Below are positions 1-64,000 of a stretch of 64,000 nucleotides of DNA, one piece after another; within the stretch, counting starts at the first letter, position 1, and the number at the start of each line of letters is the position of its first letter. This stretch comes from an uncultured Elusimicrobia bacterium. GTDB lineage: Bacteria; Elusimicrobiota; Elusimicrobia; FEN-1173. Where the stretch lies: the NCBI GenBank assembly GCA_964484135.1, contig CAZAEL010000002.1, forward strand, positions 4,700-68,699, in the 5' to 3' direction. Under the pieces are notes generated by a model. The model worked only from the letters and a program-made list of their open reading frames with translations, did no database searches and was not told where the DNA came from. The translations under genes and the position numbers were made by a program.

Positions 1-3000
1 GAGGACGACACCCAGGCCGCGCTGGCGGCCACGCCCGAGCAAAAGAAGATGGTGCTGGTGAACCGCAACCTCATGCTCCTGGAAAAGCTGGCCGGCCACG
101 CCATGACCCCGGTGGACTGGCATTATTACGACGCCAAGCGGCCGGAGGTCCTGCGCGTCGTGCAGGACCTGGAGCAGATGGGCCAGTCCCTGGGCGACCC
201 CCTGTCCCTGGACGCGCCCCAAAACGTCCCGGCCATGCTGGAGCCCTTCGAGCAGTTCTGCCGGCGCGCCCTGGAACGCAACCGGGCCCTGGTGGACAAC
301 CTCCTACAAAAACTCAAGGAAAAGGCCGGCCCGTCCTCTCCCTCCGTGGCCGTGCTGGTGGCGGGCGGTTTCCACACGGACGGTTTGAGCCAGCTCCTCC
401 GGTCCAAGGACATTTCCTACGTGGTGGTGACCCCCAAAATCTCCGAGGTGCCCAAGGAGAGCAAATACCTGGACATCTTCGCCCACGATCCCCTGCCCCT
501 GGAGAAGCTCTTCGCCGGGGAGACCATCTATCTGGCCGCGGAGCGGCTCCTGGTGCTGGACGGGGCCCAGATCAAGTTCTCCCACACGCGCTTGAGCGCC
601 TTCCGGGGGTTGTACCGCATGTTCCAGCCCGCCCTCCAGGCCCTGTTCGAGGAGGCGGGGGAGGACATGGAAACGCTGCAGGAGAGCCTGAACCGGCAGT
701 CTTCCGAGGTTTCCGCGGCCCTGGGCGAAAAAGAGCTCAGGATCGAGATCGACCGGGACATCTCCCGCAGGGGGTTCTACAGCGTGCTCCGCTACTCCCT
801 GACCGCGGAGAACGGCGCCCCGGTCCGGGCCCAGCTGGCCGTCATGACCAAGGACAAGCTGGCGGCCGCCAAACAGTTCCTGGAGGAAGAGGGGATGCAG
901 GACGCGGTGCACGAGGCCGAGATCACCGTGGACGGGGAAACCTATGTGCTGGTCCTGTTCAAATCCTCGTCGATCACGGACACCCTGGCCGGCCACTGGG
1001 ACAAGTTCCGGGGTTGGCTGTCTCGCATGAGACCCTCCGCCGAAGAGAAACCCGGCGGGGCGGCGACGGCGGCCCTCACCGCGGAAGAACGGCTGACCCG
1101 CCTGGAAAAGAATCCGTTCATCCGAAGATATTTTCAGGCGGGATCGAACCACCGGGCGGTTTTCCAAGAAGCGTTGAAAGCCTTTTTCGACAGCGGCGAC
1201 CCGGAGGTCGCGGCCATTGCCCGGGAAGTGGAGGCTCTGGATCCCGCCGAAATTCTGTCACAGGCCCAGGCCATCATTGACGGCAAGGAGGCTCTCCGCA
1301 AATCCCCGGGCCAAACGATGACCCTTCGAGACCTCGCCCTGGCCGACACCAGCGGGGCGCAGGACCTGCATCAGTTGTTCAACTCCACCCTCTATATAGC
1401 CCAAAGCTACTTTGAAGATGCCGACATGAAGGGTGTGGAATTGAACGGCGAGGTGGCCTGGAAGACCACCTTCCGAGAAGGTCTCATCATCCTCCGGGCC
1501 CTGGAACAGCCGGCGGCCCCGGAGGCGGCGCCGGCGCCCTCCCGCGGACTCCAAGGCGCCCTTGACCGTGCCGGACAATGGGTCCGTTCCCTGGTCAAAG
1601 TCGACAACCTGCTGATCGTGATCTGGGGAGGAGGCCTGTTCCTGGCCGCCACCGCCCTGGCTTTCAACGCCCCTTTCACGGCGGAACTGGCGTCCTATTT
1701 GAGCGAAGCGGGCATGGCGGGGCGGTTCATGGAATTCTTCACGCTCCTGAAGTTCGCCCTGCCGGCCTTTCTGACCATCGGGCTGGCTTCCGTCCTCGTC
1801 CGCCGGGACATGGCCCGGGCGGACTCGGGTACGGAGGCGTCCGCGGAGAAGGAGCCTGGTCCCGGTCGGCTCGCCCGCCTTCTCGCCAGCCCGTCCTTCC
1901 TGCTGCTGGTCAGCGGCGGCCTTCTGGTCCTCAACATCTTCCTGCGGGCCGGCATCCTGGCGTACGTGGACTTCATGGGTTCCTTCGACGGGACGCCGAC
2001 GGTGGAGATGTTGTCCCAGTTTTCGGGCCAGGAGAGGCTCTTCCTGGAATTCTTCTTCCTGAAGCAGGGGTCTCCTTTCCTCCAGGCGATCTGGGAGCCC
2101 CTGAAGGCCGCGTCGTTCTTCTTTTTGAACGACCTCTTGAGCCTGACCTTCGTCGTTTCCGGCCTGCTCACGGCCGTGAAAAAACTTTTTTCGCCGGATC
2201 TTTACGCCCGGCTGTTCCGGAACAAGACCCTCCTTATGTCCATCCTTTTCACGCTTTACACCATGGTCTCCTGGGAGATCGGAATGGATTCGGGCGACAC
2301 GACCGTGTTCCTCTTCTCCTTCGTCGGGATGGCCCTGTGGCACGCCCTGGCCGGCCGGGTGGCGGCGCGCGCCGCGGCCGCCGCGTCCGACCGAGATCGG
2401 GAGGGGGCGTCGCGGCTGGGCCTCCCGCGGCTGGTCTCCGCCGGGCTGGGCATCCTCACGGTGTTCGCCTTCCTGTCCACGGTGTACACCATGGCGTCCC
2501 TGGGCGGTATCCCCATGCTGGGGGTCGTCCTTCCCCAGGCCGGCGGGTGGGCCATCCATCCCGAGGAGGTCGGGACCTTCTCGCAGTTCCTGTCCGACAA
2601 CCCGGCGCTGATCGTCCTGCCCCTCTTGTACGCCTTGAGCCGCGTGGTGGCGGGCCGGATGGAGGCGAAGGGCCGCGCAGCGGAACCGGCGGAGAAGAAG
2701 GAAGGGGAAGCCGGGACTTTTCTGGGGCTGTTCCTCATGATCCTCATGCCGGCGTCCGTGGGGCTCATGTCCGCGGCGCCCACATTCTCTGCGGGACTCT
2801 TATTGCCGGGGATCCTGGTGGCCGGCTTGGCGCTCGCCGCCCTGGCGGCGGCCTCCCTCACCCGGAAGCTGGCCCCCGGCGGCGCCGTCCTCCGGTCGGC
2901 CGTGGTCTCTTCGGGGTTGTTCGTCGCGCAGTATTTCTCGTTTCCCGTCCTGATCAACGCCATACAGGACCTCTGGAGCCGGATCTTCATCATCCAATTC

Positions 3001-6000
3001 AACATCACCGGTGGGCCCTTCGCGGCGGCGGCGGACACCGGGACCGCGCTCGTGGGGCCCGTGGGCGCGGCCGGATGGTTCGTGTCCGTGGTGGGGGTAT
3101 TCCTGGCCACATTCTTCGCGGTCCACTCGGTCATGAAGAAGTTCTCTTCCGGCCGCACGAAGGGGCGGGGTGCCGCCGAGCCGCCCGCGGCCCCCGGCTC
3201 CTGGTTCGGGGAAGATTACGAGCGGTTCGTGCTCGACCCGGCGCTGCGGGCCTTCTTCTCCCTGCACGCGCGGGTTTGGGACGACATGGTGGACTCTCTG
3301 GCCGGATGGGGGCTTAACCGGAACGCGGCCGAGGCCCTGCGGGCGGCCCAGGACATGGATGACGCGGTGGCCCTGCTTATGCCCCACATGGGGCTGTATG
3401 AGTTGACCCGACACGTGTTCGAGGCCGTTTCCGAGAGCGTCCACGCCAGCGCGGACGACAGGGAGTTCGGCGGCGACATCTCGGAAGCGCTTTCCGTCCT
3501 GGAACGGGAGACGGGGGTCGGGATCAATCCGGAAGACATTCAAATCGTGCGGGGCCCGCCCGTGGGGGCGGAGGGGGACAGGCTTTTGGGTTTCGCTGAG
3601 GATCAGACAGGGCGGCTAAAAATCCTTGTGAGCCCGGAGGTTCTGCGGGAGTTCCGGGACGGCGAGGAGACCCGCGACATCGCCCGCCGGCAAAACATTT
3701 CCCTTGAAGAGGCTTTCCGGGTCGTTTTGGTCCGCGCCCTCCTCCACGAGGTGCTGGAAACCGGCGGCATGTCCCACGAGAACGTGCAGCGCACCGGTTT
3801 CAGGACCGATGGTCTTGCAAGTCTGAATGAGATGGCCCGGATGTTCGCGCTCCTGCAGCGAACCGAATTGGGCCCTTTGCTCCGGGAAGGCGACGTGGGC
3901 GTTGACGTCCGGTTGTCCGATACCGAGGTGGAATCGGCCGTGGCCCTGCGCCGGGCGCTGGAGCTGGCCATTTTCAATCGCCGCTTGGGCCCTCCAGCTG
4001 ATGAGACCGACCGCAGAACCCGTGAGATCCTCGCCACCCACGTTGAGCTTGCCTACTTGGAGACGTTCCCTCCCGACCTTCGCGGGCAAGCCGCCGTTCA
4101 AAACGATTTGCTTGAAGAACTGCGTTCCCTCCGGGCCCAGGGCGCCACGGAGGAGGAGATCGCGCAAAGGATCGCCGAGGCTCTTGGCTTCGAAGACGCG
4201 GAGGCGGTCCGTAGGGCCGCCCGGATCCTGCCCATGGCCCTGCCCACCGAGGTCCTGCACACGCGAGGCGGCGACGGACGGTCCGCCATTGATCCCAAGA
4301 CCGGCAAAACGGCGTACGGCAACGCGGCCAAGCCCACGCCGGACGTGAAGGTCTATTCCAGTTCCACCAGCTCCCCGCCCACGCGGGAGGCTTTTGACCG
4401 TATGGAGCGGGTGCGCCAGGACCTCCTTGAGCGGATGCTTTCGAATCCGGGGGGGGTCGGGGCGTATTTCGAAGGCCGGATGGCGGACGTGCGGCGGCGC
4501 ATCCTGCAGGTCCTGGGATTGGAGAAAATGGCCGGAGTGACGGCCGTCACCACTCCCTCGGCCACGGACGTGGAGTTGATCCCTCTCATGATGGCGGCCA
4601 ACCGGGGGAAGCCTGTCAGGAACCTGGTGCTGACCGAAACCGGCAGCGGCACCAAACTGGCCGCCGGAGGCCTTTACATCGATGACCAGGCCCCGGATGG
4701 GACCACCGTCAAGGGACGCAAGGGCAAATCCATCCCCGGCTTCCCCGCGCAGACGACCCAAGTCACAGAGATGTCCGCGGACGCGTCCGACCTGGATCGC
4801 CAGGTGGAAGACTACGTCCGGGCGAACATCGGCGAGTCCACGGTGATCGTGCACCTGGTGGTGGATTCCAAGACGGGCCTGACCGCGCCCCAGTTCCAGA
4901 CCATCGCCAAGTTGTCGAAGGAATACGGAGACGACCTCATGGTCGTGGTGGACGCGGCCCAGGGCCGCATCGAGCCCCGTTTCCTGCAGGATTACCTGGA
5001 CAGGGGATGGATCGTGTTCTCCTCCGGCTCCAAGTTCTGGGGAGGGGTGCCTTTCTCCGGCGTCGCGGTCATCCCGGAACGGCTGCGCAAGGAATTCATG
5101 GGGTTGAAGGACGTTCCGGAAGGGCTTGGAGAATTCCTGACGGCCGCGGACTTGCCGGCGGACGTCCCATGGCGCGATAGGGCGGGCGGCTGGCGCAACG
5201 CGAGCCTTTTGCTGAGGTGGGAGGCGGCGCTTTTCGAGATGGAGGCGTTCCTGTACGGACAAGGGGAACAGGACGAGATCACGCGCGAGATCGTTTTGCG
5301 GGGCGTGATCCAGAGGTGGATGGACGGCGTTCGTGAATTGATGGACCGGAAAAAGGCCCGAACCGGGAGGCGGGACGCCGTGGAGTATAAGATGACCGGA
5401 CGCGGAAGCACCAACACCATCGTCTCTTTCAACGTGAAGGATCGCCACGGGAACAATTTGGCCCCGGCCCAACTGAAAAAGCTCCATGCGTGGCTGCACC
5501 AGGATGTCTCGGCGCTCTTGCCGAAAGGAGCGGCGGATTGGGAACGGGACGTGGCCGCCCGCAAATACCTCCTGGGACAACCCGTGGACCTGACGCCGCA
5601 GGAAAAGGATGAATCCATGAAGGACGGCGTCCTGCGCATCACTTTGGGGGCGCCTTTGGCCCGACAGTTGGCCGACCAGGCGGGGCCGGATTTGGACCAG
5701 GACCGCGTTGAGAAGGCGTTGGAGCAGGAGATGGAGGACGTTCGGGTGCTCCTGCTGAAGATACAGATGATCGTCCGCCGCTGGGACGCCGTCGAGAAGG
5801 CGGAAGAGGCCCGGCGTCCCCCTCAAACGGCCGCGGTCCCTGAACCGGTCCAATTCGTCAATCCCGCCGTTCCGCGGCCCTCCCGCGTGGACCGCGCCCC
5901 CGGACAGCCGACGATTGCCTGGGATTCGACGGAGCCGGCCGCGAAGGGGGCCGAGACGAAAAAGTCTCTGGCCCTTTTCCCAGAGGACGTTTGGGCGTTG

Positions 6001-9000
6001 GCCCCTTTTTCCCAGGCGCTGAGAGAAATGGGCATCGTCCAAGAGCCTGAGGATCTCGTCATCGCCGTCAGGGTCAATCAGCCGGGCCTGATTGACTTCA
6101 GGTTTTACGACAAGAGGGGCGTCTATATTGTGAACTTGCAGTTGAGCACGGAAGACGGCGGCCAAACCGCCTGGCTGGGTCACATTGAGCCGTCTTTCGT
6201 GAGGGCCAAGCTCAATTCGCTTCCGCCGGGCGAGCGGGAGGCTTTCCAGCAGCAATGGAGGGAGATGACCCAGGATTGGCTTTTGACACGGGTCAGGCCC
6301 TGGCTTCAAGGCCGTGGCTTCACGGAATGGCGGGTGAGGCCCAAGGCGGGGACTGAGCCGGGAAAGGGAGACGGTTTCCTTCTCGGCATTGGGTTCCAAT
6401 GGCCTCCCAACGGCGAATTGCATTTCATGTCCCAACGCTTGGAGGGGCCAACGGAGGCAGGCCAAGCTTTGGGCATGGCGGGGGGATTGGGTGGCCTGGC
6501 CAACCGGCTGGCCGCACGGACGGGCCGGCCCCTCCGGGATTTCATCCGGTTGTTCGCCCACGGCGAGGAACAGTTCATGGGACTTGTGTTCGTGGGTCTG
6601 ATCACCATCGGGCTGGGCGTTCTTTTCCACGCCATTGGACTTGATCCTTCCCTGCCGTTTCTGGCGCTTTTGTCCGGCTTTCCGGTGGCGCTTCGCCAGC
6701 CGCTTTTCCGTTTCTTACACCGGGGAGACCTTTACTTTGTGAAGGAAACGGAAGTCGGGACGGAATTGGTCCGCGGACCACCCACCGCGAAGCAGAGACA
6801 GCAATTGTGGCGCGCTTCTGGACGGTTCAGCGAAACATTTTTTGTAAGCACTCTGGTCTTATCCGGTGTTTTCCTTCTGTTCGACCTGCTGCTCCAATCC
6901 TACGGCATCTCCATCCACGCCCATGTGTGGTTCCTGGCGGCCGCGGCCCTGGCGGGCGTCCGCGCCGGCAGAACGCACGCCCGATACAACCTCTCCACCG
7001 AAGGTCCCCTGGCCGTCCCGACCGTGGGGACCGATAGAGATCTGTGGCCGCCGGACTTGACCCCCGACATGCCTGCCTCCGGGCTCATCCACGCCCTGTT
7101 CGATGGAGCTCCCATCCGGGATGTTCAGGATTTGTCCTCGTTCCCGGACGGCTCGCCCCTCAACGGGGCCACCCTTAAACGCGTCTCGATCGAGCCGTCC
7201 GGCCGCCTGCCGGCTTCCGGCCTGGAAACCCTCTACTATCAGCTCGGCATAGACAACAGGGACGGGACCAGCCATCTTCCCGAGGCGCTTGATTTGCTCT
7301 ATGACGACACGGGTCGTTTGGTCGCCCTGTTTCCCGTTTTTCCGGACGGAGAAACGCCTTCCATTCCCCTCGTCGATCTCGTCCATTATTACCACGACGC
7401 CCGCCTTCTGAAAGGGCTCTCGGGGTTGGGCCCCGATGAATTCAGAGAGCGGGTTGAGGAGATCAACCGGAGTTGGACGGAGTTCAGAAAGTCCACAAAC
7501 AGGGCGTTCATGACGATCAGGAGATACGTGGACGCCAAAAGATGGTCCGACCTCGTCTTCGACACGGCTCGAAACGCCCTCACGCATTCGGAGCATGTGT
7601 ACGCGCGTATCGATATCGCAAACGCCGATCGAGACATGGACATCGTCTCGGATATGTCGCCTTTGGGGAGTCGTTTGCGGTATTCCGAGAACGGCCACCA
7701 GGTGTTGTTCCCGGTTTTTCCCACGGTGTATTCCCCGGAGAAATACAGCAACCAGAGCAACGACGACGGTTTTTACCGCGCCCTCCTGGGAAAAACCAAG
7801 GCGCGTTTCAACATCAATCCGGACGAGGATTCAAAGACGTTGGTGGTCGGCACCGGTTCCGGGATGGATTCCCTGATCGCGGCCCTCCAGACCAAGGGAG
7901 AAATTTGGGTGACGGACATCAATCCGTTCGCGGTCGAGAGCGTGCGCCATCTCTTCCGGCTGGCCGGGATCGAACACCGTTTGCGGACGTTCGTGATGGA
8001 CAACGTGGCCGACGAGCGCGGCAACCCCCGCCTTCTGGACGGGGACGGTCGCCCGGTGCAATTCGATCGCGTCGTCTGGAACATGCCCATCCATTCCGCC
8101 CGGCCTATGGAGAGGAAAGACATGAGGCGGGCCAGGGGTCTTTGGGACGGGGTCGGGCCGGAGGTCCTCCAGCGGTTCGCGGGGGTCCTGCCTCGCATCC
8201 TCAAAACGGACGGAATGGCTTTGGTGTGGAACCATGACGTGATGGACAATCTCGGCAACAATGAGGTGGAGATGGCGTTCCGGACCGCCGGGAGCTATTT
8301 GGGCCTTTCTCCCGAGGCCAGAGAAACCCGAGGTCCCTTCTTGAGCGATACTTTGTCTTTCCCCATGGCGGTTGAGCGCATCGGACAAAGGGAGTTGGGG
8401 TCCAACGGCAAGTTCCCGCCTTATGTCATCAAGCACGCGACGGCCGAGGGACGGGAAGACGCGGAGCCGGTGAAAGATGAAATGCTCCTGAATTACGCCC
8501 GCAGAGCCGCATTGACGCAGGACGATTACGAAAAACTGATCAGGACGGGCAGAGAGGACGTTATGCTGGCGTTGGCCGAGCGGGCCGACGCGCCGGAATG
8601 GGTCCTCCGGGACCTCGCCGGGGTGGGCGGAAAGAAACTGATGTCCATGTTGTGCAAGCACCCGTCCCTGCCGCCGGACGTCCTGCTTGACATGGCCCTG
8701 CGGGGAGAGCCGTTTGTCAGGACCATGTCCATGTCCTCGCCGGCGGCGACTTTCGCCTCGCTGTTGGTCGTCCATGCGTTGGGCGGGCAGGCCGGTTTCA
8801 AGGAGGCCAAAGACGTTATTCCCGATGAGAAGCGTTACGGGGCTTTGGGGGACCTCCTGTTGCGGTTGAGCGGGCCGCTGACGCAGGCGCTCAGCGGTTT
8901 GCCCGAGGCCCAACGGTCGTGGGGCAACATCCCGCCCAACGTGAAAGCGGAATTGGAAGAATTGTTGCGGCTTGAACCGGTCTTCCAGGCCGCCGCGCGG

Positions 9001-12000
9001 TTGCCGGCGGACCGATGGAAGAATTTCGGCTCAACCGGAAATTTGGGCCAAGATTTGTCGAAGTTAACGGCGTTCGTCGAGATTTCCGGCGGCGGGCAGC
9101 ACCCCCTGGGACAGGACGATTTCACGACCCAGGAGAAGGAGGAACTGCTGAAAAACGCCTGGCAGTCCGGCGCGCGGTTCCTGGCCGACGACGAGTCCTT
9201 CCGCGCCGGCCTGGCATCGGAGGTTCGGGATATTTTGATGGCGGAGCCGGGATCGCCGGCGGAGCCGGTCCTCTCTCTGCCGCAGATGCGGGAGTCCGTT
9301 GAAGCCTTGATGGATTATCTGCGGCAAGGGCCGGGCGCGCCCGTGACCATCGGGGGCCGGGCCTACGACGTCCGGTTCCATTACACGCGGGACGCCGCGC
9401 CTTTCCGCACGGCCTCGGGCCGCGAGGCCGGCGCCTTCACGGCCATCGATGGGAACACCATCCACGTCTACGCGCGGGACCTGCCGGGCCTCCTGCACGA
9501 AAGCCTGGAGTTCCTGGTCTTCCCGCAGAACGCGGCCGTCTCCAACGATCGTCGTCAACATCACACCCTGGCGTTCTTCGCGGAAGCCCTGGTCAGGGGC
9601 GCTCCGGTCCGCGGGGGCGTGGCCATGCCCGGACGGGCTTTCCGGGAAGTGGACAGGATGACGGACGAGGCCGTCCTGCGCGGCTTCGTGGAGGGGTACG
9701 AGGCGGCCCGCGCCCAGTTGCGGGAGAAATTCTCCGGGCAACCCGAGTACCTCCGATACGGCCTGACCCTGGCCGAGGCCATGCATTCGCGGGCCCGGCG
9801 CAACGCGGAGGACCTGGCCGAGTCGCAAGAGATTTTCGACAGGTTCATGGACAATCTGCGCGGGATCCAGCCGGGCCAGCCGGCCTACGAGGAGGCCCAG
9901 AAGCTCCTGCGGTTCCGGGAGCAGTTGACGACCGAAACGGCGGTGTTGAGCACCGCCTTGTCCGCGGCCCGGCATTTCCACGGCGACATCCAGAGCATGG
10001 GGTTGGAGGACGTCCTGGGCAACACCAGGAACTGGTTGGAGGTCTTCGACGAGGAGTTGAACCGGGCCAGCATGATCTCGGCCCGATCGGCCGCCGGGCT
10101 TCGGATGCGAAAAGACATCCGGGAGGTCCTGATGACGGACGGGGCCGCCGTCCTGTCCATGCATTATTTGCGGGAGAGGTGGCGGAGCGGGGACATCGAC
10201 CGGGACGTCATGGACAGCCTCTTCACTTACACGTGGCAGGATTGGTTCCAGTCCCGGACCGACGACAGAGACCTCCGCGCCCGGTTCGGGCGCATCCTGC
10301 GGGAGGTCAAGTTCTCCGTGTCCCTTCGCCGGACCATGGCCAGGGTGCTCTATCCGAGGCATGGCAGGATCGTGCGGGTGACGCCTTTGGACGGAGAAGC
10401 GCTTCGGGGACGGCGGCGTCTTTTCGTTTCCACGAAGGACCTGCTGTCTTTGCAGAGCGCCCTGCGGATGTTGAACGCCCTGGTGGACATGTTGGACCCG
10501 GGGAAAATCAGGGCGGGAGACCGGTTCGTGGTCTATGAACTGCCCGGCGCCGGGACGGACGGCCTGGGGATCAAGCAGCAGAACGATGTGTTCGGCTATG
10601 AGCTGGCCAACAACCTGATCCAGATGAGGCGTGAAAAACTGAAGGCCCTCATGCAGGAGGAGTTCGGGGGCCGGGTGACCCTGGTGATGCCCATCTACGA
10701 CAATTTCAAGGAGAACACTTTCGACCTCCGCATGGAGGTGACGGGATCCCTTTCTTCCGTGCAGATGCGGGAGGGATTGGACCGCGTGCGTCAAAGGCTC
10801 AGGGCCGAAATGACGGAGGAGATGCGCCGGGGACGGTTCCGCGAGGCCCTGGCCGCCAAACGGGATCTCTTGAGGTCCTACGGCATCACGGACATCGACG
10901 CGCAGAACCTGTTCGAGGTGCGCTTCGGCTTCGCGGACGTGGCCGAGGCCACGGACGAAGAACGCCTGGCCGCGGACATCCAGGCCCATCAAGCCATGAA
11001 TTTCGAAGAGCAGGAATACAGCCGGGAAGCTTACGAGGGGCTCATCGGCAACTTGACGCGTCTGAGCGGGGAACTGGAGCGGGAGGCGCCGGGCATCTTC
11101 CGTCCCGTCCAGGACCCGGAGCTGGGGGAAGAACTGGTCCTGCGGGACGAGGTGGTGACGCACCTGCGGAAACAGCACGCCTGGGAAGATCTGCCGGCGG
11201 CGGACAGGGCCCTTTTCCGGGACGATCCGCGCGTATACCGTCTGGCGGGGGAGCTCTTCCGGCGGCTCAAGATCCAGGACTACATCAAGAAATGGAACCT
11301 GGACTTCGCCACGGCCGCCGACGAGGCCGCGGTCGTGCGTGAGGGCGTTCAATCCCTCTCCCTCTTCGCCGAGGCTCACCGTGACCGTGAGATGCTTCCG
11401 GACAAGGCGGTCAAGCCGCTGCGGGGCATCTTCAGGAAAACACAGCGTTACCTGTGGGGAGACCCCAAGAACCGGAGGGCCACGAGCGTCCACGGGTTCC
11501 ATTCGGCGGCGCCCTTCATGTCGCGGCCCGTTTACATCAACATCGACGTCCGGAACATGGGCGGCATGAACATCACCCAGTTCCAGCTGGAGGTCAAACG
11601 GATCAAACGGGCGCTGGACCGGGGCGACTGGGAGGAGGTTTCCCGCATTCAAAGGAGCGCCGCCGACGAGGTGACGCGGAACTTCCTGCGGATGCAACAG
11701 ATCGTGGCCGAGGAATACCAGCGCGTCCGGGAGGCCCATCAGGCGGCCGGCAAACCCTCGGACCAGCTCGTGGACGGTTCGCGGATGGTCCTGGCCGACG
11801 GGCGGATGTTGAAGGGAAGGGAGCTGGCCGAATACCTGAAGACGCATCCGGGCGCGGGCCAGCCTTTGGTGTCCTTGGTCGGGGGAGACGAGTACACGGC
11901 CGTGGTGGACGGACGCCTCCTCAAGGGCCGGGCCTTGTATGAATTCCTCTTCCGTGTGCGAGACCGGATCAGGGAGGAGGCCCACATCGACATCCGATTG

Positions 12001-15000
12001 AGCGTCTCGGCCCTGGCGCCTTTCTTCCGCTACAAGCATTTCCGCCGGGGGCACCTGGCCGATCACTTGGCCCACGCGGAGGTCATCCTCCGGGCCGACG
12101 ATCAGACCGATGTCTTGAAGAAGGCCGAAAAGCTTCGCCAGCAGGGGCATAACGTGCCGGACATGATCGTGGTGGACGGGCTGGATGAGTCGGGGGAAGA
12201 GCCGATCCGCTTCGGGATCGTCCAGGGGCGGAAAGGACAGCCGGTCCGGTATGACCTTGCTCCGGTTCTCCAACAGGCCGCCATCCGTCCCCGGCAGGCC
12301 ATGGCCGCCTTCGCGGCCGCCACCCTGCCGGCGGGGCTGCTGTTGGCCTTGTCCGCGGGCCTCCAGTTGCTCACGGGCCAGGCCCTGGACGTGGCGGCCC
12401 TTATACCGATCCTTCTGGCGCCGGTGTTCCTGATGGCCCTGGTCTGGCTGGCGTCCGCCCTGGGCTGGGCGGCCAAGGCCCTGGGCATCCGGGCCGGGCC
12501 CGTGGATGCCGCTCGTCTGGTTCCCTTCCTGCAAGAGGCCCAGGACGACCCTTCCGTGGCCTTCTTCGAAGTCCAAAACGGCGTGCTCAAGGTCAATCCC
12601 GCGGTCAAAAAGTTCCTGTCCCTCCTTCCCCAACCGGTTCAAAACCTGATTTTGTACGGTCTCGGCATCGTGGGCCACGAGGTGTCCCACCTGCAGGGAC
12701 ACGGCGAGCTTTACGCGTACGGCCTGACGCAAATCGTCCCGGCGTTTGTTGGCGCGATGTTGTTCGGCTTGGCCGGGGTTTGGATCGCTGGCATGTTTGG
12801 CCTTTCTGCGGTTTTTGCCGCCGTCTTTATAGGAGTGTTTGGCGTGGCAGGGGCTGTGGCGGCGGTGGGGATCGTCAGTTGGGCCATGATGCGCCATCGG
12901 TTAACGGCCGGGAACGCGGATTTTTGGTTCAAAAAGTCCCTCACGGACAAGCCTGAACTCACCGTCAGGCAATGGACCTATGAAATCCTTTTTGAGAGGG
13001 CCAAGGAAAAGCTCGCGGAGATGGCGGACACCTTCAGGCACCCGAAAAAGGCTTTCCGTGAGCTGGTGAAACGGGCCAAACGGGAAGGGGCTCCTTTCGT
13101 CATTTACGCCGTGACCATTGAGGTTCTGGAAGATGTGGTGCTGCCCTTCTTGTTCCCTTCTTTGGCCGCGTTCTTTTTGATATTTCACTCGGAGCCCATC
13201 ATGTATCCGCTTTATTTCGTTGTGAGAAAGTTATTGAGGGGCCGGATGGCCGAGGACGAATTCCATCGGTATTTCCGGGAGGCGGAGGAGGAGATGCGGG
13301 AGGAGGCGTCGCTTGCCCGGAAATGGCGTTTTGGGGTCGAGTTGAAGGAGAGGCTGACGCTGGCCGATATCTTGAAATACAACCGAGCGAAGCTGGCTTC
13401 GGATCATTCGGAGGACGCGTCCTCCACGCTCACCCGCGTCGGCGAAAGGGAAACGGCTGCCAAAACCATAGGCAGGCTCTTGAGGAAAAGCCGGGTGGCG
13501 GAGCCAACCAAGGACGAAGAAAGGGAGGCGGTGGATTCTTTGGTGGATCGGATGCGGAGCGATCCGGATCCCTGGGTCCGGAAAACCGCCGCCGGCGCCC
13601 TTGGCAAGATTTTGGACCCCCGAACCATCGGACCGCTGCAAATGGCCCTGATCCAAGGCGATCCCGCGGTCCAAGGGGCGGCGGCCCGCTCCCTGGGTGC
13701 CTTTGGCCGTGATGCGGCGGACGCGCTTCCGCAACTGCTGCTTTTGGCTCAGACGCACAGAGACATGTGGATCCGGGTCTATTGCCTGACCGCCGTGGGG
13801 CTTATTGCAAGTGAAACAGGCGACGCCCCTGGGGACATCATCGAAATCGTCCTTGCTCAGGCCGGAAGCCGGGACCACCCCGTGCGTGTGGCCGCCGTGG
13901 AGGCTTTGGGAAGATTGAGGACCGCCGATCCGCGTGTGAAGGGAGCTCTGGCAGAGGCGTTAAAAAGCCCTGATCCCACCGTGTATGAGCTCGCCCTGTG
14001 GGGCCACGTCCGAAAATTTATGAACGGCGATGGAACTTTCACCGATGGGGAAATCATCGATGCTTTGGAGGAGGCATTGCGGAGCTCCGATTCCAAGGCC
14101 AGAGGTTTTGCCAGGCGGGTCCTCCATCATAGGTTCCATTACAACCGGAAGCAACTGGAATCCCTCGAAAAGACGGCGGCTCTGTCGACGGTGACAGGGT
14201 TCCGGTTTGTCGTGGCGGACGATCCGGCAGAGGCCGCCCGTCTGGCTCAGACCCTTCAGGAAGACGGCGCCAACACCGTGCTTTGGGCCGGCGATTTTCG
14301 TCGTACTCGCAGCGAGACGCCCTTGGACGATGGGGGTCGCCTCATCCTGGGGGCCAATTTGGACGAAGAGGCGGTCCGTTTCAAGTTCGGAAGGATCAAG
14401 GAAGGCTTGGCCATCCGTCTGCCTATGCTGGACGAGTCCAGGGGCAAACGGGCGCGGGAACGCTCCGTCGTGCCGCGTGGCACCGTATATGTTGTGGGAA
14501 ACTCCAACGAGATTGGACAACTGGGGACGCTCCTTCGGAAACAAGGGATATACCCGACTCTCCGCGCGGCCCGCGTGGAGACGACGTCCCAGCAAAGCAG
14601 GCGACGGATATTTCGGGACGTCCTCCGGCAAATTGTCATCGGCCAGGACCAAGTCCGGCCCTGGACGCCGTACGTGGACCGGGGCTGGGTCCACCGGGTC
14701 AAAGTGGAGCCGCTGGATCAAGACCGGGACGGCTTGCATGGGGCGTTCCAAGACTTCACCGGGACGCGGCAGAGGGCATTGGAAGCGCAACAGCCCGCGG
14801 CGGTATCCACCGAGGCGTCCTATGAACAGTTTTTGGCGTTGATATCGGCAAATCAGATCAACGATGCGGAGTTGGTAAGGTTGGCCACGGACGCCATGTT
14901 GCAGGGCGCCGACATCCGGGACGTGATCGCCCACCGGCTCGCCAATCGCGCGTTCCAAGGGCTGGAGGGCCGGAACCTGAGCACCGCGGATCTGGAAGGG

Positions 15001-15768
15001 CTTGCCGCGCTCCTGGCCCTGTTGCACGGTCTGGGCGGGTCGGTCATGCAATCCTGGGAAACGTCGGACCGGGAACAGGGCCTGACCCCGGCCCAGCGGG
15101 CCGAGTATCAACGGTTGGACTGGGAATGGTTCGTCCAAATCCCGGTCTTGATGGGCCGCGACAACTTTGCGGAAATTGAGCAGGCGTACAACGCGGCGCG
15201 CCGTCGGGTGCTGGCCTCGGGCCTGGATTCGGCCTTCCACGCTCTGGACCAGGCCCTGGCCGTGGACGGGCCCGTGGCGGTGGAGGTGTCGGAGCGCCTG
15301 CTGGGCGAGGACCTGACGCCCCAGGAAGAGTCCACCCTCCATCTTTTGAGGGGCCTGTTCGCGCGGCTTTCGGAAGACCCCGAACTTCTGGCCCGCAAAC
15401 AGGTGGTCCTCGTGGCGGACGGCTGGAAACGGGGGGACATGCTCGCGGCCCTGGCGGAGCGGGCCGGGTTGGGGCCAGTGGTCGCGGCCCGCCTGCGGGA
15501 AGCGGCCGGCATCCGGACCCTGGACGCCCGCGCCGAAGGGGCCATGGCCGGCGACAGGATTTCGGTCCAAGCGGTCATGCGGCTCCTGCGCATGGGCAAA
15601 AACCAGGGAATGGACATCTTCGCCATGGACCAGAAGAATTGGGACACGACCGGCGTGGAGCACCTGGTGAACCTGCTCCTGGTCCTGTCCGGCGACCTGG
15701 TGAAGAACGCCGCCTCCGGCATCGGGGAGGCCATCGAGAAGATGGAGTTCATAAAAATACAGGCGTAG
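1..15768 (+). CDS. Giant multidomain membrane protein, 5'-partial (at least 5,255 aa within window; first in-window Met at 49; stop TAG 15766-15768)
   Basis: Single uninterrupted frame of 15.7 kb with no in-frame stop from position 1. All recognisable domains (TM modules, PLP-fold, MTase, GGDEY, HExxH, HEAT) lie in this same frame, so it is not a GC-driven artefact. Confidence 0.85.
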   Translation, partial: EDDTQAALAATPEQKKMVLVNRNLMLLEKLAGHAMTPVDWHYYDAKRPEVLRVVQDLEQMGQSLGDPLSLDAPQNVPAMLEPFEQFCRRALERNRALVDNLLQKLKEKAGPSSPSVAVLVAGGFHTDGLSQLLRSKDISYVVVTPKISEVPKESKYLDIFAHDPLPLEKLFAGETIYLAAERLLVLDGAQIKFSHTRLSAFRGLYRMFQPALQALFEEAGEDMETLQESLNRQSSEVSAALGEKELRIEIDRDISRRGFYSVLRYSLTAENGAPVRAQLAVMTKDKLAAAKQFLEEEGMQDAVHEAEITVDGETYVLVLFKSSSITDTLAGHWDKFRGWLSRMRPSAEEKPGGAATAALTAEERLTRLEKNPFIRRYFQAGSNHRAVFQEALKAFFDSGDPEVAAIAREVEALDPAEILSQAQAIIDGKEALRKSPGQTMTLRDLALADTSGAQDLHQLFNSTLYIAQSYFEDADMKGVELNGEVAWKTTFREGLIILRALEQPAAPEAAPAPSRGLQGALDRAGQWVRSLVKVDNLLIVIWGGGLFLAATALAFNAPFTAELASYLSEAGMAGRFMEFFTLLKFALPAFLTIGLASVLVRRDMARADSGTEASAEKEPGPGRLARLLASPSFLLLVSGGLLVLNIFLRAGILAYVDFMGSFDGTPTVEMLSQFSGQERLFLEFFFLKQGSPFLQAIWEPLKAASFFFLNDLLSLTFVVSGLLTAVKKLFSPDLYARLFRNKTLLMSILFTLYTMVSWEIGMDSGDTTVFLFSFVGMALWHALAGRVAARAAAAASDRDREGASRLGLPRLVSAGLGILTVFAFLSTVYTMASLGGIPMLGVVLPQAGGWAIHPEEVGTFSQFLSDNPALIVLPLLYALSRVVAGRMEAKGRAAEPAEKKEGEAGTFLGLFLMILMPASVGLMSAAPTFSAGLLLPGILVAGLALAALAAASLTRKLAPGGAVLRSAVVSSGLFVAQYFSFPVLINAIQDLWSRIFIIQFNITGGPFAAAADTGTALVGPVGAAGWFVSVVGVFLATFFAVHSVMKKFSSGRTKGRGAAEPPAAPGSWFGEDYERFVLDPALRAFFSLHARVWDDMVDSLAGWGLNRNAAEALRAAQDMDDAVALLMPHMGLYELTRHVFEAVSESVHASADDREFGGDISEALSVLERETGVGINPEDIQIVRGPPVGAEGDRLLGFAEDQTGRLKILVSPEVLREFRDGEETRDIARRQNISLEEAFRVVLVRALLHEVLETGGMSHENVQRTGFRTDGLASLNEMARMFALLQRTELGPLLREGDVGVDVRLSDTEVESAVALRRALELAIFNRRLGPPADETDRRTREILATHVELAYLETFPPDLRGQAAVQNDLLEELRSLRAQGATEEEIAQRIAEALGFEDAEAVRRAARILPMALPTEVLHTRGGDGRSAIDPKTGKTAYGNAAKPTPDVKVYSSSTSSPPTREAFDRMERVRQDLLERMLSNPGGVGAYFEGRMADVRRRILQVLGLEKMAGVTAVTTPSATDVELIPLMMAANRGKPVRNLVLTETGSGTKLAAGGLYIDDQAPDGTTVKGRKGKSIPGFPAQTTQVTEMSADASDLDRQVEDYVRANIGESTVIVHLVVDSKTGLTAPQFQTIAKLSKEYGDDLMVVVDAAQGRIEPRFLQDYLDRGWIVFSSGSKFWGGVPFSGVAVIPERLRKEFMGLKDVPEGLGEFLTAADLPADVPWRDRAGGWRNASLLLRWEAALFEMEAFLYGQGEQDEITREIVLRGVIQRWMDGVRELMDRKKARTGRRDAVEYKMTGRGSTNTIVSFNVKDRHGNNLAPAQLKKLHAWLHQDVSALLPKGAADWERDVAARKYLLGQPVDLTPQEKDESMKDGVLRITLGAPLARQLADQAGPDLDQDRVEKALEQEMEDVRVLLLKIQMIVRRWDAVEKAEEARRPPQTAAVPEPVQFVNPAVPRPSRVDRAPGQPTIAWDSTEPAAKGAETKKSLALFPEDVWALAPFSQALREMGIVQEPEDLVIAVRVNQPGLIDFRFYDKRGVYIVNLQLSTEDGGQTAWLGHIEPSFVRAKLNSLPPGEREAFQQQWREMTQDWLLTRVRPWLQGRGFTEWRVRPKAGTEPGKGDGFLLGIGFQWPPNGELHFMSQRLEGPTEAGQALGMAGGLGGLANRLAARTGRPLRDFIRLFAHGEEQFMGLVFVGLITIGLGVLFHAIGLDPSLPFLALLSGFPVALRQPLFRFLHRGDLYFVKETEVGTELVRGPPTAKQRQQLWRASGRFSETFFVSTLVLSGVFLLFDLLLQSYGISIHAHVWFLAAAALAGVRAGRTHARYNLSTEGPLAVPTVGTDRDLWPPDLTPDMPASGLIHALFDGAPIRDVQDLSSFPDGSPLNGATLKRVSIEPSGRLPASGLETLYYQLGIDNRDGTSHLPEALDLLYDDTGRLVALFPVFPDGETPSIPLVDLVHYYHDARLLKGLSGLGPDEFRERVEEINRSWTEFRKSTNRAFMTIRRYVDAKRWSDLVFDTARNALTHSEHVYARIDIANADRDMDIVSDMSPLGSRLRYSENGHQVLFPVFPTVYSPEKYSNQSNDDGFYRALLGKTKARFNINPDEDSKTLVVGTGSGMDSLIAALQTKGEIWVTDINPFAVESVRHLFRLAGIEHRLRTFVMDNVADERGNPRLLDGDGRPVQFDRVVWNMPIHSARPMERKDMRRARGLWDGVGPEVLQRFAGVLPRILKTDGMALVWNHDVMDNLGNNEVEMAFRTAGSYLGLSPEARETRGPFLSDTLSFPMAVERIGQRELGSNGKFPPYVIKHATAEGREDAEPVKDEMLLNYARRAALTQDDYEKLIRTGREDVMLALAERADAPEWVLRDLAGVGGKKLMSMLCKHPSLPPDVLLDMALRGEPFVRTMSMSSPAATFASLLVVHALGGQAGFKEAKDVIPDEKRYGALGDLLLRLSGPLTQALSGLPEAQRSWGNIPPNVKAELEELLRLEPVFQAAARLPADRWKNFGSTGNLGQDLSKLTAFVEISGGGQHPLGQDDFTTQEKEELLKNAWQSGARFLADDESFRAGLASEVRDILMAEPGSPAEPVLSLPQMRESVEALMDYLRQGPGAPVTIGGRAYDVRFHYTRDAAPFRTASGREAGAFTAIDGNTIHVYARDLPGLLHESLEFLVFPQNAAVSNDRRQHHTLAFFAEALVRGAPVRGGVAMPGRAFREVDRMTDEAVLRGFVEGYEAARAQLREKFSGQPEYLRYGLTLAEAMHSRARRNAEDLAESQEIFDRFMDNLRGIQPGQPAYEEAQKLLRFREQLTTETAVLSTALSAARHFHGDIQSMGLEDVLGNTRNWLEVFDEELNRASMISARSAAGLRMRKDIREVLMTDGAAVLSMHYLRERWRSGDIDRDVMDSLFTYTWQDWFQSRTDDRDLRARFGRILREVKFSVSLRRTMARVLYPRHGRIVRVTPLDGEALRGRRRLFVSTKDLLSLQSALRMLNALVDMLDPGKIRAGDRFVVYELPGAGTDGLGIKQQNDVFGYELANNLIQMRREKLKALMQEEFGGRVTLVMPIYDNFKENTFDLRMEVTGSLSSVQMREGLDRVRQRLRAEMTEEMRRGRFREALAAKRDLLRSYGITDIDAQNLFEVRFGFADVAEATDEERLAADIQAHQAMNFEEQEYSREAYEGLIGNLTRLSGELEREAPGIFRPVQDPELGEELVLRDEVVTHLRKQHAWEDLPAADRALFRDDPRVYRLAGELFRRLKIQDYIKKWNLDFATAADEAAVVREGVQSLSLFAEAHRDREMLPDKAVKPLRGIFRKTQRYLWGDPKNRRATSVHGFHSAAPFMSRPVYINIDVRNMGGMNITQFQLEVKRIKRALDRGDWEEVSRIQRSAADEVTRNFLRMQQIVAEEYQRVREAHQAAGKPSDQLVDGSRMVLADGRMLKGRELAEYLKTHPGAGQPLVSLVGGDEYTAVVDGRLLKGRALYEFLFRVRDRIREEAHIDIRLSVSALAPFFRYKHFRRGHLADHLAHAEVILRADDQTDVLKKAEKLRQQGHNVPDMIVVDGLDESGEEPIRFGIVQGRKGQPVRYDLAPVLQQAAIRPRQAMAAFAAATLPAGLLLALSAGLQLLTGQALDVAALIPILLAPVFLMALVWLASALGWAAKALGIRAGPVDAARLVPFLQEAQDDPSVAFFEVQNGVLKVNPAVKKFLSLLPQPVQNLILYGLGIVGHEVSHLQGHGELYAYGLTQIVPAFVGAMLFGLAGVWIAGMFGLSAVFAAVFIGVFGVAGAVAAVGIVSWAMMRHRLTAGNADFWFKKSLTDKPELTVRQWTYEILFERAKEKLAEMADTFRHPKKAFRELVKRAKREGAPFVIYAVTIEVLEDVVLPFLFPSLAAFFLIFHSEPIMYPLYFVVRKLLRGRMAEDEFHRYFREAEEEMREEASLARKWRFGVELKERLTLADILKYNRAKLASDHSEDASSTLTRVGERETAAKTIGRLLRKSRVAEPTKDEEREAVDSLVDRMRSDPDPWVRKTAAGALGKILDPRTIGPLQMALIQGDPAVQGAAARSLGAFGRDAADALPQLLLLAQTHRDMWIRVYCLTAVGLIASETGDAPGDIIEIVLAQAGSRDHPVRVAAVEALGRLRTADPRVKGALAEALKSPDPTVYELALWGHVRKFMNGDGTFTDGEIIDALEEALRSSDSKARGFARRVLHHRFHYNRKQLESLEKTAALSTVTGFRFVVADDPAEAARLAQTLQEDGANTVLWAGDFRRTRSETPLDDGGRLILGANLDEEAVRFKFGRIKEGLAIRLPMLDESRGKRARERSVVPRGTVYVVGNSNEIGQLGTLLRKQGIYPTLRAARVETTSQQSRRRIFRDVLRQIVIGQDQVRPWTPYVDRGWVHRVKVEPLDQDRDGLHGAFQDFTGTRQRALEAQQPAAVSTEASYEQFLALISANQINDAELVRLATDAMLQGADIRDVIAHRLANRAFQGLEGRNLSTADLEGLAALLALLHGLGGSVMQSWETSDREQGLTPAQRAEYQRLDWEWFVQIPVLMGRDNFAEIEQAYNAARRRVLASGLDSAFHALDQALAVDGPVAVEVSERLLGEDLTPQEESTLHLLRGLFARLSEDPELLARKQVVLVADGWKRGDMLAALAERAGLGPVVAARLREAAGIRTLDARAEGAMAGDRISVQAVMRLLRMGKNQGMDIFAMDQKNWDTTGVEHLVNLLLVLSGDLVKNAASGIGEAIEKMEFIKIQA
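1597..3130 (+). other. Giant protein: membrane module 1 (about 10 predicted hydrophobic helices)
   Basis: Runs of 18-25 hydrophobic residues (e.g. LLIVIWGGGLFLAATALAF, FLLLVSGGLLVLNIFLRAGILAYV, LIVLPLLYALSRVVAG, FLGLFLMILMPASVGLMSAA) separated by short charged loops. Confidence 0.5.
4500..5300 (+). other. Giant protein: PLP-dependent aminotransferase class V-like (cysteine desulfurase/SufS-like fold) domain
   Basis: Motifs STVIVHLVVDSKTG, LMVVVDAAQG and IVFSSGSKFWGG (S-x-S/H-K with candidate PLP-lysine, aag near 5031) in the order and spacing of fold-type I class V enzymes. Confidence 0.45.
6580..6990 (+). other. Giant protein: membrane module 2 (3-4 hydrophobic helices)
   Basis: FMGLVFVGLITIGLGVLFHAIGL, FLALLSGFPVAL, FFVSTLVLSGVFLLFDLLLQ, VWFLAAAALAGV. 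Confidence 0.4.
7790..8110 (+). other. Giant protein: HemK/PrmC-like class I SAM-dependent methyltransferase domain ((D/N)PPY-type)
   Basis: Motif I LVVGTGSGMDSLIAAL (7841-7870), acidic residue VTDINPFA, FDRVVWNMPIH (NPPY-like motif IV, about 8080-8095), with spacing typical of N5-glutamine/N6-adenine methyltransferases. Confidence 0.5.
11500..11930 (+). other. Giant protein: degenerate GGDEF-like (nucleotidyl cyclase palm) domain with GGDEY
   Basis: VYINIDVRNMGGMN (resembles the D-x-D-x-F-K-x-x-N-D region), then about 95 aa later PLVSLVGGDEYTAVVDG (GGDEY at 11881-11895). Confidence 0.3.
12290..13230 (+). other. Giant protein: membrane module 3 containing an HEVSH (HExxH) motif
   Basis: Hydrophobic helices (LPAGLLLALSAGLQLL, LIPILLAPVFLMALVWLASALGW, VPAFVGAMLFGLAGVWIAGMFGLSAVFAAVFIGVFGVAGAVAAVGIV, VVLPFLFPSLAAFFLIF). 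GIVGHEVSHLQGHGE at 12676-12690 is a zincin-like HExxH placed between helices, as in intramembrane/site-2-type metalloproteases. Confidence 0.4.
13540..14010 (+). other. Giant protein: HEAT / PBS-lyase-type repeats (at least 4)
   Basis: Repeating DP-x-VR-x-A-A-x-x-ALG units: DPWVRKTAAGALGKI, DPAVQGAAARSLGAF, HPVRVAAVEALGRL, DPTVYELALWG. Confidence 0.55.
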
Positions 15769-15794
15769 CCGCTTTTTTGTCTTTCCGTCGGTAT

Positions 15795-15823
15795 TTGACC
15801 GTCCCACCGCCATTTTGTACACT
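15795..15823 (+). promoter_or_regulatory. Candidate sigma70-type promoter for thyX: TTGACC(15795-15800)-17 nt-TACACT(15818-15823)
   Basis: Near-consensus -35 and a 17-nt spacer in the 124-nt gap between the giant gene and thyX. Confidence 0.4.
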
Positions 15824-15892
15824 ACCTTCCTGATTACGCCGTTTCTCTCCACGTTTGTTCCTGCGTTCTTAGCGTAAGTCAACGAAGTCCGC

Positions 15893-20018
<4,126 letters not shown>

Positions 20019-20115
20019 GTCTCAAGGGGTCTTGTCAGCCGGATTGACAACGGTGTCCAGGATGCCGCCGCCGACGGCTCGTCCGCGTTCCGCTTGTCCC
20101 CTTGGGAGGTCCGTC

Positions 20116-21057
20116 ATGAAGGTCTTTCACAGGCTGTTTGTTTCAGCGTTCTTTGTGTTTTTCGCCTTCGCCGCTTTCGCCAAAAACATCCCCGTTTATC
20201 CGGACGCGAAACTGGTCGTTGAACCCGGTCCGGCGGACGAACAGGCCTGCTGCGATTTCCTGGCCAAGGACGCGTACGGCAAGGTCCTTTCTTTTTACGA
20301 GAGCGCCCTGAAAACCAAGGCGCTGGACGCCCAGGGCCTGGCCGCCGCGTACCCGGCCCTCAAGCCCCACGTCGAGGCCATGGTCAAGCAGATGCCCCCG
20401 CAGATGAAGATTCGGTTCTTTGTCCTGAACGAAGTGGCGATCCAGGGGCAAAAAGGCGCCGAGCTCTTCGAGGTGGTTTCCACGCCCCAGGGCGTGACGT
20501 TCAATATATCGGAAGACCGGCTCCTTCCCAAAGACGGCCGCTTCGCCGTGGAGTTCGGCGAAAAAACCAGCGGGGCGCTGAAGGCCCCCAAGCCGTCCGG
20601 GACCGCGCGGCTCCTCGCGGCCCTGCCTTCCGCCGCGCCGCAGGGGTTCCAGCGGGGCGAGGTCCTGCAGGACGACGAGACCGGCCAGCCCATGGCGAGC
20701 GTCCCCTTCTCCAAGCTGGTCAGGCGGGGTTCGGGCGGCGAGGACGGCGGCGAAGACCAATACGTGGAGATCCAGGTCACCATCAACGACGCCGCGAGCG
20801 ACGGAGACTACGCCGAATACGCCCGGGACATGATCAAGCCGCAGCGGCCCGAGGAAAAGGCCGTGAAGGTCCGGGGAAAATATGACGGCAAGGAAAGCGC
20901 GGACCGCAACGAATACGGTTGCGTGGAGAGCCAAAAAGTTTTCCTGGTGGACGGCCGGTACCTGGTGGAGGTCCGGGGCCAGGGGGTCTGCGACGTGGCG
21001 CTTCTGGACCAGCTGATCGAAAGCATGGATTTGGCGCGACTTTCGGGAGGCAAATAG
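20116..21057 (+). CDS. Hypothetical secreted protein (signal peptide MKVFHRLFVSAFFVFFAFAAFA)
   Basis: GGGAGG RBS 6 nt upstream, N-terminal signal peptide, no recognisable catalytic motif. Confidence 0.6.
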   Translation: MKVFHRLFVSAFFVFFAFAAFAKNIPVYPDAKLVVEPGPADEQACCDFLAKDAYGKVLSFYESALKTKALDAQGLAAAYPALKPHVEAMVKQMPPQMKIRFFVLNEVAIQGQKGAELFEVVSTPQGVTFNISEDRLLPKDGRFAVEFGEKTSGALKAPKPSGTARLLAALPSAAPQGFQRGEVLQDDETGQPMASVPFSKLVRRGSGGEDGGEDQYVEIQVTINDAASDGDYAEYARDMIKPQRPEEKAVKVRGKYDGKESADRNEYGCVESQKVFLVDGRYLVEVRGQGVCDVALLDQLIESMDLARLSGGK

Positions 21058-21088
21058 GCGTGGACCGGACGCCGGGATCGAAGACGGT

Positions 21089-21643
21089 TTGAAAACCCTT
21101 GCCGGGTGGGAAAAGGTCCCCCTGCCGGACTACTTCCGGCTGGTGAACCACGGGCCCGTGGTCCTGATCTCCACGGGCGACGGCCGCCGGGCCAACGTGG
21201 CGCCCATCGCCTGGAACGTGCCGGTGAGCGACGACCCGCCGCTCTTCGCCATCGCGGTGGAACGCGACAACTTCACCCACGCGCTCATCCGCAAGACCGG
21301 CGCGTTCACGGTGAACGTGCCCCACGCCGGGCAGTTGAGGGCCGTGCAGTTCTGCGGTCGAAACTCGGGCCGACAGGGCGACAAGTTCCGGGCCGGCGGC
21401 CTGACGCCGGAAAAGGGTTTGCGAATCAAAGCGCCCCGCGTGCGAGGATGCGTCGCGTTTTTTGAATGCCGCGTGGAAAAGACGGTGCGCGCCGGGGGGC
21501 AGAGCGTTTTCATCGGCCGGGTTTTGAGCGCGTACGTGCGCCGGGGGTTTTTCCCAAAAAGGGTCTTGTCGCCCCGCGCCAGGACGTTCCACCACATGGG
21601 GCGCGGGGTGTTCGCCCTCACGGGCAGGCGGGTGAAGGTTTGA
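21089..21643 (+). CDS. Flavin reductase-like (FMN-binding split-barrel) domain protein; TTG start
   Basis: VVLISTGDGRRANVAPIAWNVPVSDDPPLFAIAV is typical of the flavin reductase-like family. Confidence 0.65.
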   Translation: MKTLAGWEKVPLPDYFRLVNHGPVVLISTGDGRRANVAPIAWNVPVSDDPPLFAIAVERDNFTHALIRKTGAFTVNVPHAGQLRAVQFCGRNSGRQGDKFRAGGLTPEKGLRIKAPRVRGCVAFFECRVEKTVRAGGQSVFIGRVLSAYVRRGFFPKRVLSPRARTFHHMGRGVFALTGRRVKV

Positions 21644-21644
21644 T

Positions 21645-21663
21645 AAAGGGGCTACGCCCCTTT
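21645..21663 (+). terminator. Hairpin AAAGGGGC-TAC-GCCCCTTT immediately after the flavin reductase stop
   Basis: 8-bp perfect stem with a 3-nt loop beginning 2 nt after the TGA; no clean U-tract. Confidence 0.35.
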
Positions 21664-21680
21664 ACCTGGTTCTTTGAATA

Positions 21681-21699
21681 AAGGGGACTCCGGCCCCTT
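21681..21699 (+). terminator. Second hairpin AAGGGG-ACTCCGG-CCCCTT, a tandem near-duplicate of the first
   Basis: 6-bp stem; sequence related to the 21645 hairpin. Confidence 0.3.
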
Positions 21700-21746
21700 A
21701 AACCCCGGTTTGCGCGGGGGCTTCCCGCCCCCTGCATCCCCGGGCC

Positions 21747-21774
21747 GATTTCTTTTGTGCGCGCAAAAGAAATC
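21747..21774. repeat. 28-bp near-perfect palindrome GATTTCTTTTGTGC|GCGCAAAAGAAATC (13/14 arm positions pair, one T-G)
   Basis: Read directly from the sequence; lies in the 337-nt intergenic region upstream of the VWA gene. Confidence 0.6.
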
Positions 21775-21979
21775 GACGAAAGAAAAGCGCGCCCCGAGGC
21801 AGGCATTCGCTCGGATTTTTTGGCCGGCCCACCAACTCCCCCGGCTTGACTTCCCACGCCGGGGATCGAACAGGTGGGCCTTCGGCTTCCAAAAAATGCC
21901 TCGTCTCATGACGCCTGCACGGGGATTAAAGGCATCAGACCGAAGAATCAATAGCAAGGGGAGATGGGAAGTGGCTGGT

Positions 21980-23059
21980 ATGGGCAGCAGCACGGCGCGG
22001 CAAAGGATGTCCCATCATAAGACAGTCGTCGTCCTGGTCCTGTTCTTTATGTGCGCGGGAAGGACGCTGGCCGGAAACGCTGAAAAGCGCGTCCTCTACC
22101 TGCTGGACTCCACGGGCAGCATGCGCGAGGTGATCGACGATGAGCGCAAGGTGGACATGGCCAAACGGGTCATGGGCGGCCTGGTCCGGGAGATGGACGC
22201 CTCCGCGCAGTTGGGGCTGATCGTTTTCGGCAACAGCCGGCGGGCCTGCGAGGACCTGTCCGTGACCGTGCCCTTTGCCGCGGGGTCGCGCGTCTCCCTC
22301 GACCAGGCGCTCCGCGGTCTGGAGCCCCTGGGCACCACCCCCCTGGCCGGGTCCGTGCGCGCGGCCGGCGCCTATTTGAAAAAGACCGGCCGGCCCGCCG
22401 CCATCGTGCTGGTGACGGACGGCGAAGAACAGTGCGGGGACAGCCCCCTGGACGCGGCCCGGAGCCTCAAGGCCCAGGGCCTGGACGTGGTCCTGCACAT
22501 CATCGGCCTGGCCGTCACCGACACGGTCCGCAAGGAGCTGGAGGAGATGGCGCACCTGGGCGGCGGCGCCTTCTACAACGCCCGCACCGAGGCCCAGTTG
22601 AAGGACGCCCTGCACCAGGCCAGCGCGGAACCGAACTTTTTGCGGCTGTCCGCCTCGCCCAAGCAGGCGGTCTATTCCAAGGTTCTTTACAGTTTGCGCA
22701 CGGACGAAACCCTCCGCCTGCGGTTCCGGCCCGTGCAGGAGGTGCTGGGGAACGGCGGACCCAACCTTATCCTGTTCAGCGTGGGCCCCAACGAAATGGA
22801 GCTGGACGCCAAGGGCGAAGGCTGGGCCGTGAATGTGCACCACGCGCCCCCCGCCCGTCTGCCCCAGGACCTGAAAATCCTGGACAACGACTGGAACGAC
22901 TGCCGCATCGTCAAAAGGGCGGACGGGTGCGAAATCCTCATCAACGGCGTGTCCGTGGCCCGGCTGGAGGACGCGGAACCCGCCTCGGCCGTCAAAGTGG
23001 GCGTGCGGGGGTTCGACGTGGACGTGTCCGGCATCTCGGTGGATTTGCAGCCGTTCTGA
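21980..23059 (+). CDS. Secreted von Willebrand factor A (VWA) domain protein with C-terminal DUF1080 (laminin-G-like / 3-keto-disaccharide hydrolase-like) domain; alternative start 22007
   Basis: Signal peptide MSHHKTVVVLVLFFMCAG. VWA motifs YLLDSTGSM...IVLVTDGEE. C-terminus DWNDCRIVKRADGCEILINGVSVARLED. Confidence 0.7.
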   Translation: MGSSTARQRMSHHKTVVVLVLFFMCAGRTLAGNAEKRVLYLLDSTGSMREVIDDERKVDMAKRVMGGLVREMDASAQLGLIVFGNSRRACEDLSVTVPFAAGSRVSLDQALRGLEPLGTTPLAGSVRAAGAYLKKTGRPAAIVLVTDGEEQCGDSPLDAARSLKAQGLDVVLHIIGLAVTDTVRKELEEMAHLGGGAFYNARTEAQLKDALHQASAEPNFLRLSASPKQAVYSKVLYSLRTDETLRLRFRPVQEVLGNGGPNLILFSVGPNEMELDAKGEGWAVNVHHAPPARLPQDLKILDNDWNDCRIVKRADGCEILINGVSVARLEDAEPASAVKVGVRGFDVDVSGISVDLQPF

Positions 23060-23069
23060 GGAAAAACCG

Positions 23070-23225
23070 ATGCCCATCAACGCGGCGTGGCACAAAAAGC
23101 ACCGGATGCCCAGGAACCCCACGGAGGAACAACGGCTGAAATGGCACGTGGCCCATGCCGAGGCCTGCGCCTGCCGGCCCCTCCCGCCCAAGCTCAAGGC
23201 CGCGTTGAAGCGCCGGGCGCGTTGA
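23070..23225 (+). CDS. Small (51 aa) conserved His/Cys-rich protein (MPINAAWHKKHRMPRNPTEEQRLKWHVAHAEACACRP...), possible zinc-binding
   Basis: GAGGA RBS 8 nt upstream. Ends 13 nt before the glycosylase gene. Below the ORF-track length cut-off, so I translated it by hand. Confidence 0.5.
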   Translation: MPINAAWHKKHRMPRNPTEEQRLKWHVAHAEACACRPLPPKLKAALKRRAR

Positions 23226-23238
23226 AGGCGCGGCGGAC

Positions 23239-23646
23239 GTGCGGATTTGGGACGTGCCGCCCCGGCGGCTCTGCCGAAACCACCTGCTGGGGGAACACCG
23301 GGAGCTCCACGCGGTTTGGAACGTGCTGACCCTGGGCAAAACGGGCTATTCCCGGCACCCCGAAACGTTGCGGTGGCGGGGAAAGCTCAAGGCCTTGTAC
23401 CTCCGGCACGAAAGGCTGGTCCAGGAAATGGAACGCCGGGGATACCGCCACAACAGTTTTTTGGAAAAACGCCTGGCCGCGGGCTCCGGGCGTCAGACGC
23501 GGTTCGTGGACCCGCCGCGAGAACAGCGGCGGATCCTGCGCCGCAAAAAATGCCCCTGCCCGCTCCGGGACGGGGGTTTCAAGGGGGGATCATCTCGCCA
23601 TGACAAAAACGGAACGCGGCGCGGCGGGCCAAGCCGAGGTGGATGA
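23239..23646 (+). CDS. Pyrimidine dimer DNA glycosylase / T4 endonuclease V family (Pyr_excise); GTG start
   Basis: N-terminus MRIWDVPPRRLCRNHLLGEHRELHAVWNVL aligns with T4 DenV ([20 protein letters not shown]); the 3' end overlaps the next gene by 47 nt. Confidence 0.7.
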   Translation: MRIWDVPPRRLCRNHLLGEHRELHAVWNVLTLGKTGYSRHPETLRWRGKLKALYLRHERLVQEMERRGYRHNSFLEKRLAAGSGRQTRFVDPPREQRRILRRKKCPCPLRDGGFKGGSSRHDKNGTRRGGPSRGG

Positions 23647-24004
23647 GTTCATCAAGGAGCTGAAGCATCCCCTCAAAAAGGAAATCGAGGCCCTCCGGGC
23701 CGTCATCCTGAGCGCGGACAAGGGGATGACCGAGCACGTCAAATGGAACGCGCCCAGCTTTTGTTATGAGAACGAGGACCGGGTGACCATGCGGCTGCAG
23801 CCGGGGAACCGCCTCCAGTTGATCTTCCACCGCGGCGCGAAAGCCAAGGACGGCGACGATTTCGCGTTCAATGACCCGACGGGGCTCCTGCAGTGGCTCG
23901 CCAAGAACCGGGCCATGGTGACGTTCCGCGACATGAAGGACGTGCAGGCGAAGAAGGCGGCGCTCCGGCGGGCGGTGAGCCTCTGGGTCAAAACGGCCGG
24001 TTGA
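23600..24004 (+). CDS. DUF1801 (YdhG-like) domain protein
   Basis: [22 protein letters not shown]...HVKWNAPSF pattern; AAGGGGGG RBS. Confidence 0.6.
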
Positions 24005-24041
24005 CGGCGGAAAACGGGAAAAAACAAAAGGACAACCATTC

Positions 24042-27359
<3,318 letters not shown>

Positions 27360-27581
27360 AGGTTCGTTGAAAAAAACGTTATCCACACCCTGTGGGGGGA
27401 AATCCACAGCCTGTTAAAACGTTTTAAAAGAGGGCTTTTCGGTCTTCCCAGGGGTTTTCGACGTAAAAAATCGGTCTTTCTTTCCACAACAACCCGCGCG
27501 TCATCCGCGAGCCAAAAAATATCGTTTTTCCGTCGGAGAACTGACGGAAAAAACCGCTCTTTGACTTTTTTCCGTTTTTAC

Positions 27582-27610
27582 TTGACATACTATATATGGT
27601 TGTGTAGACT
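27582..27610 (+). promoter_or_regulatory. Candidate promoter for nrdR-nrdJ: TTGACA(27582-27587)-17 nt-TAGACT(27605-27610)
   Basis: Consensus -35 with 17-nt spacer; a second TTGACT lies at 27561. Confidence 0.35.
27586..27599. promoter_or_regulatory. AT-rich imperfect palindrome CATACTATATATGG: candidate NrdR box 1
   Basis: The ATATAT core is conspicuous in a 67% GC genome and overlaps the promoter spacer. Established NrdR boxes are roughly 16-bp palindromes with a tATaT centre. Confidence 0.25.
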
Positions 27611-27620
27611 GGGAGGGCAC

Positions 27621-27722
27621 ATGATGTTGGGGATCGAGGCCATCAAGGGGGTCCGTCGGTCTCCCCTACCGGTAGGCAAAACCACGGGGGACACCCCCAT
27701 ATATAGAATGAAGGATCTCTAA
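27621..27722 (+). other. 33-codon upstream ORF (MMLGIEAIKGVRRSPLPVGKTTGDTPIYRMKDL) with GGGAGGG RBS, ending 4 nt before nrdR
   Basis: ATG at 27621 lies 4 nt after GGGAGGG; stop TAA at 27720-27722; the frame differs from nrdR. Confidence 0.25.
27697..27710. promoter_or_regulatory. CCCATATATAGAATG: candidate NrdR box 2, about 20 nt upstream of the nrdR ATG
   Basis: Second isolated ATATATA core, about 110 bp from box 1. Confidence 0.2.
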
Positions 27723-27726
27723 ATAA

Positions 27727-28248
27727 ATGCGCTGCCCGTCTTGCGACCATCCGGAAGACCGCGTCATCGATTCGCGTCCGCTGGAGTCCGCCACCGTGAT
27801 CCGGCGGCGCCGGGTCTGCGCCCATTGCGGCAAGCGGTTCACCACGTACGAGCGGGTGGAGGCCACGCCGCTCATGGTCATCAAGAGCGACAACCGGCGC
27901 GAGCCCTTCAGCCGGGAGAAGCTCAAGCAGGGGATCGTGCGCGCCTGCCAGAAAAGGCCGATTTCTTCCGACACCATCGAAAAGATGGTGGCCGAAGTGG
28001 AGTACGAACTGCAGGACTACGTGTTGGAGGTCCCCAGCCGGGAGATCGGGGACAGGGTGCTGAAGAAGCTTTACCAGATGGATTCGGTGGCGTACGTCCG
28101 GTTCGCCTCGGTGTACAGGCAGTTCGGCGACCTGGACGCCTTTCTCCGGGAACTGAAGAAGCTGAAGAAGGTGCACCAGCGGGAGCAGGCGCGGGGGAAG
28201 GGGAAACGTCCGTCCGCGCAGGAGAGTTCGTTGTCGCAGGCGGTGTGA
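27727..28248 (+). CDS. nrdR: Transcriptional repressor NrdR (zinc-ribbon + ATP-cone)
   Basis: MRCPSCDHPEDRVIDSRP...RRRRVCAHCGKRFTTYE. Confidence 0.92.
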   Translation: MRCPSCDHPEDRVIDSRPLESATVIRRRRVCAHCGKRFTTYERVEATPLMVIKSDNRREPFSREKLKQGIVRACQKRPISSDTIEKMVAEVEYELQDYVLEVPSREIGDRVLKKLYQMDSVAYVRFASVYRQFGDLDAFLRELKKLKKVHQREQARGKGKRPSAQESSLSQAV

Positions 28249-28295
28249 CCTCAAGGGGCGCCGCTCAAAACTTGATTGAGAGAGGGAAAACCGGC

Positions 28296-30857
28296 ATGAA
28301 CACCACACAGACGCAGGTCCGCCCGGCGGAAACCGCCGCCGCGGCGCGCACGGCCATCCGGCTCACGGAGAACCAGAAGAAAGTCATCAAAGACAAATAC
28401 CTCCGGGACGACCCGTCGGCCGAGGCGTGGCTGGACCGCGTGGCCGGCAACGTGGCCCTGGCCGAACTGATCCATTCGCCCCACGCGGAACGCTGGGGCC
28501 TGTGGGAGGACGTGCACTGCCGCGTCACGGACGTGCCCACCCGGCCCGGCCAGGCGTCGCGGCTGGTGCTGTTCCACCACGGCATCCTCTCCTCCAACGA
28601 GCGGGACAGGAACTTCTTCAAATTTTTGGGCAACCTCAAGCGCGCCTGCCAGGAGGTGCCGGAGGCCCGGACCCTGGCCGAGGCCTGGCGCGACCGCTTC
28701 TACAACATGCTGGCCCGCTTCGACTTTTTGCCCAACTCGCCCACCCTCATGAACGCGGGGCGCGACCTGCAGCAGCTCTCCGCCTGCTACGTCCTGCCCG
28801 TGGAGGACTCCATGGAGGGCATCGCCAACGCGGTGAAGGCCCAGGCCCTCATCCACAAGTCGGGCGGCGGCACGGGCTTCTCCTTCCAGCGGCTCCGGCC
28901 CTCCGGCGACGAGGTGAAGTCCACCCGCGGCGTGGCCTCGGGCGCCATCTCCTTCATGCAGATCTTCGACAAGATGACGGACGTGGTCAAGCAGGGCGGC
29001 ACCCGCCGCGGCGCCAACATGGGGATTTTGCCCTACTGGCACCCGGAGATCGAGGAGTTCATCACCATGAAGTCCAAGCCCGGGGTGATGGAGAACTTCA
29101 ACGTGTCCGTGACCATCGACGACAAGTTCATGCAGGCGGTGGAGAAGGGCGAGGATTACGACCTCCTGAACCCCCGCAGCATGAAGCCCATGGGCAAGAA
29201 GGTCAACGCCAAGAAGATCTTCGACATGATGGTGGACTTCGCCTGGCGCACCGGCGACCCGGGCATCATCGTCATCGACCGCATCAACAACTCCAACTCC
29301 AACCCCACGCCGCACCTGGGCCAGATCGAGAGCACCAACCCCTGCGGCGAGCAGCCCCTCCTGCCCAACGAGCCCTGCAACCTGGGGTCCATCAACCTGT
29401 CCAACTTCGTGCGGGGGGAGTTCCTGCACGGCGAGATGGACTGGGAGCGGCTGGGCGAGACCGTGCACCTGGCGGTGCGGTTCCTGGACGACGTGATCGA
29501 CGTGAACAACTATCCCCTGCCCGAGATCGAGGCCCTGTCCAAGGGCAACCGACGCATCGGCCTGGGCGTCATGGGCTGGGCCGAGACCCTCATCAAGCTG
29601 GGCGTCCCCTACGACTCGGACGAGGCCCTGGACAAGGCCCGCGAGGTCATGAAGTTCGTCAACGATAAGGCCCTGGAGGCCTCCGAGGCGCTGGCGCAGG
29701 AACGGGGCGCCTTCCCCAACTGGAAGAACAGCATCTTCGACCCGCAGGGGCCCCACTTCCGGGGGCAGGAGCGCTTTCCCCGCCACTGCGCCCGCACCAC
29801 CATCGCGCCCACGGGAACCATCGGCCTGGCCGCGGGACTGCAGGGGGCCGGCATCGAGCCCTTCTTCGCCATCACGTACGTGCGATACAACGCCAAGGCC
29901 CTGGACGCCCTCAAGAAGGGGGAGACGCCCGACGACGGCGACGTGTTCTACGAGGTCAACCCGCTCTTCCGCGAGGTGGCGCGGCGCAACAATTACTTCG
30001 GCCTCAAGGAGGAGGATCTCTGGAAGAAGGTGGACGCCAACCACAAGTCCGTGCGCGGCGTGGGCGAGATCCCCGAGTGGATCCAGAAGCTCTTCGCCTC
30101 CTCCCACGACGTGGCCGTGCCCTTCCACGTGAAGATCCAAGGGGCCTTCCAGGAGCACACGGACAACGCCGTGTCCAAGACCATCAACATGCCCAACTCC
30201 GCCACGGTGGACGACGTGCGGGACGCGTACTGGCTGGCGTACCGCGCCGGGTGCAAGGGCATCACCATCTACCGCGACGGGTCCAAGTCCCAGCAGGTGC
30301 TGAACCTGGGCGCCGCCGCGGACAAGACCGCGGCCGCGGCCCCGGCCAAGCGCGCCCGCGACGCCTCCGGCGGCATTTCGTCGGAGTACTATGAGATTCG
30401 GACCGGCTACGGCCCCCTGCACATCCACATCGACTACGACGAGCAGGGGCCGTACCGGCTCTTCGTGAACCTGCCGCCCATCGGCACCGAGATCTCGGGC
30501 CTGACCTCCATCGTGGGCGTGCTGCTGTCGAAATACCTGGAGACGGGTGGGGACCCGGTGCGCATCCTCAAGCACCTGAACTCGGTGAAGGGCGACCGGC
30601 CCTACGGGTTCGGGGCCCAGCGGGTGGACTCCATCCCGCACGCCCTGGCCATCGCCCTGCGGGCCCACCTGCAGAAGACCGGGAAGCTGGAAGGGGGAGG
30701 GCCGGTGGCGGCGGCGCCGCGCGCGGCCAAGACCCTGGAGCTGTGGGACAAGTCCGCGGCCCTGTACTGTCCCGAGTGCTACTCCAGCAACGTGGCCCAC
30801 GAGAGCGGCTGCTCCGGCGTGACCTGCCACGACTGCGGCCATTCGGAGTGTTCGTAA
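28296..30857 (+). CDS. nrdJ: Class II (adenosylcobalamin-dependent) ribonucleotide reductase with C-terminal Cys-rich zinc-ribbon tail
   Basis: LPNSPTLMNAGR...SACYVLPVEDSMEGI...SGGGTGFSFQRLRPSGD; C-terminus CPECYSSNVAHESGCSGVTCHDCGHSEC. Confidence 0.9.
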   Translation: MNTTQTQVRPAETAAAARTAIRLTENQKKVIKDKYLRDDPSAEAWLDRVAGNVALAELIHSPHAERWGLWEDVHCRVTDVPTRPGQASRLVLFHHGILSSNERDRNFFKFLGNLKRACQEVPEARTLAEAWRDRFYNMLARFDFLPNSPTLMNAGRDLQQLSACYVLPVEDSMEGIANAVKAQALIHKSGGGTGFSFQRLRPSGDEVKSTRGVASGAISFMQIFDKMTDVVKQGGTRRGANMGILPYWHPEIEEFITMKSKPGVMENFNVSVTIDDKFMQAVEKGEDYDLLNPRSMKPMGKKVNAKKIFDMMVDFAWRTGDPGIIVIDRINNSNSNPTPHLGQIESTNPCGEQPLLPNEPCNLGSINLSNFVRGEFLHGEMDWERLGETVHLAVRFLDDVIDVNNYPLPEIEALSKGNRRIGLGVMGWAETLIKLGVPYDSDEALDKAREVMKFVNDKALEASEALAQERGAFPNWKNSIFDPQGPHFRGQERFPRHCARTTIAPTGTIGLAAGLQGAGIEPFFAITYVRYNAKALDALKKGETPDDGDVFYEVNPLFREVARRNNYFGLKEEDLWKKVDANHKSVRGVGEIPEWIQKLFASSHDVAVPFHVKIQGAFQEHTDNAVSKTINMPNSATVDDVRDAYWLAYRAGCKGITIYRDGSKSQQVLNLGAAADKTAAAAPAKRARDASGGISSEYYEIRTGYGPLHIHIDYDEQGPYRLFVNLPPIGTEISGLTSIVGVLLSKYLETGGDPVRILKHLNSVKGDRPYGFGAQRVDSIPHALAIALRAHLQKTGKLEGGGPVAAAPRAAKTLELWDKSAALYCPECYSSNVAHESGCSGVTCHDCGHSECS

Positions 30858-30940
30858 AACACGACGGCGTGCCCGGTGGGGGAGCGCTGCCGTATGGTCG
30901 TCAGGTCGTATTGAGGCCTTTGCCGTGACTGAAGCACAGA

Positions 30941-30962
30941 AACACGGAAGCACCGCAGCACC
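30941..30962 (+). promoter_or_regulatory. 22-nt leader motif AACACGGAAGCACCGCAGCACC upstream of dcd (copy A); 30928-30945 ACTGAAGCACAGAAACAC is also repeated
   Basis: 21/23 identical to 32818-32840 upstream of the guaB-family gene. Both lie 22-28 nt before an AAGGAG RBS. Confidence 0.45.
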
Positions 30963-30983
30963 TTTTTTCTAAAGGAGACAAAC

Positions 30984-31541
30984 ATGTCCGTAAAATCAGA
31001 TGGATGGATCCGCCGCATGGCGCTGGAAGAAAGGATGATCGAGCCTTTCGTGGAGTCCCAGGTGCGCGAGGGCGTCATCTCCTACGGGGTGTCCAGCTAC
31101 GGCTACGACATCCGCGTGGGCAACCAGTTCAAGATCTTCACCAACGTGCACAACACCATCGTGGACCCCAAGCGTTTCGACCCCAAGTCCTTCGTGGACA
31201 TCACCACCAACGACCACGTCGTGATCCCGCCCAACTCCTTCGCCCTGGCCCAGACCGTGGAATATTTCCGCATCCCCCGCAACGTCATCACCGTGTGCGT
31301 GGGCAAGTCCACGTACGCCCGCTGCGGGATCATCGTGAACGTGACGCCGTTCGAGCCGGAGTGGGAGGGCTTCGTGACCCTGGAGATCTCCAACACCACG
31401 CCCCTGCCGGCCCGCATCTACGCCAACGAGGGCATCGCCCAGGTTTTGTTCTTTGAATCGGACGAGATGTGCCAGACCTCCTACGCCGACAAAAAGGGGA
31501 AATACCAGAAGCAGACGGCCATCACCCTCCCGAGGCTGTAA
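30984..31541 (+). CDS. dcd: dCTP deaminase
   Basis: [22 protein letters not shown]...YGYDIRVG...[34 protein letters not shown]. Confidence 0.9.
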
Positions 31542-31636
31542 AGGCGCGAAAAGCGAAAGGCGAACAGCGAAAAGGGAACAAGCCGGCCGGTCCCTTTCGC
31601 CTTTGGCCGTTTGCTTCCTGCGCCCCTCGTAAAAAC

Positions 31637-32755
31637 ATGGATCTGGACGAAAAAAGCATCACCCCGCTGACGGACATCGCGGACCTCGAGGACCGGGGCC
31701 ACCGCATCGTGGAGGCCCTGGCCGGGGACATCACCGCCACGGAGACCACCCGGCGGCTGCTGGAGAAGCTCCAGCACGAGAAAAAGGACAGTTTCTACAG
31801 CGACGTCCTCTGCTACGTGACCTCGGAGCGGTACCCCGAGAGCCAGGCCCAGTCCATGTGGAACGACATCAAGAACCACAAGTTCTTCATGAGCGAGCGG
31901 CTGGGCCGCAACGTGGGCATACGCGTCGCGGCCATCGACTACCTGGTGAACGTGCGCAAGCTGATCCACGCGCCGCGGGTGATCAAGTCGAGCGACTTCC
32001 GCCAGACGGTCAAGTGGGCGCGCACCGACCCCCTGACGGGGCTGCACAACCGCCGCTACTTCACGGAGCAGGCCAACCGGATCCTGGAGGTGGCCAACCG
32101 CATGCAGGTGCCCGTCACCCTGATGATGGCGGACCTGGACCATTTCAAGCCGTTCAACGACCGGCACGGCCACCAGGCCGGCGACCTGTTGCTCCAGGAG
32201 GTCGGGCGCATCGTGCGCGGCTGCGTGCGCAGCTCAGACGTGGTGGCCCGGTACGGCGGCGACGAGCTGGCCCTGCTCCTGCCCAAGGCCTCCAAGGCGG
32301 ACTCGGTGCCCGTGGCGGAGAAGATCCGGATGCAGATCGAGGAGAACTGCCAGCCCATGGGCGTGACCATCAGCATCGGCGTGGCCCAGTACCCCCAGGA
32401 CGCCGCCAACCGGGAAGACCTGATCACGGCCGCGGACGAGGTGCTGTACCGCGCCAAGGAGTTCGGCGGAAACAAAGTCTGCTACTTCCACGCCACGCGG
32501 TTCTTTTTCGCGTCCAAGGACCCCGAGACGCAGAACGTCAGCCTGGTGGGGGACTTCAACAACTGGAACACCCGCACCCATCCCATGGGGCGGCTGAGCG
32601 ACGGCCGGGGCTGGGAGCTCGAGGTCACGCTCAAACCGGGGCGGTACCGGTACAAATTTTTGGTCAACCACACCCATTGGCTGCCGGACCCGTCGGCCAA
32701 GGAGTTCGAGAGCGACGGTTTCGGCGGGCAGTGTTCGGTGGTGGTGGTGAAATAA
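31637..32755 (+). CDS. Diguanylate cyclase (GGDEF) with C-terminal AMPK-beta/CBM48-type glycogen-binding module and uncharacterised N-terminal domain
   Basis: RYGGDELALLLP with upstream LMMADLDHFKPFNDRHGHQAGD; C-terminus VSLVGDFNNWNTRTHPMGRLSDGRGWELEVTLKPGRYRYKFLVNHTHWLPDP. Confidence 0.7.
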   Translation: MDLDEKSITPLTDIADLEDRGHRIVEALAGDITATETTRRLLEKLQHEKKDSFYSDVLCYVTSERYPESQAQSMWNDIKNHKFFMSERLGRNVGIRVAAIDYLVNVRKLIHAPRVIKSSDFRQTVKWARTDPLTGLHNRRYFTEQANRILEVANRMQVPVTLMMADLDHFKPFNDRHGHQAGDLLLQEVGRIVRGCVRSSDVVARYGGDELALLLPKASKADSVPVAEKIRMQIEENCQPMGVTISIGVAQYPQDAANREDLITAADEVLYRAKEFGGNKVCYFHATRFFFASKDPETQNVSLVGDFNNWNTRTHPMGRLSDGRGWELEVTLKPGRYRYKFLVNHTHWLPDPSAKEFESDGFGGQCSVVVVK

Positions 32756-32767
32756 AAACGTGTTCCA

Positions 32768-32793
32768 GTGTTTCCGTGCTTCAGTGCTGCGGT
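32768..32793 (-). repeat. Inverted copy of the GAAGCAC/GCAGCAC repeat (GTGTTTCCGTGCTTCAGTGCTGCGGT is the reverse complement of ACCGCAGCACTGAAGCACGGAAACAC)
   Basis: 17/18 match to ACTGAAGCACAGAAACAC at 30928-30945 in opposite orientation; can pair with 32819-32849 to form a long hairpin. Confidence 0.4.
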
Positions 32794-32817
32794 TAAAACC
32801 TTTTTATGTTTAACTGC

Positions 32818-32840
32818 AACACGGCAGCACCGCAGCACGG
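32818..32840 (+). promoter_or_regulatory. 22-nt leader motif AACACGGCAGCACCGCAGCACGG upstream of the guaB-family gene (copy B)
   Basis: See copy A; 28 nt upstream of ATG 32868 with AAGGAGA RBS. Confidence 0.45.
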
Positions 32841-32867
32841 CAGCACGCCTCTTAAGGAGAAAAGATA

Positions 32868-34031
32868 ATGGCATTTTTCATCGGACGTGACAGGGAGGCC
32901 CGGCGTTCCTACGGGTTCGACGAGGTGGCCATCGTGCCGGGTTCCATGACCGTTGACCCGGAGGACACCAATACGGAGACGGCCATCGGCCCGGTCAAGC
33001 TCAAGATCCCCTTCGTGGCCAGCGCCATGGACGGGACCGTGGACGTGAAGTTCGCCCTGGCCATGAGCCAGCTGGGCGGCCTGGCCGTCCTGAACCTGGA
33101 GGGCCTGCACACGCGGTACGAGGACCCCTCCGGCCCGTACGAGGAGATCACCAAGGCCTCCCCCGAGGAGGCGCCCAAGGTCTTCCAGAAGATTTACTCC
33201 CAGCCCATCAAGGAGGCGCTCATCGCCAAGCGCGTCCAGGAGATCAAGAAGGGCGGCGGCGTCGCGGCCGTGTCCTGCGTGCCCAAGAACGCCAACAAGT
33301 TCGGGCCCCTGGCGGCCAAGGCGGGGGCGGACGTGTTCGTGGTGCAGGGCACCGTGGCCACCGCCCAGTACGTGTCCTCCAAGGGGACGCCGCTGGACCT
33401 GGCCAGGCTCTGCAAGGAGATCCATATCCCCGTGGTGATCGGGAACGTGGTGACCTATTCCGCCGCGCTGGAGCTGATGGAGACCGGCTGTTCCGGCATC
33501 CTGGTGGGCGTGGGGCCCGGCGCGGCCTGCACCTCCCGGGGGGTGCTGGGCATCGGCGTGCCGCAGATCACGGCCACGGTGGACTGCGCCGCGGCGCGGG
33601 ACTTCTATTTCAAAAAGACCGGCCGTTACGTGTCCATCATCACCGACGGCGGCATGACCAACTCCGGCGACGTGTGCAAGGCCTTCGCGGCCGGGGCGGA
33701 CCTGGTGATGATGGGGTCCACCTTCGCCCGCGCCAAGGAGGCGCCGGGCCGGGGCTACCACTGGGGCATGGCCATGCCGGACCGTTACCTGCCCCGCGGC
33801 ACCCGCATCTACGTCGGCACCAAGAGCACGCTGGAGGAGGTGCTCTTCGGGCCCGCCACCCAGGAGGAGGGGCTCCAGAACTTCGTGGGCGCGCTCCGCA
33901 CCTGCATGGGGTACGTGGGCGCCAAGACCATCAAGGAGTTCCAGCTCGCGGAGCTCATCATCGCGCCCGAGATCAAGCACGAGGGCAAGCTCTTTCAGCA
34001 GGCCCAGCGGGTCGGCATGGGGAAAAAGTAG
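32868..34031 (+). CDS. IMP dehydrogenase / GMP reductase family protein (GuaB-like, no CBS insert)
   Basis: [35 protein letters not shown] and catalytic-loop region [20 protein letters not shown] (catalytic Cys motif). Confidence 0.75.
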
Positions 34032-34095
34032 CGACGTTTCACTGATCTTTTCCGCCGCAGCGCTCACTTCACAACAAGACTTCTTCGGATCGCAG

Positions 34096-34147
34096 GTCCC
34101 TCCGGCCGGTCGTTTCGGACAACGGGCCGGGGGGAGGTCTTTTCTGT
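34096..34147 (+). terminator. GC-rich hairpin (TCCCTCCGGCC...GGCCGGGGGGA, about 11 bp including one G-T) followed by TCTTTTCT
   Basis: About 65 nt after the guaB-family stop; stem then T-rich tract. Confidence 0.4.
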
Positions 34148-34195
34148 CGCGAAGGTTCGCGGGGCGAGACGCCCCCAAAGACGATAGGAGGTCAA

Positions 34196-34423
34196 ATGAA
34201 TCGAATCATGTACAAGGGGTGTGAGATTCATGCGGTGCCTTTTCGGTCGTCGGTTTCCAACCGGTGGAACGCGCATGTCTATATTTCGGTCAACCACGGC
34301 AAGACGGTGGACACCCTGCAATTCACGGACGGGTGCGGCGTGGAGCGGGAGGACAGGGCCGTCCAGCATTGCTTCGACTTCGGCAGGCAGATCATCGACG
34401 GCAAGCTGGCCGTGCCGGTGTGA
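34196..34423 (+). CDS. Hypothetical small protein (75 aa)
   Basis: GGAGG RBS 5 nt upstream of ATG; no recognisable motif; GC intermediate (about 58%). Confidence 0.4.
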   Translation: MNRIMYKGCEIHAVPFRSSVSNRWNAHVYISVNHGKTVDTLQFTDGCGVEREDRAVQHCFDFGRQIIDGKLAVPV

Positions 34424-34468
34424 TACGGGGCTCTGCATTTAAGGGCCCTCTTGGATTTTAGGAGGGTT

Positions 34469-35266
34469 ATGGCAAAAAGATTGATTTTTATCAGTTGCGG
34501 ACAACAGACCAAGGTTGAAAAGAATTTAGGCTCCGAGATAAAAAACCTGGTGGATCAAACCCCAGGTTTTGAAGGGTATTTTGCGGATACCGTCAATTCA
34601 CTGGAGGCTTTATCTGTAAACATATTTGAGGCTATCAGAAAGTGTGATGGCGCGATTTTCTTTTTTCATGAAAGAGGAAAGGTGGTAGATTCTAGCGGGG
34701 AAATTTGGGGAGTGCGTTCTTCTGTTTGGGTTAATCAAGAGATTGCTCTTTTGGCCTATCGCAAGTATTTAGAACAAACGGGAATCCCTATCATTGCGTT
34801 TAAAGATGGGTCAGTGTTGTTGGAAGGTGCTATGACAAATCTTATTGTTAATCCGCATTTAATTTCTTCAAAAGAGGAAATTGAATCGAAAATATCCAAA
34901 TGGCTACTGGAGGCAAAGTTTCCAAATAAAGATATTGATATGAATAAGCCTGGTTTTGAGAAAAAATGGGGTCGTCTGTCGGAAAATGCAAGGTATGTCC
35001 TTATGGCTTTAGTTGATGAGGGTGGAAAAGATGTGGCAGAACATCTCGTGCGACAGGGGTTTAAAACGTATCAACGCTTTCCAAGCGAGCAAGAAGGAAA
35101 CGGTGCTTTTACCCTGGCAAAGGCCGAGCTTTTCAATGTTGGATTTATTAAGAAGGAAGAGGCATTTAGAATAATGAATATTCACGAGAATTGGCAACTT
35201 ATGATCAAAGAAGCCGTTGTGTCACTAAAAGAACAAATCGAGTTAGAGAAACTCTTACTTAAATGA
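34469..35266 (+). CDS. DUF4062-like (TIR-like / nucleoside 2-deoxyribosyltransferase-like fold) domain protein with about 130-aa C-terminal extension; low-GC (about 40%) foreign gene; alternative TTG start 34451
   Basis: RLIFISCGQ...EIKNLV...[19 protein letters not shown]...[28 protein letters not shown] matches the DUF4062 pattern (IFIS ... CD ... RYG ... S-x-E). GGAGGG RBS. The stop TGA overlaps the guaA ATG (ATGA). Confidence 0.55.
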
Positions 35267-36795
35267 TCATCATCCTTGATTTTGGGTCGCAGTACACGCA
35301 ACTGATCGCCCGCCGCGTGCGGGAGGCCAACGTGTTCTGCGAGATCCATCCTTTCAATTATCCCCTGGAAAAAATTCAAGCGGCCCGGCCGCAAGGCGTC
35401 ATCCTGTCCGGCGGGCCCTCCAGCGTGTACGACAAAAAGGCCCCCAAGTCGGACCCCGGCGTGTTCGACCTGGGCGTGCCGGTGCTGGGCATCTGCTACG
35501 GCCTGCAGCTCATGATCTCCCACTTCGGGGGGCAGGTGACCAGGTCCCCCCGGCGGGAGTACGGGCCCGCGGACATCGAGGTCCTGCAGGGGACCGGCAA
35601 CGGCCTCTTTTCCGGCCTGCCGGAGCGTTTGCCCGTGTGGATGAGCCACGGCGACGCGGCCGAGTCCCTGCCCGCGGCTTTCATGCCCCTGGCGCGGACG
35701 CCCAACGCCCCGTACGCCGCCTTCAAGCACCGGGAGCGGAGCCTGTACGGCGTGCAGTTCCACCCGGAGGTGCACCACACGCCCCAGGGCAAGGACATCC
35801 TGGCCAACTTCCTTTTCAAGATCTGCGGGGTCAAGCCGGACTGGAACATGCGCGACTTCGCGGAGGAGGAGATCCGCAAGGTCCGCCAGCGGGTGGGGAA
35901 GGAAAAGGTGATCCTGGCCCTGTCCGGGGGGGTGGATTCCTCCGTGGCCGCGGCCCTGCTGCACCGGGCCCTGGGCAAACAGCTCATCTGCATCTTCGTG
36001 AACAACGGCCTGCTCCGCGCCGGGGAGGAGGAGCGGGTCCGGGAGGTCTTCGGCTCGGCCCAGGGGTACGTGACGCGCGTGGTGGACGCCCGCCAACGGT
36101 TTTTGAGGAAACTCAAGGGCGTCACCGACCCGGAGAAAAAGCGCAAGATCATCGGCGCCGAGTTCATCGCGGTCTTCGAGGAGCACGCCAAGAAACAAAA
36201 GGGCGTGAGGTTCCTGGCGCAGGGCACGCTGTACCCGGACGTGATCGAGAGCGTGTCCGTGAAGGGCCCCTCCGCCACCATCAAGACCCACCACAACGTG
36301 GGGGGCCTGCCCAAGCGCATGAAGATGGAGCTGGTGGAGCCCCTGCGGTTCCTGTTCAAGGACGAGGTCCGCGCCCTGGGCAAGGAGCTGGGCCTTCCCG
36401 ATGAAATCCTTTTCCGCCAGCCCTTCCCCGGCCCGGGCCTGGCGGTCCGCGTGCTGGGCGAAGTGACGGAGGAGAAGCTCCGCAAGGCGCGGGAGGCGGA
36501 CCTGATCGTGGAGCAGGAGGTCCGCGCCGCGGGCCTGTACCGCAAGCTCTGGCAGTCTTTCGCCGTGCTCCTGCCCGTGAACAGCGTGGGCGTCATGGGG
36601 GACGAGCGCACGTACGAGAACGCCATCGCGGTGCGGGCCGTGAACTCCGTGGACGCCATGACCGCGGACTGGGCCCGCCTGCCGGACCAGGTGCTGGCCA
36701 AGATTTCCTCCCGCATCATCAACGAGGTGCGGGGCGTGAACCGGGTGGTGTACGACATCTCTTCCAAACCGCCTGCCACCATCGAGTGGGAATAA
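35263..36795 (+). CDS. guaA: GMP synthase (glutamine-hydrolysing)
   Basis: [21 protein letters not shown]...GICYGLQLM...SGGVDSSV; 510 aa. Confidence 0.95.
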
Positions 36796-36853
36796 GCGGC
36801 GCCGCCGTCTTCAAGACCGGCGGTTTTTAACGGAAAGGGTCGGGGGACTGAAA

Positions 36854-37747
36854 ATGACGGCGGCGACCGTGGAATCTTCTCTTCCTTTCAAGGTGTGGAC
36901 CCGCGGCAAGGTGCGCGACGTGTACGACCTGGGCGACAAGCTCCTGATCGTGGCCACGGACCGCATCTCGGCCTACGACCACGTCCTGCCCACCCCCATC
37001 CCGGGCAAGGGCATCGTGCTCTGCCAGACCTCCAATTTCTGGTTCGAGCGGCTGAAGTCCGTGTGCCCCAACCACCTGGTGGCCGGGTCGGTGAAGGATT
37101 TTCCGGCGGACATCCGGGACAAGTGCCGGGGCTTGGAAGGGCGGGCCGCGCTGGTGAAGAAGGCCAAGCGCGTGGACATCGAGTGCGTGGTGCGGGGCTA
37201 TCTGGCCGGGTCCGGCTGGAAGGAATACCAGGCGAGCCGGACGGTCTGCGGCATCAAACTGCCGGAGGGCCTCGTGGAATCGGCCAGGCTGCCGGAGCCT
37301 ATCTTCACGCCGGCCACCAAGGAGGAACGGGGCAGGCACGACGAAAACATTTCCTTCGAGCGGATGGCGTCCATCGTGGGCAAGCCCCTGGCCGAAAAGC
37401 TCCGCGACGTCAGCCTGGCGATCTTCAAGGAGGCGTCGAAATACGCCGAGTCCCGCGGCTTCATCCTGGCGGACACCAAGTTCGAGTTCGGCGAGCTGGA
37501 CGGCAAGATCATCCTGATCGACGAGGCGCTGACGCCCGACTCCTCCCGGTACTGGGACGTGACCCTGTACAGCCCCGGGAAGTCCCAGGAGTCCTTCGAC
37601 AAGCAGTTCGTGCGGGATTACCTGAACCGGATCCAATGGAACCGCCAGCCGCCCGCCCCCGCCCTGCCGGCGGACGTGGTGGCCGGCACGCGGCAGAAAT
37701 ACGCGGCCGCGTACGAACGCCTCACCGGCCAAAAGTTCGCGTGGTGA
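36854..37747 (+). CDS. purC: Phosphoribosylaminoimidazole-succinocarboxamide (SAICAR) synthase
   Basis: WTRGKVRDVYDLGDKLLIVATDRISAYD; 297 aa. Confidence 0.9.
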   Translation: MTAATVESSLPFKVWTRGKVRDVYDLGDKLLIVATDRISAYDHVLPTPIPGKGIVLCQTSNFWFERLKSVCPNHLVAGSVKDFPADIRDKCRGLEGRAALVKKAKRVDIECVVRGYLAGSGWKEYQASRTVCGIKLPEGLVESARLPEPIFTPATKEERGRHDENISFERMASIVGKPLAEKLRDVSLAIFKEASKYAESRGFILADTKFEFGELDGKIILIDEALTPDSSRYWDVTLYSPGKSQESFDKQFVRDYLNRIQWNRQPPAPALPADVVAGTRQKYAAAYERLTGQKFAW

Positions 37748-38208
37748 CCTGGCGCGTCCTCGTCCAGTACAAGCCGGGCTTCGCCGATCACCGGGGCAAG
37801 GCCCTGGAAAAGGAGTGGCGGGCCTCCGGCCGCGCGCCCGTGAAAAAAATCCGGACGGGTCAGGCCTATGAGCTGCGCGGGGACTTGGCCGAGGAGGATG
37901 TCCGCCGGCTGGCCGAAAGGCTCCTGGCCGACCCCGTGACCCAGACCGCGGAGGTGGTCCCGGCGGAACGCAGCGCCGCGCCTCGGGGCGTGCGCCGGGC
38001 CGAGGTGTGGCCCAAGGACGGGGTGTCGGACCCCGTGGCGGACACGGTGCGGGTGGGCGCCCGGGACCTGGACCTGACGAGGATCGAGAAGGCCCGGTCC
38101 GGCGCGCTGTACGATTTTTGGGGAGCCCGCTCCGACAAGGACGTCAAGAATTTCTGCGAAAGCTTTCTGATGAACGACCTGGTGCAAAAGGTGGAAATCC
38201 TGTCGTGA
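37744..38208 (+). CDS. purS: FGAM synthase PurS component, tandem-duplicated (two PurS domains, 154 aa); GTG start overlapping the purC stop (GTGA)
   Basis: Both halves (WRVLVQYKPGFADHRGKALEKEW...VRRLAERLLADPVTQTAEVV and EVWPKDGVSDPVADTVRVGARDLDL...VKNFCESFLMNDLVQKVEI) align with the ~80-aa PurS pattern V-V-LK-GV-DP-G ... G ... R-GK-EL ... CE-LLAN-VIE. Confidence 0.65.
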   Translation: MTWRVLVQYKPGFADHRGKALEKEWRASGRAPVKKIRTGQAYELRGDLAEEDVRRLAERLLADPVTQTAEVVPAERSAAPRGVRRAEVWPKDGVSDPVADTVRVGARDLDLTRIEKARSGALYDFWGARSDKDVKNFCESFLMNDLVQKVEILS

Positions 38209-40652
38209 CATCTCCCTCCTCGACCTTGACGCGGGCGGCCCTGCCGGAGTTCCTCCGTCTCGGCGAAAAAGACCTCCTGGCCTTGAGCCGCGAGCGGGGG
38301 TTGTCCCTGTCCGGGGAGGAGATGTCCGCCATCCAGGCCCATTTCCGCAAGGCGGGCCGGCCGCCCACGGAGGCGGAGCTGGAAACCCTGGCCCAGACCT
38401 GGTCCGAGCACTGCAACCACAAGACCTTCCGCGCCGCGATCGAGCACACGGAAAAGGACGAGCTGGGCCTGGAGCGGCGGCGTTCCTATAAAAATTTGCT
38501 CAAGGACACCATCATGCGCGTCACGGAGGAGCTCCGGCGGCCTTGGTGTTTGTCCGTGTTCAAAGACAACGCGGGCATCGTGTCCTTCAACGGCCGGGAC
38601 GCGGTGGCCTTCAAGGTGGAAACCCACAACCATCCTTCGGCCCTGGAGCCGTACGGCGGCTCGGGCACGGGCCTGGGCGGCGTGATCCGGGACGTTCTGG
38701 GCGCGGGACTGGGCGCCCGGCCCATCGCCAACACCGACGTTTTCTGCTTCGCCCCGCTGGAGGAAAACGGAAAAAAGCCGGGGGACTCCGAGGCCCTGCC
38801 CCCGCGCCGCGTCTTCCACGGCGTGGTGTCCGGCGTGCGGGACTACGGCAACCGCATGGGCATCCCCACCGTGAACGGGGCCGTGTACTTCGACGAGGAT
38901 TTCCGCCACAACCCCCTGGTCTTCTGCGGCACCCTGGGCCTCATGCCTGCGTCCGCGGTGCACAAGGAGGTCCGGCCCGGAGACCGCATCGTCATGGCCG
39001 GCGGCCGGGTGGGCCGGGACGGCATCCACGGCGCGACCTTTTCCTCCGACAGCCTCAGTTCCGGCATCCCTTCCAGCGTGGTGCAGATCGGCAACCCCAT
39101 CGTGCAGAAGAAGATGATGGACGTGCTCCTGCGGGCCCGCGACCTGGGTCTGTACCGCGCGGTCACGGACTGCGGCGCGGGCGGCCTGTCCTCGGCCGTG
39201 GGCGAGATGGGCGCGGAGACCGGCGCGGACGTGCGCCTGGAGCGCGTGCCCCTGAAATACGCGGGCCTGGCGCCCTGGGAGATCTGGCTGTCCGAGTCCC
39301 AGGAGCGCATGGTCCTGGCCGTTCCGCCGGAAAAACTGGCCGATCTGCGGGCGCTCTTCGCCGAGGAGGACGTGGAGGCCGCGGACATCGGCGCCTTCAC
39401 GGACAACGGCCTGCTGAAGGTGTCCCACGACGGCGACGTCCTGGTGGAGATGTCCATGGATTTCCTGCACGACGGCGTCCCCAAACGGAATTTGAAGTCC
39501 TTCTGGTCGCCGCCCGACGCGCCGGCGGATTTCATCCCGCCGGCGGGACGCGGGTCGCGCAAATCGTCCCCGGACCTTCACCGGGGCCTGCTGGACGTGT
39601 TGGGCCAGCCCACCGTGGCCAGCAAGGAATGGATCGTGCGCCAGTACGACCATGAGGTGCAAGGCCGCACCGTGCTCAAGCCCCTGGTGGGGCCTCTGTC
39701 CCGCGGGCCCGGCGACGGCGCCGCGCTCCGCCTGGGCCCCCATTCTTACGAAGGCGTGGCCGTGGCCTGCGGACTGAACCCCCATTACAGCCGGTGGGAC
39801 CCATACTGGATGGCGGCGTCGGCCCTGGACGAGGCCGTGCGCAACTTGGTGGCCATGGGGGCCCGGCTGGACCGGATTTCCCTCCTGGACAATTTCTGCG
39901 GCGGCGATCCCCAGGACCCCCGGGCGCTGGGGGAGCTGGTGCGCGCGGCCCAGGCCTGTTACGACATGGCCCGGGCCTACGGCACGCCCTTCGTGTCCGG
40001 CAAGGACAGCCTGCACAACCAGTTCGTGGACCGCGCCACGGGACAAAAGCGCGCCATCCCCACCACCCTGCTCATTTCCGCCATGGCCTGGGTGGAGGAC
40101 GTGCGGAAACTGATCACCATGGATCTGAAACGCTCCGGCAACTGGGTGTACGTCCTGGGTCTGACGCGGGACGAGATGGGCGGCTCCCAGTGGGGCCGCG
40201 TCCTGGGCCTGCGCGCGGGGCGGGTTCCGCGGGTGAACCCCCAGGAGACCCAGCCCCTGTACGAAAAACTGGCGGAGGCGACGGAGCGCGGCTTGGTGGC
40301 CGCCTGCCACGATTGCTCCGAAGGCGGGTTGGGCGCGGCCCTGGCGGAGATGGCGCTGGCCGGCGGCCTGGGGCTTTACGCGGACCTGCGGCGCGTCCCC
40401 GTGCCCGCCGACCTGAAGAACGAGGGCCGCACGGACAAGGCGCTTTTCTCCGAATCCAACGGACGTTTCGTGGCGGAGGTGCCGTCCAAGTCCCGCCGGG
40501 CCTTTGCCGTGCTTATGGAGGGGGTCCCCCTGGCCTGCCTGGGGCAGGTGCGGGAAGGGCCGCGGGTCCAGATGGTGGGGCTGGACGGAAAGGTCCTGTC
40601 CTGGTCCCTGGCCGAGATCGAGAAGGCCTGGGCCGGCGGGGTGAAGCCGTGA
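38205..40652 (+). CDS. purL: Phosphoribosylformylglycinamidine synthase II
   Basis: GTG start overlaps the purS stop; 815 aa with duplicated AIRS/PurM-like halves. Confidence 0.88.
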   Translation: MTSPSSTLTRAALPEFLRLGEKDLLALSRERGLSLSGEEMSAIQAHFRKAGRPPTEAELETLAQTWSEHCNHKTFRAAIEHTEKDELGLERRRSYKNLLKDTIMRVTEELRRPWCLSVFKDNAGIVSFNGRDAVAFKVETHNHPSALEPYGGSGTGLGGVIRDVLGAGLGARPIANTDVFCFAPLEENGKKPGDSEALPPRRVFHGVVSGVRDYGNRMGIPTVNGAVYFDEDFRHNPLVFCGTLGLMPASAVHKEVRPGDRIVMAGGRVGRDGIHGATFSSDSLSSGIPSSVVQIGNPIVQKKMMDVLLRARDLGLYRAVTDCGAGGLSSAVGEMGAETGADVRLERVPLKYAGLAPWEIWLSESQERMVLAVPPEKLADLRALFAEEDVEAADIGAFTDNGLLKVSHDGDVLVEMSMDFLHDGVPKRNLKSFWSPPDAPADFIPPAGRGSRKSSPDLHRGLLDVLGQPTVASKEWIVRQYDHEVQGRTVLKPLVGPLSRGPGDGAALRLGPHSYEGVAVACGLNPHYSRWDPYWMAASALDEAVRNLVAMGARLDRISLLDNFCGGDPQDPRALGELVRAAQACYDMARAYGTPFVSGKDSLHNQFVDRATGQKRAIPTTLLISAMAWVEDVRKLITMDLKRSGNWVYVLGLTRDEMGGSQWGRVLGLRAGRVPRVNPQETQPLYEKLAEATERGLVAACHDCSEGGLGAALAEMALAGGLGLYADLRRVPVPADLKNEGRTDKALFSESNGRFVAEVPSKSRRAFAVLMEGVPLACLGQVREGPRVQMVGLDGKVLSWSLAEIEKAWAGGVKP

Positions 40653-41440
40653 CCGTCAAGGCCCTGGTCCTGCGGTGCGCCGGCACCAACTGCGACGAGG
40701 AAACGGTCTGGGCTTTGAAGGAGGCCGGCGCGGAGCCGGAGCGCGTCCACGTGAACCTGTTCATGGGGGGGCGAAAGGACCTGGGGGACTACGACCTGCT
40801 GGTCATCCCCGGCGGGTTCTCCTACGGCGACGACATCGCCTCCGGCAAGGTCCTGGCCAACCAGCTCTTGTACCGGTTGCGGGAGCCCCTGGAAAAATTC
40901 GTGCTGGCGCGGAAACCCGTCATCGGCATCTGCAACGGTTTTCAAGTCCTGGTCAAATGCGGCCTCCTGCCGGGGCTGGGGGGGTGGGACCCCCGGCTCA
41001 GCGTGACCCTCACGGACAACGACTCCGGCAAGTTCGAGTGCCGGTGGACCTTCCTCAAGGTGGCCAACCGGCGCTGCCTCTTCACCCGCGGCATGCCCGA
41101 AGTGTTCCCTCTGCCCGTGGCCCACGGGGAGGGCAAGTTCGTGCCGGAGTCGGATAAGCTTTATCAGAAACTGCTCAAGAACGGCCAGGTGGTGTTCCGT
41201 TACGTGGACCCCAAGGGCCGGTCCGGCGGGTATCCCTGGAACCCCAACGGCTCCTACCGGGACGTGGCCGGCCTCTGCAACGAGGCCGGGAACGTGCTGG
41301 GCCTCATGCCCCATCCGGAGCGGTACGCCTTCACCCACCAGCACTCCCATTGGACGCGGCTGAAGCCCCTGCCGGAGCAGGGCGTGGGCCTGCAGATTTT
41401 CAAGAACGCGGCGCGGTACGCCGCCCAGGTGAGGAACTGA
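40649..41440 (+). CDS. purQ: Phosphoribosylformylglycinamidine synthase I (glutaminase)
   Basis: VKALVLRCAGTNCDEET...LVIPGGFSYGDD...IGICNGFQVL...HPE. Confidence 0.88.
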   Translation: MTVKALVLRCAGTNCDEETVWALKEAGAEPERVHVNLFMGGRKDLGDYDLLVIPGGFSYGDDIASGKVLANQLLYRLREPLEKFVLARKPVIGICNGFQVLVKCGLLPGLGGWDPRLSVTLTDNDSGKFECRWTFLKVANRRCLFTRGMPEVFPLPVAHGEGKFVPESDKLYQKLLKNGQVVFRYVDPKGRSGGYPWNPNGSYRDVAGLCNEAGNVLGLMPHPERYAFTHQHSHWTRLKPLPEQGVGLQIFKNAARYAAQVRN

Positions 41441-42894
41441 TGACCCAAGGTCTTGCCGAATCTCCCGTGACGATCTCCGGCCCCCGGGGCCTGTACCTCC
41501 AGAACAAGCCGCCGTCGGATTCCCTGCGCGAGGACTGCGGGGTGTTCGGCATCTACAACCACGCGGAAGCGGCCCGGATGGCCTATTTGGGGCTTCACCA
41601 GCTCCAGCACCGGGGCCAGGAGTCCGCGGGGATCGTGACCACCGACGGAAGGCGTTTCTATTCCCACGTCAGCATGGGCCTGGTGGCGGACGTGTTCCGG
41701 CGGCGGACCCTGGACAACCTCAAGGGCCGCACGGCCATCGGCCACGTGCGGTACGGCACGGCCGGCGTGTCGTCCCTGGCCAACGCCCAGCCCCTGGTGG
41801 TCACGGCCGCCCGGGGGCCCCTGGCCCTGGCGCACAACGGCAACCTCACCAACGCCCACCTGCTCCGCCGCCAGCTGGAAAGGCAGGGCTCCATCTTCCA
41901 GACGTCCGCGGACAGCGAGGTGGTCCTGCACCTCATCGCCAAGTCCGCGGCGCGGGACATGGTGTCCGCCTTCCAGGACGCCTTCAGCCAGGTGTACGGC
42001 GCCTATTCCATCCTTTTGCTCACGCCGGAGACGATGTACGCGGTGCGGGACCCTTGGGGCGTGCGGCCCCTGCACATCGGCAAGCTCAACGGGTCCTACG
42101 TGGTGGCCTCGGAGACCTGCGCTTTCGACATCGTGGGGGCGAAGCTGGTGCGGGAGGTGAAACCGGGGGAGATCGCGGCCATCGATGGACGCGGCGTCCG
42201 CACCGTGGCCAACCTGGGCTCCTCCCCCAAGAAGGCCCACTGCGTGTTCGAGTTCGTGTACTTTTCCCGGCCCGACAGCCAGATCTTCGGCCAGAGCGTG
42301 TACCAGGTGCGCCGGGCCCTGGGAAAACAGCTGGCGCGGGAGTCGCCGGCCAGGGCGGACATGGTGGTCGCGGTGCCGGACTCCGCCACCTGCGCGGCCG
42401 TGGGGTTTTCCGAGCAGTCCGGCATCCCCCTGGAGGTGGGGCTCATCCGCAGCCACTACGTGGGCCGCACCTTCATCGAACCCAGGCAGTCCATCCGGGA
42501 CTTCGGCGCCCGCATGAAGCTGAGCGTGGTGCCCGAGGCGGTGCGGGGGAAACGGATCGTGCTCGTGGACGATTCCATCGTGCGCGGCACCACCAGCCGC
42601 AAGCTGGTGCGCATGATCCGCCGGGCCGGCGCCCGGGAGATCCACATGCGCATCTCCTCCCCGCCCATCCTGGGCCCCTGCTTCTACGGCATCGACACGC
42701 CGGAGCGCAAGGAGCTCATCGGCGCCCGGCTTTCGGTGGACAAGATCCGCGATTATCTGAAGGCCGACAGCCTCAAGTATTTAAGTCTGGAAGGCATGCT
42801 CAAGGCCGCGGGCAAGGACCCGGCGGACTTCTGTACCGCCTGCTTCACGGACAAATACCCCATCCCCGTCCGCTTCAACGGCGGCGCGAAATGA
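41440..42894 (+). CDS. purF: Amidophosphoribosyltransferase
   Basis: CGVFGIY (N-terminal nucleophile Cys after propeptide), DSIVRGTT, C-terminal Fe-S cysteines. Confidence 0.9.
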   Translation: MTQGLAESPVTISGPRGLYLQNKPPSDSLREDCGVFGIYNHAEAARMAYLGLHQLQHRGQESAGIVTTDGRRFYSHVSMGLVADVFRRRTLDNLKGRTAIGHVRYGTAGVSSLANAQPLVVTAARGPLALAHNGNLTNAHLLRRQLERQGSIFQTSADSEVVLHLIAKSAARDMVSAFQDAFSQVYGAYSILLLTPETMYAVRDPWGVRPLHIGKLNGSYVVASETCAFDIVGAKLVREVKPGEIAAIDGRGVRTVANLGSSPKKAHCVFEFVYFSRPDSQIFGQSVYQVRRALGKQLARESPARADMVVAVPDSATCAAVGFSEQSGIPLEVGLIRSHYVGRTFIEPRQSIRDFGARMKLSVVPEAVRGKRIVLVDDSIVRGTTSRKLVRMIRRAGAREIHMRISSPPILGPCFYGIDTPERKELIGARLSVDKIRDYLKADSLKYLSLEGMLKAAGKDPADFCTACFTDKYPIPVRFNGGAK

Positions 42895-42956
42895 TCCCAC
42901 CACCTGCCTCGGAACCACTGGTTCCGCCTTTGGCGGAAAGGCAGGTGGTGGGATGA
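42891..42956 (+). repeat. Palindromic bridging element copy 1 (ATGATCCCACCACCTGCC...GGCAGGTGGTGGGATGA) encoding mini-[24 protein letters not shown]
   Basis: 15-bp perfect outer inverted repeat. Inner hairpins GGAACCACTGGTTCC and CGCCTTTGGCG. The mini-ORF ATG overlaps the purF TGA (ATGA) and its TGA overlaps the purD ATG. Confidence 0.7.
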
Positions 42957-44257
42957 ACGTCCTGGTCATTGGTTCCGGAGGCCGCGAGCACGCCCTGACC
43001 TGGGCGCTGAAAAGGAGCCCGTCGGTGAAGGGCCTCTGGTGCGCGCCGGGCAACCCGGGCATGGCGTCCCTGGCCCAATGCGTTCCCTTGGACCCGGCGC
43101 GGCACGAGGACGTGCTGGCCTTCGCCCGGGAGAAAGAAATCGGCCTGGCCGTGATCGGGCCGGAGGCGCCCCTGGTGGACGGCCTGTCGGACGCGCTGCG
43201 GCGGGCCGGCGTCCGCGTGTTCGGCCCGGACCGGGCCGCGGCGCGGCTGGAGGGCAGCAAGATCTTCGCCAAGAAGTTCATGAAAACGCACCGCATCCCC
43301 ACCGCGGACTTCGCCGGCTTTTCGCGGGCCGGGGAGGCCGCGGACTTCGTGAAGTCCGCACGCTGGCCGTCCTCCTGGCGGGTGGTGAAGGCGGACGGGT
43401 TGGCCGCGGGCAAGGGCGTCATGGTCTGCCCGGACCGGGACGCGGTCCTGGAGGCGCTGGACGCGGTCCTGGGGAAAAAGGCCTTCGGCTCGGCGGGCAA
43501 CGAGGCCGTGCTGGAGGAAACCCTGGAGGGGGAGGAGCTGAGCGTCATGGCGCTCTGCGACGGCCGGACCCTCCTGCCGCTCGTCCCGTCCCAGGACCAC
43601 AAGCGGGTCTTCGACGACGACAAGGGGCCCAACACCGGCGGCATGGGCGCGTACGCGCCGGTCCCCCAGGTGTCCGGCGCCCTCTGGGAACGGATCGAAC
43701 GGGAGGTTTTTTCACCCTTCCTCCAGGGGCTGGCCGCGGAGAAGCTGGACTATGCCGGCGTCATCTATTTCGGCCTCATGCTGACGCGGGAAGGCCCCAA
43801 GGTCCTGGAGTTCAACGTGCGGTTCGGCGACCCCGAGACCCAGGTGGTGGTGCCGCTCATCGAGAACGATTGGGCGGAGCTGATGGCCGCCGCGGCGGAG
43901 AAACGCCTGGACCGCGTTTCCCTGAAAAAAAGCCGGGGCGCGGCCCTCTGCGTGGTCCTGGCCTCCGGCGGGTACCCGGGGGCCTTTGAAAAAGGCAAGG
44001 CCATCGAAGGCCTGGAGTCCCTGGCCGGACAAAAGGACGTCCTGGTGTTCCACGCCGGGACCGCTCGCCCGGACCCCGCTGGCCCGGTCCGGACCGCGGG
44101 CGGTCGGGTGCTGGCCGTCACCGCTTTGGCGGCGGACCTGGAGGCGGCCCGCCGCCGGGTCTATGAGGCGGTGGGGAACATCCGTTTCGAAGGGGCCCAT
44201 CACCGCCGGGACATCGGCGCCCGGGCCCTTGGACGCGCCGGCACCGCGGCCCGCTGA
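42953..44257 (+). CDS. purD: Phosphoribosylamine-glycine ligase
   Basis: MNVLVIGSGGREHALTWAL...ATP-grasp; 434 aa. Confidence 0.92.
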   Translation: MNVLVIGSGGREHALTWALKRSPSVKGLWCAPGNPGMASLAQCVPLDPARHEDVLAFAREKEIGLAVIGPEAPLVDGLSDALRRAGVRVFGPDRAAARLEGSKIFAKKFMKTHRIPTADFAGFSRAGEAADFVKSARWPSSWRVVKADGLAAGKGVMVCPDRDAVLEALDAVLGKKAFGSAGNEAVLEETLEGEELSVMALCDGRTLLPLVPSQDHKRVFDDDKGPNTGGMGAYAPVPQVSGALWERIEREVFSPFLQGLAAEKLDYAGVIYFGLMLTREGPKVLEFNVRFGDPETQVVVPLIENDWAELMAAAAEKRLDRVSLKKSRGAALCVVLASGGYPGAFEKGKAIEGLESLAGQKDVLVFHAGTARPDPAGPVRTAGGRVLAVTALAADLEAARRRVYEAVGNIRFEGAHHRRDIGARALGRAGTAAR

Positions 44258-44328
44258 CCGTTTTTTTCCCGCCCAAGCCGTTCCGTTCCCGCTCCAAATT
44301 TGGTTTAATAGGGAGACTCCTCAACCTT

Positions 44329-44343
44329 AACTGAGAGGTTCTG
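44329..44343 (+). promoter_or_regulatory. Candidate PyrR-binding loop (AACUGAGAGGUUCUG) in the pyrR leader; stem AACCU/AGGUU around it
   Basis: CNGAGAGGYU core resembles the conserved PyrR binding-loop motif (UCCNGAGAGGCU); located 15 nt upstream of the pyrR GTG. Confidence 0.25.
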
Positions 44344-44357
44344 AAAGAAAAACCTCC

Positions 44358-44918
44358 GTGACCCCTCCCAAGAAGAAGATCCTCACCCAAACGCAGGTCC
44401 GTTCCGCCATTGAAAAGCTGTCCAAGGGAATTTTCAAGAGGGCGACCGAGCCCAAGGACCAATGGGTGTTGGTGGGCATCCAGCGCCGCGGCGTGCCCCT
44501 GGCCAAGCGCCTGGGGGAGCTCCTGCGGGACCTGGGCGCGCCCGCCCTGCCCGTGGGCACCATGGACATCACCTTCTACCGGGACGACGTGGACGAAGTC
44601 TCCGTCCAGCCCGTGGTCCACGACACCGACATTTCCTTCGACCTGACCGACAAGGTGGTGTTCCTGGTGGACGACGTCCTGTACACCGGGCGCACCATCC
44701 GCTGCGCCCTGGACTCCCTCATGGATTTCGGCCGGCCCAAAAAGGTGTACCTGGTGGTGCTGGTGGACCGGGGCCACCGGGAGCTGCCCATCCAGGCGGA
44801 CTTCGCGGGCGAGACCGTCACCACCCGCGCCCAGGAGCGCGTGGAGGTGCACTTGGAGGAGGTGGACGGCGAGGACGCGGTGTGGGTCGCGTCGGCCCGC
44901 AAGGAGGCGGTGGGATGA
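44358..44918 (+). CDS. pyrR: Bifunctional pyrimidine operon regulator / uracil phosphoribosyltransferase PyrR; GTG start
   Basis: KRLGELL...[19 protein letters not shown] (PRPP-binding motif). Confidence 0.88.
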
Positions 44919-44980
44919 TCCCATCACCTGCTTCGGAACCGCTGGTTCCGCCTTCGGCGGAAAAACAGGTGATGAGATGA
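44915..44980 (+). repeat. Palindromic bridging element copy 2 (ATGATCCCATCACCTGC...ACAGGTGATGAGATGA) encoding mini-[24 protein letters not shown]
   Basis: Same architecture as copy 1; the mini-ORF ATG overlaps the pyrR TGA and its TGA overlaps the pyrB ATG (44977). Confidence 0.7.
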
Positions 44981-45966
44981 AGGACCTGCTGGGCCTGGAA
45001 TCCCTGTCCCGCCGCCAGATCGAGACCATCCTCGACATGGCGCGGCCCATGAAGTCCCTGTTCACCCGCTCCATCAAAAAGGTCCCGGCCCTGCGCGGCA
45101 AGACCGTGGCCCTGGTTTTCTTCGAGGCCTCCACCCGCACCCGCAGCTCCTTCGAACTGGCGGCCAAGCGCCTCTCCGCCGACACCCTCAACATCGCCAT
45201 GGCCACCAGCTCCGTCACCAAGGGCGAGTCCCTGATTGACACCGTCAAGACCCTGGAAGCCATGAAGGTGGATTTCCTGGTCCTGCGGCATTCCGCCTCC
45301 GGCTCCGCGGACCTGGTGGCCAAGGCCGTGAAAGCCCGGGTCATCAACGCCGGGGACGGCACCCACGAGCACCCCACGCAGGGCCTCCTCGACATGTTCA
45401 CCATCCTGGAAAAGAAAAAACGGATCGAAGGACTGCACGTGGTGATCCTGGGGGACATCCTCCACTCTCGGGTGGCGCGTTCCAACCTCTGGGGCCTCAC
45501 GAAATTGGGCGCCCGCGTCACCCTTTGCGGCCCGGCCACCCTCATCCCGCCGGGCCTGCGGGAAACGTTCGGGTCCAACGTGCGCGTGTCCTACCGCCTG
45601 GAGGAGGCGCTGGAGGGGGCGGACATCATCAACGTGCTCCGGCTCCAGCGGGAGCGGCAGGAGGGCCACTTCTTCCCGAGCCTGCGGGAATACACGGAGT
45701 TCTACGGCCTCAACGCCGACCGCCTGCGCCTGGCCAAGCCGGATTGCCTGGTCCTGCACCCCGGCCCCATGAACCGGGGGATCGAGATTTCCTCCGAAGT
45801 GGCGGACGGCCCCCGCTCCATGATCCTGGAGCAGGTCACCAACGGCATCGCGGTCCGCATGGCGGTGCTGTACCTCTTCTCCGGCCCCGCCGGGTTCGCG
45901 GCGGAAAGGCCGGACGCCAAGCGGGGCCGCCGGGCCGCGGAAGCCTCTTTGAAGGAGTTGTCGTGA
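44977..45966 (+). CDS. pyrB: Aspartate carbamoyltransferase catalytic subunit
   Basis: [21 protein letters not shown] motifs. Confidence 0.92.
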
Positions 45967-47291
45967 GCCTCCCCTCCAAAAAAACCGAGACCAAGAAGGC
46001 GGACGTGCTCCTCATCCGGGGCGGCCGCGTGGTGGACCCGGCCAACAACCGGGACGGGGAGATGGACGTCCTGGTGGAGGGGGAAAAGATCGCGCGCGTC
46101 GGACGCGGCGTGAACGCGCCCGCCGGGGCCCTGGTGCTGGAGGCCAAGGGGCTCATCGTGGCGCCGGGCCTGGTGGACATGCACGTGCATTTGCGGGAGC
46201 CGGGCCACGAAGACGCGGAGACCATCGAGTCCGGCACGCGGGCCGCGGCCGCGGGCGGCGTCACCAGCGTGGCGGCCATGCCCAACACCGACCCGCCCAT
46301 GGACAACGTGTCCGGCATCCGATTCGTGCTGCGCCGGGCCGCGGAGCAGGGCAGCGTCCGGGTCTGGCCCATCGGCACCGTCACCCGCGGCCGGGCCGGG
46401 GAATCCCTGTCCGAGATCGGCGCCATGGCCCGGGCGGGCTGCGTGGCCATCACGGACGACGGCGCCTGCGTCTCCAGCAGCCGGCTCCTCCGCCTGGCCC
46501 TGGAATACGCCAAGGTGTTCGACCTGCCCGTGATCGAGCACGCGGAGGACAAGTCCCTCATGGCCGACGGGGTCATGAACGAAAGCCCCCTGGCCACCCG
46601 GCTGGGGTACAAGGGCATCCCTCGGCAGGCGGAGTCCATCGCCGTGGCGCGGGACATCGCCCTGGCGGAGCTCACCGGCGCCCGGCTCCACCTGGCCCAC
46701 GTGTCCACGCGGGAATCCGTGGCCCTGGTGCGGGAGGCCAAGAAGCGCGGGACCCGGGTCACGGCCGAGGTCACGCCGCACCATTTCACCCTGACGGAGG
46801 ACGCGGTGACCCAGTACGGCGCCAACGCCAAGATGAACCCGCCGCTCCGCACCGCGGAGGACCGGGAGGCCCTCCTGGCGGGGTTGGCGGACGGGACCAT
46901 CGACGTCATCGCCACGGACCACGCGCCGCACACCCGCGCGGCCAAGGAACAGGAATTTTCCGCCGCGCCCTTCGGCGTCATCGGCCTGGAGACCCTGCTT
47001 CCGCTCGCCATCACCCAGCTGATCGAGAAGGGGTTGCTTTCCTGGCCGGAGGCGGTCAAACGCCTGTCCCTCCACCCGGCCAGAATCCTGGGGCTCCCCG
47101 TGGGGCACCTCAGCGAAGGCGCGCCCGCGGACGTGGTGCTCATCGATCCCCGCGAGGAACGGAAGCTCACCTCTTTCAGCAGCAAGAGCCAAAACTCCCC
47201 GTTCCTGGGTTGGACCCTCCGCGGGTTTCCGCAGGCGGTCCTGGTGGGCGGCAAGGTGGTCCTCCGGCGGGACGTCCTCAGGACGGTGTAA
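45963..47291 (+). CDS. pyrC: Dihydroorotase (GTG start overlapping the pyrB stop)
   Basis: [10 protein letters not shown]...DHAPH motifs; 442 aa. Confidence 0.88.
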
Positions 47292-48382
47292 CCATTATCT
47301 ACCGGCGGTGGGTCCGCCCCCTTCTTTTTTCGCTGCCCCCTGAAACCGCGCACCACTGGGCCGTCAACCTCCTCAAGCTCTGTTCGCCCTTTCCCCTGTC
47401 CCTGTGCAGGCCCCTTTTCCGGGTGGAGGACCCCGCCCTGCGCGTCACTCTCGGCGACGGGCCGGATCGGTTGACGTTCCCCAACCCCGTCGGGCTCGCG
47501 GCCGGTTTCGACAAGAACGCCGAGGCCCTTCCGGGGTTTGAGGCCCTGGGCTTCGGGTTCTTGGAGGGGGGGACGCTCACGCCCCGGCCCCAGCCCGGCA
47601 ATCCCCGGCCCCGCGTCTTCCGTTTTCCGGAGCAGGAGGCCCTGGTCAACCGGATGGGCTTCAACAACGACGGGGCGGCCCGGGCCGCGGAACGGTTTTC
47701 CCGAGGACTCAAACTGGGCGTGCCCATCGGCTTCAACATCGGCAAGAACAAGGACACGCCCCTGGAGGACGCGGCCCGGGATTACCTGGCCTGCCACGGG
47801 GCCCTGTTCGACCGGGCGGACTTCTTCGTGGTGAACGTCAGCTCGCCCAACACGCCGGGGCTGCGGGCGCTCCAGTCGCCGGCCCATCTGGAGCCCCTGC
47901 TCAAGGCGCTTCGGGAACAGAACGAACGGCTGGCGCGCGAAAGGGGCGGAAAGAAACCCCTCCTCTTCGTGAAAATTTCGCCGGACGAGGAGCCGGAGGA
48001 GGCCATCGTGGAGGCGGCGGCGCGGGCGGGGCTGGCCGGCGTCGTGGCCACCAACACCACCCGCTCCCGGGAAGGCCTGCCGCCCTCGGCGCCGGCGGAG
48101 GGGGGCTTGAGCGGCCGTCCCCTGCGGTCCCGGTCCACGGAAACGGTGCGGCGGCTTTTCCGCGCGGCCAAGGGACGGCTCGCCGTCGTCGGTGTGGGCG
48201 GGATTTTCTCCGCCGAAGACGCGTACGAAAAGATCCTGGCCGGCGCCTCCCTGGTGGAGGTGTACACGGGGTTCATCTATGAGGGGCCCGGCCTGGCGCG
48301 GCGCATCAACCGGGGGCTCCTGAGCCTCCTGAAGCGGGACGGTTTCGCGTCCGTGCGGGAAGCGGTGGGCAAAGGTGTTTAG
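47210..48382 (+). CDS. pyrD: Dihydroorotate dehydrogenase, class 2 (quinone); start uncertain (only in-frame start is TTG 47210, overlapping pyrC by 82 nt; conserved N-terminus begins near 47294)
   Basis: [26 protein letters not shown] aligns with E. coli PyrD N-terminus [34 protein letters not shown] and NTPGLR motifs. Confidence 0.8.
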   Translation: [390 protein letters not shown]

Positions 48383-48535
48383 AATTCATCCGGAAACCTT
48401 ACTCGGCGGCGAAAATTCGGATTTTGTGCCGAGCCGAAGCGGGCTGAGGCGAGCATACCCTCTGCGGTATGTAAGCCGAGGACCGCAAAGGCGCAGGCCA
48501 AAAGCCGAATTTGCAGCCCGAAAGGAGGTTTTCGG

Positions 48536-49609
48536 ATGAGTTCTAGCCAATCGGCGCGGTTCGGGCGGGCATGGCGGCGGGTTTTCTTCCTGCTGGGTTC
48601 TCTTGTCGCGGCCCTCTTTCTGGTGGAGGCCTGTTGCCGGATCACCAAGGCCGATATGAAGGCCCTCTGGCCGATTCTTTACAAGGAATTGTGGTCCCGA
48701 CAGGGCGAAACGAGCTTGGCCAGGCCGTCTTCCCATCCGCGCCGTATTTATGAGCTGGTTCCCAACACGGATATCCGCCGCGGCAATTGCCTGCACCCCG
48801 ATGAGACGAAGTATGCGTCGGTCCGCTTCCGGATCAACGGCCTGGGGTTCCGGGGGGAAGAGCGGGCCGCTGAAAAGCCCCGAGGGGTTTACCGGATCGT
48901 GGTCTTCGGGGGGTCCAACACCTTTGGCACGTCGGTGAGCGACGAAGACGCCTATCCCGCCCTCCTGGAGGCCGCGCTGAACAAAAAGCGCCCGGGACGG
49001 TTCCAGGTGTGGAACGCGGGGTTGCCGGCGTACATGATGTCTCAAAACGCGGCCTATGCCAGGGAGGTCGTCTCCTTGTACGATCCCGATCTCTTGATCT
49101 TTCAGGACACCAACCGGGGACGCAGGGCGTTCCTCGGCGACGACGCCGACTTCGGTCGGCATTTTGAGGGGAACAACGAGTTGTTTCTGGAGAACCTGCC
49201 CTTCGCCCCCTTTTACGACACGCCCTTTGAATCATTGCACAAGCGGCTCGTGGGCTGGAGCGCATCGTATCGCCTGGCCGTCGCGTGCCTCAACAAACTC
49301 ACGGTTCGTTTCATCCTGCGGCACACCGGCCGCCCCATGATCCAGGAGTCTCTGTGGGCCAGATACGGCGATGACATCAGTCGGCGGGATTTGCGCGCGT
49401 TCGTCCGCGATTTCCCCCGCTTGAAAACGGTCATGTTCTACCTTGACGGTCCTGAGCCGGGATATGACTTCTTGCCGCACATTTCCCTTCGGGACGCTCT
49501 GGCGGACAAGCCCCCCGCTTTTCACGACATTCATCCGCCTTCTTACGTCTATGGGTTTTATGCCGACGTGCTTGTCGAAAAATTGACGGAAATGGGGATG
49601 CTGGGTTAA
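48536..49609 (+). CDS. Membrane-anchored SGNH/GDSL-type hydrolase family protein
   Basis: N-terminal TM helix; block-I-like motif VVFGGSNTFG; AAAGGAGG RBS; inserted between pyrD and pyrF. Confidence 0.5.
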   Translation: MSSSQSARFGRAWRRVFFLLGSLVAALFLVEACCRITKADMKALWPILYKELWSRQGETSLARPSSHPRRIYELVPNTDIRRGNCLHPDETKYASVRFRINGLGFRGEERAAEKPRGVYRIVVFGGSNTFGTSVSDEDAYPALLEAALNKKRPGRFQVWNAGLPAYMMSQNAAYAREVVSLYDPDLLIFQDTNRGRRAFLGDDADFGRHFEGNNELFLENLPFAPFYDTPFESLHKRLVGWSASYRLAVACLNKLTVRFILRHTGRPMIQESLWARYGDDISRRDLRAFVRDFPRLKTVMFYLDGPEPGYDFLPHISLRDALADKPPAFHDIHPPSYVYGFYADVLVEKLTEMGMLG

Positions 49610-49614
49610 GACGC

Positions 49615-50301
49615 ATGAACAAAAAAGGATTGATACTCGCGCTGGACGTTCCTTCTTCCCGGGCGGCCAAAAACGTGGTGGAAAGGGTCGGGAAGGCGGC
49701 GGATTTCTACAAGGTGGCGCCGTCCCTGTGCTTCCAGGACCCCGCCATCGTGAAATGGCTCAGGGCCCGTCGGAAAAAAGTGTTCCTGGACTTTAAATGG
49801 TATGATATCCCTTCCCAGGTGAAGCGGTCGGTGGAGGCGGCGGGGCGCATGGGCGTGGCCGCCTGCACCATCCACGCGGGCGCGGGCGCGTCCGTCATGA
49901 AGGCCGCCCTGTCGGCCCGCCCCAGGCCCAAGGTCTGGGCCGTGACGGTCCTGACCAGCTTCTCCGGCGCGGACCTCCGGAAGGTGGGCGTGACCGCGAC
50001 CCCGCAGGAGCAAGTCCTGCGCCTGGCCCGGCTGGCCCAGTCCTGCGGCGTGGACGGGCTGGTCTGTTCGCCCAACGAGGCGGCTTTCTTGAGGAAGAGC
50101 GGGATCCGGGTGACGCTGGTCACTCCCGGCATCCGTTTCGGGGAGATGGGCGGCGCCAGCAAGGACCAGAAGCGCACCGCCGGCCCGCTCAAGGCCTGGG
50201 AGGCGGGGGCGGATTACATCGTGGTGGGCCGCAGCGTCCTGGAGGCCAGGGACCCGGCCAAGGCCGTCCGGCGGATCCTGGCCCTGAGGGACGAAAGATA
50301 A
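49615..50301 (+). CDS. pyrF: Orotidine 5'-phosphate decarboxylase
   Basis: LILALDV, DFKWYDIP motifs. Confidence 0.9.
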   Translation: MNKKGLILALDVPSSRAAKNVVERVGKAADFYKVAPSLCFQDPAIVKWLRARRKKVFLDFKWYDIPSQVKRSVEAAGRMGVAACTIHAGAGASVMKAALSARPRPKVWAVTVLTSFSGADLRKVGVTATPQEQVLRLARLAQSCGVDGLVCSPNEAAFLRKSGIRVTLVTPGIRFGEMGGASKDQKRTAGPLKAWEAGADYIVVGRSVLEARDPAKAVRRILALRDER

Positions 50302-50302
50302 C

Positions 50303-50833
50303 ATGGGCGACCCGGCGCTGGCCAAAAAAATTTTCCAGGCCTGCAACCTGAAGGGCCGGTTCCGGCTCCGTTCCGGCAAAACCAGCGACGAGTACTTCGA
50401 CAAATACCTTTTCGAGTCCAGGCCCGAGCTGTTGGAGGCGGTGGCGGAGAGCCTGGCGCGGCTCATCCCCGCCGGGACCGAGGTCCTGGCCGGCCTGGAG
50501 ATGGGCGGGATCCCCGTGGCCGCGGCCCTGTCCTTAAAGACCCGCCTGCCCGTGATCTTCGTGCGCAAGAAGGCCAAGGAGTACGGCACTTGCAAGCTGG
50601 CCGAAGGGATCGGTTTCAAGGGCAAGCGCGTGGCCGTGGTGGAGGACGTGGTGACCACGGGCGGGGCCATCCTGGACGGCGTGGCGGCCCTGCGGGAGCA
50701 GGGCGCCATCATTGAGCACGTGTTGTGCGTCATTGACCGGGAGTCCGGCGGTCCGGAAAAACTGTCGGAGGCGGGGTTGAAGCTCGCGCCGCTCTTTACG
50801 GCGTCGGAACTGCGCGCGGCCGCGGGGAAATAG
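50303..50833 (+). CDS. pyrE: Orotate phosphoribosyltransferase
   Basis: VAVVEDVVTTGG PRPP-binding motif; 176 aa. Confidence 0.88.
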   Translation: MGDPALAKKIFQACNLKGRFRLRSGKTSDEYFDKYLFESRPELLEAVAESLARLIPAGTEVLAGLEMGGIPVAAALSLKTRLPVIFVRKKAKEYGTCKLAEGIGFKGKRVAVVEDVVTTGGAILDGVAALREQGAIIEHVLCVIDRESGGPEKLSEAGLKLAPLFTASELRAAAGK

Positions 50834-50843
50834 AGGGGGTTTC

Positions 50844-51812
50844 ATGGCGAAGATCTGGACGTACAAAAAATCGGGGGTGGACATCGACGCGGGGGACGCG
50901 CTGGTGGACCGCATCCGCCGGCGGGTGCCTTCCATCGGGGACTTCGCCGGACTTTTCCCTTTCCCGCGCAACGGGTACAAAAAACCCTACCTGGTGGGCT
51001 GCACCGACGGCGTGGGGACCAAGCTCAAGGTCGCCCAGGAATTAAACGTCCACGACACCATCGGCATCGACCTGGTGGCCATGAACGTGAACGACCTCAT
51101 TTGCTGCGGGGCCAAGCCGCTGTTCTTCCTGGATTATTTCGCCGCGGGCAAGCTGGACGTGGACGTGGCGGACCAGGTGGTGCAAGGCATCATCCGGGGC
51201 TGCCGCGAGGCCGAGTGCGCCCTGATCGGCGGGGAGACCGCGGAGATGCCGGGCATGTACAAGCCGGGCGAGTACGATCTCGCGGGCTTCGCCGTGGGCG
51301 TGGTGGACGAGTCCGAGCGCGTGGACAACCGCCGCATCAAGGCCGGCGACGTGCTCCTGGGCCTGCCTTCCTCCGGCGTCCATTCCAACGGGTACTCCCT
51401 GGTGCGGGCCCTGTTCAAGGGCCGTGATCTGAAGACGTGGGGCAAAAAGCTCCTGGCCCCCACGCGAATTTACGTCCGGCCCGTGCGCCGGGCCCTCAAG
51501 GCCTTCCCGGGCGCGATCAAGGGCATGGCCCACATCACGGGCGGCGGGCTCCTGGAAAACGTGCCCCGGTTCCTGCCCAAAAAACTGGACGCGGCGTTCT
51601 TCCGCGCCTCCTGGCCCGTGCCCGAGGTGTTCACCGAGCTCCGGCGGCGCGGCCGGGTGGAGGAGGCGGAGATGTTCCGCACCTTCAACATGGGGCTGGG
51701 GTTGGTGCTGGCCGTGTCGCGGGAAAAGGCCGACGGCCTCCAGAAGCTCCTGGCGCCCTGTTACCGCGTGGGACGCGTGGAGCCGGGCGGACAAAAGGTC
51801 CGATTCGTTTAA
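50844..51812 (+). CDS. purM: Phosphoribosylformylglycinamidine cyclo-ligase (AIR synthetase)
   Basis: YKKSGVDIDAGD...GLVGCTDGVGTKL. Confidence 0.92.
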   Translation: MAKIWTYKKSGVDIDAGDALVDRIRRRVPSIGDFAGLFPFPRNGYKKPYLVGCTDGVGTKLKVAQELNVHDTIGIDLVAMNVNDLICCGAKPLFFLDYFAAGKLDVDVADQVVQGIIRGCREAECALIGGETAEMPGMYKPGEYDLAGFAVGVVDESERVDNRRIKAGDVLLGLPSSGVHSNGYSLVRALFKGRDLKTWGKKLLAPTRIYVRPVRRALKAFPGAIKGMAHITGGGLLENVPRFLPKKLDAAFFRASWPVPEVFTELRRRGRVEEAEMFRTFNMGLGLVLAVSREKADGLQKLLAPCYRVGRVEPGGQKVRFV

Positions 51813-51902
51813 AGTGAGAAGTGAAAAGTGGGAGGTTAAGAACTTAGAAATGATCGGTTTGGTTCAACCTCCCGCCTCTCGCCTCTCCTCTCTCAGCGGT
51901 TT

Positions 51903-52502
51903 GTGAAAGCCGGCATCGGCGTCCTGGTCTCCGGCGGCGGCTCCAACTTTCAGGCCCTGGCCGAGGCCGCCCAAAGGGGAGACATCCCGGACGCCGAGGT
52001 GAGGCTGGTGGTTTCCAACAAGCCCGGCGTGGGCGCGTTGGACCGCGCCAAGAAGCTCGGCGTGGAATCATTGGTCCTGGAGCCCAAGGACTTTTCGTCA
52101 AGGGCCGCGTACTTCGAGCGCATCGGGGAAGAGTTCGCGCGCCGCGGCGTCACTTTGATCTGCCTGGCCGGCTTCCTCCTCAAGGTGGAGCCGGAGCTGA
52201 TCCGGCGCTTCCCCGGACGCATCCTGAACATCCATCCCGCGCTCCTGCCCAAGTTCGGCGGCAAAGGCATGTGGGGACACCACGTGCACGAGGCCGTCCT
52301 GGCCGCGGGCGAGAAGGAGTCCGGCTGCACCGTCCACGTGGTGGACGAAGAGTTCGACCGGGGCCCCATTCTGTTGCAGGCCCAGGTGCCGGTCCTGCCG
52401 GGCGACACGCCCGATGCCCTGGCCGCCCGGATTTTGGTGGAAGAGCACAAGCTTTATCCCCGGGCCGTGGCCCGGGTCCTGGCCGGGACGCCGCAAAAAT
52501 GA
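51903..52502 (+). CDS. purN: Phosphoribosylglycinamide formyltransferase; GTG start
   Basis: GVLVSGGGSNFQAL...ILNIHPALLP...GCTVHVVDEEFDRGPIL. Confidence 0.88.
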   Translation: MKAGIGVLVSGGGSNFQALAEAAQRGDIPDAEVRLVVSNKPGVGALDRAKKLGVESLVLEPKDFSSRAAYFERIGEEFARRGVTLICLAGFLLKVEPELIRRFPGRILNIHPALLPKFGGKGMWGHHVHEAVLAAGEKESGCTVHVVDEEFDRGPILLQAQVPVLPGDTPDALAARILVEEHKLYPRAVARVLAGTPQK

Positions 52503-52918
52503 CCAAGACCGCTTTTGGAGGATTCCGGGCGTGCTTTGTCGTCGCGTCCGCCCTGTCTTTCGCCTCCCCCGGCGCGGCCAAGCCGTCCGGACCCCAGACC
52601 CCGTCGATCCAAAACTTTTCGGGCCCGGAGGGGAACGGGGAGCCGTTGGACCGCCAACTGGCGCGGGCCGTGGAAGAGCGGCAGGACTGCAGGGCCCGGT
52701 CCCTGCTCATGGACATGGAAACCCTGGCCCGGAAGGAGAGGCTGAAAAGATCCGACGGGCTGGAGGAGGCGCTCCTGGCGGCCCAGGGCGCGGACCTCTG
52801 TTGCATGGACTGCTGCTGCGGCAGTTCGGACGTGGCGGAGGCGGCCGAGGGGGTCATGATCCTCTTGAAAATCCCGGTCCCGGAGGGGGACGTCGCGGAG
52901 CCGGAAATCCAAGAATGA
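52499..52918 (+). CDS. Small secreted protein with C-terminal cysteine cluster (LCCMDCCCGSS)
   Basis: ATG overlaps the purN stop (ATGA); signal peptide MTKTAFGGFRACFVVASALSFASPGAA; five Cys within 8 residues. Confidence 0.5.
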   Translation: MTKTAFGGFRACFVVASALSFASPGAAKPSGPQTPSIQNFSGPEGNGEPLDRQLARAVEERQDCRARSLLMDMETLARKERLKRSDGLEEALLAAQGADLCCMDCCCGSSDVAEAAEGVMILLKIPVPEGDVAEPEIQE

Positions 52919-52971
52919 AGGACGGAACGTTTATGAACGCGAGACGGATTTTTTTCTTCAGGCGGGTGACA

Positions 52972-53040
52972 GATGATCCCATCACCTGCCTCGACTGCGG
53001 AAGCAGGCGTTTGGCCTGCAGGCAGGTGATGGGATGATCC
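52972..53040 (+). repeat. Palindromic bridging element copy 3 (GATGATCCCATCACCTGCC...GGCAGGTGATGGGATGATCC) with a different inner hairpin (GCAGGC-GTTTG-GCCTGC)
   Basis: Outer arms match copies 1 and 2; the right arm supplies the purB ATG (53034). The small ORF 52933..53034 reads through the element and ends with a TGA overlapping the purB ATG. Confidence 0.65.
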
Positions 53041-54326
53041 CCCGGTACACCCGCGAGGGCATGTCGCGCATCTGGACCGACCAGGCCCGCTGGGAGGCCA
53101 TCCTGGAGGTGGAGCTGCTGACCGCCGAGGCCCTGGCCCGCCGGGGGCTGGCGGACCGGCGCGCGGTCAAGACTCTGCGCCAAAAGGCCCGCGTGGACGT
53201 GCGCCGCATCTTGCAGATCGAGCGGACCGTCAAGCACGACGTCATCGCCTTCCTGACCCAGATCGAGGAACGGGTGGGGCCGGCGGCCAAGGCCCTGCAC
53301 CAGGGCCTCACCTCTTCGGACGTTTTGGACACGGCCCTGGCGGTCCAGATCAAGCGGGCCAACGCCCTCCTGATCGCCGGCCTCAAGGAGCTGATGGCCG
53401 TGACCCGGCGGCTGGCCCTGCGGCACCAGGACACCCTCATGATGGGCCGCACCCACGGCATCCACGCCGAGCCCATCACCTTCGGCTTCAAGGTGGCCGG
53501 GTGGCACGCGGAGCTGCGCCGCAACCTGGAGCGGCTGGAGGCCGCGGGCCGCGACGCGGCCGCGGGCAAGCTGTCCGGCGCGGTGGGGACGTTCGCCCAT
53601 CTGGACCCTTCCATCGAGGCGGAGGTCTGCCGCCGATTGGGGCTGAGCCCCGAGCCCGCCTCCACCCAGGTGGTGCCCCGGGACCGGCACGCCCACTACA
53701 TGCAGGCCCTGGCCCTGGCCGGCGCCGGGCTGGAGCGCGTGGCCACGGAACTGCGCCATCTCCAGCGCACCGAAGTTTTGGAGGCGGAGGAACCGTTCAC
53801 CAAGGGGCAGAAGGGCTCCAGCGCCATGCCGCACAAGCGCAACCCCATCGCCTCGGAGAACATCTGCGGCCTGGCCCGCTTGCTGCGGGGCTACGCCTTG
53901 TCGGCCCTGGAGAACGTGGCCCTCTGGCACGAGCGGGACATCTCCCACTCCTCGGTGGAGCGGGTGGCCCTGCCGGACGCCACCCTCCTCCTGGATTTCA
54001 TGATCCACCGGCTCAAGGGGGTGCTGGCGGACCTGCGGGTCTATCCGGACCGCATGCGGGCCAACATGGAGAAGACCTCGGAGATCGTCTGCTCCCAGCG
54101 CCTCGTCATCGCGCTGACCCGGCGGGGCCTGCCCAAACAAAAGGCGTACGAGCTGGTCCAGCGCCACGCGCAGGAGGCCTGGACAACGGGCCGCAGCTTC
54201 CGGCAGATGGCCGCCGCGGACCCGGACATCCGCTCGCGCCTGTCCGGGCCGGGCCTGGCCGCCTGTTTCGACCTGAAGCCTTTCGTGCGGAACGTCCGCC
54301 GGGTGGTGCGGCGGGCCCTGGGGTGA
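53034..54326 (+). CDS. purB: Adenylosuccinate lyase
   Basis: Fumarate-lyase signature GSSAMPHKRNP; 430 aa. Confidence 0.92.
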   Translation: MIPRYTREGMSRIWTDQARWEAILEVELLTAEALARRGLADRRAVKTLRQKARVDVRRILQIERTVKHDVIAFLTQIEERVGPAAKALHQGLTSSDVLDTALAVQIKRANALLIAGLKELMAVTRRLALRHQDTLMMGRTHGIHAEPITFGFKVAGWHAELRRNLERLEAAGRDAAAGKLSGAVGTFAHLDPSIEAEVCRRLGLSPEPASTQVVPRDRHAHYMQALALAGAGLERVATELRHLQRTEVLEAEEPFTKGQKGSSAMPHKRNPIASENICGLARLLRGYALSALENVALWHERDISHSSVERVALPDATLLLDFMIHRLKGVLADLRVYPDRMRANMEKTSEIVCSQRLVIALTRRGLPKQKAYELVQRHAQEAWTTGRSFRQMAAADPDIRSRLSGPGLAACFDLKPFVRNVRRVVRRALG

Positions 54327-54679
54327 CGGCCCGCCGGCGACGGACCGTCGCGGTGACGGGCGCCGCCCGTTTGGCGGAGGGCGCCTCCCTCAAATTTTCC
54401 TACAAAGAGCGGGGCTTCCCGGCCGAAGGGTTCCTCATCCGGAAAAACGGCCGGCTTCTGGCGTACCGCAACCGCTGCCCCCACGCGGGCAGCCCTCTGG
54501 ATTTCGGCGACAACGAGTTCTTCACGGACGACGGCCGGTTCCTCCTGTGCAAGGCCCACGGCGCGCTGTTCGAGCCGGGGGACGGCGCCTGCGCCGCCGG
54601 CCCCTGCCACGGCCGGGGCCTGGAGGCCCTGCCCGTGGTCCAACGCAAGGACGGCAAGGCGGTCATCGGCCCTTTTTAG
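54323..54679 (+). CDS. Rieske [2Fe-2S] domain protein; GTG start overlapping the purB stop
   Basis: CPHAGSPL ... CKAHGALFE (CxH ... CxxH). Confidence 0.6.
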   Translation: MTARRRRTVAVTGAARLAEGASLKFSYKERGFPAEGFLIRKNGRLLAYRNRCPHAGSPLDFGDNEFFTDDGRFLLCKAHGALFEPGDGACAAGPCHGRGLEALPVVQRKDGKAVIGPF

Positions 54680-54699
54680 ACCTTTTCGGGGGGGTCCTC

Positions 54700-55062
54700 A
54701 TGGCGAAAAAACGCATCCTTCTGGTGGAAGACCACGAGGACGTGTACGAGTTCGTGTCCCTCTTCCTGGAGGACAAGGGCTATCTGGTGGCGGTGGCCAA
54801 GGACGGCCGGGAGGGGATCGACAAGGTCAAGGAGTTCAGGCCGGACCTGGTCATCCTGGACCTGATGATGCCCCGGATGGACGGTTTCTCCGTGCTGAAG
54901 CTGCTCATGGGCATGGACGCCCCGCCCAAGGTCCTGGTGCTCTCCGCCATTCAAAAGATGGAGGGCGTGGAAGAGGCCATGCGGCTGGGCGCCAGCGGGT
55001 ACGTCACCAAGCCCGTGGAGGGCGAGCGGCTCTTGAAAAAGGTCCAGAGCCTGGTGTCTTGA
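54700..55062 (+). CDS. Single-domain (CheY-like) response regulator
   Basis: ILLVEDHEDV...DLVILDLMMPRMDG...VLVLSA...KP. Confidence 0.8.
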   Translation: MAKKRILLVEDHEDVYEFVSLFLEDKGYLVAVAKDGREGIDKVKEFRPDLVILDLMMPRMDGFSVLKLLMGMDAPPKVLVLSAIQKMEGVEEAMRLGASGYVTKPVEGERLLKKVQSLVS

Positions 55063-55165
55063 CCGTTCCCGGGGAATTTGGGAAAATCAGTCCGTTTCCC
55101 TCGCCCGGACGTCCCGACGGATTCGCTCCACCGCCCTTGAACCATTCTTTAAGGAGGCAACGCCG

Positions 55166-55492
55166 ATGATCATTTTCTTCGCGGTTTGCGCAGGTCTTTT
55201 CCTGGCGGCGGTGATCGTGGTGTCCGTGTATCTGGTGCAGACGCTCGTCCAGGTTCGGCGGACGGCCAGGTCCTACGAGGTCCTGGCGGACCGCGTCTCC
55301 GAAGAGCTGGGCAAGGTGCAGAGCTTCACCAACGCCGCGGCCCGGGTGAGCGAGTTCATGGGGGGCACCGTGGGCCGCACCGCGTCCCTGGTCTTCCACC
55401 TGGTCAGCGGGTTCGTGAAGAACCTCCGGGAGGAAAAAGGGAAAGGCTCGCCGGGAGAATCATCCGAGGGCCGCGACGCTTCCCGTTTATAG
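55166..55492 (+). CDS. DUF948 family membrane protein
   Basis: N-terminal TM helix MIIFFAVCAGLFLAAVIVVSVYLV followed by a coiled region; AAGGAGG RBS. Confidence 0.6.
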   Translation: MIIFFAVCAGLFLAAVIVVSVYLVQTLVQVRRTARSYEVLADRVSEELGKVQSFTNAAARVSEFMGGTVGRTASLVFHLVSGFVKNLREEKGKGSPGESSEGRDASRL

Positions 55493-55501
55493 GAGGGGTC
55501 C

Positions 55502-55780
55502 ATGAGCGAAGATTCCAGAGGCGGAGACACGTTGTTGGCGTTTTTGTTGGGCGGCGCCCTGGGCCTGGCCGCGGGGCTGTTCTTCGCCCCGCGCACGGGC
55601 AAGGAAACCCGGCGCCGGTTCCGGAAATGGATGGAAGAGCTGGAGGACAAGGGGGAAGACCTCCTGGAGCAGGGCCGCGAATGGGTGGAAGAAGGCAAGG
55701 AGGCCGTGAAGGAGAAGGCGGACCAGCTCAGGCGCGCCGTGGACGGCGGACGCAAGCCCCGGGCCGGCGCCCGGGAATAG
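55502..55780 (+). CDS. YtxH-like domain protein (DUF948 partner)
   Basis: LLAFLLGGALGLAAGLFFAPRTGKETRRR is typical of the YtxH domain; AGGAGGGG RBS. Confidence 0.6.
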   Translation: MSEDSRGGDTLLAFLLGGALGLAAGLFFAPRTGKETRRRFRKWMEELEDKGEDLLEQGREWVEEGKEAVKEKADQLRRAVDGGRKPRAGARE

Positions 55781-56079
55781 GCGGGGCCGAGAGCAAAATT
55801 TATTCCGTTTAAGAAGGGTCGACGAAGCCGAATAGGCTTCAGGCTTGAATCGTGGTCCGAGAGAAAGCGAGGCCGATTCGGGCGCGACGGACGGGAGATT
55901 TTTCCATTTAGGAGGGGTTCAGCGGAGCGTTCCGCATGGAATGCGGAGAAGCGAAGCGCCGATGAACGGGGAACCCAGGTTCCCCTTGGGGAGCGCGCGG
56001 ACCGCCCAAACCTCCAAAGGTCCGCGTTATCGAACCCGAGGCTGCCGACCAAACGGGAGGCAACGGAGGGCGCGACAGA

Positions 56080-56156
56080 GGTGGGTATAGCTCAGCGGTT
56101 AGAGCGTTCGGCTGTGGCCCGAAAGGTCGGGGGTTCAAATCCCCTTACCCACCCCA
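56080..56156 (+). tRNA. tRNA-His (anticodon GTG) with genomically encoded G-1 and 3' CCA
   Basis: Manual cloverleaf: acceptor GTGGGTA/TACCCAC; D-arm GCTC-AGCGGTTA-GAGC; anticodon arm TTCGG-CTGTGGC-CCGAA (GTG at positions 34-36); T-arm GGGGG-TTCAAAT-CCCCT; discriminator C73 pairs with G-1 at 56080. Confidence 0.9.
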
Positions 56157-56381
56157 TTTTTGACAGGTATCAAAACCAGCCCCTCCTGGGACACTCCCCA
56201 GTTGAGGGCTGGCAGGGGTCGCAGGGATAGCCGCACCACGCCGTTCCGTTCATCGTAGATCGCCCCAGCCGCCGTCGTTGCATAAACCCCCTGCGCTCCA
56301 TCGGTCCTAAGGTCTGAAAAATCCCATCAAAGTTCTGTAAACCGCCCCTAAGCCCCCGGCTTCTCCCGTTCCGGAAAGGTC

Positions 56382-57899
56382 TTAGGCGGCGGTGTTCCGG
56401 AACACCTCTTCCACCGTGGTCAGCCCCCGAAAAACGCATTCCAGGCCGCTTTGGCGCAAAGTGGTGAGCCCTTGCACCTCCGGGGTTTTGAGCAGCGCCT
56501 CCGCCGGCTGGCTGGACAAGAGGCTTTCCCGGACCGTGTCCGTGACGACCAGGAGCTCGAAGATGCCCCGGCGGCCGTGATACCCGGTGCCCTGACACTG
56601 CCAGCAGCCGGTGGCGCGGTAAAACGCGCCCTCGTCCAATTTGGCCCTGTCCGGGTAAAGGTTTTCCAGAAGACGGCGCGGCGGGCGGTAGGGTTGCCGG
56701 CAGTGGGGACAGAGGAGCCGGATCAGGCGCTGGGCCAGGACGGCCCGGATGGTGGAGGCGATCATGTGGGGTTCCAGCTTCATGTCCATCAGGCGGTTCA
56801 GGGTGCCGACGGCGTTGTTGGTGTGGAGCGTGGAAAGCACGAGGTGCCCGGTCATGGAGGCCCGCATGGCGATTTCGGCGGTCTCGAAATCGCGGATCTC
56901 TCCCAGCATGATGACGTCCGGGTCCTGGCGCAGGGCGGCGCGCAGCCCGCTCGCGAACGTCAGGCCGATCTTGGGGTTGACCTGCACCTGCGTGATGCCC
57001 ATTTCGTTCGCGCAGTTGGCCAGGAGTTCGTATTCGATGGGGTCTTCGAAGGTGACGACGTTTTTGAGCGGGGACTTGATCCGGTTCAGCACGGTGTAGA
57101 GGGTGGTGGTCTTGCCGCTCCCCGTCGGTCCGGTGACCAGGATGATCCCGTTGGGGCTTTCGATGAGTTCTTCGAACGCGCTCTGCAGGGCGGGGGCGAG
57201 TCCCAGGGCGTCCAGCTGAAGAGTCAATTGGCCTTTGTCCAGGAGGCGGATCACGAACTTTTCCCCGTATTTGGCCGGCAGTGTGGAGACGCGCAGGTCC
57301 ACCATCTTGCCTTTGTGGGAGAACTGGATTTGACCGTCCTGGGGAAGACGCCGTTCCGTGATGTCCATGGCGGCCAGCACCTTGATGCGGGAGCCGATGA
57401 CCGCCTGGAGGTCGCGGGGAAAGGCGTGGATGGTCCTGAGGGCGCCGTCCACCCGGAAGCGGACGAACAGGGCGTTGCTCTGGGGTTCCAGGTGGATGTC
57501 GCTGGCGCGCTGCTCCAGCGCCAGTCGAAAGAGTTTTTCCACCACCGGGCCCGCGTGCGTCTCGGCGTCGCCGGGGTCCCGGCCCCGCCGCTGGAGCTTG
57601 ACGTCCAGGTCGGGGGAGTGGGCGGAGCTGTTTTCCAGGTAGTGCTTCTGGATGAGACGGTCCAGCGCGTCCTCGGAGACGGCCGCCACGTCCGGCTCCA
57701 GGCCCGTCAGGAGGCGCACGAAGTCCAGCGCTTCCGTGTCCTCCGGGTTGACCATGGCCAGCCGGAGCCGGTCCTCCGTGGCGCGCAGGGGGAAGACCCG
57801 CAGGCGGCGGACGTAGTCGAAGGGGACGAGGCTCAGCGTCTTGGCGGAAATCTCCTCCTGCGGGAGGTCCTGCAAGAGGCCGGAGGCCGGGGCGTTCAT
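56382..57899 (-). CDS. GspE/PilB-family type II secretion / type IV pilus ATPase
   Basis: Walker A GPTGSGKTT, T2SSE N-terminal domain, C-terminal CxxC ... CxxC zinc motif (CPHCRQ ... CWQCQGTG). Confidence 0.8.
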   Translation of the reverse strand: MNAPASGLLQDLPQEEISAKTLSLVPFDYVRRLRVFPLRATEDRLRLAMVNPEDTEALDFVRLLTGLEPDVAAVSEDALDRLIQKHYLENSSAHSPDLDVKLQRRGRDPGDAETHAGPVVEKLFRLALEQRASDIHLEPQSNALFVRFRVDGALRTIHAFPRDLQAVIGSRIKVLAAMDITERRLPQDGQIQFSHKGKMVDLRVSTLPAKYGEKFVIRLLDKGQLTLQLDALGLAPALQSAFEELIESPNGIILVTGPTGSGKTTTLYTVLNRIKSPLKNVVTFEDPIEYELLANCANEMGITQVQVNPKIGLTFASGLRAALRQDPDVIMLGEIRDFETAEIAMRASMTGHLVLSTLHTNNAVGTLNRLMDMKLEPHMIASTIRAVLAQRLIRLLCPHCRQPYRPPRRLLENLYPDRAKLDEGAFYRATGCWQCQGTGYHGRRGIFELLVVTDTVRESLLSSQPAEALLKTPEVQGLTTLRQSGLECVFRGLTTVEEVFRNTAA

Positions 57900-58276
57900 T
57901 GGGGCGCTCCCGTCCGGTTCAGCATTTGTTCGACGGATCGGAGGAGCCGGAGGTGGTCGAAGGGTTTGGTCAGGTATTCATCGGCCCCGCTCTCCCATCC
58001 GCGCAGCTCTTCGATCTGCTGGGTCCGGGCCGTCAGCATGATCACGGGGATGCCCCGGGTTTCCCGGTCCTGGCGGAGCTGGCGGCAGACCTGCCAGCCG
58101 TCCATCCGCGGCATCATCACGTCGAGGATGATGAGGGACGGTTTCTGTTCGCCGGCCAGGCGCAGGCCGTCCATCCCGTTTTCCGCCTCGATGACGCGGT
58201 GGCCGGCCTGTTCAAGGCGGATCCGGACGACCTCGCGGTTCTGCGGGTCGTCGTCGATGACGAGTATCTGTTTCAT
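57896..58276 (-). CDS. Single-domain response regulator (126 aa)
   Basis: MKQILVIDDDPQNREV...LIILDVMMPRMDG...TKP; the start overlaps the upstream histidine kinase stop. Confidence 0.75.
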   Translation of the reverse strand: MKQILVIDDDPQNREVVRIRLEQAGHRVIEAENGMDGLRLAGEQKPSLIILDVMMPRMDGWQVCRQLRQDRETRGIPVIMLTARTQQIEELRGWESGADEYLTKPFDHLRLLRSVEQMLNRTGAPQ

Positions 58277-60228
58277 GGCAGCACCTCTTTCTTGCCGGCG
58301 AGGCGTTCTTTCAGCGCGCCGATGATTTCGGGAAGGCTTTTGGATCCCTTGCGCAACACCATCTCCACGCGTTTTTCCAGGAAGCCGGTCTCCTCCGCGG
58401 TCAGGCGCTTGCCCGTGACCACGATCACGCGCGTCTTGCCGAGGGCCGGATCGCTCTCCATGGCCTGGAGCACGTCGAAGCCGCTCATGTCCGGCATCAT
58501 CAGGTCCAGGAAGAGGACGTCCGGCCGCCCGGCCCTGAGCCGTTCCAGGGCCTGTTTCCCCGCGCCGCAGACCTCCACCTCGTACCCCTGGCTTTTGAGA
58601 ACCTCCCGCAACAGGCCGGACATGAACTCGTCGTCGTCCAGGACCATGACCTTCGTGGGCCGGGCCGTTTCCAGGGCGCCGAGCTTGTCCAGGAGGTTCT
58701 GCCGGGTGAAGGGTTTGACGAGGTAGTCGGCCACGCCGAGGGAAAACCCCAGGGACTTGTTCTCCATGATGGAGACGATCATGACCGGGATGGCGCGCAG
58801 GACGGGGTCGCTCTTCAGGATCTGGAGCACGGCCCATCCGTCCTGGTGCGGCATCATGATGTCCAGGGTGATGACCGACGGCCTGAGCTTCCGGGCCAGG
58901 GCGAGCCCTTCCTCCCCGCTCTGGGCGCCGATGAAGGAAAACCCGGACCCCTGCAGGCTGTCGCGCAGGAGGTTGAGGACTTCCGGATCGTCGTCGATGG
59001 CCAGGAGGGTCTTCCGCCCGTCCGCGGGGCCGGCGGGTTCCGGCGCCTCCCCGGTCCCTTCCGGCGCTTCCTCCTGCCGGTCCAGGGGGAGGGTGACCGA
59101 GAAGACGCTGCCCCGCCCCGGGGCGCTTTCCACGCCGATGTCCCCGCCCAGGAGTTCCGAGAGCTTTTTGCAGATGGACAGGCCCAGCCCCGTGCCGGAA
59201 TATTCCCGCGTGCTGGAGGTGTCCAGCTGGGTGAATTTTTCGAAGAGCAGGGGGATGTCCTCCTTCCGGATGCCGATGCCGGTGTCGCGGACGCTCAGCC
59301 GCAGCCGGGGTTCCCCCGGCAGCCTCTCCGCGGCGACGCGGACGGATCCGGCGGCGGTGAACTTGATGGCGTTGCCGACGAGGTTGATGAGGAGCTGTTT
59401 GACCTTGGTCTTGTCGCTTTTGACGGTCAGATCCGGGGGGGCGTCCCAGGCGAGCTCCAGATCCTTCTGTCGGGCCAGCGATTCCGTGGTTTCGGCCACC
59501 TCCCGCACCAGGTCCGCGACCCGGAACCGCTCGATGCACACCGGCATGCGGCCCGCGGTCAGCTTGGACAGGTCCAGGATGTTGTTGATGAGCTGGAGGA
59601 GGTTTTTCGCGTTGGCCTCGACGCGCCGCAGCCCCTGTTTCTGTTTGTCCGTGACGTCCCCGTACACGCCGTCGAGCATGAGGGAGTTGTAGCCCACGAT
59701 GGCGTTCAAGGGGGTTCGGAGCTCGTGGCTCATGTTCGCCAGGAATTCGGATTTCAGACGGTTCAGCTCCTGGAGCTCGTTGACCCGCTGGTTCAGGCGC
59801 CTCTTGTCCAGCGCGCGGTCAATGAGCCGGCGGAGGTCCTCCAGTTGGAAGGGTTTCGTGATGTAGTCGTAGGCCCCCCGCTTCATGCTCTCGATGGCGG
59901 TGGCGATGGTGGCGTGGCCCGTGATGATGATGACCTCCACCTTGGGGTCGTTTGCCTTGATGGCGCTGAGAGCCTCCAGCCCGCCCAGTTTGGGCATGGT
60001 CAGGTCGGAGACGACGACGTCCACGGCCTTTTCCCCGGCGGTCCTGATCCCGTCCTCCCCGTTGTCCGCCGTGAAGACCTCGTGCCCGCGGCTCTGGAGC
60101 TCGAAGCGGAGCAGGTCGCGGAAGCCCTGTTCGTCGTCGATCACCAGCACGCGGGGCGTTCCGGCCGCCGCGCCGGCGGCGGCCGGGGCCCGGTTCTTCG
60201 CGGACGCGATTTCGGTCAGGGGGATCAT
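58273..60228 (-). CDS. Hybrid sensor histidine kinase (REC-HisKA-HATPase_c-REC-REC)
   Basis: H-box SHELRTPLNAI, G-box GTGLGLSICKKL, three receiver domains each with D ... D ... K. Confidence 0.8.
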   Translation of the reverse strand: MIPLTEIASAKNRAPAAAGAAAGTPRVLVIDDEQGFRDLLRFELQSRGHEVFTADNGEDGIRTAGEKAVDVVVSDLTMPKLGGLEALSAIKANDPKVEVIIITGHATIATAIESMKRGAYDYITKPFQLEDLRRLIDRALDKRRLNQRVNELQELNRLKSEFLANMSHELRTPLNAIVGYNSLMLDGVYGDVTDKQKQGLRRVEANAKNLLQLINNILDLSKLTAGRMPVCIERFRVADLVREVAETTESLARQKDLELAWDAPPDLTVKSDKTKVKQLLINLVGNAIKFTAAGSVRVAAERLPGEPRLRLSVRDTGIGIRKEDIPLLFEKFTQLDTSSTREYSGTGLGLSICKKLSELLGGDIGVESAPGRGSVFSVTLPLDRQEEAPEGTGEAPEPAGPADGRKTLLAIDDDPEVLNLLRDSLQGSGFSFIGAQSGEEGLALARKLRPSVITLDIMMPHQDGWAVLQILKSDPVLRAIPVMIVSIMENKSLGFSLGVADYLVKPFTRQNLLDKLGALETARPTKVMVLDDDEFMSGLLREVLKSQGYEVEVCGAGKQALERLRAGRPDVLFLDLMMPDMSGFDVLQAMESDPALGKTRVIVVTGKRLTAEETGFLEKRVEMVLRKGSKSLPEIIGALKERLAGKKEVLP

Positions 60229-60268
60229 GGTCGTCTCCGTTCTTGCGACATGCCCGGCGCGGTCCGCG

Positions 60269-62398
60269 TCACCAGCGCAGGGAGAGCCTGGCGCCGAGGT
60301 TGCGTCCCCGCGGGGAATAGACGCCGGTGTTGACCGCCAGCCCCACGGGGTCCCGGTTGTCCAGCGCGTTGTGGACGAAAAGGGTGAAGTCCAGGGGGCC
60401 CTTGAGGAGGGAGGAGCCCGTGAGGGCGATGTCCAGGGATTGCTCTCCTTTCAGGGTGTCGTTCTGGCCCGCGTACGCCGCGGTCTGGATGGGGCGGACG
60501 TACCGCATGTAAGCCCATCCGTTCAGGTTGACGTTGAGGAAATGCGTCCGGCTGACGGCCCAGTCCACGCCCAGGTTGTAGATGTGCCGGGGGTGGTTCA
60601 TGAACGCGTCTTGGGAATCGGTGAGGGAGCCCGCGCTGAGCCGCGGGGTGAGCAGGCTGGCTTTGGCCAGGGAATAGTTGCCGTAAGCCGCCCAGCGGCT
60701 CCCCAGGTGTTTTTTGCCTTCCACCTCCACGCCGCGCGTCACCGCGTCTCCCAGCGTTTTATAACCCTGCGGCAGGACGGTGTCGAAGGACAGGTAGTCC
60801 TTGATCTTCATGTAGAAGCCCGTGACCGCGGCGTAGTCCTTGCGCCTTTTCCAGAACAATTGGAAATCGTGGCTCTGGATGCGCTCCGACAGCCCGACAC
60901 GGGTGATGCCTTGGGTGGGCCCGCGGGAGGTGTCCGCGATGACGCCCACGGTCTTGGAGTACACGGCGGGGGGCCTCAGGTAGCCCGTGTTCAGCACGTA
61001 CTTGGCGGTCAGGGATCCGCCCAGCGCCTGGATCAGGCCCGCGCGGGGAAGGAACACCCATTTGTCCTCCCGGAAGTCGTTTTTGTCGTACCGCGCCCCG
61101 CAGAAAAACGTGGTCCTGTCTTGGAAGAGGCGCAGGCTGTTCTCGAAATAAAGCGCCAGGTTGTTGTCGTGGCCGGATTCCACGCCGATGTAAGGCAGGG
61201 AGGTGGAGGAGGCCACATTGAGGAAGGAATTGAACCGGGCGTCCCGGTTCGGCCCCACCTTGGTGCGCACGCCTTTCACGCCCAATTGGAGATCGTCGTT
61301 TTCGGCCACGCGGACGGTGCCGGTGAGCTCCGTGCCGAAGGCCAGCTCTTCGTTGCTTTGGTCCTGCATGGCGCCGGCGGAGGCGTTGTCCAGGAAGAGG
61401 GCCGTGTCCCGGGGGAAGCGGTTCTGCAGGAGAAGGTCCGCGTAAAGGATGTGTTGCAGGTCCAGGCGGCCCCCGAAGAGGGAGCCTTCCCGCTGGTGCT
61501 CGACGTAGGCTTTGCGCATGGACAGGTCGGAGCCCGGCTTGCCCAGCCAGCCGTCCCACGGATAGGCCACGTTGCTCTGCGCCACCCGCGCCAGGAAGCG
61601 CCCTTTGTCCGTGGCCAGTTTGGCGTACATTTCGTACCCTTCCCGGTGCTGGTCCAGGGCGGGCCAGTCGCCCACCTCGCCCCAGGGGAACTCCACGTTG
61701 CCGTTGACGCCGGCGGCGTCGGTTTTCGTCCAGGCGGCCCCGGTCCCGGTCCTGTCCTTCCGGTTGAACCCGCTGGACTTCCAATAACCGGCGGAGATGA
61801 TCCCCTTCAGGCCCCGTTCGGCGTCCAGCGAGTACATATAGTTTCCGTTGGTCATCCCGTCCCCGCCGCCGTACGCGAACGCGGCCGCGTTCCTGCGGCC
61901 GTCGAGCCCGTCCCGCGTGATCAGGTTGATGATGCCGTACACCGCGCTGGACCCCCAAAGCACCGACCCCGGCCCGCGGATGATTTCGATCCGCTCCACC
62001 TTGTCCAGGACCGGCAGGTTGTCCTGTTGCTGGTATCCCTGGCCCACGATGCTGTTCTGCTGGTGGCCGTCCACCAGGAACAGGATGTGGTCGTTGCCGT
62101 CGGCCATGAGGCCCCGGCTGCCCACCAGCATCCAGGTGGCCTGGGCGGAGGGGAAAAAGCCCGGAACCCGCTTCAGGACGTCGTAGACCGTGCGCGCCCC
62201 GGACCGGACGATGTCCTCCCGCGTGACGACGGTCATGACGGAGGTGGCGTTTTCCAGTTCCTGGGACGTTTTGGAGGCCGTCACCACCTGGGGCAGGTCC
62301 AGGAACAGGATGTCTTCCGTCCCTTCCATCCCCCGGACGGGGAGAAGGCCGCCGGACAGAAGGGCCAGGGCCACGCCCGCGCGCCACGCCGTTTTCAT
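60269..62398 (-). CDS. TonB-dependent outer-membrane receptor (plug + beta-barrel); start taken at MKTAWRAG (the ORF extends to 62425)
   Basis: Signal peptide, plug-domain motifs, C-terminal ...LSLRW terminal aromatic. Confidence 0.75.
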   Translation of the reverse strand: MKTAWRAGVALALLSGGLLPVRGMEGTEDILFLDLPQVVTASKTSQELENATSVMTVVTREDIVRSGARTVYDVLKRVPGFFPSAQATWMLVGSRGLMADGNDHILFLVDGHQQNSIVGQGYQQQDNLPVLDKVERIEIIRGPGSVLWGSSAVYGIINLITRDGLDGRRNAAAFAYGGGDGMTNGNYMYSLDAERGLKGIISAGYWKSSGFNRKDRTGTGAAWTKTDAAGVNGNVEFPWGEVGDWPALDQHREGYEMYAKLATDKGRFLARVAQSNVAYPWDGWLGKPGSDLSMRKAYVEHQREGSLFGGRLDLQHILYADLLLQNRFPRDTALFLDNASAGAMQDQSNEELAFGTELTGTVRVAENDDLQLGVKGVRTKVGPNRDARFNSFLNVASSTSLPYIGVESGHDNNLALYFENSLRLFQDRTTFFCGARYDKNDFREDKWVFLPRAGLIQALGGSLTAKYVLNTGYLRPPAVYSKTVGVIADTSRGPTQGITRVGLSERIQSHDFQLFWKRRKDYAAVTGFYMKIKDYLSFDTVLPQGYKTLGDAVTRGVEVEGKKHLGSRWAAYGNYSLAKASLLTPRLSAGSLTDSQDAFMNHPRHIYNLGVDWAVSRTHFLNVNLNGWAYMRYVRPIQTAAYAGQNDTLKGEQSLDIALTGSSLLKGPLDFTLFVHNALDNRDPVGLAVNTGVYSPRGRNLGARLSLRW

Positions 62399-62444
62399 CG
62401 GGGTTCTCCTTTCCGGGGCGTTCATCGGCGGTTCCTTCGGGGGC

Positions 62445-63050
62445 TCACGGCGCGCCCGGGGTTTGGGCTTCCTCGGGGATGTCGAGGAGCAGTCCGAAAA
62501 TTTTCCTGGCCTCCCAGGAGATAAAGGGGAACGGCAAAAGGGCGTCCACGACCGGAGAATCGGCCGGCGCGCGGCCGGCGCCGCCCGACAGCGCCGCCAC
62601 CCGGACGTGGGCCAGGCTCGGGTTCCGCCGGAGCTCCGCGCAGAAATGCGCTCCCCGCCTTCCGGGGAGGCGGTTGAGCACCACCACGTCCGGCCGGGAG
62701 CGCGCCAGATCCGTCGCGGCCGTGGCCTCGTCCGTTTCCATGACGGTGAGGGTGGGGAACGTTTCTTCCAGGAACCGCCGGAGGCGGACGCGTTTCCGGG
62801 GGCTCAGGCCGACCAGGACGATGGATTTGTCCCCGTTTCGCCAACCGGAGGGAAGCGGGATGTTGTGGTTGCGCAGAAAAAGGAAAAAATCGGATTTTCT
62901 GATGCGCCTGTGCCCGCCCGGCGTGCGGAAGGCCCTTAACTTTCCCTGGGCGGTCCAGGAGATCACCGTGCGCGGGTCCACGCAGAGGAGCCGGGCGATG
63001 TCCGCGGTGCTGAAAATCAACTGGTGGGGCGACGGCTGAGGTCGGTCCAT
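62445..63050 (-). CDS. MerR/excisionase-type HTH fused to receiver-like domain
   Basis: FSTADIARLLCVDPRTVISW (HTH) then IVLVGL...DVVVLNRLPG (REC-like). Confidence 0.55.
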   Translation of the reverse strand: MDRPQPSPHQLIFSTADIARLLCVDPRTVISWTAQGKLRAFRTPGGHRRIRKSDFFLFLRNHNIPLPSGWRNGDKSIVLVGLSPRKRVRLRRFLEETFPTLTVMETDEATAATDLARSRPDVVVLNRLPGRRGAHFCAELRRNPSLAHVRVAALSGGAGRAPADSPVVDALLPFPFISWEARKIFGLLLDIPEEAQTPGAP

Positions 63051-63302
63051 TGGATTTTTCTCTTTTTCCGGGTTCCCTCTGGTTTTCCCGTTTTTCCGGC
63101 CTTTCCGATTTTAGGATGTCCCCGGAGGGGGTCGCTGTCCATGCAACAAAAAAACAACGTCCGCCGGGCCGTCCCGGGGCGGGGCGGCGGAAAGATCAAC
63201 AAAAGATCAACGGGCCCCTTGCCGCCCGGCGGAGCTTCCGGGGGCGGGCCGGCCCGGAAAGAGGGAGCGGCGGGGGGGACTTTTTTTATAGAATGAGAGC
63301 CC

Positions 63303-63983
63303 GTGGACCCCGCCCGTTCCGATATCGGAAAATTCCTCGGCTCCGTTGAGCCGTTCGATGCGCTTTCCGCACAAGACCTCCGGCGCATCGCCCGCGTTTC
63401 CCGCGTCAGATCCTATGCCAAAGGGGAGACCGTCTTCAGCGAGGGGGAGGCGGCCGACAGCGTCTGGGTCCTGCTGAAGGGCCGGGTGCAGATCTTCAAG
63501 CACATCGCCGCCGGCAGGCCCCTGGCCCTGGAAAGCCTCCGGCCCGGGGAGATTTTCGGAACCCTTTGCCGGCTGGGGGCCGGCGGGCGGCGCTATCCGT
63601 GCACGGCCGTGTGCGCGTCCGCCGTGTGGGCGGTCCGGATCCCGGAGGAGACGTTTTTGGAGCATTACATGAAGAGCCCGGGCCTGATGCGGGGGATTTG
63701 CGTGCTGTGCTCCGAGAGGCTCAGAGACATGCAGGACCTTCGGTGCATGGGGCAGGAGCCGGTGCCCGTCCGGATCGCCGCGACCCTGTTGCGCCTGCAC
63801 CAGTCCCACGGGAAGACCATCCCCCTCGCCAAACGGGAAATCGCCGAGCTGGTCGGCGCGGCGGTGGAGACGGCCTTCCGCGCCATGTCCGACCTGCAAA
63901 GGAAGGGGGTCCTCACGTCGCGCTACGGAAGGGTGCACCTTGAGAAACCGGAGGAGTTGAGGAAGATCATCGGAAATCCGTAA
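63303..63983 (+). CDS. Crp/Fnr-family transcriptional regulator (cNMP-binding + HTH); GTG start
   Basis: cNMP-binding beta-roll GETVFSEGEAADSVWVLLKGRVQIF; C-terminal HTH REIAELVGAAVETAFRAMSDLQRKGVL. Confidence 0.75.
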   Translation: MDPARSDIGKFLGSVEPFDALSAQDLRRIARVSRVRSYAKGETVFSEGEAADSVWVLLKGRVQIFKHIAAGRPLALESLRPGEIFGTLCRLGAGGRRYPCTAVCASAVWAVRIPEETFLEHYMKSPGLMRGICVLCSERLRDMQDLRCMGQEPVPVRIAATLLRLHQSHGKTIPLAKREIAELVGAAVETAFRAMSDLQRKGVLTSRYGRVHLEKPEELRKIIGNP

Positions 63984-64000
63984 AAAAATCCCCCGCGGAT

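Follow-up and report, generated by a model that had tools for sequence, protein, structure and literature searches.

The window, i.e. the whole stretch of 64,000 nucleotides that was analysed, opens inside a giant gene: its frame 1 runs without a stop from nt 1 to 15765 (5,255 codons) and closes with a stop codon at 15766-15768, a length that none of the rival frames of the window comes anywhere near. The first-pass annotation had noted that this frame has no start in the window and codes for more than 5,255 aa, and had proposed extending the contig upstream to find the true N-terminus. An exhaustive HMMER search bears this out: a 100%-identical public protein of 5,695 aa, P0069, exists, and the window product exactly matches P0069[441-5695]. 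The gene is therefore 5'-truncated by 440 codons only, and 92% of it (the last 5,255 of 5,695 residues) lies in the window. Positions are given below in window numbering, to which 440 is added to obtain the P0069 position, unless P0069 is named. Downstream follow thyX, purA, carA, carB, RNR, an IMPDH-family gene, guaA, purL, purF, purD and purB, so that the announced location upstream of nucleotide-biosynthesis genes is right; the promoter announced before thyX is a consensus match only. A weak terminator-like hairpin at 15761-15774 overlaps the stop codon of the giant gene, and no rRNA was found within the window.

The giant frame is confirmed as a genuine single bacterial gene with a 5,695-aa product. 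In each 900-nt block GC3 lies between 0.69 and 0.92, against 0.37-0.49 for position-2 GC; with such a coding-type GC3 in every block the whole length of the frame looks like real coding sequence. The probability that 5,255 codons contain zero stops by chance, computed from base composition, is ~1e-60. One might nevertheless suppose that ordinary genes were fused by assembly or sequencing errors, or that the frame is a pseudogene remnant: it comes from one metagenome-type contig of 99,415 bp, P0069 forms a singleton cluster and no close full-length homologue of it was found. This is very improbable, however, because the 15.8 kb keep one frame with uniform coding GC3, each fused gene would have had to lose its stop and start without leaving the frame, and the same core modules occur on independent contigs from other samples, in ORFs of 2,000 to >6,000 aa. 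The homologous giant ORFs that the first-pass annotation proposed to search for thus exist, and in five of these relatives the N-terminal and central modules stand in the same order as in P0069.

Features of the giant gene and its downstream border (nt, window coordinates; aa, window numbering)
Feature	Position (nt)	Strand	Basis
Giant gene, 3' 15.8 kb	1..15768	+	open frame, GC3 profile, identical full-length P0069, chance ~1e-60
C-terminal end of the family-defining N-terminal domain	1..504	+	BLAST/phmmer matches to P0072, P0075, P0079, P0081, P0083; alignment A5
Hydrophobic cluster 1, ~12 transmembrane helices, aa 537-1043	1609..3129	+	Kyte-Doolittle scans; alternating K/R-rich and K/R-poor loops, 32 vs 5
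Fold-type-I PLP-dependent enzyme module, aa 1431-1970	4291..5910	+	AlphaFold2, Foldseek, conserved residues
Hydrophobic cluster 2, two helical hairpins (~4 TM), aa 2192-2322	6574..6966	+	hydropathy; K+R 13 vs 0
Class-I SAM methyltransferase-like module, HemK/MTS type, aa ~2605-2750	7813..8250	+	PADLOC, NCBIfam, Pfam (sub-threshold)
Small conserved module 'LLHESLEF ... HHTLAFFAEAL', aa ~3026-3276	9076..9828	+	phmmer/BLAST matches to P0087, P0089, P0090, P0092, P0093
Apparent tandem-palm (GGDEF-like) family-defining module, aa 3420-4100, ~650 aa	10258..12300	+	motifs, fold-level pattern
Hydrophobic cluster 3, ~5-6 TM helices, aa 4101-4408	12301..13224	+	hydropathy; K+R 31 vs 0
HEAT / PBS-lyase-type repeats, aa ~4482-4655	13444..13965	+	Pfam HEAT_2, HEAT, HEAT_EZ, HEAT_PBS
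C-terminal ~535 residues without similarity to anything annotated	14158..15765	+	no Pfam, NCBIfam or PDB sequence matches
Sigma-70-like promoter match TTGACC-17-TACACT, between giant gene and thyX	15795..15823	+	consensus scan only

Three hydrophobic clusters had been described, and they lie where expected (aa 531-1043 at ~1.6-3.1 kb, aa 2192-2322 at 6.6-7.0 kb and aa 4101-4408 at 12.3-13.2 kb); together they amount to about 22 transmembrane crossings (~12 + 4 + 6). From the loop charges (32:5, 13:0 and 31:0), counted between helix boundaries set by hand, without DeepTMHMM or SignalP, we infer that the enzyme modules are all on the cytoplasmic side. The N-terminal hydrophobic segment of P0069 resembles, as judged by eye, a Sec signal; those of the relatives are clearer. 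Cleavage of this signal would leave the N-domain outside the cytoplasm; an even first cluster of 12 helices, with both ends inside, is at odds with that. On the other hand, a purely cytoplasmic location leaves the extreme cysteine depletion of P0069, described below, unaccounted for.

The motifs quoted for the four supposed enzyme modules are all present: HLVVDS, VVVDAAQG and SGSKF (aa 1618-1680), VVGTGSG and WNMPIH (aa 2615-2698), VGGDEY (aa 3960-3965) and HEVSH (aa 4226-4230). The latter (nt 12676-12690) sits, flanked by transmembrane helices as was claimed, in an 81-aa loop of the third cluster; its promotion to an enzyme-like module finds no support. A zincin metallopeptidase (M48/M50/M56-like) has no Pfam, NCBIfam or PDB match there, and 12% of shuffled sequences contain one HExxH or more.

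The AlphaFold2 model of the PLP module (pLDDT 88.5, pTM 0.88) has the architecture of fold type I, with a large alpha/beta domain and a small domain. With a limit of E<=1e-3 Foldseek returns >1,000 PDB matches, and the 50 listed are PLP enzymes without exception. In the model the closest set is formed by class-V aminotransferases, C-S lyases, cysteine desulfurases and group-II decarboxylases (E ~3e-12, probability 1.0, for an identity of 12-16%). Motif-based assignment makes Asp1651 of VVVDAAQ (nt 4951-4953) the putative pyridine-N ligand and Lys1678 of SGSKF (nt 5032-5034) the putative Schiff-base lysine, 27 residues apart. Compared with the Egt2/EgtE-type C-S lyase 8iry, CsdA 4lw4, AADC and GAD, the overall fold is the same and the motifs are of the 'DAxQ' and 'S-x-K' types, presumably the equivalents of those of IscS/CsdA. 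The module differs from this set by belonging to an uncharacterised family of stand-alone proteins (at least 68, of 330-750 aa, every one labelled 'hypothetical'): neither the module nor its stand-alone relatives match Pfam Aminotran_5, and the family profile (A1) finds no match among PDB sequences. The stand-alone genes at times adjoin genes for Orn/DAP decarboxylase and ATP-grasp enzymes.

Across 43 sequences of this family D, Q, S-K and SGTD are invariant, and the module of P0069 keeps all the family-invariant positions despite ~70% sequence divergence, which argues for selection on catalysis; the module thus appears catalytically intact. By contrast it contains zero cysteines: at six positions usually occupied by Cys in the stand-alone relatives, the cysteine has been purged while the catalytic-type residues were kept. 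A cysteine desulfurase mechanism (IscS/SufS/CsdA) is excluded for the window copy, which offers no persulfide-accepting residue. Of the class-V aminotransferase/cysteine-desulfurase-like enzyme first proposed, the fold-type-I enzyme near class V stands and the desulfurase falls.

For the second module, a HemK/MTS-like SAM methyltransferase is plausible, if weakly supported. PADLOC mad2 matches at 5.2e-10; the curated models stay under their cut-offs, NCBIfam HemK2/MTQ2 TIGR00537 with 25.1 bits against 87 (1.2e-5), Pfam MTS PF05175 with 14.2 bits against 23, and PrmA likewise. The module, of the Rossmann type, would share with HemK/PrmC, RsmC/RlmG-like MTS (amino-group methyltransferases) and mad2 a motif I of the GxGxG type (VVGTGSG, here without the usual acidic residue), an acidic residue ending strand 2 (TDIN) and N-x-P-x-H in the place of motif IV. 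It differs from HemK/MTS enzymes by its scores, far under the curated cut-offs, and by its motif IV (aa 2694-2698), NMPIH instead of NPPY or NPPFH: it retains Asn and one Pro, with Met in the place of the central Pro and Ile in that of the aromatic residue. The (D/N)PPY class assigned in the first-pass annotation needs correcting to this extent, while the methyltransferase itself may be retained.

The stretch aa 3420-4100 is apparently a tandem of two palm domains. In the first, degenerate palm the relevant segment reads LPGAGTDGLGIKQQNDVFGY (aa ~3514-3533), and the metal-binding Asp is missing from this palm in most relatives. The second palm carries Asp3849 and Asn3857, eight residues apart (IDVRNMGGMN), which we take to be the equivalents of PleD D327/N335, and GGDEY at aa 3961-3965 (nt 11881-11895). 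Its D, N, GGDE and R are kept in 10/10 aligned relatives, and in alignment A4 of the module conservation is total or no lower than 90% for G, G, D, E, D and N; as fifth residue of the GGDEF signature the family has F, Y, V, L, I or C (Y in P0069). Pfam GGDEF (PF00990) gives no match on aa 3001-4100, even at E<=1; the same search scores 6e-44 on the neighbouring gene 31469-32755, which served as positive control. In a structure model built from 10 sequences only, the GGDEY region displays the beta-alpha-alpha-beta-beta-alpha-beta order of the cyclase/polymerase palm fold, so that the GGDEF-like module claimed at the outset is vindicated at fold level, as a palm domain. The whole module has no PDB match at E<=1e-3 by Foldseek, and its long alignments to Cas10 (Csm1) reach TM-scores of 0.14-0.20 only; what speaks for two palms in tandem is therefore the secondary-structure pattern, together with the sequence motifs.

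GGDEF diguanylate cyclases (PF00990; PleD, DgcZ, ImcA) lack the ~70 residues inserted in P0069 between helix 1 and the GGDE hairpin. They also form homodimers, whereas the palm of P0069 is preceded by a degenerate palm on the same chain, which suggests a pseudo-dimeric arrangement, unlike the dimer of two GTP-loaded domains that makes c-di-GMP. Two-palm systems are known in Cas10 (Csm1/Cmr2) and in class III adenylyl cyclases of the pseudo-heterodimeric kind (soluble AC, membrane AC C1-C2): their global superposition with P0069 is poor, and the long helical region linking both palms is unique to the P0069 family. From Cas10 the protein further differs by the absence of HD domain, zinc finger and CRISPR context.

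The N-terminal domain spans P0069 aa ~150-608; its invariant GGFH (VLVAGGFHTDG) is at window aa ~120-131. QDAH and EGG, likewise invariant, are upstream of the window together with the signal-like hydrophobic segment, and the domain matches neither Pfam nor PDB sequences. The small LLHESLEF module is also found in stand-alone proteins of 268-828 aa. The prediction of HEAT repeats is solid on profile scores: HEAT_2 matches three stretches at 5.6e-24 (84.7 bits for a cut-off of 27.7) and HEAT reaches 38.5 bits for 23.5. The HEAT/PBS-lyase repeats reported earlier are thus there; the protein does not end in them, ~600 unannotated residues coming after.

Could P0069 be mostly a non-catalytic membrane scaffold, whose degenerate 'pseudo-enzymes' would serve only as binding or sensor domains, like many degenerate GGDEF domains, and which would organise envelope or membrane complexes? 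Every curated enzyme model is indeed sub-threshold, motif IV of the methyltransferase and the fifth GGDEF residue depart from the consensus, the first palm of most relatives lacks the metal-binding Asp, and scaffolds typically consist of HEAT repeats or long helical regions. We find this unlikely in view of the residues that were kept: SGTD, D, Q and S-K in a PLP module that diverged and was purged of its cysteines, and the complete D, N, GGDE and R set of the second palm. As to a known giant adhesin or polymorphic toxin (RHS, hemagglutinin, Ig-like or RTX repeats), only size and a signal-like N-terminus speak for it. Both modelled regions have alpha/beta enzyme folds; as the first-pass annotation had remarked about Ig/RHS/hemagglutinin-type repeats, no internal repeats are detected, relaxed thresholds included, and neither Pfam, NCBIfam nor PADLOC gives any match to such repeats or to toxin/immunity cassettes. 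This identity is effectively refuted and we give it next to no credit.

The earlier statement that the protein belongs to no characterised family holds; the protein is not unique, however, two of its modules being common to a sparse family of large mosaic proteins. The N-terminal domain matches P0072, P0075, P0079, P0081 and P0083 at E 1e-14 to 1e-52, and the central ~650-aa palm module matches P0070-P0086 at E 1e-21 to 1e-98. Both modules form the conserved core of an uncharacterised family of 0.7-7.9 kaa, in which the intervening 'cargo' is lineage-specific: PLP enzymes, methyltransferases, kinase-like ATPases, glycosyltransferases and a sigma-70 factor occur among P0069 and its relatives. 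The loci of the relatives have a GC content of 37-52%, against 65% for the window. Cysteine is nearly absent throughout: 0.09% in P0069 (5 Cys) compared with 1.05% in the neighbouring genes (P~5e-20), 0-0.6% in 11 relatives, and not a single one in relatives of 5,536 aa and 7,864 aa. Furthermore, short inter-domain motifs (RAETR, RSELR, GASLG) recur in P0070, P0071, P0072, P0075, P0079 and P0083, where they bracket domains like punctuation and are strongly over-represented (14 observed for 0.04 expected; 13 for 0.52).

Passengers of T1SS/RTX systems and autotransporters are typically poor in cysteine, and MARTX-type multi-effector toxins are very large, cysteine-poor, modular arrays of enzyme domains acting in the cytoplasm. 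P0069 might likewise be an exported, possibly processed multi-effector polyprotein: Sec-targeted, cysteine-free for unfolded export, its modules acting in the cytoplasm of another cell. Release would take place at the recurrent inter-domain motifs, as in MARTX toxins, and the hydrophobic clusters of P0069 would be membrane-insertion or translocation segments instead of lasting anchors. Besides the cysteine depletion, down to the purged positions of the PLP module, and the punctuation of the relatives, which by analogy could be processing sites, this reading would explain the signal-like N-termini (P0069, P0072, P0075, P0079, P0081 and P0083), the few or no TM segments of the relatives, and a cargo (sigma-70 factor, methyltransferases) of no use in the periplasm. 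However, punctuation is absent from P0069 itself (1 motif observed for 0.85 expected; none by a reduced-alphabet scan), and its strongly hydrophobic helices, with their textbook positive-inside pattern, are typical of a stably integrated inner-membrane protein. In contrast with MARTX toxins P0069 has no RTX repeats, cysteine-protease domain or T1SS genes; toxin and translocation domains were not detected either by Pfam, NCBIfam and PADLOC, and the downstream neighbours are nucleotide-biosynthesis genes, not secretion-system genes. For P0069 we thus regard export as rather improbable. An extension to the whole family can be imagined, to which we also lend little probability: P0069 and its relatives would be an unrecognised bacterial 'polyprotein' family, Sec-targeted, cysteine-free concatenations of cytoplasmic proteins around the N-domain and palm core, with the lineage-specific motifs RAETR/RSELR/GASLG as sites of processing or recognition. 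The products would be exported in an unfolded state or reach another cell; in P0069 TM bundles would stand where the relatives have punctuation and would tether the modules for good.

Our own proposal, to which we give an even chance, is that P0069 is an inner-membrane-tethered multi-enzyme or signalling megaprotein with its modules on the cytoplasmic face; topology, activity and coupling are here inferred from sequence and models. The three helix bundles would tether to that face a chain of soluble modules, in the order N-terminal family domain, PLP enzyme, methyltransferase, small conserved module, tandem palm, HEAT repeats and unannotated C-terminus. Acting in cis, P0069 would form a multi-enzyme or signalling assembly localised at the membrane. 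The active (second) palm might turn a nucleoside triphosphate into a cyclic or linear (oligo)nucleotide, with the degenerate palm as its pseudo-dimer partner, on the pattern of Cas10 or of the C1-C2 adenylyl cyclases. Substrates of the PLP and methyltransferase modules might be small molecules or proteins kept close by, the HEAT repeats providing a protein-binding scaffold.

Few components of microbial genomes are as poorly understood as giant bacterial genes, and the greater part of their length defies annotation. Here fold-level evidence converts ~1,500 'dark' residues of P0069 into testable modules, a PLP enzyme and a GGDEF-like double palm, and P0069 is no one-off but the member of a family whose core is conserved and whose cargo can be exchanged. 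The stand-alone PLP family is by itself a new candidate enzyme family. The almost complete avoidance of cysteine, the purging of Cys from a conserved enzyme module and the domain-boundary punctuation of the relatives are absent from the literature searchable here; such family traits offer handles on the mode of giant proteins, either single membrane-tethered assemblies or processed and exported polyproteins.

Omnitrophota and other bacteria of the PVC group are already known to have giant membrane-associated multi-enzyme proteins with HEAT scaffolding; the 'SP+TM' class represents 39% of the giant-protein catalogue, and GGDEF, methyltransferase and decarboxylase-type domains are frequent (West-Roberts et al. 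2023, bioRxiv 10.1101/2023.11.21.568195; Nielsen & Lui 2026, bioRxiv 10.64898/2026.06.07.730766). Neither work mentions the QDAH/GGFH and palm core, cysteine depletion or punctuation motifs, and the words 'cysteine', 'cleavage', 'linker' and 'GGDEF' are absent from the text of Nielsen & Lui 2026. These giants form a descriptive class, not a homologous family, and SecA_DEAD, C39, dockerin and TSP3 domains were not found in P0069. Several traits are shared: P0069 exceeds 5,000 aa, has a signal-like N-terminus (by eye), many TM helices and HEAT scaffolding, and in both cases divergent enzyme domains, largely invisible to Pfam, tile the chain without a dominant repeat. P0069 is thus best read as a variant of the giant multi-enzyme proteins described in Omnitrophota.

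The giant gene holds up as one coding unit. Frame 1 of the window is stop-free from nt 1 to 15765, i.e. over 5,255 codons by ORF scan, with the stop codon occupying 15766-15768; after it, the longest open stretches of the window, which has 65% GC, reach ~1,100-1,300 codons, and from base composition 5,255 codons would escape a stop by chance with a probability of ~1e-60. In each 900-nt block of the ORF the GC content is 0.69-0.92 at codon position 3 versus 0.37-0.49 at position 2, the same pattern as in the flanking housekeeping genes, so that the entire length looks translated. Queried exhaustively by HMMER with residues 2900-4099 (residues are numbered from the window start unless marked), a set of 1.84 billion representative proteins yielded P0069, a 100% identical protein of 5,695 aa matched at its positions 3340-4539. 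As P0069[441-5695] reproduces every residue of the window product, 440 codons are missing from the window and no more. P0069 is a singleton cluster at 90% identity and shares its NCBI contig of 99,415 bp with the products of the window genes guaA, purD, purB, carB, and those for the IMPDH-family protein and the flavin reductase; a metagenome scan with residues 1-1000 gave no match. The open frame, the GC3 pattern and P0069 bear out the 5'-truncated giant ORF of the first-pass annotation, and that an assembly artefact could lie behind it is very unlikely.

Kyte-Doolittle scans place hydrophobic helices at residues 531-1043, 2192-2322 and 4101-4408, exactly where three clusters had been proposed, and the motifs quoted earlier are all found in the sequence. 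Self-comparison of the product, relaxed settings included, revealed no internal repeats. The earlier remark that adhesin-type repeats are lacking is thus correct; an adhesin or polymorphic toxin identity was rejected for this lack of repeats, and membership in some known adhesin or toxin family is hardly credible. PDB sequence and profile searches with the N-terminus and the C-terminus returned nothing meaningful.

The genes that follow (table) are thyX, purA, carA, a flavin reductase gene, carB, a class-II-like RNR gene with a TSCPD domain, an IMPDH-family gene, guaA, purL, purF, purD and purB, interrupted by genes for a VWA protein and a GGDEF-CBM48 protein and by an unannotated ORF. With its two Thy1 stretches, the window ThyX is a tandem or duplicated form, unlike the usual ~250-aa protein. 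The ORF of the low-GC island, without Pfam or PADLOC match, overlaps the start of guaA by 4 nt; the island was probably inserted by horizontal transfer. Among the other products of the window, a TonB-dependent receptor and a T2SS/T4P ATPase indicate that the host is a diderm bacterium.

Coordinates of the giant gene, of its neighbours and of loci from relatives (L-numbers denote other contigs)
Feature	Position	Strand	Remarks
Giant gene	1-15768	+	5'-truncated
Nucleotide-metabolism run	15893-54326	same strand	unusually dense
thyX ORF	15893-17578		561 aa, two Thy1 (PF02511) stretches
Unannotated ORF	20032-21057		341 aa
GGDEF-CBM48 protein	31469-32755
Low-GC island	34400-35300		GC 0.36-0.47 vs 0.65
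Sole ORF of the low-GC island	34451-35266	+	271 aa, between IMPDH-family gene and guaA
PLP-fold gene directly upstream of Orn/DAP/Arg-type decarboxylase gene	L001:9707-12749		Bacteriovoracaceae
PLP-fold gene directly upstream of Orn/DAP/Arg-type decarboxylase gene, downstream of ATPgrasp_ST	L011:3743-8115		Lacipirellulaceae
Giant ORF of the 7,864-aa relative	L017:2-18286		P0079

The PLP module is related to a family of stand-alone proteins. A genome scan with residues 1401-2000 found eight ORFs of 425-604 aa, 27-36% identical to the module, in Bacteriovoracaceae, Duganella, Asticcacaulis, Caulobacterales and Burkholderiales. Their alignment, in which SGTD, ETGSG, SKTG, DAxQxR, GSKF and RWEAALFEM are invariant, served as a profile and brought in 68 further proteins (330-750 aa), all "hypothetical"; none of the 68 carries a Pfam domain, and neither Pfam nor PDB sequence/profile searches link the family to known enzymes. 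The AlphaFold2 model of the module, computed from 43 sequences, is confident (pLDDT 88.5, pTM 0.88) and gave more than 1,000 Foldseek matches in the PDB at E<=1e-3. Fold-type-I PLP enzymes account for all the matches listed; at the head stand Egt2/EgtE-type C-S lyases, CsdA cysteine desulfurases, group-II decarboxylases and 2-aminoethylphosphonate transaminase. Asp1651 (in DAAQ) and Ser1677-Lys1678 are invariant in 43/43 sequences, and the Asp-to-Lys spacing of 27 residues fits the class-V pattern. The class V-like fold proposed for this region is confirmed on these grounds. A function as cysteine desulfurase is not: the module has no cysteine at all, which excludes the desulfurase mechanism. 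In two relatives the stand-alone gene adjoins an Orn/DAP-type decarboxylase gene, and in one of them an ATP-grasp gene as well; these neighbours hint at amino-acid or polyamine-related chemistry, and such loci may be small-molecule biosynthetic cassettes.

The GGDEY segment belongs to a palm module at residues ~3420-4100. The exhaustive HMMER search retained only 25 proteins at E<=1e-3, 17 of which, P0069 itself aside, carry this module over ~480-650 aa (P0070-P0086, 667-7,864 aa), with the motifs FExPGxGxxGLGxKxLND..GY, DINAHQA, LRxQDYIKKW, PVYxxxDVxNMGxMN, AADxVT and (M/L)GGDE(F/Y/V/L/I/C). On metagenome contigs (37-52% GC) it always lies within ORFs of 1,107 to >6,096 aa. Structural modelling shows for the segment a predicted GGDEF-like palm fold. 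Foldseek found nothing for the module at E<=1e-3; its high-probability local matches are single GGDEF or cyclase domains and its longest alignments, at TM-scores of 0.14-0.20, the two-palm proteins Cas10/Csm1 and soluble adenylyl cyclase, while PDB sequence/profile searches brought nothing meaningful. Family-wide, Asp3849, Asn3857 (+8 residues), GGDE 3961-3964 and an Arg downstream show complete or near-complete conservation in the second palm; this is the catalytic pattern of GGDEF domains. The "K..ND..G(Y/H)" element survives in the first palm, but most relatives lack its metal-binding Asp. From the residue conservation in the second palm and the degeneration of the first, we infer that a degenerate palm precedes an active-looking one in a single chain; the tandem arrangement and any activity have this standing. 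The degenerate GGDEF-like module first noticed is therefore a palm domain at the level of fold and key residues, which the Pfam GGDEF model does not match.

Curated libraries recognize little of the protein. The sole confident Pfam match is to HEAT repeats (HEAT_2, 5.6e-24) at residues ~4482-4655; the repeats that had been announced are thus present, but the statement that the protein ends in them needs correction. Pfam at E<=1 yields no PLP, GGDEF or peptidase match. For the methyltransferase, the sub-threshold Pfam matches MTS and PrmA (residues ~2608-2701), a sub-threshold NCBIfam HemK2/MTQ2 match (1.2e-5, 25 bits for a cut-off of 87) and a PADLOC mad2 methyltransferase match (5.2e-10, residues 2605-2741) make an assignment at the fold and family level reasonable. 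Motif IV, however, reads NMPIH in place of the (D/N)PPY named for it earlier, and no curated family cut-off was reached. PDB sequence/profile searches with this module gave nothing meaningful, and its alignment with the modules of P0072 and P0075 is unconvincing past motif I-II. HEVSH is the only HExxH in the 5,695 residues of P0069, and at least one occurs in 12% of shuffled sequences. It lies in a loop of 81 aa between helices, a suggestive place, but Pfam, NCBIfam and PDB sequences give the peptidase claim no support. Being compatible with chance, the HExxH protease is rejected as an established module.

Altogether, curated-model tests failed for GGDEF, Aminotran_5, HemK/MTS and any peptidase, and tests at the level of fold and key residues were passed for the PLP fold-type-I enzyme and the GGDEF-like palm domain. 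A protein serving mainly as a non-catalytic scaffold seems to us rather improbable.

By BLAST and unfiltered phmmer, P0069 has only three stretches in common with other proteins. The first is an N-terminal domain (P0069 aa ~150-608, invariant motifs QDAH, EGG and GGFH) common to P0072, P0075, P0079, P0081 and P0083; a TraB/GumN/ChaN-like reading of it, from GxxH motifs seen by eye, obtained no support. The second is the palm module, and the third a small module at residues ~3026-3276 (nt 9076-9828), also found in stand-alone proteins of 268-828 aa, whose motifs "LLHExLEF ... H(T)LAFFAE" may form a metal-binding site. A similar "LLHEVLE" is seen at residue 1249, and the small-module protein P0089 runs on, by eye, into a MidA-like methyltransferase. 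The combination of modules, which had seemed unique, is thus partly shared: P0069 has its N-terminal domain and palm module in common with relatives. Pfam reads these no better than P0069: it found essentially nothing in P0072, P0075, P0081 or the N-terminal 640 aa of P0069. Where Pfam does detect cargo it is diverse and of cytoplasmic type, e.g. in the 7,864-aa P0079 a MidA-type Methyltransf_28 domain (9e-45), a HATPase_c-like domain, sigma-70 regions 2 and 4 and a GT2 glycosyltransferase. With 17 strongly hydrophobic segments, P0069 stands out from its relatives, which have 0-4.

We parsed the helices of P0069 by hand as 12 + 4 + 6. According to the positive-inside rule, cytoplasmic loops of membrane proteins are enriched in basic residues. 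Basic residues (K+R) of loops and flanks number 32:5, 13:0 and 31:0 for the three clusters, in favor of the side bearing all the large soluble regions, and the opposite-side loops of clusters 2 and 3 have just 1-3 residues. The PLP, methyltransferase, palm, HEVSH-loop, HEAT and C-terminal regions would therefore be cytoplasmic, which fits the need of the modules for PLP, SAM and NTPs. P0069 starts with a signal-like segment, MIKSLNSLFIAKEIVRAVRGRGR-AAFCVALAGAYLFSNVVGAHA-AES, flanked by basic residues on both sides (6 before, 5 after). A cleaved signal peptide would conflict with this topology, because the stretch preceding the first helix also lies on the K/R-rich side. The best-supported reading, to which we give about an even chance, is that of a megaprotein tethered to the inner membrane and acting in cis, with a multi-enzyme or signalling role. 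The N-terminal domain and a tandem-palm nucleotide-cyclase-like module would form its conserved core, and the PLP enzyme, methyltransferase and HEAT repeats would be the lineage-specific cargo of P0069.

Two features of the family were unexpected. One is an extreme scarcity of cysteine throughout (P0069 and relatives P0070-P0083). P0069 has 5 cysteines in 5,695 aa, 0.09% versus 1.05% in 15 neighbouring genes (binomial P~5e-20), and the relatives of 5,536 and 7,864 aa have none. The module families are not the source of this depletion: stand-alone PLP relatives all contain cysteine (68/68, median 1.7%), and in six columns of the alignment, each with Cys in 40-80% of them, the window copy shows N, S, V, A, S and Y instead, without losing any catalytic-type position. 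A cytoplasmic location of the modules would leave so extreme a depletion without explanation. The other feature is that lineage-specific short motifs recur in P0070, P0071, P0072, P0075, P0079 and P0083: R[AST]E[TV]R 14 times in P0079 versus 0.04 expected, [AGS]SLG 13 times in P0070 versus 0.52, and RSELR/RSEVR-type motifs 3-5 times each in P0072, P0075 and P0083 versus <=0.08. With their domain-length spacing and tight bracketing of the palm module (224 | 233-859 | 870 in P0070), they look like candidate polyprotein processing or linker sites. The giant ORF of P0079, with its sigma-70 cargo, opens with a signal-like segment. A family of polyproteins or effector arrays that are exported and possibly processed would account for signal-like N-termini, cysteine purge and punctuation motifs alike. 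However, it fits P0069 poorly, because the helix bundles look stable and the motifs are missing: none exceeds chance in P0069, and a reduced-alphabet scan that recovers them in P0079 and P0070 finds none there. We hold this main rival to be clearly less probable than the tethered megaprotein.

Most interesting as leads are the purge of cysteine at the level of the family and the motifs that punctuate domains in the relatives; neither turned up in the giant-protein literature searched. The first-pass interpretation was largely right, save for the HExxH module, the desulfurase implication, the C-terminus and the uniqueness. Among described kinds, P0069 comes closest to giant proteins with several enzymes and a membrane association that are known from Omnitrophota and other bacteria of the PVC group, a descriptive class and not a homologous family (bioRxiv 10.1101/2023.11.21.568195; 10.64898/2026.06.07.730766). 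Its members have many TM helices, enzyme domains that are divergent, and HEAT scaffolding, and they include an "SP+TM" class.

Follow-up and report, generated by a model that had tools for sequence, protein, structure and literature searches.

A recent foreign insertion at the start of guaA in an uncultured Elusimicrobia bacterium: a candidate single-gene anti-phage effector from an unnamed TIR/NDT-fold family

An uncultured Elusimicrobia bacterium carries, directly upstream of its GMP synthase gene guaA, a foreign gene of very recent arrival, here called X265, whose product belongs to a distinct family, as yet without a name, that has the fold of TIR domains and nucleoside 2'-deoxyribosyltransferases (NDTs). 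The reading that we prefer, at a probability of roughly 0.5, is that X265 was acquired horizontally as a stand-alone conflict gene that would act against phages by abortive infection, its product being an N-glycosidase, probably an NADase, that phage infection triggers. Among the functions floated in the initial annotation of this locus, that of a stand-alone defence or abortive-infection effector is the best supported. The window referred to below is the whole stretch of DNA that was analysed, 64,000 nucleotides long, and its relevant features are collected in Table 1.

Table 1. Features at the guaB3-guaA junction (window positions).
Feature	Position	Strand	Basis or remark
guaB3-family IMPDH-related gene, upstream native flank	32868..34031	+	TIGR01304, 4.5e-132
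75-aa CV_2116-domain ORF, older junction resident outside the insert	34196..34423	+	NF046097, 61.8 bits (cut-off 58)
Inserted foreign segment	34424..35262	+	839 bp; stands in place of the 27-bp CV_2116-guaA spacer
Hairpin followed by T-rich tract, terminator-like	34427..34449	+	Within the insert's 45-nt leader; consensus scan
Shine-Dalgarno AGGAGG of X265	34460..34465	+	Read from the sequence
X265 CDS, 265 aa	34469..35266	+	ORF list; 28 full-length homologs; AlphaFold pLDDT 91.4
N-terminal catalytic-type domain, aa 1-150	34469..34918	+	Flavodoxin-like beta/alpha fold, TIR / NDT type
C-terminal winged-helix domain, aa 160-265	34946..35263	+	F-93/TubR/MarR-like
ATGA stop/start overlap	35263..35266	+	X265 TGA (35264-35266) shares TG with guaA ATG (35263-35265)
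guaA, GMP synthase, native	35263..36795	+	GATase + GMP_synt_C

The foreign origin of X265 is plain from its composition, as the initial annotation had recognized. In 200-nt windows, the GC content of a block at about 34400-35300 drops to 0.355-0.465 against 0.58-0.77 on both flanks, and the gene itself, at 0.393 (39% versus 65%), lies 5.1 standard deviations under the window mean of 0.650; its GC3 is 0.37, compared with 0.95 for guaB3 and 0.92 for both guaA and purC. Apart from the carB-nrdR intergenic region, X265 is the sole such low-GC island of the 64 kb. In the sister strain L095, which is 94-96% identical at the nucleotide level, homology breaks off after position 34423 and restarts at 35263, and the site where the insert sits is empty, reading GCTTCCGCTCGGGGAGGGGGAGGGCGC, a 27-bp spacer that contains guaA's GGAGG ribosome-binding site. 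Because a strain that is about 95% identical has the empty site, X265 is a very recent and strain-specific insertion; the comparison of orthologous loci that had been proposed thus finds the insert confined to this strain, and X265 is also absent from the nearest species representatives. The junctions are exact, with a stop codon on one side and a start codon on the other.

No direct or inverted repeats of at least 10 nt flank the insert ends, neither a target-site duplication nor terminal inverted repeats are present, and the insert contains no recombinase gene. In addition, an attC site has no room, since the X265 ORF runs right into the guaA ATG. The identity of the insert as a transposon, integron cassette or insertion sequence was therefore rejected, as it has no terminal repeats, target-site duplication, attC-like site or recombinase of its own. 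The hairpin in its leader is weak evidence for a terminator, because the consensus scan found six terminator-like sites where 1.9 are expected.

The start of X265 at 34469 is backed by the N termini of its homologs (MAK[RK]LIFISCGQ), which gives a product one residue shorter than the 266 aa first reported. Its position between a guaB-family gene, identified as guaB3, and guaA, with its TGA lying over the guaA ATG, is as originally described. In this strain guaA lacks its own Shine-Dalgarno sequence, the 25 nt upstream reading TCGAGTTAGAGAAACTCTTACTTAA, whereas the L095 spacer contains GGAGG. Because the guaA ribosome-binding site has been replaced and stop and start overlap as ATGA, the translation of guaA is probably now coupled to that of X265, and the promoterless X265 would be expressed from the guaB3-guaA-purC operon. 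A donor origin of the AT-rich first codons of guaA was ruled out, as the empty-site strain carries the same codons.

In relatives, defence cargo has landed recurrently at the guaB3|guaA junction, and at least four other lineages carry foreign cargo there; examples are a BglII-type restriction-modification (R-M) pair (L031), a type II methyltransferase (L018) and another NDT/TIR-like protein (strains L096-99). It was tested also as a generic variable spot, which was partly rejected, as five lineages hold only purE or purE/purK there, which are ordinary operon members. The 75-aa ORF preceding the insert had been called an orphan; it is in fact a CV_2116-domain protein (GC 0.59, GC3 0.82) that is present in sister strains without the insert, being found in L095 and also, at a length of 81 aa, in L096-99, and is missing from L015 and L016. 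The NDT/TIR-like protein of L096 (L096:8606-9685, 359 aa) lies upstream of guaA with an 8-bp gap, and its C-terminal domain matches Pfam Nuc_deoxyrib_tr at 5.8e-5 and a PADLOC TIR effector at 2.8e-6. Like X265, it occupies the guaB3|guaA junction, is packed tightly against guaA and has an NDT/TIR-like domain; unlike X265, it has the domain order reversed, with the enzyme domain at the C terminus, and it is part of a 2.5-kb cargo of several genes, one of them for a Zincin_1 protein. Homology between the two proteins was rejected (hhalign probability 0.1%). The recurrent use of this junction by defence cargo, the loss of the guaA Shine-Dalgarno sequence and the winged helix in the C-terminal 105 aa of X265 are points beyond the initial annotation.

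The AlphaFold model of X265 is confident and contains two domains. The N-terminal domain shows both the TIR fold and the NDT fold, and it is matched best in structure by nucleoside 2'-deoxyribosyltransferases, by the CMP hydrolase MilB and by the dNMP glycosidase RCL/DNPH1. It also contains a TIR-like five-stranded parallel beta-sheet with alternating helices, a feature of DUF4062 / NIR domains (Osinski et al. 2026). A conserved pocket is formed by S9-C10-G11-Q12, E17, Y37-F38-A39, H67-x-R69-G70, R83-S84-S85-x-W87-x-x-Q90-E91 and E119-G120, and the (near-)invariant residues all lie in loops or helix starts at the C-terminal ends of strands. In particular, the third helix (residues 86-102) carries W87-V-N-Q-E91, of which W87 and E91 are invariant in 29/29 sequences and at least 90% conserved across 147. 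In sequence, W87-x-x-x-E91 reproduces the WxxxE motif of the TIR C-helix, whose Glu is needed for NADase activity (PMC10641520). E91, an invariant Glu at the start of the third helix, stands at the topologically equivalent place to the catalytic Glu of DUF4062 proteins (KpSwz E97, Eva01 E87 and Vulcan E98), which is needed for NADase activity and defence, and may be its counterpart. The winged-helix domain is approximately neutral in charge and its recognition helix is poorly conserved.

Sequence searches place X265 outside the named families. No family was found for it in Pfam (hmmscan, E<=1), DUF4062 included, and no match in NCBIfam, PHROGs or PDB sequences; PDB profile searches with two alignments, A1 and A2, likewise gave no match. 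A PADLOC check, also raised initially, came back empty, the models of PADLOC-DB v2 yielding 0 families at E<=1 for both X265 and the CV_2116 ORF. Among 5.8 billion proteins, 28 full-length homologs were found at 38-47% identity, and the wider superfamily comprises 1,059 cluster representatives at E<=1e-3. This superfamily is modular: 147 representatives combine the 150-aa core with 37 or more distinct C-terminal tails and 13 or more N-terminal heads.

The N terminus had been taken for a DUF4062 domain with a TIR/NDT-like fold, and the fold has held up while the family assignment has not. DUF4062 (PF13271) membership is ruled out by hmmscan and by profile-profile and reciprocal HMM tests. Against a profile built from Eva01 and 120 PF13271 proteins, X265 reached an hhalign probability of 0.86% (pairwise E 0.064, with the alignment in register); the reciprocal hmmsearch gave a best E of 0.035 in a database of 121 sequences, and none of the 147 superfamily representatives matched PF13271 at E<=0.01. 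Similarly, X265 matched neither TIR, TIR_2 and ThsB_TIR (PF01582, PF13676 and PF08937) nor the PADLOC TIR models. Weak TIR matches occur in 3/147 relatives, on the core or elsewhere (TIR_2 in two, best 9.1e-5; ThsB_TIR in one, 0.0069), and the two relatives matching TIR_2 are not among the ten longest members. PF05014 (Nuc_deoxyrib_tr) matched neither X265 at E<=1 nor any of the 147 relatives.

The genomic contexts of the homologs are rich in defence and mobile-element genes, the enrichment being gauged by family counts; as a benchmark for enrichment near defence systems, NIR stands at 20% against 3.9%. One homolog lies in a CHAT - X - AbiTii - DUF4145 - DUF3800 island, another with MazE/PIN and an N6_N4 methyltransferase, others with HTH_17 and Nmad2 or with KfrA, and 35 further loci contain type II R-M, pAgo + SIR2, mad2, SNase, integrases and transposases; many of the neighbours are housekeeping genes. 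Around the homologs in about 35 non-redundant metagenome loci, no conserved partner gene was found, and no guaA neighbour (GATase, GMP_synt_C) is among the neighbour families listed. Searches for phage or plasmid carriage gave no match in IMG/VR (two patterns), INPHARED or PLSDB.

According to the mechanism we propose, the N-terminal domain would be a TIR / nucleoside-deoxyribosyltransferase-fold N-glycosidase whose pocket lies along the C-terminal edge of the sheet and is built from SCGQ, YFA, H.RG, SS.W..QE and EG, with Glu91, judged by topology and motif, as the putative catalytic residue. Its substrate would most likely be NAD+, otherwise a nucleotide. The variable winged-helix tail may serve as a sensor or assembly module that holds the enzyme silent until an infection cue, whereupon cleavage of NAD+ or a nucleotide would lead to abortive infection. 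Several observations count against a role in defence: no defence gene adjoins X265 here, its neighbours belonging to purine biosynthesis; PADLOC, Pfam, NCBIfam and PHROGs are all blank for it; and TIR models match so few of its relatives, and those weakly. More tentatively, X265 may be the founder of an unrecognized TIR/NDT-fold superfamily of about 1,000 clusters (50% identity) with the signature SCGQ ... H.RG ... SS.W..QE ... EG, possibly a hitherto unrecognized class of modular, single-gene effectors against phages with interchangeable sensor tails, some members of which would wedge themselves, with neither promoter nor recombinase, into essential operons and capture the translation initiation of the downstream gene (guaA here, moeA in L002), so that their loss becomes costly.

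Other explanations of X265 have to be weighed against the defence reading. One may argue that it is a nucleoside or nucleotide N-glycosidase or transferase of the NDT, DNPH1 or MilB type, recruited to the guanine-nucleotide locus for purine salvage or nucleotide sanitation. Such enzymes are its top structural matches, it is probably co-transcribed and translationally coupled with guaA, and strains L096-99 have a second, sequence-unrelated NDT-like gene directly upstream of guaA. However, this is unlikely for a strain-specific gene that remains unameliorated at the third codon position, is missing from a 95%-identical strain, has no Pfam Nuc_deoxyrib_tr match and is so patchily distributed, with 28 close homologs among billions of proteins. 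Moreover, purine or guaA neighbours do not recur among the listed families, the other cargo of the junction consists of R-M systems, and dozens of alternative tails on one core would be unusual for a housekeeping enzyme. Co-option into guanine-nucleotide metabolism, an earlier suggestion, thus finds no family-wide support. Quite unlikely, too, is that X265 is a selfish passenger or toxin-like gene without benefit to its host, kept since its excision would remove the sole route to guaA translation initiation, an addiction by operon embedding. The loss of GGAGG to the insertion, the overlap of the X265 stop with the guaA start and the absence of any antitoxin or immunity gene as a conserved partner fit this idea, as do the homolog P0004 (L002, host GC 61-68%), which lies between two moeA genes with the same ATGA geometry, and P0029, which sits between acyl-CoA carboxylase genes. 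However, most homologs are not wedged into operons, with gaps to their neighbours of typically 40-370 bp, and the putative active site is strongly conserved family-wide, hence selection acts on protein function and not merely on position. A selfish passenger is also compatible with a defence function.

The two-domain architecture, in which a winged helix comes after an alpha/beta domain, could also belong to an atypical, phosphorylation-independent transcription factor resembling a response regulator, with a receiver-like flavodoxin domain and a DNA-binding winged helix, and full-length Foldseek alignments to the orphan HP1043 (2hqr, E 3.2e-4) and VanR (7lz9, 7lza) point the same way. We consider this very improbable and reject it on the active-site residues: family-wide there is neither an acidic pocket nor a phospho-acceptor Asp, beta1 ending in S9-C10-G11-Q12 and beta3 in H67-x-R69-G70, the conserved residues (S.W..QE) sit on the third helix, where TIR and NDT enzymes also have theirs, and the core occurs with at least 37 other tails. 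Finally, the metagenome-assembled source genome and the extreme compositional contrast could raise the suspicion of an assembly chimera or a decaying, functionless pseudogene. An assembly artefact is unlikely, as an independent Logan assembly (L001, 3,465 bp, 99.94% identical, possibly from the same reads) reproduces both junctions; these are exact at a stop and a start codon, and the ORF is intact, keeps every family-invariant residue and yields a model with a pLDDT of 91. Hence we give almost no credence to either form of this explanation.

TIR-fold effectors that cleave NAD+ or nucleotides run as a unifying theme through immunity, from bacteria to humans, and DUF4062/NIR was shown in 2026 to be a second such lineage, at work in Swarozyc, Evangelion, Vulcan and Vesta and in human TEP1. 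Should the X265 family prove active, it would add another independent TIR-fold effector lineage, possibly a third, with its own catalytic signature. The family is missed by every current annotation and defence-finder profile, leaving about a thousand clusters with a rich repertoire of fused sensors to mine, and its motifs and alignments provide an immediate HMM for defence-finding pipelines. In addition, the empty and filled sites, with the precise replacement of a 27-bp spacer, offer a clear case from nature of the way in which a defence gene may settle in a genome. As X265 is probably driven by a housekeeping operon and appears to have taken over the translation initiation of the essential guaA, operon embedding as a stabilizer of mobile defence genes becomes a testable idea.

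Among known systems, the NDT superfamily (NDT, DNPH1/RCL, MilB/BlsM and the retron Ec86 effector) is only 9-15% identical to X265 in structural alignments. In this superfamily, the Glu of the third helix acts as a nucleophile or base, and it is preceded by a D-x-G-[ST] motif, residues that the helix motif of X265 appears to lack. Retron defence employs an NDT-type effector (retron Ec86; 7xjg is a structural match to X265), and X265 differs from the whole superfamily in its additional winged-helix domain and in having no PF05014 match. Canonical TIR NADases (ThsB, AbTir, SARM1, TIR-STING and the TIR-APAZ of SPARTA) share with X265 the 'F-I-S' first strand, the W-x-x-x-E of the C-helix with its invariant Glu, and the role of an effector module fused to diverse sensors. 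Nevertheless, sequence profiles give no match between the X265 family and solved TIRs, and the winged-helix partner domain and the SCGQ and H.RG motifs are foreign to TIR.

The DUF4062 / NIR systems differ from X265 in that there is no statistical sequence relationship between them, in the motif of the catalytic helix (SS.W..QE in X265, an acidic-SYT/E motif in DUF4062), in the extra invariant SCGQ, H.RG and EG and the beta-hairpin inserted after strand 3, and in the winged-helix tail and lack of plasmid or phage matches of X265. They resemble it in that the N terminus is a TIR-like beta/alpha core of five strands and about 110-150 aa that starts with 'IFIS', that a conserved Glu comes after the third strand, that the auxiliary or sensor region at the C terminus is variable, and that a single, mobile gene of patchy distribution is involved. 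Evangelion Eva01, Vulcan and the Swarozyc KpSwz have been demonstrated to deplete NAD+ and to cause abortive infection, and the single-gene systems Evangelion and Vulcan were found experimentally to combine an effector with a variable sensor (10.64898/2026.06.25.731849; 10.64898/2026.09.04.749371). The X265 core with its many tails fits this effector-plus-variable-sensor logic.

The AT-rich segment described before guaA in the initial annotation is borne out by composition: its GC content is 0.355-0.465 in 200-nt windows versus 0.58-0.77 on both sides, and the gene it carries has a GC3 of 0.37, compared with 0.95 for guaB3, 0.92 for guaA and 0.92 for purC. This gene, whose product X265 has 265 rather than the 266 residues first counted, has a GC content of 0.393, which is 5.1 standard deviations under the window mean of 0.650. 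It lies downstream of a GuaB3-family gene (TIGR01304, 4.5e-132), and its TGA does overlap the guaA start codon, as ATGA. Elsewhere in the 64 kb, low GC occurs only between carB and nrdR (minimum 0.46), in what looks like ordinary regulatory DNA.

Coordinates of features in the window and at other loci
Sequence	Position	Strand	Feature
Window	27300-27800		carB-nrdR intergenic region
Window	34196-34423	+	75-aa ORF; CV_2116 domain (NF046097, 61.8 bits), weak DUF6566
Window	about 34400-35300		low-GC segment
Window	34427-34449	+	terminator-like hairpin and T-tract
Window	34469..35266	+	X265 CDS, 265 aa; AGGAGG before start
L095	1700-3100		guaB3 region with masked N runs
L096	8606-9685		359-aa protein gene (also in L097-L099)
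L096	11211-12737		508-aa NonGDSL/GDSL-lipase-like gene
L031	7176-8676		junction cargo with restriction endonuclease
L018	6080-7716		junction cargo with DUF6941
L030	7219-7386		55-aa four-helix-bundle-like fragment
L002	3329-4102		P0004, homolog of X265
L180	3863-4837		Eva01, Evangelion protein of pMW2

The host is an Elusimicrobiota MAG, and the ancestral gene order is guaB3-guaA-purC, with gaps of 0-125 bp in many relatives. In a sister strain with 94-96% DNA identity (GCA_964519745.1, L095), homology ends at the stop codon of the 75-aa ORF (window position 34423) and restarts at the guaA ATG (35263), so that 839 bp in the window stand where the sister strain has a 27-bp spacer between this ORF and guaA (GCTTCCGCTCGGGGAGGGGGAGGGCGC), which includes the guaA Shine-Dalgarno sequence. 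This empty site supports the earlier proposal of a foreign insert and shows it to be strain-specific, and the alignment indicates an insertion that is precise and very recent. The AT-rich first codons of guaA are native, since the sister strain has the same codons; its guaB3 (96% nucleotide identity) was not called because of masked N runs (68 N). Target-site duplications, terminal inverted repeats and a recombinase were not found in the insert. Both insert junctions were recovered in an independent assembly (L001, a Logan assembly possibly from the same reads; 99.94% identity), and an artefact or pseudogene is scarcely credible as an explanation of X265. No Shine-Dalgarno sequence of guaA was found in the window, which suggests that translation of guaA there would hinge on ribosomes terminating at the ATGA overlap and reinitiating. 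At its left edge, separating the 75-aa ORF from X265, the insert has a 45-nt leader containing a terminator-like hairpin that could serve read-through attenuation or be a donor remnant.

The 75-aa ORF itself, previously called an orphan, encodes a CV_2116-domain protein; CV_2116 is a small prophage-encoded protein with an NMR structure (PMC3397530). It occurs without X265 in the empty-site strain and as an 81-aa version in four other sister strains (L096-99), and is absent in L015 and L016. Its GC content of 0.59 and GC3 of 0.82 suggest that it entered the guaB3|guaA junction earlier and has since been partly ameliorated. This junction is a recurrent site of integration for defence cargo, which differs between related Elusimicrobiota: a BglII-type restriction endonuclease with an N6/N4 methyltransferase in L031, DUF6941 with a type II methyltransferase in L018, and a homologous 1.67-kb gap in L017 with the DUF6941 ORF and no intact methyltransferase ORF. 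In five other lineages, purE or purE/purK lies between guaB3 and guaA, an ordinary arrangement. A 450-bp gap in a low-GC relative (L030) contains, by eye, a 55-aa fragment resembling a '23S rRNA intervening sequence' four-helix bundle, perhaps left over from cargo once carried there. In the four sister strains, whose guaB3 protein identity is 90% or more, the cargo spans 2.5 kb and comprises the CV_2116-like ORF, a Zincin_1 protein and a 359-aa protein encoded 8 bp ahead of guaA, with an NDT/TIR-like C-terminal domain (Nuc_deoxyrib_tr, 5.8e-5; PADLOC TIR effector, 2.8e-6). This 359-aa protein has no detectable homology to X265. Two unrelated NDT/TIR-fold genes at one position may reflect either coincidence at a defence hot-spot or a link to guanine-nucleotide metabolism. 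These strains also have a 508-aa NonGDSL/GDSL-lipase-like gene between guaA and purC that is absent from the window.

Only 28 homologs of X265 were found in 5.8 billion proteins; they have about 255 aa and 38-47% identity, and all lack Pfam domains. Their N-terminal half is strongly conserved and their C-terminal half far more variable; E17, G21, F38, A39, G61, S85, W87, Q90, E91, P107, E119 and G120 are invariant, and I6-F7, S9-C10-G11-Q12, Y37, R69-G70, R83-S84, V86 and N89 nearly so. The AlphaFold model is confident (pLDDT 91.4, pTM 0.70) and predicts two domains, of which the C-terminal one is a winged helix and the N-terminal one (aa 1-150) is flavodoxin-like beta/alpha with a beta-hairpin insert after strand 3. 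The top Foldseek match of the N-terminal domain is TIR-STING (2.7e-4); NDT, DNPH1, SPARTA TIR-APAZ and the retron Ec86 effector come next, and a viral structure library likewise returns NDT and TIR proteins. The topology would place every conserved residue along the C-terminal sheet edge, where proteins of this fold canonically have their substrate pocket. In addition, W87-x-x-x-E91 on the third helix matches the WxxxE motif of the TIR C-helix, whose Glu is essential to NADase activity (PMC10641520).

The DUF4062 membership claimed in the initial annotation could not be detected by hmmscan, profile-profile comparison or reciprocal HMM searches. With hmmscan, X265 matches no family at E<=1, and none of 147 superfamily representatives matches PF13271 or PF05014; TIR_2 matches two of them weakly (9.1e-5) somewhere along their length, and ThsB_TIR one. 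Against a DUF4062 profile built from Eva01 and 120 PF13271 proteins, hhalign gives a probability of 0.9% (pairwise E 0.064), and no hits came from reciprocal HMM searches. The alignment is in register despite this low probability and so fits a shared fold, perhaps even very distant descent from one ancestor. Because the tests for DUF4062, TIR, PF05014 and receiver membership came out in this way, the X265 family is best described as having the predicted TIR/NDT fold and the chemistry-defining motif, yet forming an unnamed sequence family of its own.

Searched exhaustively with a profile, 1.84 billion representatives yield 1,059 proteins of this family at E<=1e-3 (377 at E<=1e-30). Among the best 147 of the 1,059, a 150-aa core occurs with at least 37 BLAST-distinct C-terminal tails and at least 13 N-terminal heads, practically none matching Pfam; the largest tail groups have 42, 22 (the winged-helix type of X265) and 8 members. 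The winged-helix tail has a net charge of about zero, and few of its elements are less conserved than the putative recognition helix; it is therefore more plausibly a fast-evolving sensor or assembly module than a sequence-specific DNA binder. Close homologs lie in a CHAT - X - AbiTii - DUF4145 - DUF3800 island (14 contigs), near MazE/PIN and a DNA methyltransferase, near HTH_17 and Nmad2, and near KfrA. About 35 further non-redundant metagenome loci carry type II R-M, pAgo with SIR2, mad2, SNase, integrases or transposases amid housekeeping genes. No neighbour family is common to more than 3 of 141 neighbours; thus, the X265-type gene lacks a conserved partner and is a stand-alone module. No members were found on phage or plasmid records. 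Like X265, two homologs are low-GC wedges in housekeeping operons: P0004 (GC 0.42, host 0.61-0.68) lies between two moeA genes with an ATGA overlap to the downstream gene, an independent event of the same geometry, and P0029 (GC 0.38, versus about 0.54 in the immediate flanks and 0.48 in the whole locus) lies between acyl-CoA carboxylase genes.

We give a probability of about 0.5 to the favoured mechanism as a whole, a phage-triggered N-glycosidase, probably an NADase, acting by abortive infection. X265 would be expressed from the purine operon, with guaA translationally coupled to it; its activity, substrate, trigger and phenotype are inferences. A metabolic NDT-like enzyme of purine or nucleotide metabolism would suit the locus and the best fold matches, but it is fairly unlikely given how strain-specific the gene is, how patchy and modular its family is, and that purine neighbours are absent elsewhere. 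That the gene is a selfish passenger stabilised by its operon embedding is unlikely too, and would not conflict with a defence role. Foldseek aligns X265 over its full length to HP1043 and VanR, which suggests an atypical response regulator; we reject this as very unlikely since the acidic-pocket and phospho-acceptor positions fail.

Neither the libraries nor the literature searched describe the family or its catalytic signature, and the same holds for the winged-helix architecture and for the wedge-like placement in an operon. What is known already is the kind of system to which an abortive-infection N-glycosidase would belong, namely a TIR-fold effector and a variable sensor in a single gene. 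Three 2026 preprints show DUF4062/NIR domains to be TIR-like NADases in the Swarozyc, Evangelion, Vulcan, Vesta and Avs systems; Evangelion consists of just one gene, in which an auxiliary region varies.

Follow-up and report, generated by a model that had tools for sequence, protein, structure and literature searches.

How can a palindrome come to lie exactly on the start codon of a gene and leave both this gene and its upstream neighbour intact? The question is raised by three palindromes with cores of 58-59 bp in the 64,000-nt window (the whole stretch of DNA that was analysed), which coordinates and an arm-pattern scan located where a sequence-only reading of this DNA had placed them.

Three palindromes and their host genes

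Copy 1 (42895..42953) has a 59-bp core, TCCCACCACCTG...CAGGTGGTGGGA, that contains two inner hairpins. Copy 2 (44919..44977; family D13), also with a 59-bp core, has decayed arms and is 86% identical to copy 1, and the 58-bp core of copy 3 (52977..53034) has an interior unlike that of the other copies; no strand is assigned to any of them. The 18-nt arm pattern (up to 3 mismatches) matched the window six times, against 0.03 matches in shuffled sequences: at both arms of copies 1 and 3, at the left arm of copy 2 and at an arm-like site (44903-44920). RNA folding gave strong stems for copies 1 and 3 (-43.9 and -47.1 kcal/mol, z about -7.5) and a weaker one for copy 2 with its decayed arms (-27.9 kcal/mol, z = -2.6). 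The fold contains the downstream ribosome-binding site and also, as had been supposed, the downstream ATG.

The identities of the host genes, all on the plus strand, were confirmed by Pfam. Copy 1 lies between purF (41350..42894, start codon uncertain) and purD (42953..44257), copy 2 between pyrR (44358..44918) and pyrB (44977..45966), and copy 3 at the start of purB (53034..54326). Pfam profile position 1 falls at residues 1-2 in both PurD and PyrB (GARS_N aligns from residue 1 and OTCace_N from residue 2, respectively), and in PurB, whose N-terminus is MIPRYTR..., residue 9 corresponds to position 9 of Lyase_1. A special tie of the element to pur and pyr genes was not found, the host genes at other loci being mutually unrelated.

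A very small transposon with 3-bp target-site duplications

Each palindrome is a copy of a non-autonomous transposon of very small size (MITE). The element, TCCCAYCACCTG...CAGGTGRTGGGA, is 45-82 bp long, has terminal inverted repeats of 12 nt (TCCCAYCACCTG) and is flanked in the window copies by a 3-bp TGA duplication. A two-arm pattern scan detected it at 38 loci from genomes and in 93 stretches from metagenomes, in assemblies of Elusimicrobia, Omnitrophica and Planctomycetia. It yielded 116 distinct copies whose positions relative to start codons were recorded; the pattern demanded perfect arms, and start-codon copies kept by selection may be over-sampled relative to decayed intergenic ones. 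Identical 3-bp flanks were present in 75 of the 116 copies (TGA/TCA 53, TAA 6, TTA 5, CCA 5, TCG 3, CTA 1, CAA 1, TAG 1), with TNA in 64 of these 75. It is these duplications, together with the occurrence of the same element in assemblies of three groups, that identify the MITE. One genome carries a near-identical pair at unrelated loci, L015 and L018, with 2 differences in 59 positions, and tandem arrays were found in L023, L063, L117 and L077.

Orthologous junctions supplied the empty sites: in the relatives L039, L040 and L042, purF and purD simply overlap by ATGA, and in L039 pyrR and pyrB overlap by GTGA. The window sequence minus the element and one TGA reads 'gcgaaATGAacgtcctg', collinear with 'gccgATGAaagtcctg' of L040, and the same subtraction at pyrR/pyrB leaves an ATGA overlap. 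The double ATGA is thus due to the 3-bp TGA duplication of the ancestral ATGA overlap plus the terminal A of the element. A designed coupling bridge as its cause, which the sequence-only reading had entertained, is ruled out by the empty sites; its other suggestion, that the element is MITE-like and reusable instead of a REP sequence, is borne out by the duplications and the empty sites.

The duplication pattern agrees with what has been reported on insertion by the IS1031 group of the IS5 family, that is a preference for TNA and an exclusively 3-bp duplication (PMC12016507), and a transposase of this group may well mobilise the element. Bacterial MITEs mobilised by the IS1031 group likewise lack a transposase gene, carry terminal inverted repeats, are present in many copies per genome and make the 3-bp duplication at TNA (PMC12016507). 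However, the present element is much smaller, its termini double as ribosome-binding site and as the A of an ATG, and its ends start with TCCC, unlike GAACCTG... of the single IS1031-group end compared. Neither a parental full-length insertion sequence nor a transposase with the element's ends was found in the DNA examined.

Rebuilt stop and start codons and a putative ribosome-binding site

At purF/purD, the left TGA duplication (42892..42894, plus strand) is the purF stop codon and overlaps the ancestral purD ATG (42891-42893, formed with A42891), which is now the start of mini-ORF 1 (42891..42956, plus strand, 21 codons and stop). The stop of mini-ORF 1 is the right TGA duplication (42954..42956, plus strand); it overlaps the present purD ATG at 42953, which consists of the terminal A42953 of the element and the TG of this duplication. 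At pyrR/pyrB, the left duplication (44916..44918) serves as stop codon of pyrR and shares bases with the ancestral pyrB ATG at 44915, and the right one (44978..44980) ends mini-ORF 2 (44915..44980; 21 codons and stop) and shares bases with the present pyrB ATG at 44977, all on the plus strand. The geometry described earlier for these two copies is thus exact. At purB, the left duplication (52974..52976, plus strand) forms the ancestral ATG with A52973 and is immediately preceded by the ancestral ribosome-binding site GGCGGGTGA; the right one (53035..53037, plus strand) contributes to the present ATG (53034-53036). The downstream ATG is supplied from the right arm here too, but the small ORF does not end on it: mini-ORF 3 (52973..53029, plus strand, 18 codons) stops at a TGA (53027-53029) within the right arm, 4 nt 5' of the purB ATG at 53034. 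A 207-aa read-through ORF (52414-53037) is probably spurious, since it has no Pfam match and overlaps purN.

The termini are the unusual part of the element: its terminal A and the TG of the duplication re-form an ATG, and the arm is Shine-Dalgarno-like. The arm motif AGGTGRT is complementary to the 3' end of 16S rRNA and lies about 7 nt upstream of the new ATG. In copy 1 this right arm (CAGGTGGTGGG, 42941..42952, plus strand) is directly 5' of the purD ATG, and its equivalents in copies 2 and 3 are at 44965-44976 and 53022-53033. The predicted duplexes with the 16S tail GAUCACCUCCUUA have energies of -14.6, -9.9 and -13.9 kcal/mol in copies 1, 2 and 3, respectively. Intact arms reach -12 to -15 kcal/mol, which places them in the top ~3% of window 20-mers (background mean -5.5 kcal/mol, 2.8% of 20-mers at or below -12), and a sister variant of the arm, AAGGAGGTGGTGGGA, reaches -18.2 kcal/mol. 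Judged by this complementarity, the arm would act as a ribosome-binding site.

Placement on start codons and reading frame

The element is placed exactly on authentic start codons. A long ORF begins precisely at the terminal A and TG in 37 of the 53 TGA-type copies, and at 26 of these 37 start-site copies an upstream ORF also ends at the left TGA, giving stop/start junctions. At other loci, Pfam domain profile position 1-2 falls at residues 1-8 in nine of 17 ORFs checked. In the reconstructed insertion sites, positions -12 to -8 hold a G-rich ribosome-binding site, and the base preceding TGA in start-site copies (A 29, G 4, T 4, C 0) resembles start-codon usage. The association with start codons could partly be a plain target preference; non-start copies likewise tend to have the duplication preceded by A and followed by T (ATGAT). 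The scattering that the sequence-only reading expected of an ordinary repeat was found for one part of the copies: about 30% of the TGA-type and most of the non-TGA copies lie off start codons, either in intergenic DNA or in frame within genes, where they add 21-25 residues to uvrA (L009), a glgA-like gene (L035), a molybdopterin oxidoreductase (L038) and a radical-SAM gene (L130).

Start-site copies are biased in frame and in length. Stop codons interrupt the interior in the mini-ORF frame of 2/37 copies, compared with 12/37 and 15/37 for the two alternative frames (Fisher p = 4e-4). The length is 2 mod 3, which brings the mini-ORF stop onto the new ATG, in 25/37 start-site copies but in 9/38 other copies flanked by a duplication (chi-square p = 1e-4); counted per interior-sequence cluster, the figures were 17/25 and 4/20 (p = 0.002), a correction for shared ancestry which is only partial for these frame statistics. 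Both biases provide indirect, statistical support for a ribosome relay through the element.

An alternative, which we regard as unlikely, is that the MITE is passively tolerated: its position would reflect a transposase preference for AT(G/C)AT, disruptive insertions would have been lost, start-codon copies would be slow to vanish, as imprecise deletion destroys the start codon, and the downstream gene would initiate independently, with mini-ORF and hairpin idle. This would account for non-start copies in ATGAT-like sites without a ribosome-binding site (e.g. L005, L053), for the tandem arrays, each insertion recreating ATGAT, for both interior orientations at start sites (copies 1 and 2 of L001) and for in-gene inserts, whose in-frame lengths in multiples of 3 would have passed the same survivorship filter. 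However, the length bias and stop depletion imply that ribosomes still use the ancestral start and that frame matters, and independent initiation is improbable where ribosome-binding site and ATG lie under a stem of about -44 kcal/mol. Moreover, junctions make up 1.35% of background ATGA sites compared with 11 of the 28 scored A-preceded (ATGA) insertion sites. Against an estimate of neutral ATGA sites, junctions are enriched ~7-fold or more.

It is rather improbable that placement reflects integration specificity instead of selection, with a transposase recognising a ribosome-binding site plus ATGA similar to the element's own end (AGGTGRTGGGA followed by TGA). The pyrB target 'GGAGGCGGTGGGATGA' does resemble the arm at 13/17 positions and was matched in the arm search, tandem insertions adjoin existing arms, and the G-rich signal at -12 to -8 would fit, although such a signal is expected at any true start codon. 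The ribosome-binding site of the purF/purD target is weak (-5.0 kcal/mol), clear non-start insertions lack such a sequence (L005, L012), and the TAA, TTA, CCA and in-gene copies indicate that it is not required.

The mini-ORF peptide, MIP[P/S]P...QV[V/M]G, is conserved as had been noticed, but only in the residues encoded by the arms; its interior varies freely. A host-adopted cassette, in which the hairpin and a leader peptide MIPPP (a polyproline stalling motif) were recruited to tune downstream translation, for instance depending on EF-P activity or temperature, is very improbable. Read in the mini-ORF frame, the common arm variant does give M-I-P-P-P, ribosome-binding site and ATG are both covered by the hairpin, and the bias in frame and length is consistent with a translated leader; yet PPP is set by the inverted repeat, a frequent T variant gives PSP, the interior is not conserved, the host genes share no function and the relatives have bare ATGA. 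A REP/BIME-type extragenic palindrome that a RAYT transposase has spread, or a palindrome arisen by chance, can practically be dismissed, because the element, albeit small, GC-rich, palindromic and within operons, has 3-bp duplications, empty sites and copies inside genes and lacks the GTAG/CTAC head, and because chance would yield 0.03 matches per window instead of the six observed, five of which are arms of the three copies.

Discussion

Several known elements resemble the present one in part. Rickettsia palindromic elements (RPE) are likewise palindromic and lie in frame inside genes, adding a short peptide (PMC10969869), but they are ~100-150 bp long, confined to Rickettsia and not known at start codons or with TNA duplications. 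According to a title cited in PMC10969869 and PMC3184786, Chunjie, a MITE from Geobacter uraniireducens, lies inside an operon whose structure is undisturbed; it is unlike our element in being 178-235 bp long and AT-rich, with 21-bp inverted repeats and 9-bp duplications. Correia elements of Neisseria are MITEs co-transcribed with their neighbours and form mRNA hairpins affecting expression; however, they duplicate TA, measure ~100-155 bp and exert their effect via promoters, IHF sites and RNase III cleavage instead of restoring start codons. Neisseria REP2, compared by its description, carries a promoter and is not described with inverted repeats or target duplications, whereas here the ATG is composed of the element's last base and duplicated target bases.

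In translational coupling at ATGA overlaps, a ribosome terminates and then re-initiates at the overlapping stop and start codons, and its transit opens a stem over the ribosome-binding site. By analogy, the element would bring this arrangement ready-made and chain it twice, from gene to mini-ORF and from mini-ORF to gene.

We consider it probable that a MITE inserted at these start/stop overlaps with a rebuilt stop, start and ribosome-binding site and with a ribosome relay. The element inserted into the TGA of the ancestral ATGA overlaps at purF/purD and pyrR/pyrB and into ATGA at the purB start. The left TGA preserves the stop of the upstream gene, and the ancestral ribosome-binding site and start codon would drive a short ORF into the element. 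The terminal A and TG provide the new downstream ATG, with a Shine-Dalgarno-like sequence ahead of it at normal spacing; insertion at N-TGA can yield these parts because the last base of the element is A and its arm has the sequence AGGTGRT-GGG-A. The new ribosome-binding site and ATG would be hidden by the long hairpin until ribosomes that have come to the end of the upstream gene, or have initiated at the ancestral ATG, translate the mini-ORF and melt the stem; termination on or beside the new ATG would then allow re-initiation on the downstream gene. At stand-alone sites such as purB, fresh initiation should be impeded by a stem of -44 kcal/mol that begins 4 nt past the ancestral ATG. The frame and length biases suggest that such a relay operates. 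With stop codon, start codon and a putative ribosome-binding site restored by each copy, both neighbouring genes stay intact.

Results

Three palindromic elements were located where the sequence-only reading had placed them, at purF/purD (copy 1, 42895–42953), at pyrR/pyrB (copy 2, 44919–44977) and before purB (copy 3, 52977–53034), and their alignment gave the invariant arms ATGATCCCAYCACCTGC and CAGGTGRTGRGATGA. The element is a real, non-random feature; the arm pattern matched six times in the window (five matches are arms of the element, the sixth is an arm-like site, 44903–44920) vs. 0.03 matches in shuffled sequences. The stable stem proposed earlier was recovered by RNA folding for copies 1 and 3 (−43.9 and −47.1 kcal/mol, respectively, z ~ −7.5 for both), but copy 2, which has mismatched arms, reached just −27.9 kcal/mol. 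Pfam confirmed PurF, PurD, PyrR, PyrB, PurM, PurN and PurB among the window genes. Since the alignments of PurD and PyrB begin at profile position 1 with residues 1–2, the right-arm ATGs are the true starts of purD and pyrB, as the sequence had suggested. The read-through small ORF noted at copy 3 (207 aa) gave no match in the Pfam search, and a promoter and terminator scan upstream of this copy found neither. Rfam covariance models run against the window returned only tRNA-His (GTG anticodon, 56081–56156), the sole RNA gene detected there, at gathering score, and no family matched the element.

The arm-like site at 44903–44920, found by the arm search, is the ancestral ribosome-binding region of pyrB (GGAGGCGGTGGGATGATC) and at the same time encodes the PyrR C-terminus …EAVG*. 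It matches the right arm at 13/17 positions, a likeness that could be due to chance, to a preference for targets that resemble the element ends or to a relic of an older copy. An ATGA overlapping the purN stop (52499–52502) opens an ORF of ~139 aa (52499–52918) with a signal-peptide-like N-terminus (MTKTAFGGFRACFVVASALSFASPGAA) and without a Pfam match; this junction carries no element, and some available sites are therefore unoccupied. The repeats at 54839–54896 vs. 58098–58141, 58442–58526 and 58799–58883, on opposite strands, cover the conserved part of response-regulator receiver domains (Response_reg at 54547–55059) and reflect paralogous response-regulator genes, not mobile repeats.

A scan of one representative genome per species with the pattern TCCCAYCACCTG-N20–50-CAGGTGRTGRGA yielded 38 loci, nearly all from Elusimicrobia, Omnitrophica and Planctomycetia assemblies, and a slightly broader pattern yielded 93 metagenome stretches; such perfect-arm patterns may over-sample copies preserved by selection. 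The terminal inverted repeats share 12 invariant nucleotides (TCCCAYCACCTG / CAGGTGRTGGGA), with stems extending to 15–17 bp, and reading of the flanks delimited the element proper as TCCC…GGGA between 3-bp direct repeats. Identical 3-bp flanks were present in 75 of the 116 distinct copies of the combined non-redundant set (TGA/TCA 53, TAA 6, TTA 5, CCA 5, TCG 3, CTA 1, CAA 1 and TAG 1). The elements are 45–82 bp long and carry an incidental ORF of 18–26 codons as their only coding content, without a transposase gene. Several copies occur within single 8-kb loci (L033, L063 and L117), as three do in the 64-kb window, and two copies from one genome, which lie at unrelated loci before trmD and before a P5C reductase gene (L015 and L018), differ at only 2 of 59 positions. 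The inverted repeats, the fixed-length target duplication, the small size and the multiple copies, together with the empty sites described below, identify the element as a MITE (a non-autonomous DDE-type transposon), whose family is new but whose general kind is known. REP/BIME sequences associated with RAYT were ruled out by the ends TCCC…GGGA without a GTAG/CTAC head, by the 3-bp duplications and by the intragenic copies, so that the earlier description as a reusable MITE-like element, not a REP, holds.

The duplications follow TNA in 64 of the 75 cases, the signature reported for the IS1031 group within the IS5 family, with an exclusive 3-bp duplication at 5′-TNA-3′ (PMC12016507); this group is a candidate mobiliser of the element. 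The element ends show no resemblance to the end of ISLrh (GAACCTGTCTAGTATCT), the single IS1031-group comparator. A search for a parent insertion sequence in the flanks of the pattern matches (up to ~15 kb per locus) revealed no transposase within arm pairs lying 100–4000 nt apart with matching flanks; the pairs inspected enclose host genes (DAHP synthase, a Rex-like repressor, GvpL/F, ribosomal proteins) unless they are themselves tandem or dimeric MITEs. A single DAHP-synthase gene with elements at both junctions was seen in two loci (L007, 462–1445, and L029, 24–1007).

The best match to PurD was 68% identical and the named matches were Elusimicrobia, which places the window near this group. 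In all three homologue contigs fetched (L039, L040 and L042), purF and purD are joined by a bare four-base ATGA overlap, and pyrR/pyrB in L039 by a bare GTGA overlap. When the element and one TGA are taken out, the window reads gcgaaATGAacgtcctg; the L040 sequence gccgATGAaagtcctg is collinear with this, and the N-termini of PurD from the window and from L040 agree (MNVLVIGSGGREHAL against MKVLVLGGGGREHAL). As the junctions of the relatives are free of the element, the ATGA at both of its ends stems from an ancestral ATGA overlap whose TGA was duplicated; the A on the left is ancestral, and that on the right is the last base of the element. The comparison of junctions recommended by the sequence-only reading thus argues against a dedicated coupling cassette, as the empty sites make the two overlaps a by-product of transposition into ATGA.

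The left TGA still serves as the stop of purF or pyrR. At the right end (…CAGGTGRTGGGA|TGA), the terminal A of the element adjoins the TG of the duplication and thus supplies the downstream gene with a new, in-frame ATG. The arm sequence AGGTGRT complements the 3′ tail of the 16S rRNA (AUCACCU), and its spacing corresponds to 7 nt if counted from a GGAGG core. The predicted arm/16S-tail duplex energies were −14.6, −9.9 and −13.9 kcal/mol for copies 1, 2 and 3, respectively, vs. a mean of −5.5 kcal/mol for random 20-mers from the window (≤ −12 in just 2.8%); the ancestral ribosome-binding sites gave −5.0, −14.3 and −11.3 kcal/mol. A sister variant in an Omnitrophica locus has the arms TCCCACCACCTCCTT, i.e. 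AAGGAGGTGGTGGGA|TG (−18.2 kcal/mol), which reads as a textbook Shine-Dalgarno sequence. In 8/37 of the start-site copies (those forming the ATG of the downstream gene), insertion put ATG in place of an ancestral GTG or TTG.

Among the 53 distinct copies with the TGA/TCA duplication, 37 have a long ORF starting exactly at the terminal A + TG, and in 26 of these 37 the left TGA is, in addition, the end of a long ORF upstream. Pfam domains begin at profile position 1–2 within residues 1–8 in 9 of the 17 start-site ORFs tested at other loci. The expected relation of copies to start and stop codons was found only in part, as other copies are intergenic or form in-frame inserts of 21–25 residues in real proteins. 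The latter comprise UvrA (L009, 3628–3699, adding e.g. IIPPPDGSLKMTSKTNAYGVSSGGGIK), a GlgA-like synthase (L035, 1526–1585), a molybdopterin oxidoreductase (L038, 2218–2277), a radical-SAM protein (L130, 8031–8093) and a membrane protein (L028, 3303–3362), and in all five the element and its duplication together have a length divisible by 3. The host genes at starts are mutually unrelated in function (GHMP kinase, GT2, epimerase, TrmD, ATP synthase delta, P5C reductase, homoserine dehydrogenase, GcvP), which rules out a regulator specific to pur/pyr genes; their association with the element in the window reflects local gene content.

Longer and composite forms were also observed. A minus-strand GvpL/F gas-vesicle operon (L033, Omnitrophica MHFT01) carries an element at three consecutive gene junctions (2294–2409, 3171–3295 and 4399–4461). 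Two of these belong to a longer variant (116–125 bp) with arms that perfectly complement a Shine-Dalgarno sequence (TCCCACCACCTCCTT), and the gene upstream ends …EVVG* in an apparent captured solo arm (3299–3311). Composites of ~157 bp, in which two elements abut within a single TGA/TCA duplication, recur in L054 (3271–3427), L094 (4511–4668), L062 (1148–1305), L019 (1276–1433) and L076 (10748–10904). Of the 41 copies that lack direct repeats at their flanks, many have flanks that extend the palindrome or abut another arm; these could represent dimers or nested copies, or else a longer element related to this one.

Discussion

The termini carrying translation signals and the preference for stop/start overlaps are unusual features of this MITE family. 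Neither full-text literature searches nor two MITE reviews yielded a description of the family or of a MITE rebuilding start codons. Correia elements, a near analogue in forming mRNA hairpins, differ in their TA duplication and ~26-bp inverted repeats from the present element with its 3-bp TNA duplication and other ends. The Rickettsia palindromic elements (RPEs) share in-frame gene insertion with a subset of copies (those in L009, L028, L035, L038 and L130), a likeness in behaviour only. Chunjie, reportedly a MITE inside an operon, is another near analogue.

The placement at start codons might be ascribed to the target preference of the transposase. Copies that are clearly not at starts also have A-TGA-T surroundings, with no ribosome-binding site (L005, L053, L064 and L069), and copies with TAA or TTA duplications likewise have A…T flanks; the transposase therefore probably prefers AT-N-AT. 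Every insertion re-forms ATGAT at its ends, which accounts for the tandem arrays of 2–3 elements parted only by 3-bp TGA/TCA (L117, 4615–4959; L063, 1358–1702; L077, 877–1129; L023, 6862–7102). However, target preference alone leaves unexplained the A, G or T but not C before the start-site duplications (A 29, G 4, T 4, C 0; C in 1/53 of the TGA-type copies overall), the rarity of TTGA and the excess at junctions. In the reconstructed targets, positions −12 to −8 hold a G-rich ribosome-binding site. Junction-type sites make up 11 of the 28 scored A-preceded (ATGA) insertions vs. 1.35% of background ATGA sites in the same loci, and we estimate the excess as roughly 7-fold or more, the ‘neutral site’ denominator being crude.

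The relay suggested by the sequence-only reading is plausible and has statistical support. A ribosome stopping at purF has, in this model, already entered the left arm; it would restart at the overlapping ancestral ATG, read the mini-ORF that runs from there into the element, unwind the stem, terminate at the mini-ORF end and restart at the new ATG. In the start-site copies, the mini-ORF frame contains interior stops in 2/37 cases vs. 12/37 and 15/37 for the other frames (Fisher p = 4e-4). The element length is 2 mod 3 in 25/37 of them (47, 53, 59, 62, 65, 68, 71 and 74), by which the mini-ORF stop falls on the new ATG, vs. 9 of the 38 other copies with a duplication, 27 of which are 0 mod 3 (chi-square p = 1e-4). 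Counted per interior-sequence cluster, lengths of 2 mod 3 still amount to 17/25 vs. 4/20 (p = 0.002). Both the stop depletion and the length bias are outcomes that the relay model predicts. In copy 3 (58 bp), the TGA that ends the mini-ORF lies within the arm GGTGATGGG and precedes the purB ATG by 4 nt. The model is weaker at stand-alone sites such as purB, since the −47 kcal/mol stem starts 4 nt after the ancestral ATG. A functional mini-ORF peptide was rejected: conservation is limited to arm-encoded residues and the interiors differ wholly between subfamilies.

Start-site copies show both interior orientations. We tentatively consider, as a rather doubtful extension, that the family is adapted to start codons, its inverted repeat having evolved as the reverse complement of ‘Shine-Dalgarno + spacer + A’, so that either end would rebuild a ribosome-binding site and ATG at N-TGA. 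The captured start would then drive an MIPPP… leader, possibly with polyproline/EF-P-dependent pausing, opening the hairpin and passing ribosomes to the host gene. Such an element would be a mobile, self-contained translational relay, and the host would be addicted to it, as imprecise loss would destroy the start site.

Knowledge of the family matters for the annotation of uncultured phyla (Elusimicrobia, Omnitrophica, Planctomycetia), where gene callers may misplace starts, predict spurious small ORFs or overlook inserts of 21–25 residues in conserved proteins such as UvrA. The family illustrates how a selfish element can settle in the stop/start overlap, where the base pairs of an operon are most sensitive, and still cost little, since its ends bring along substitute translation signals. 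If the relay is real, the family would provide a natural, portable test case for termination-reinitiation and ribosome-driven hairpin opening.
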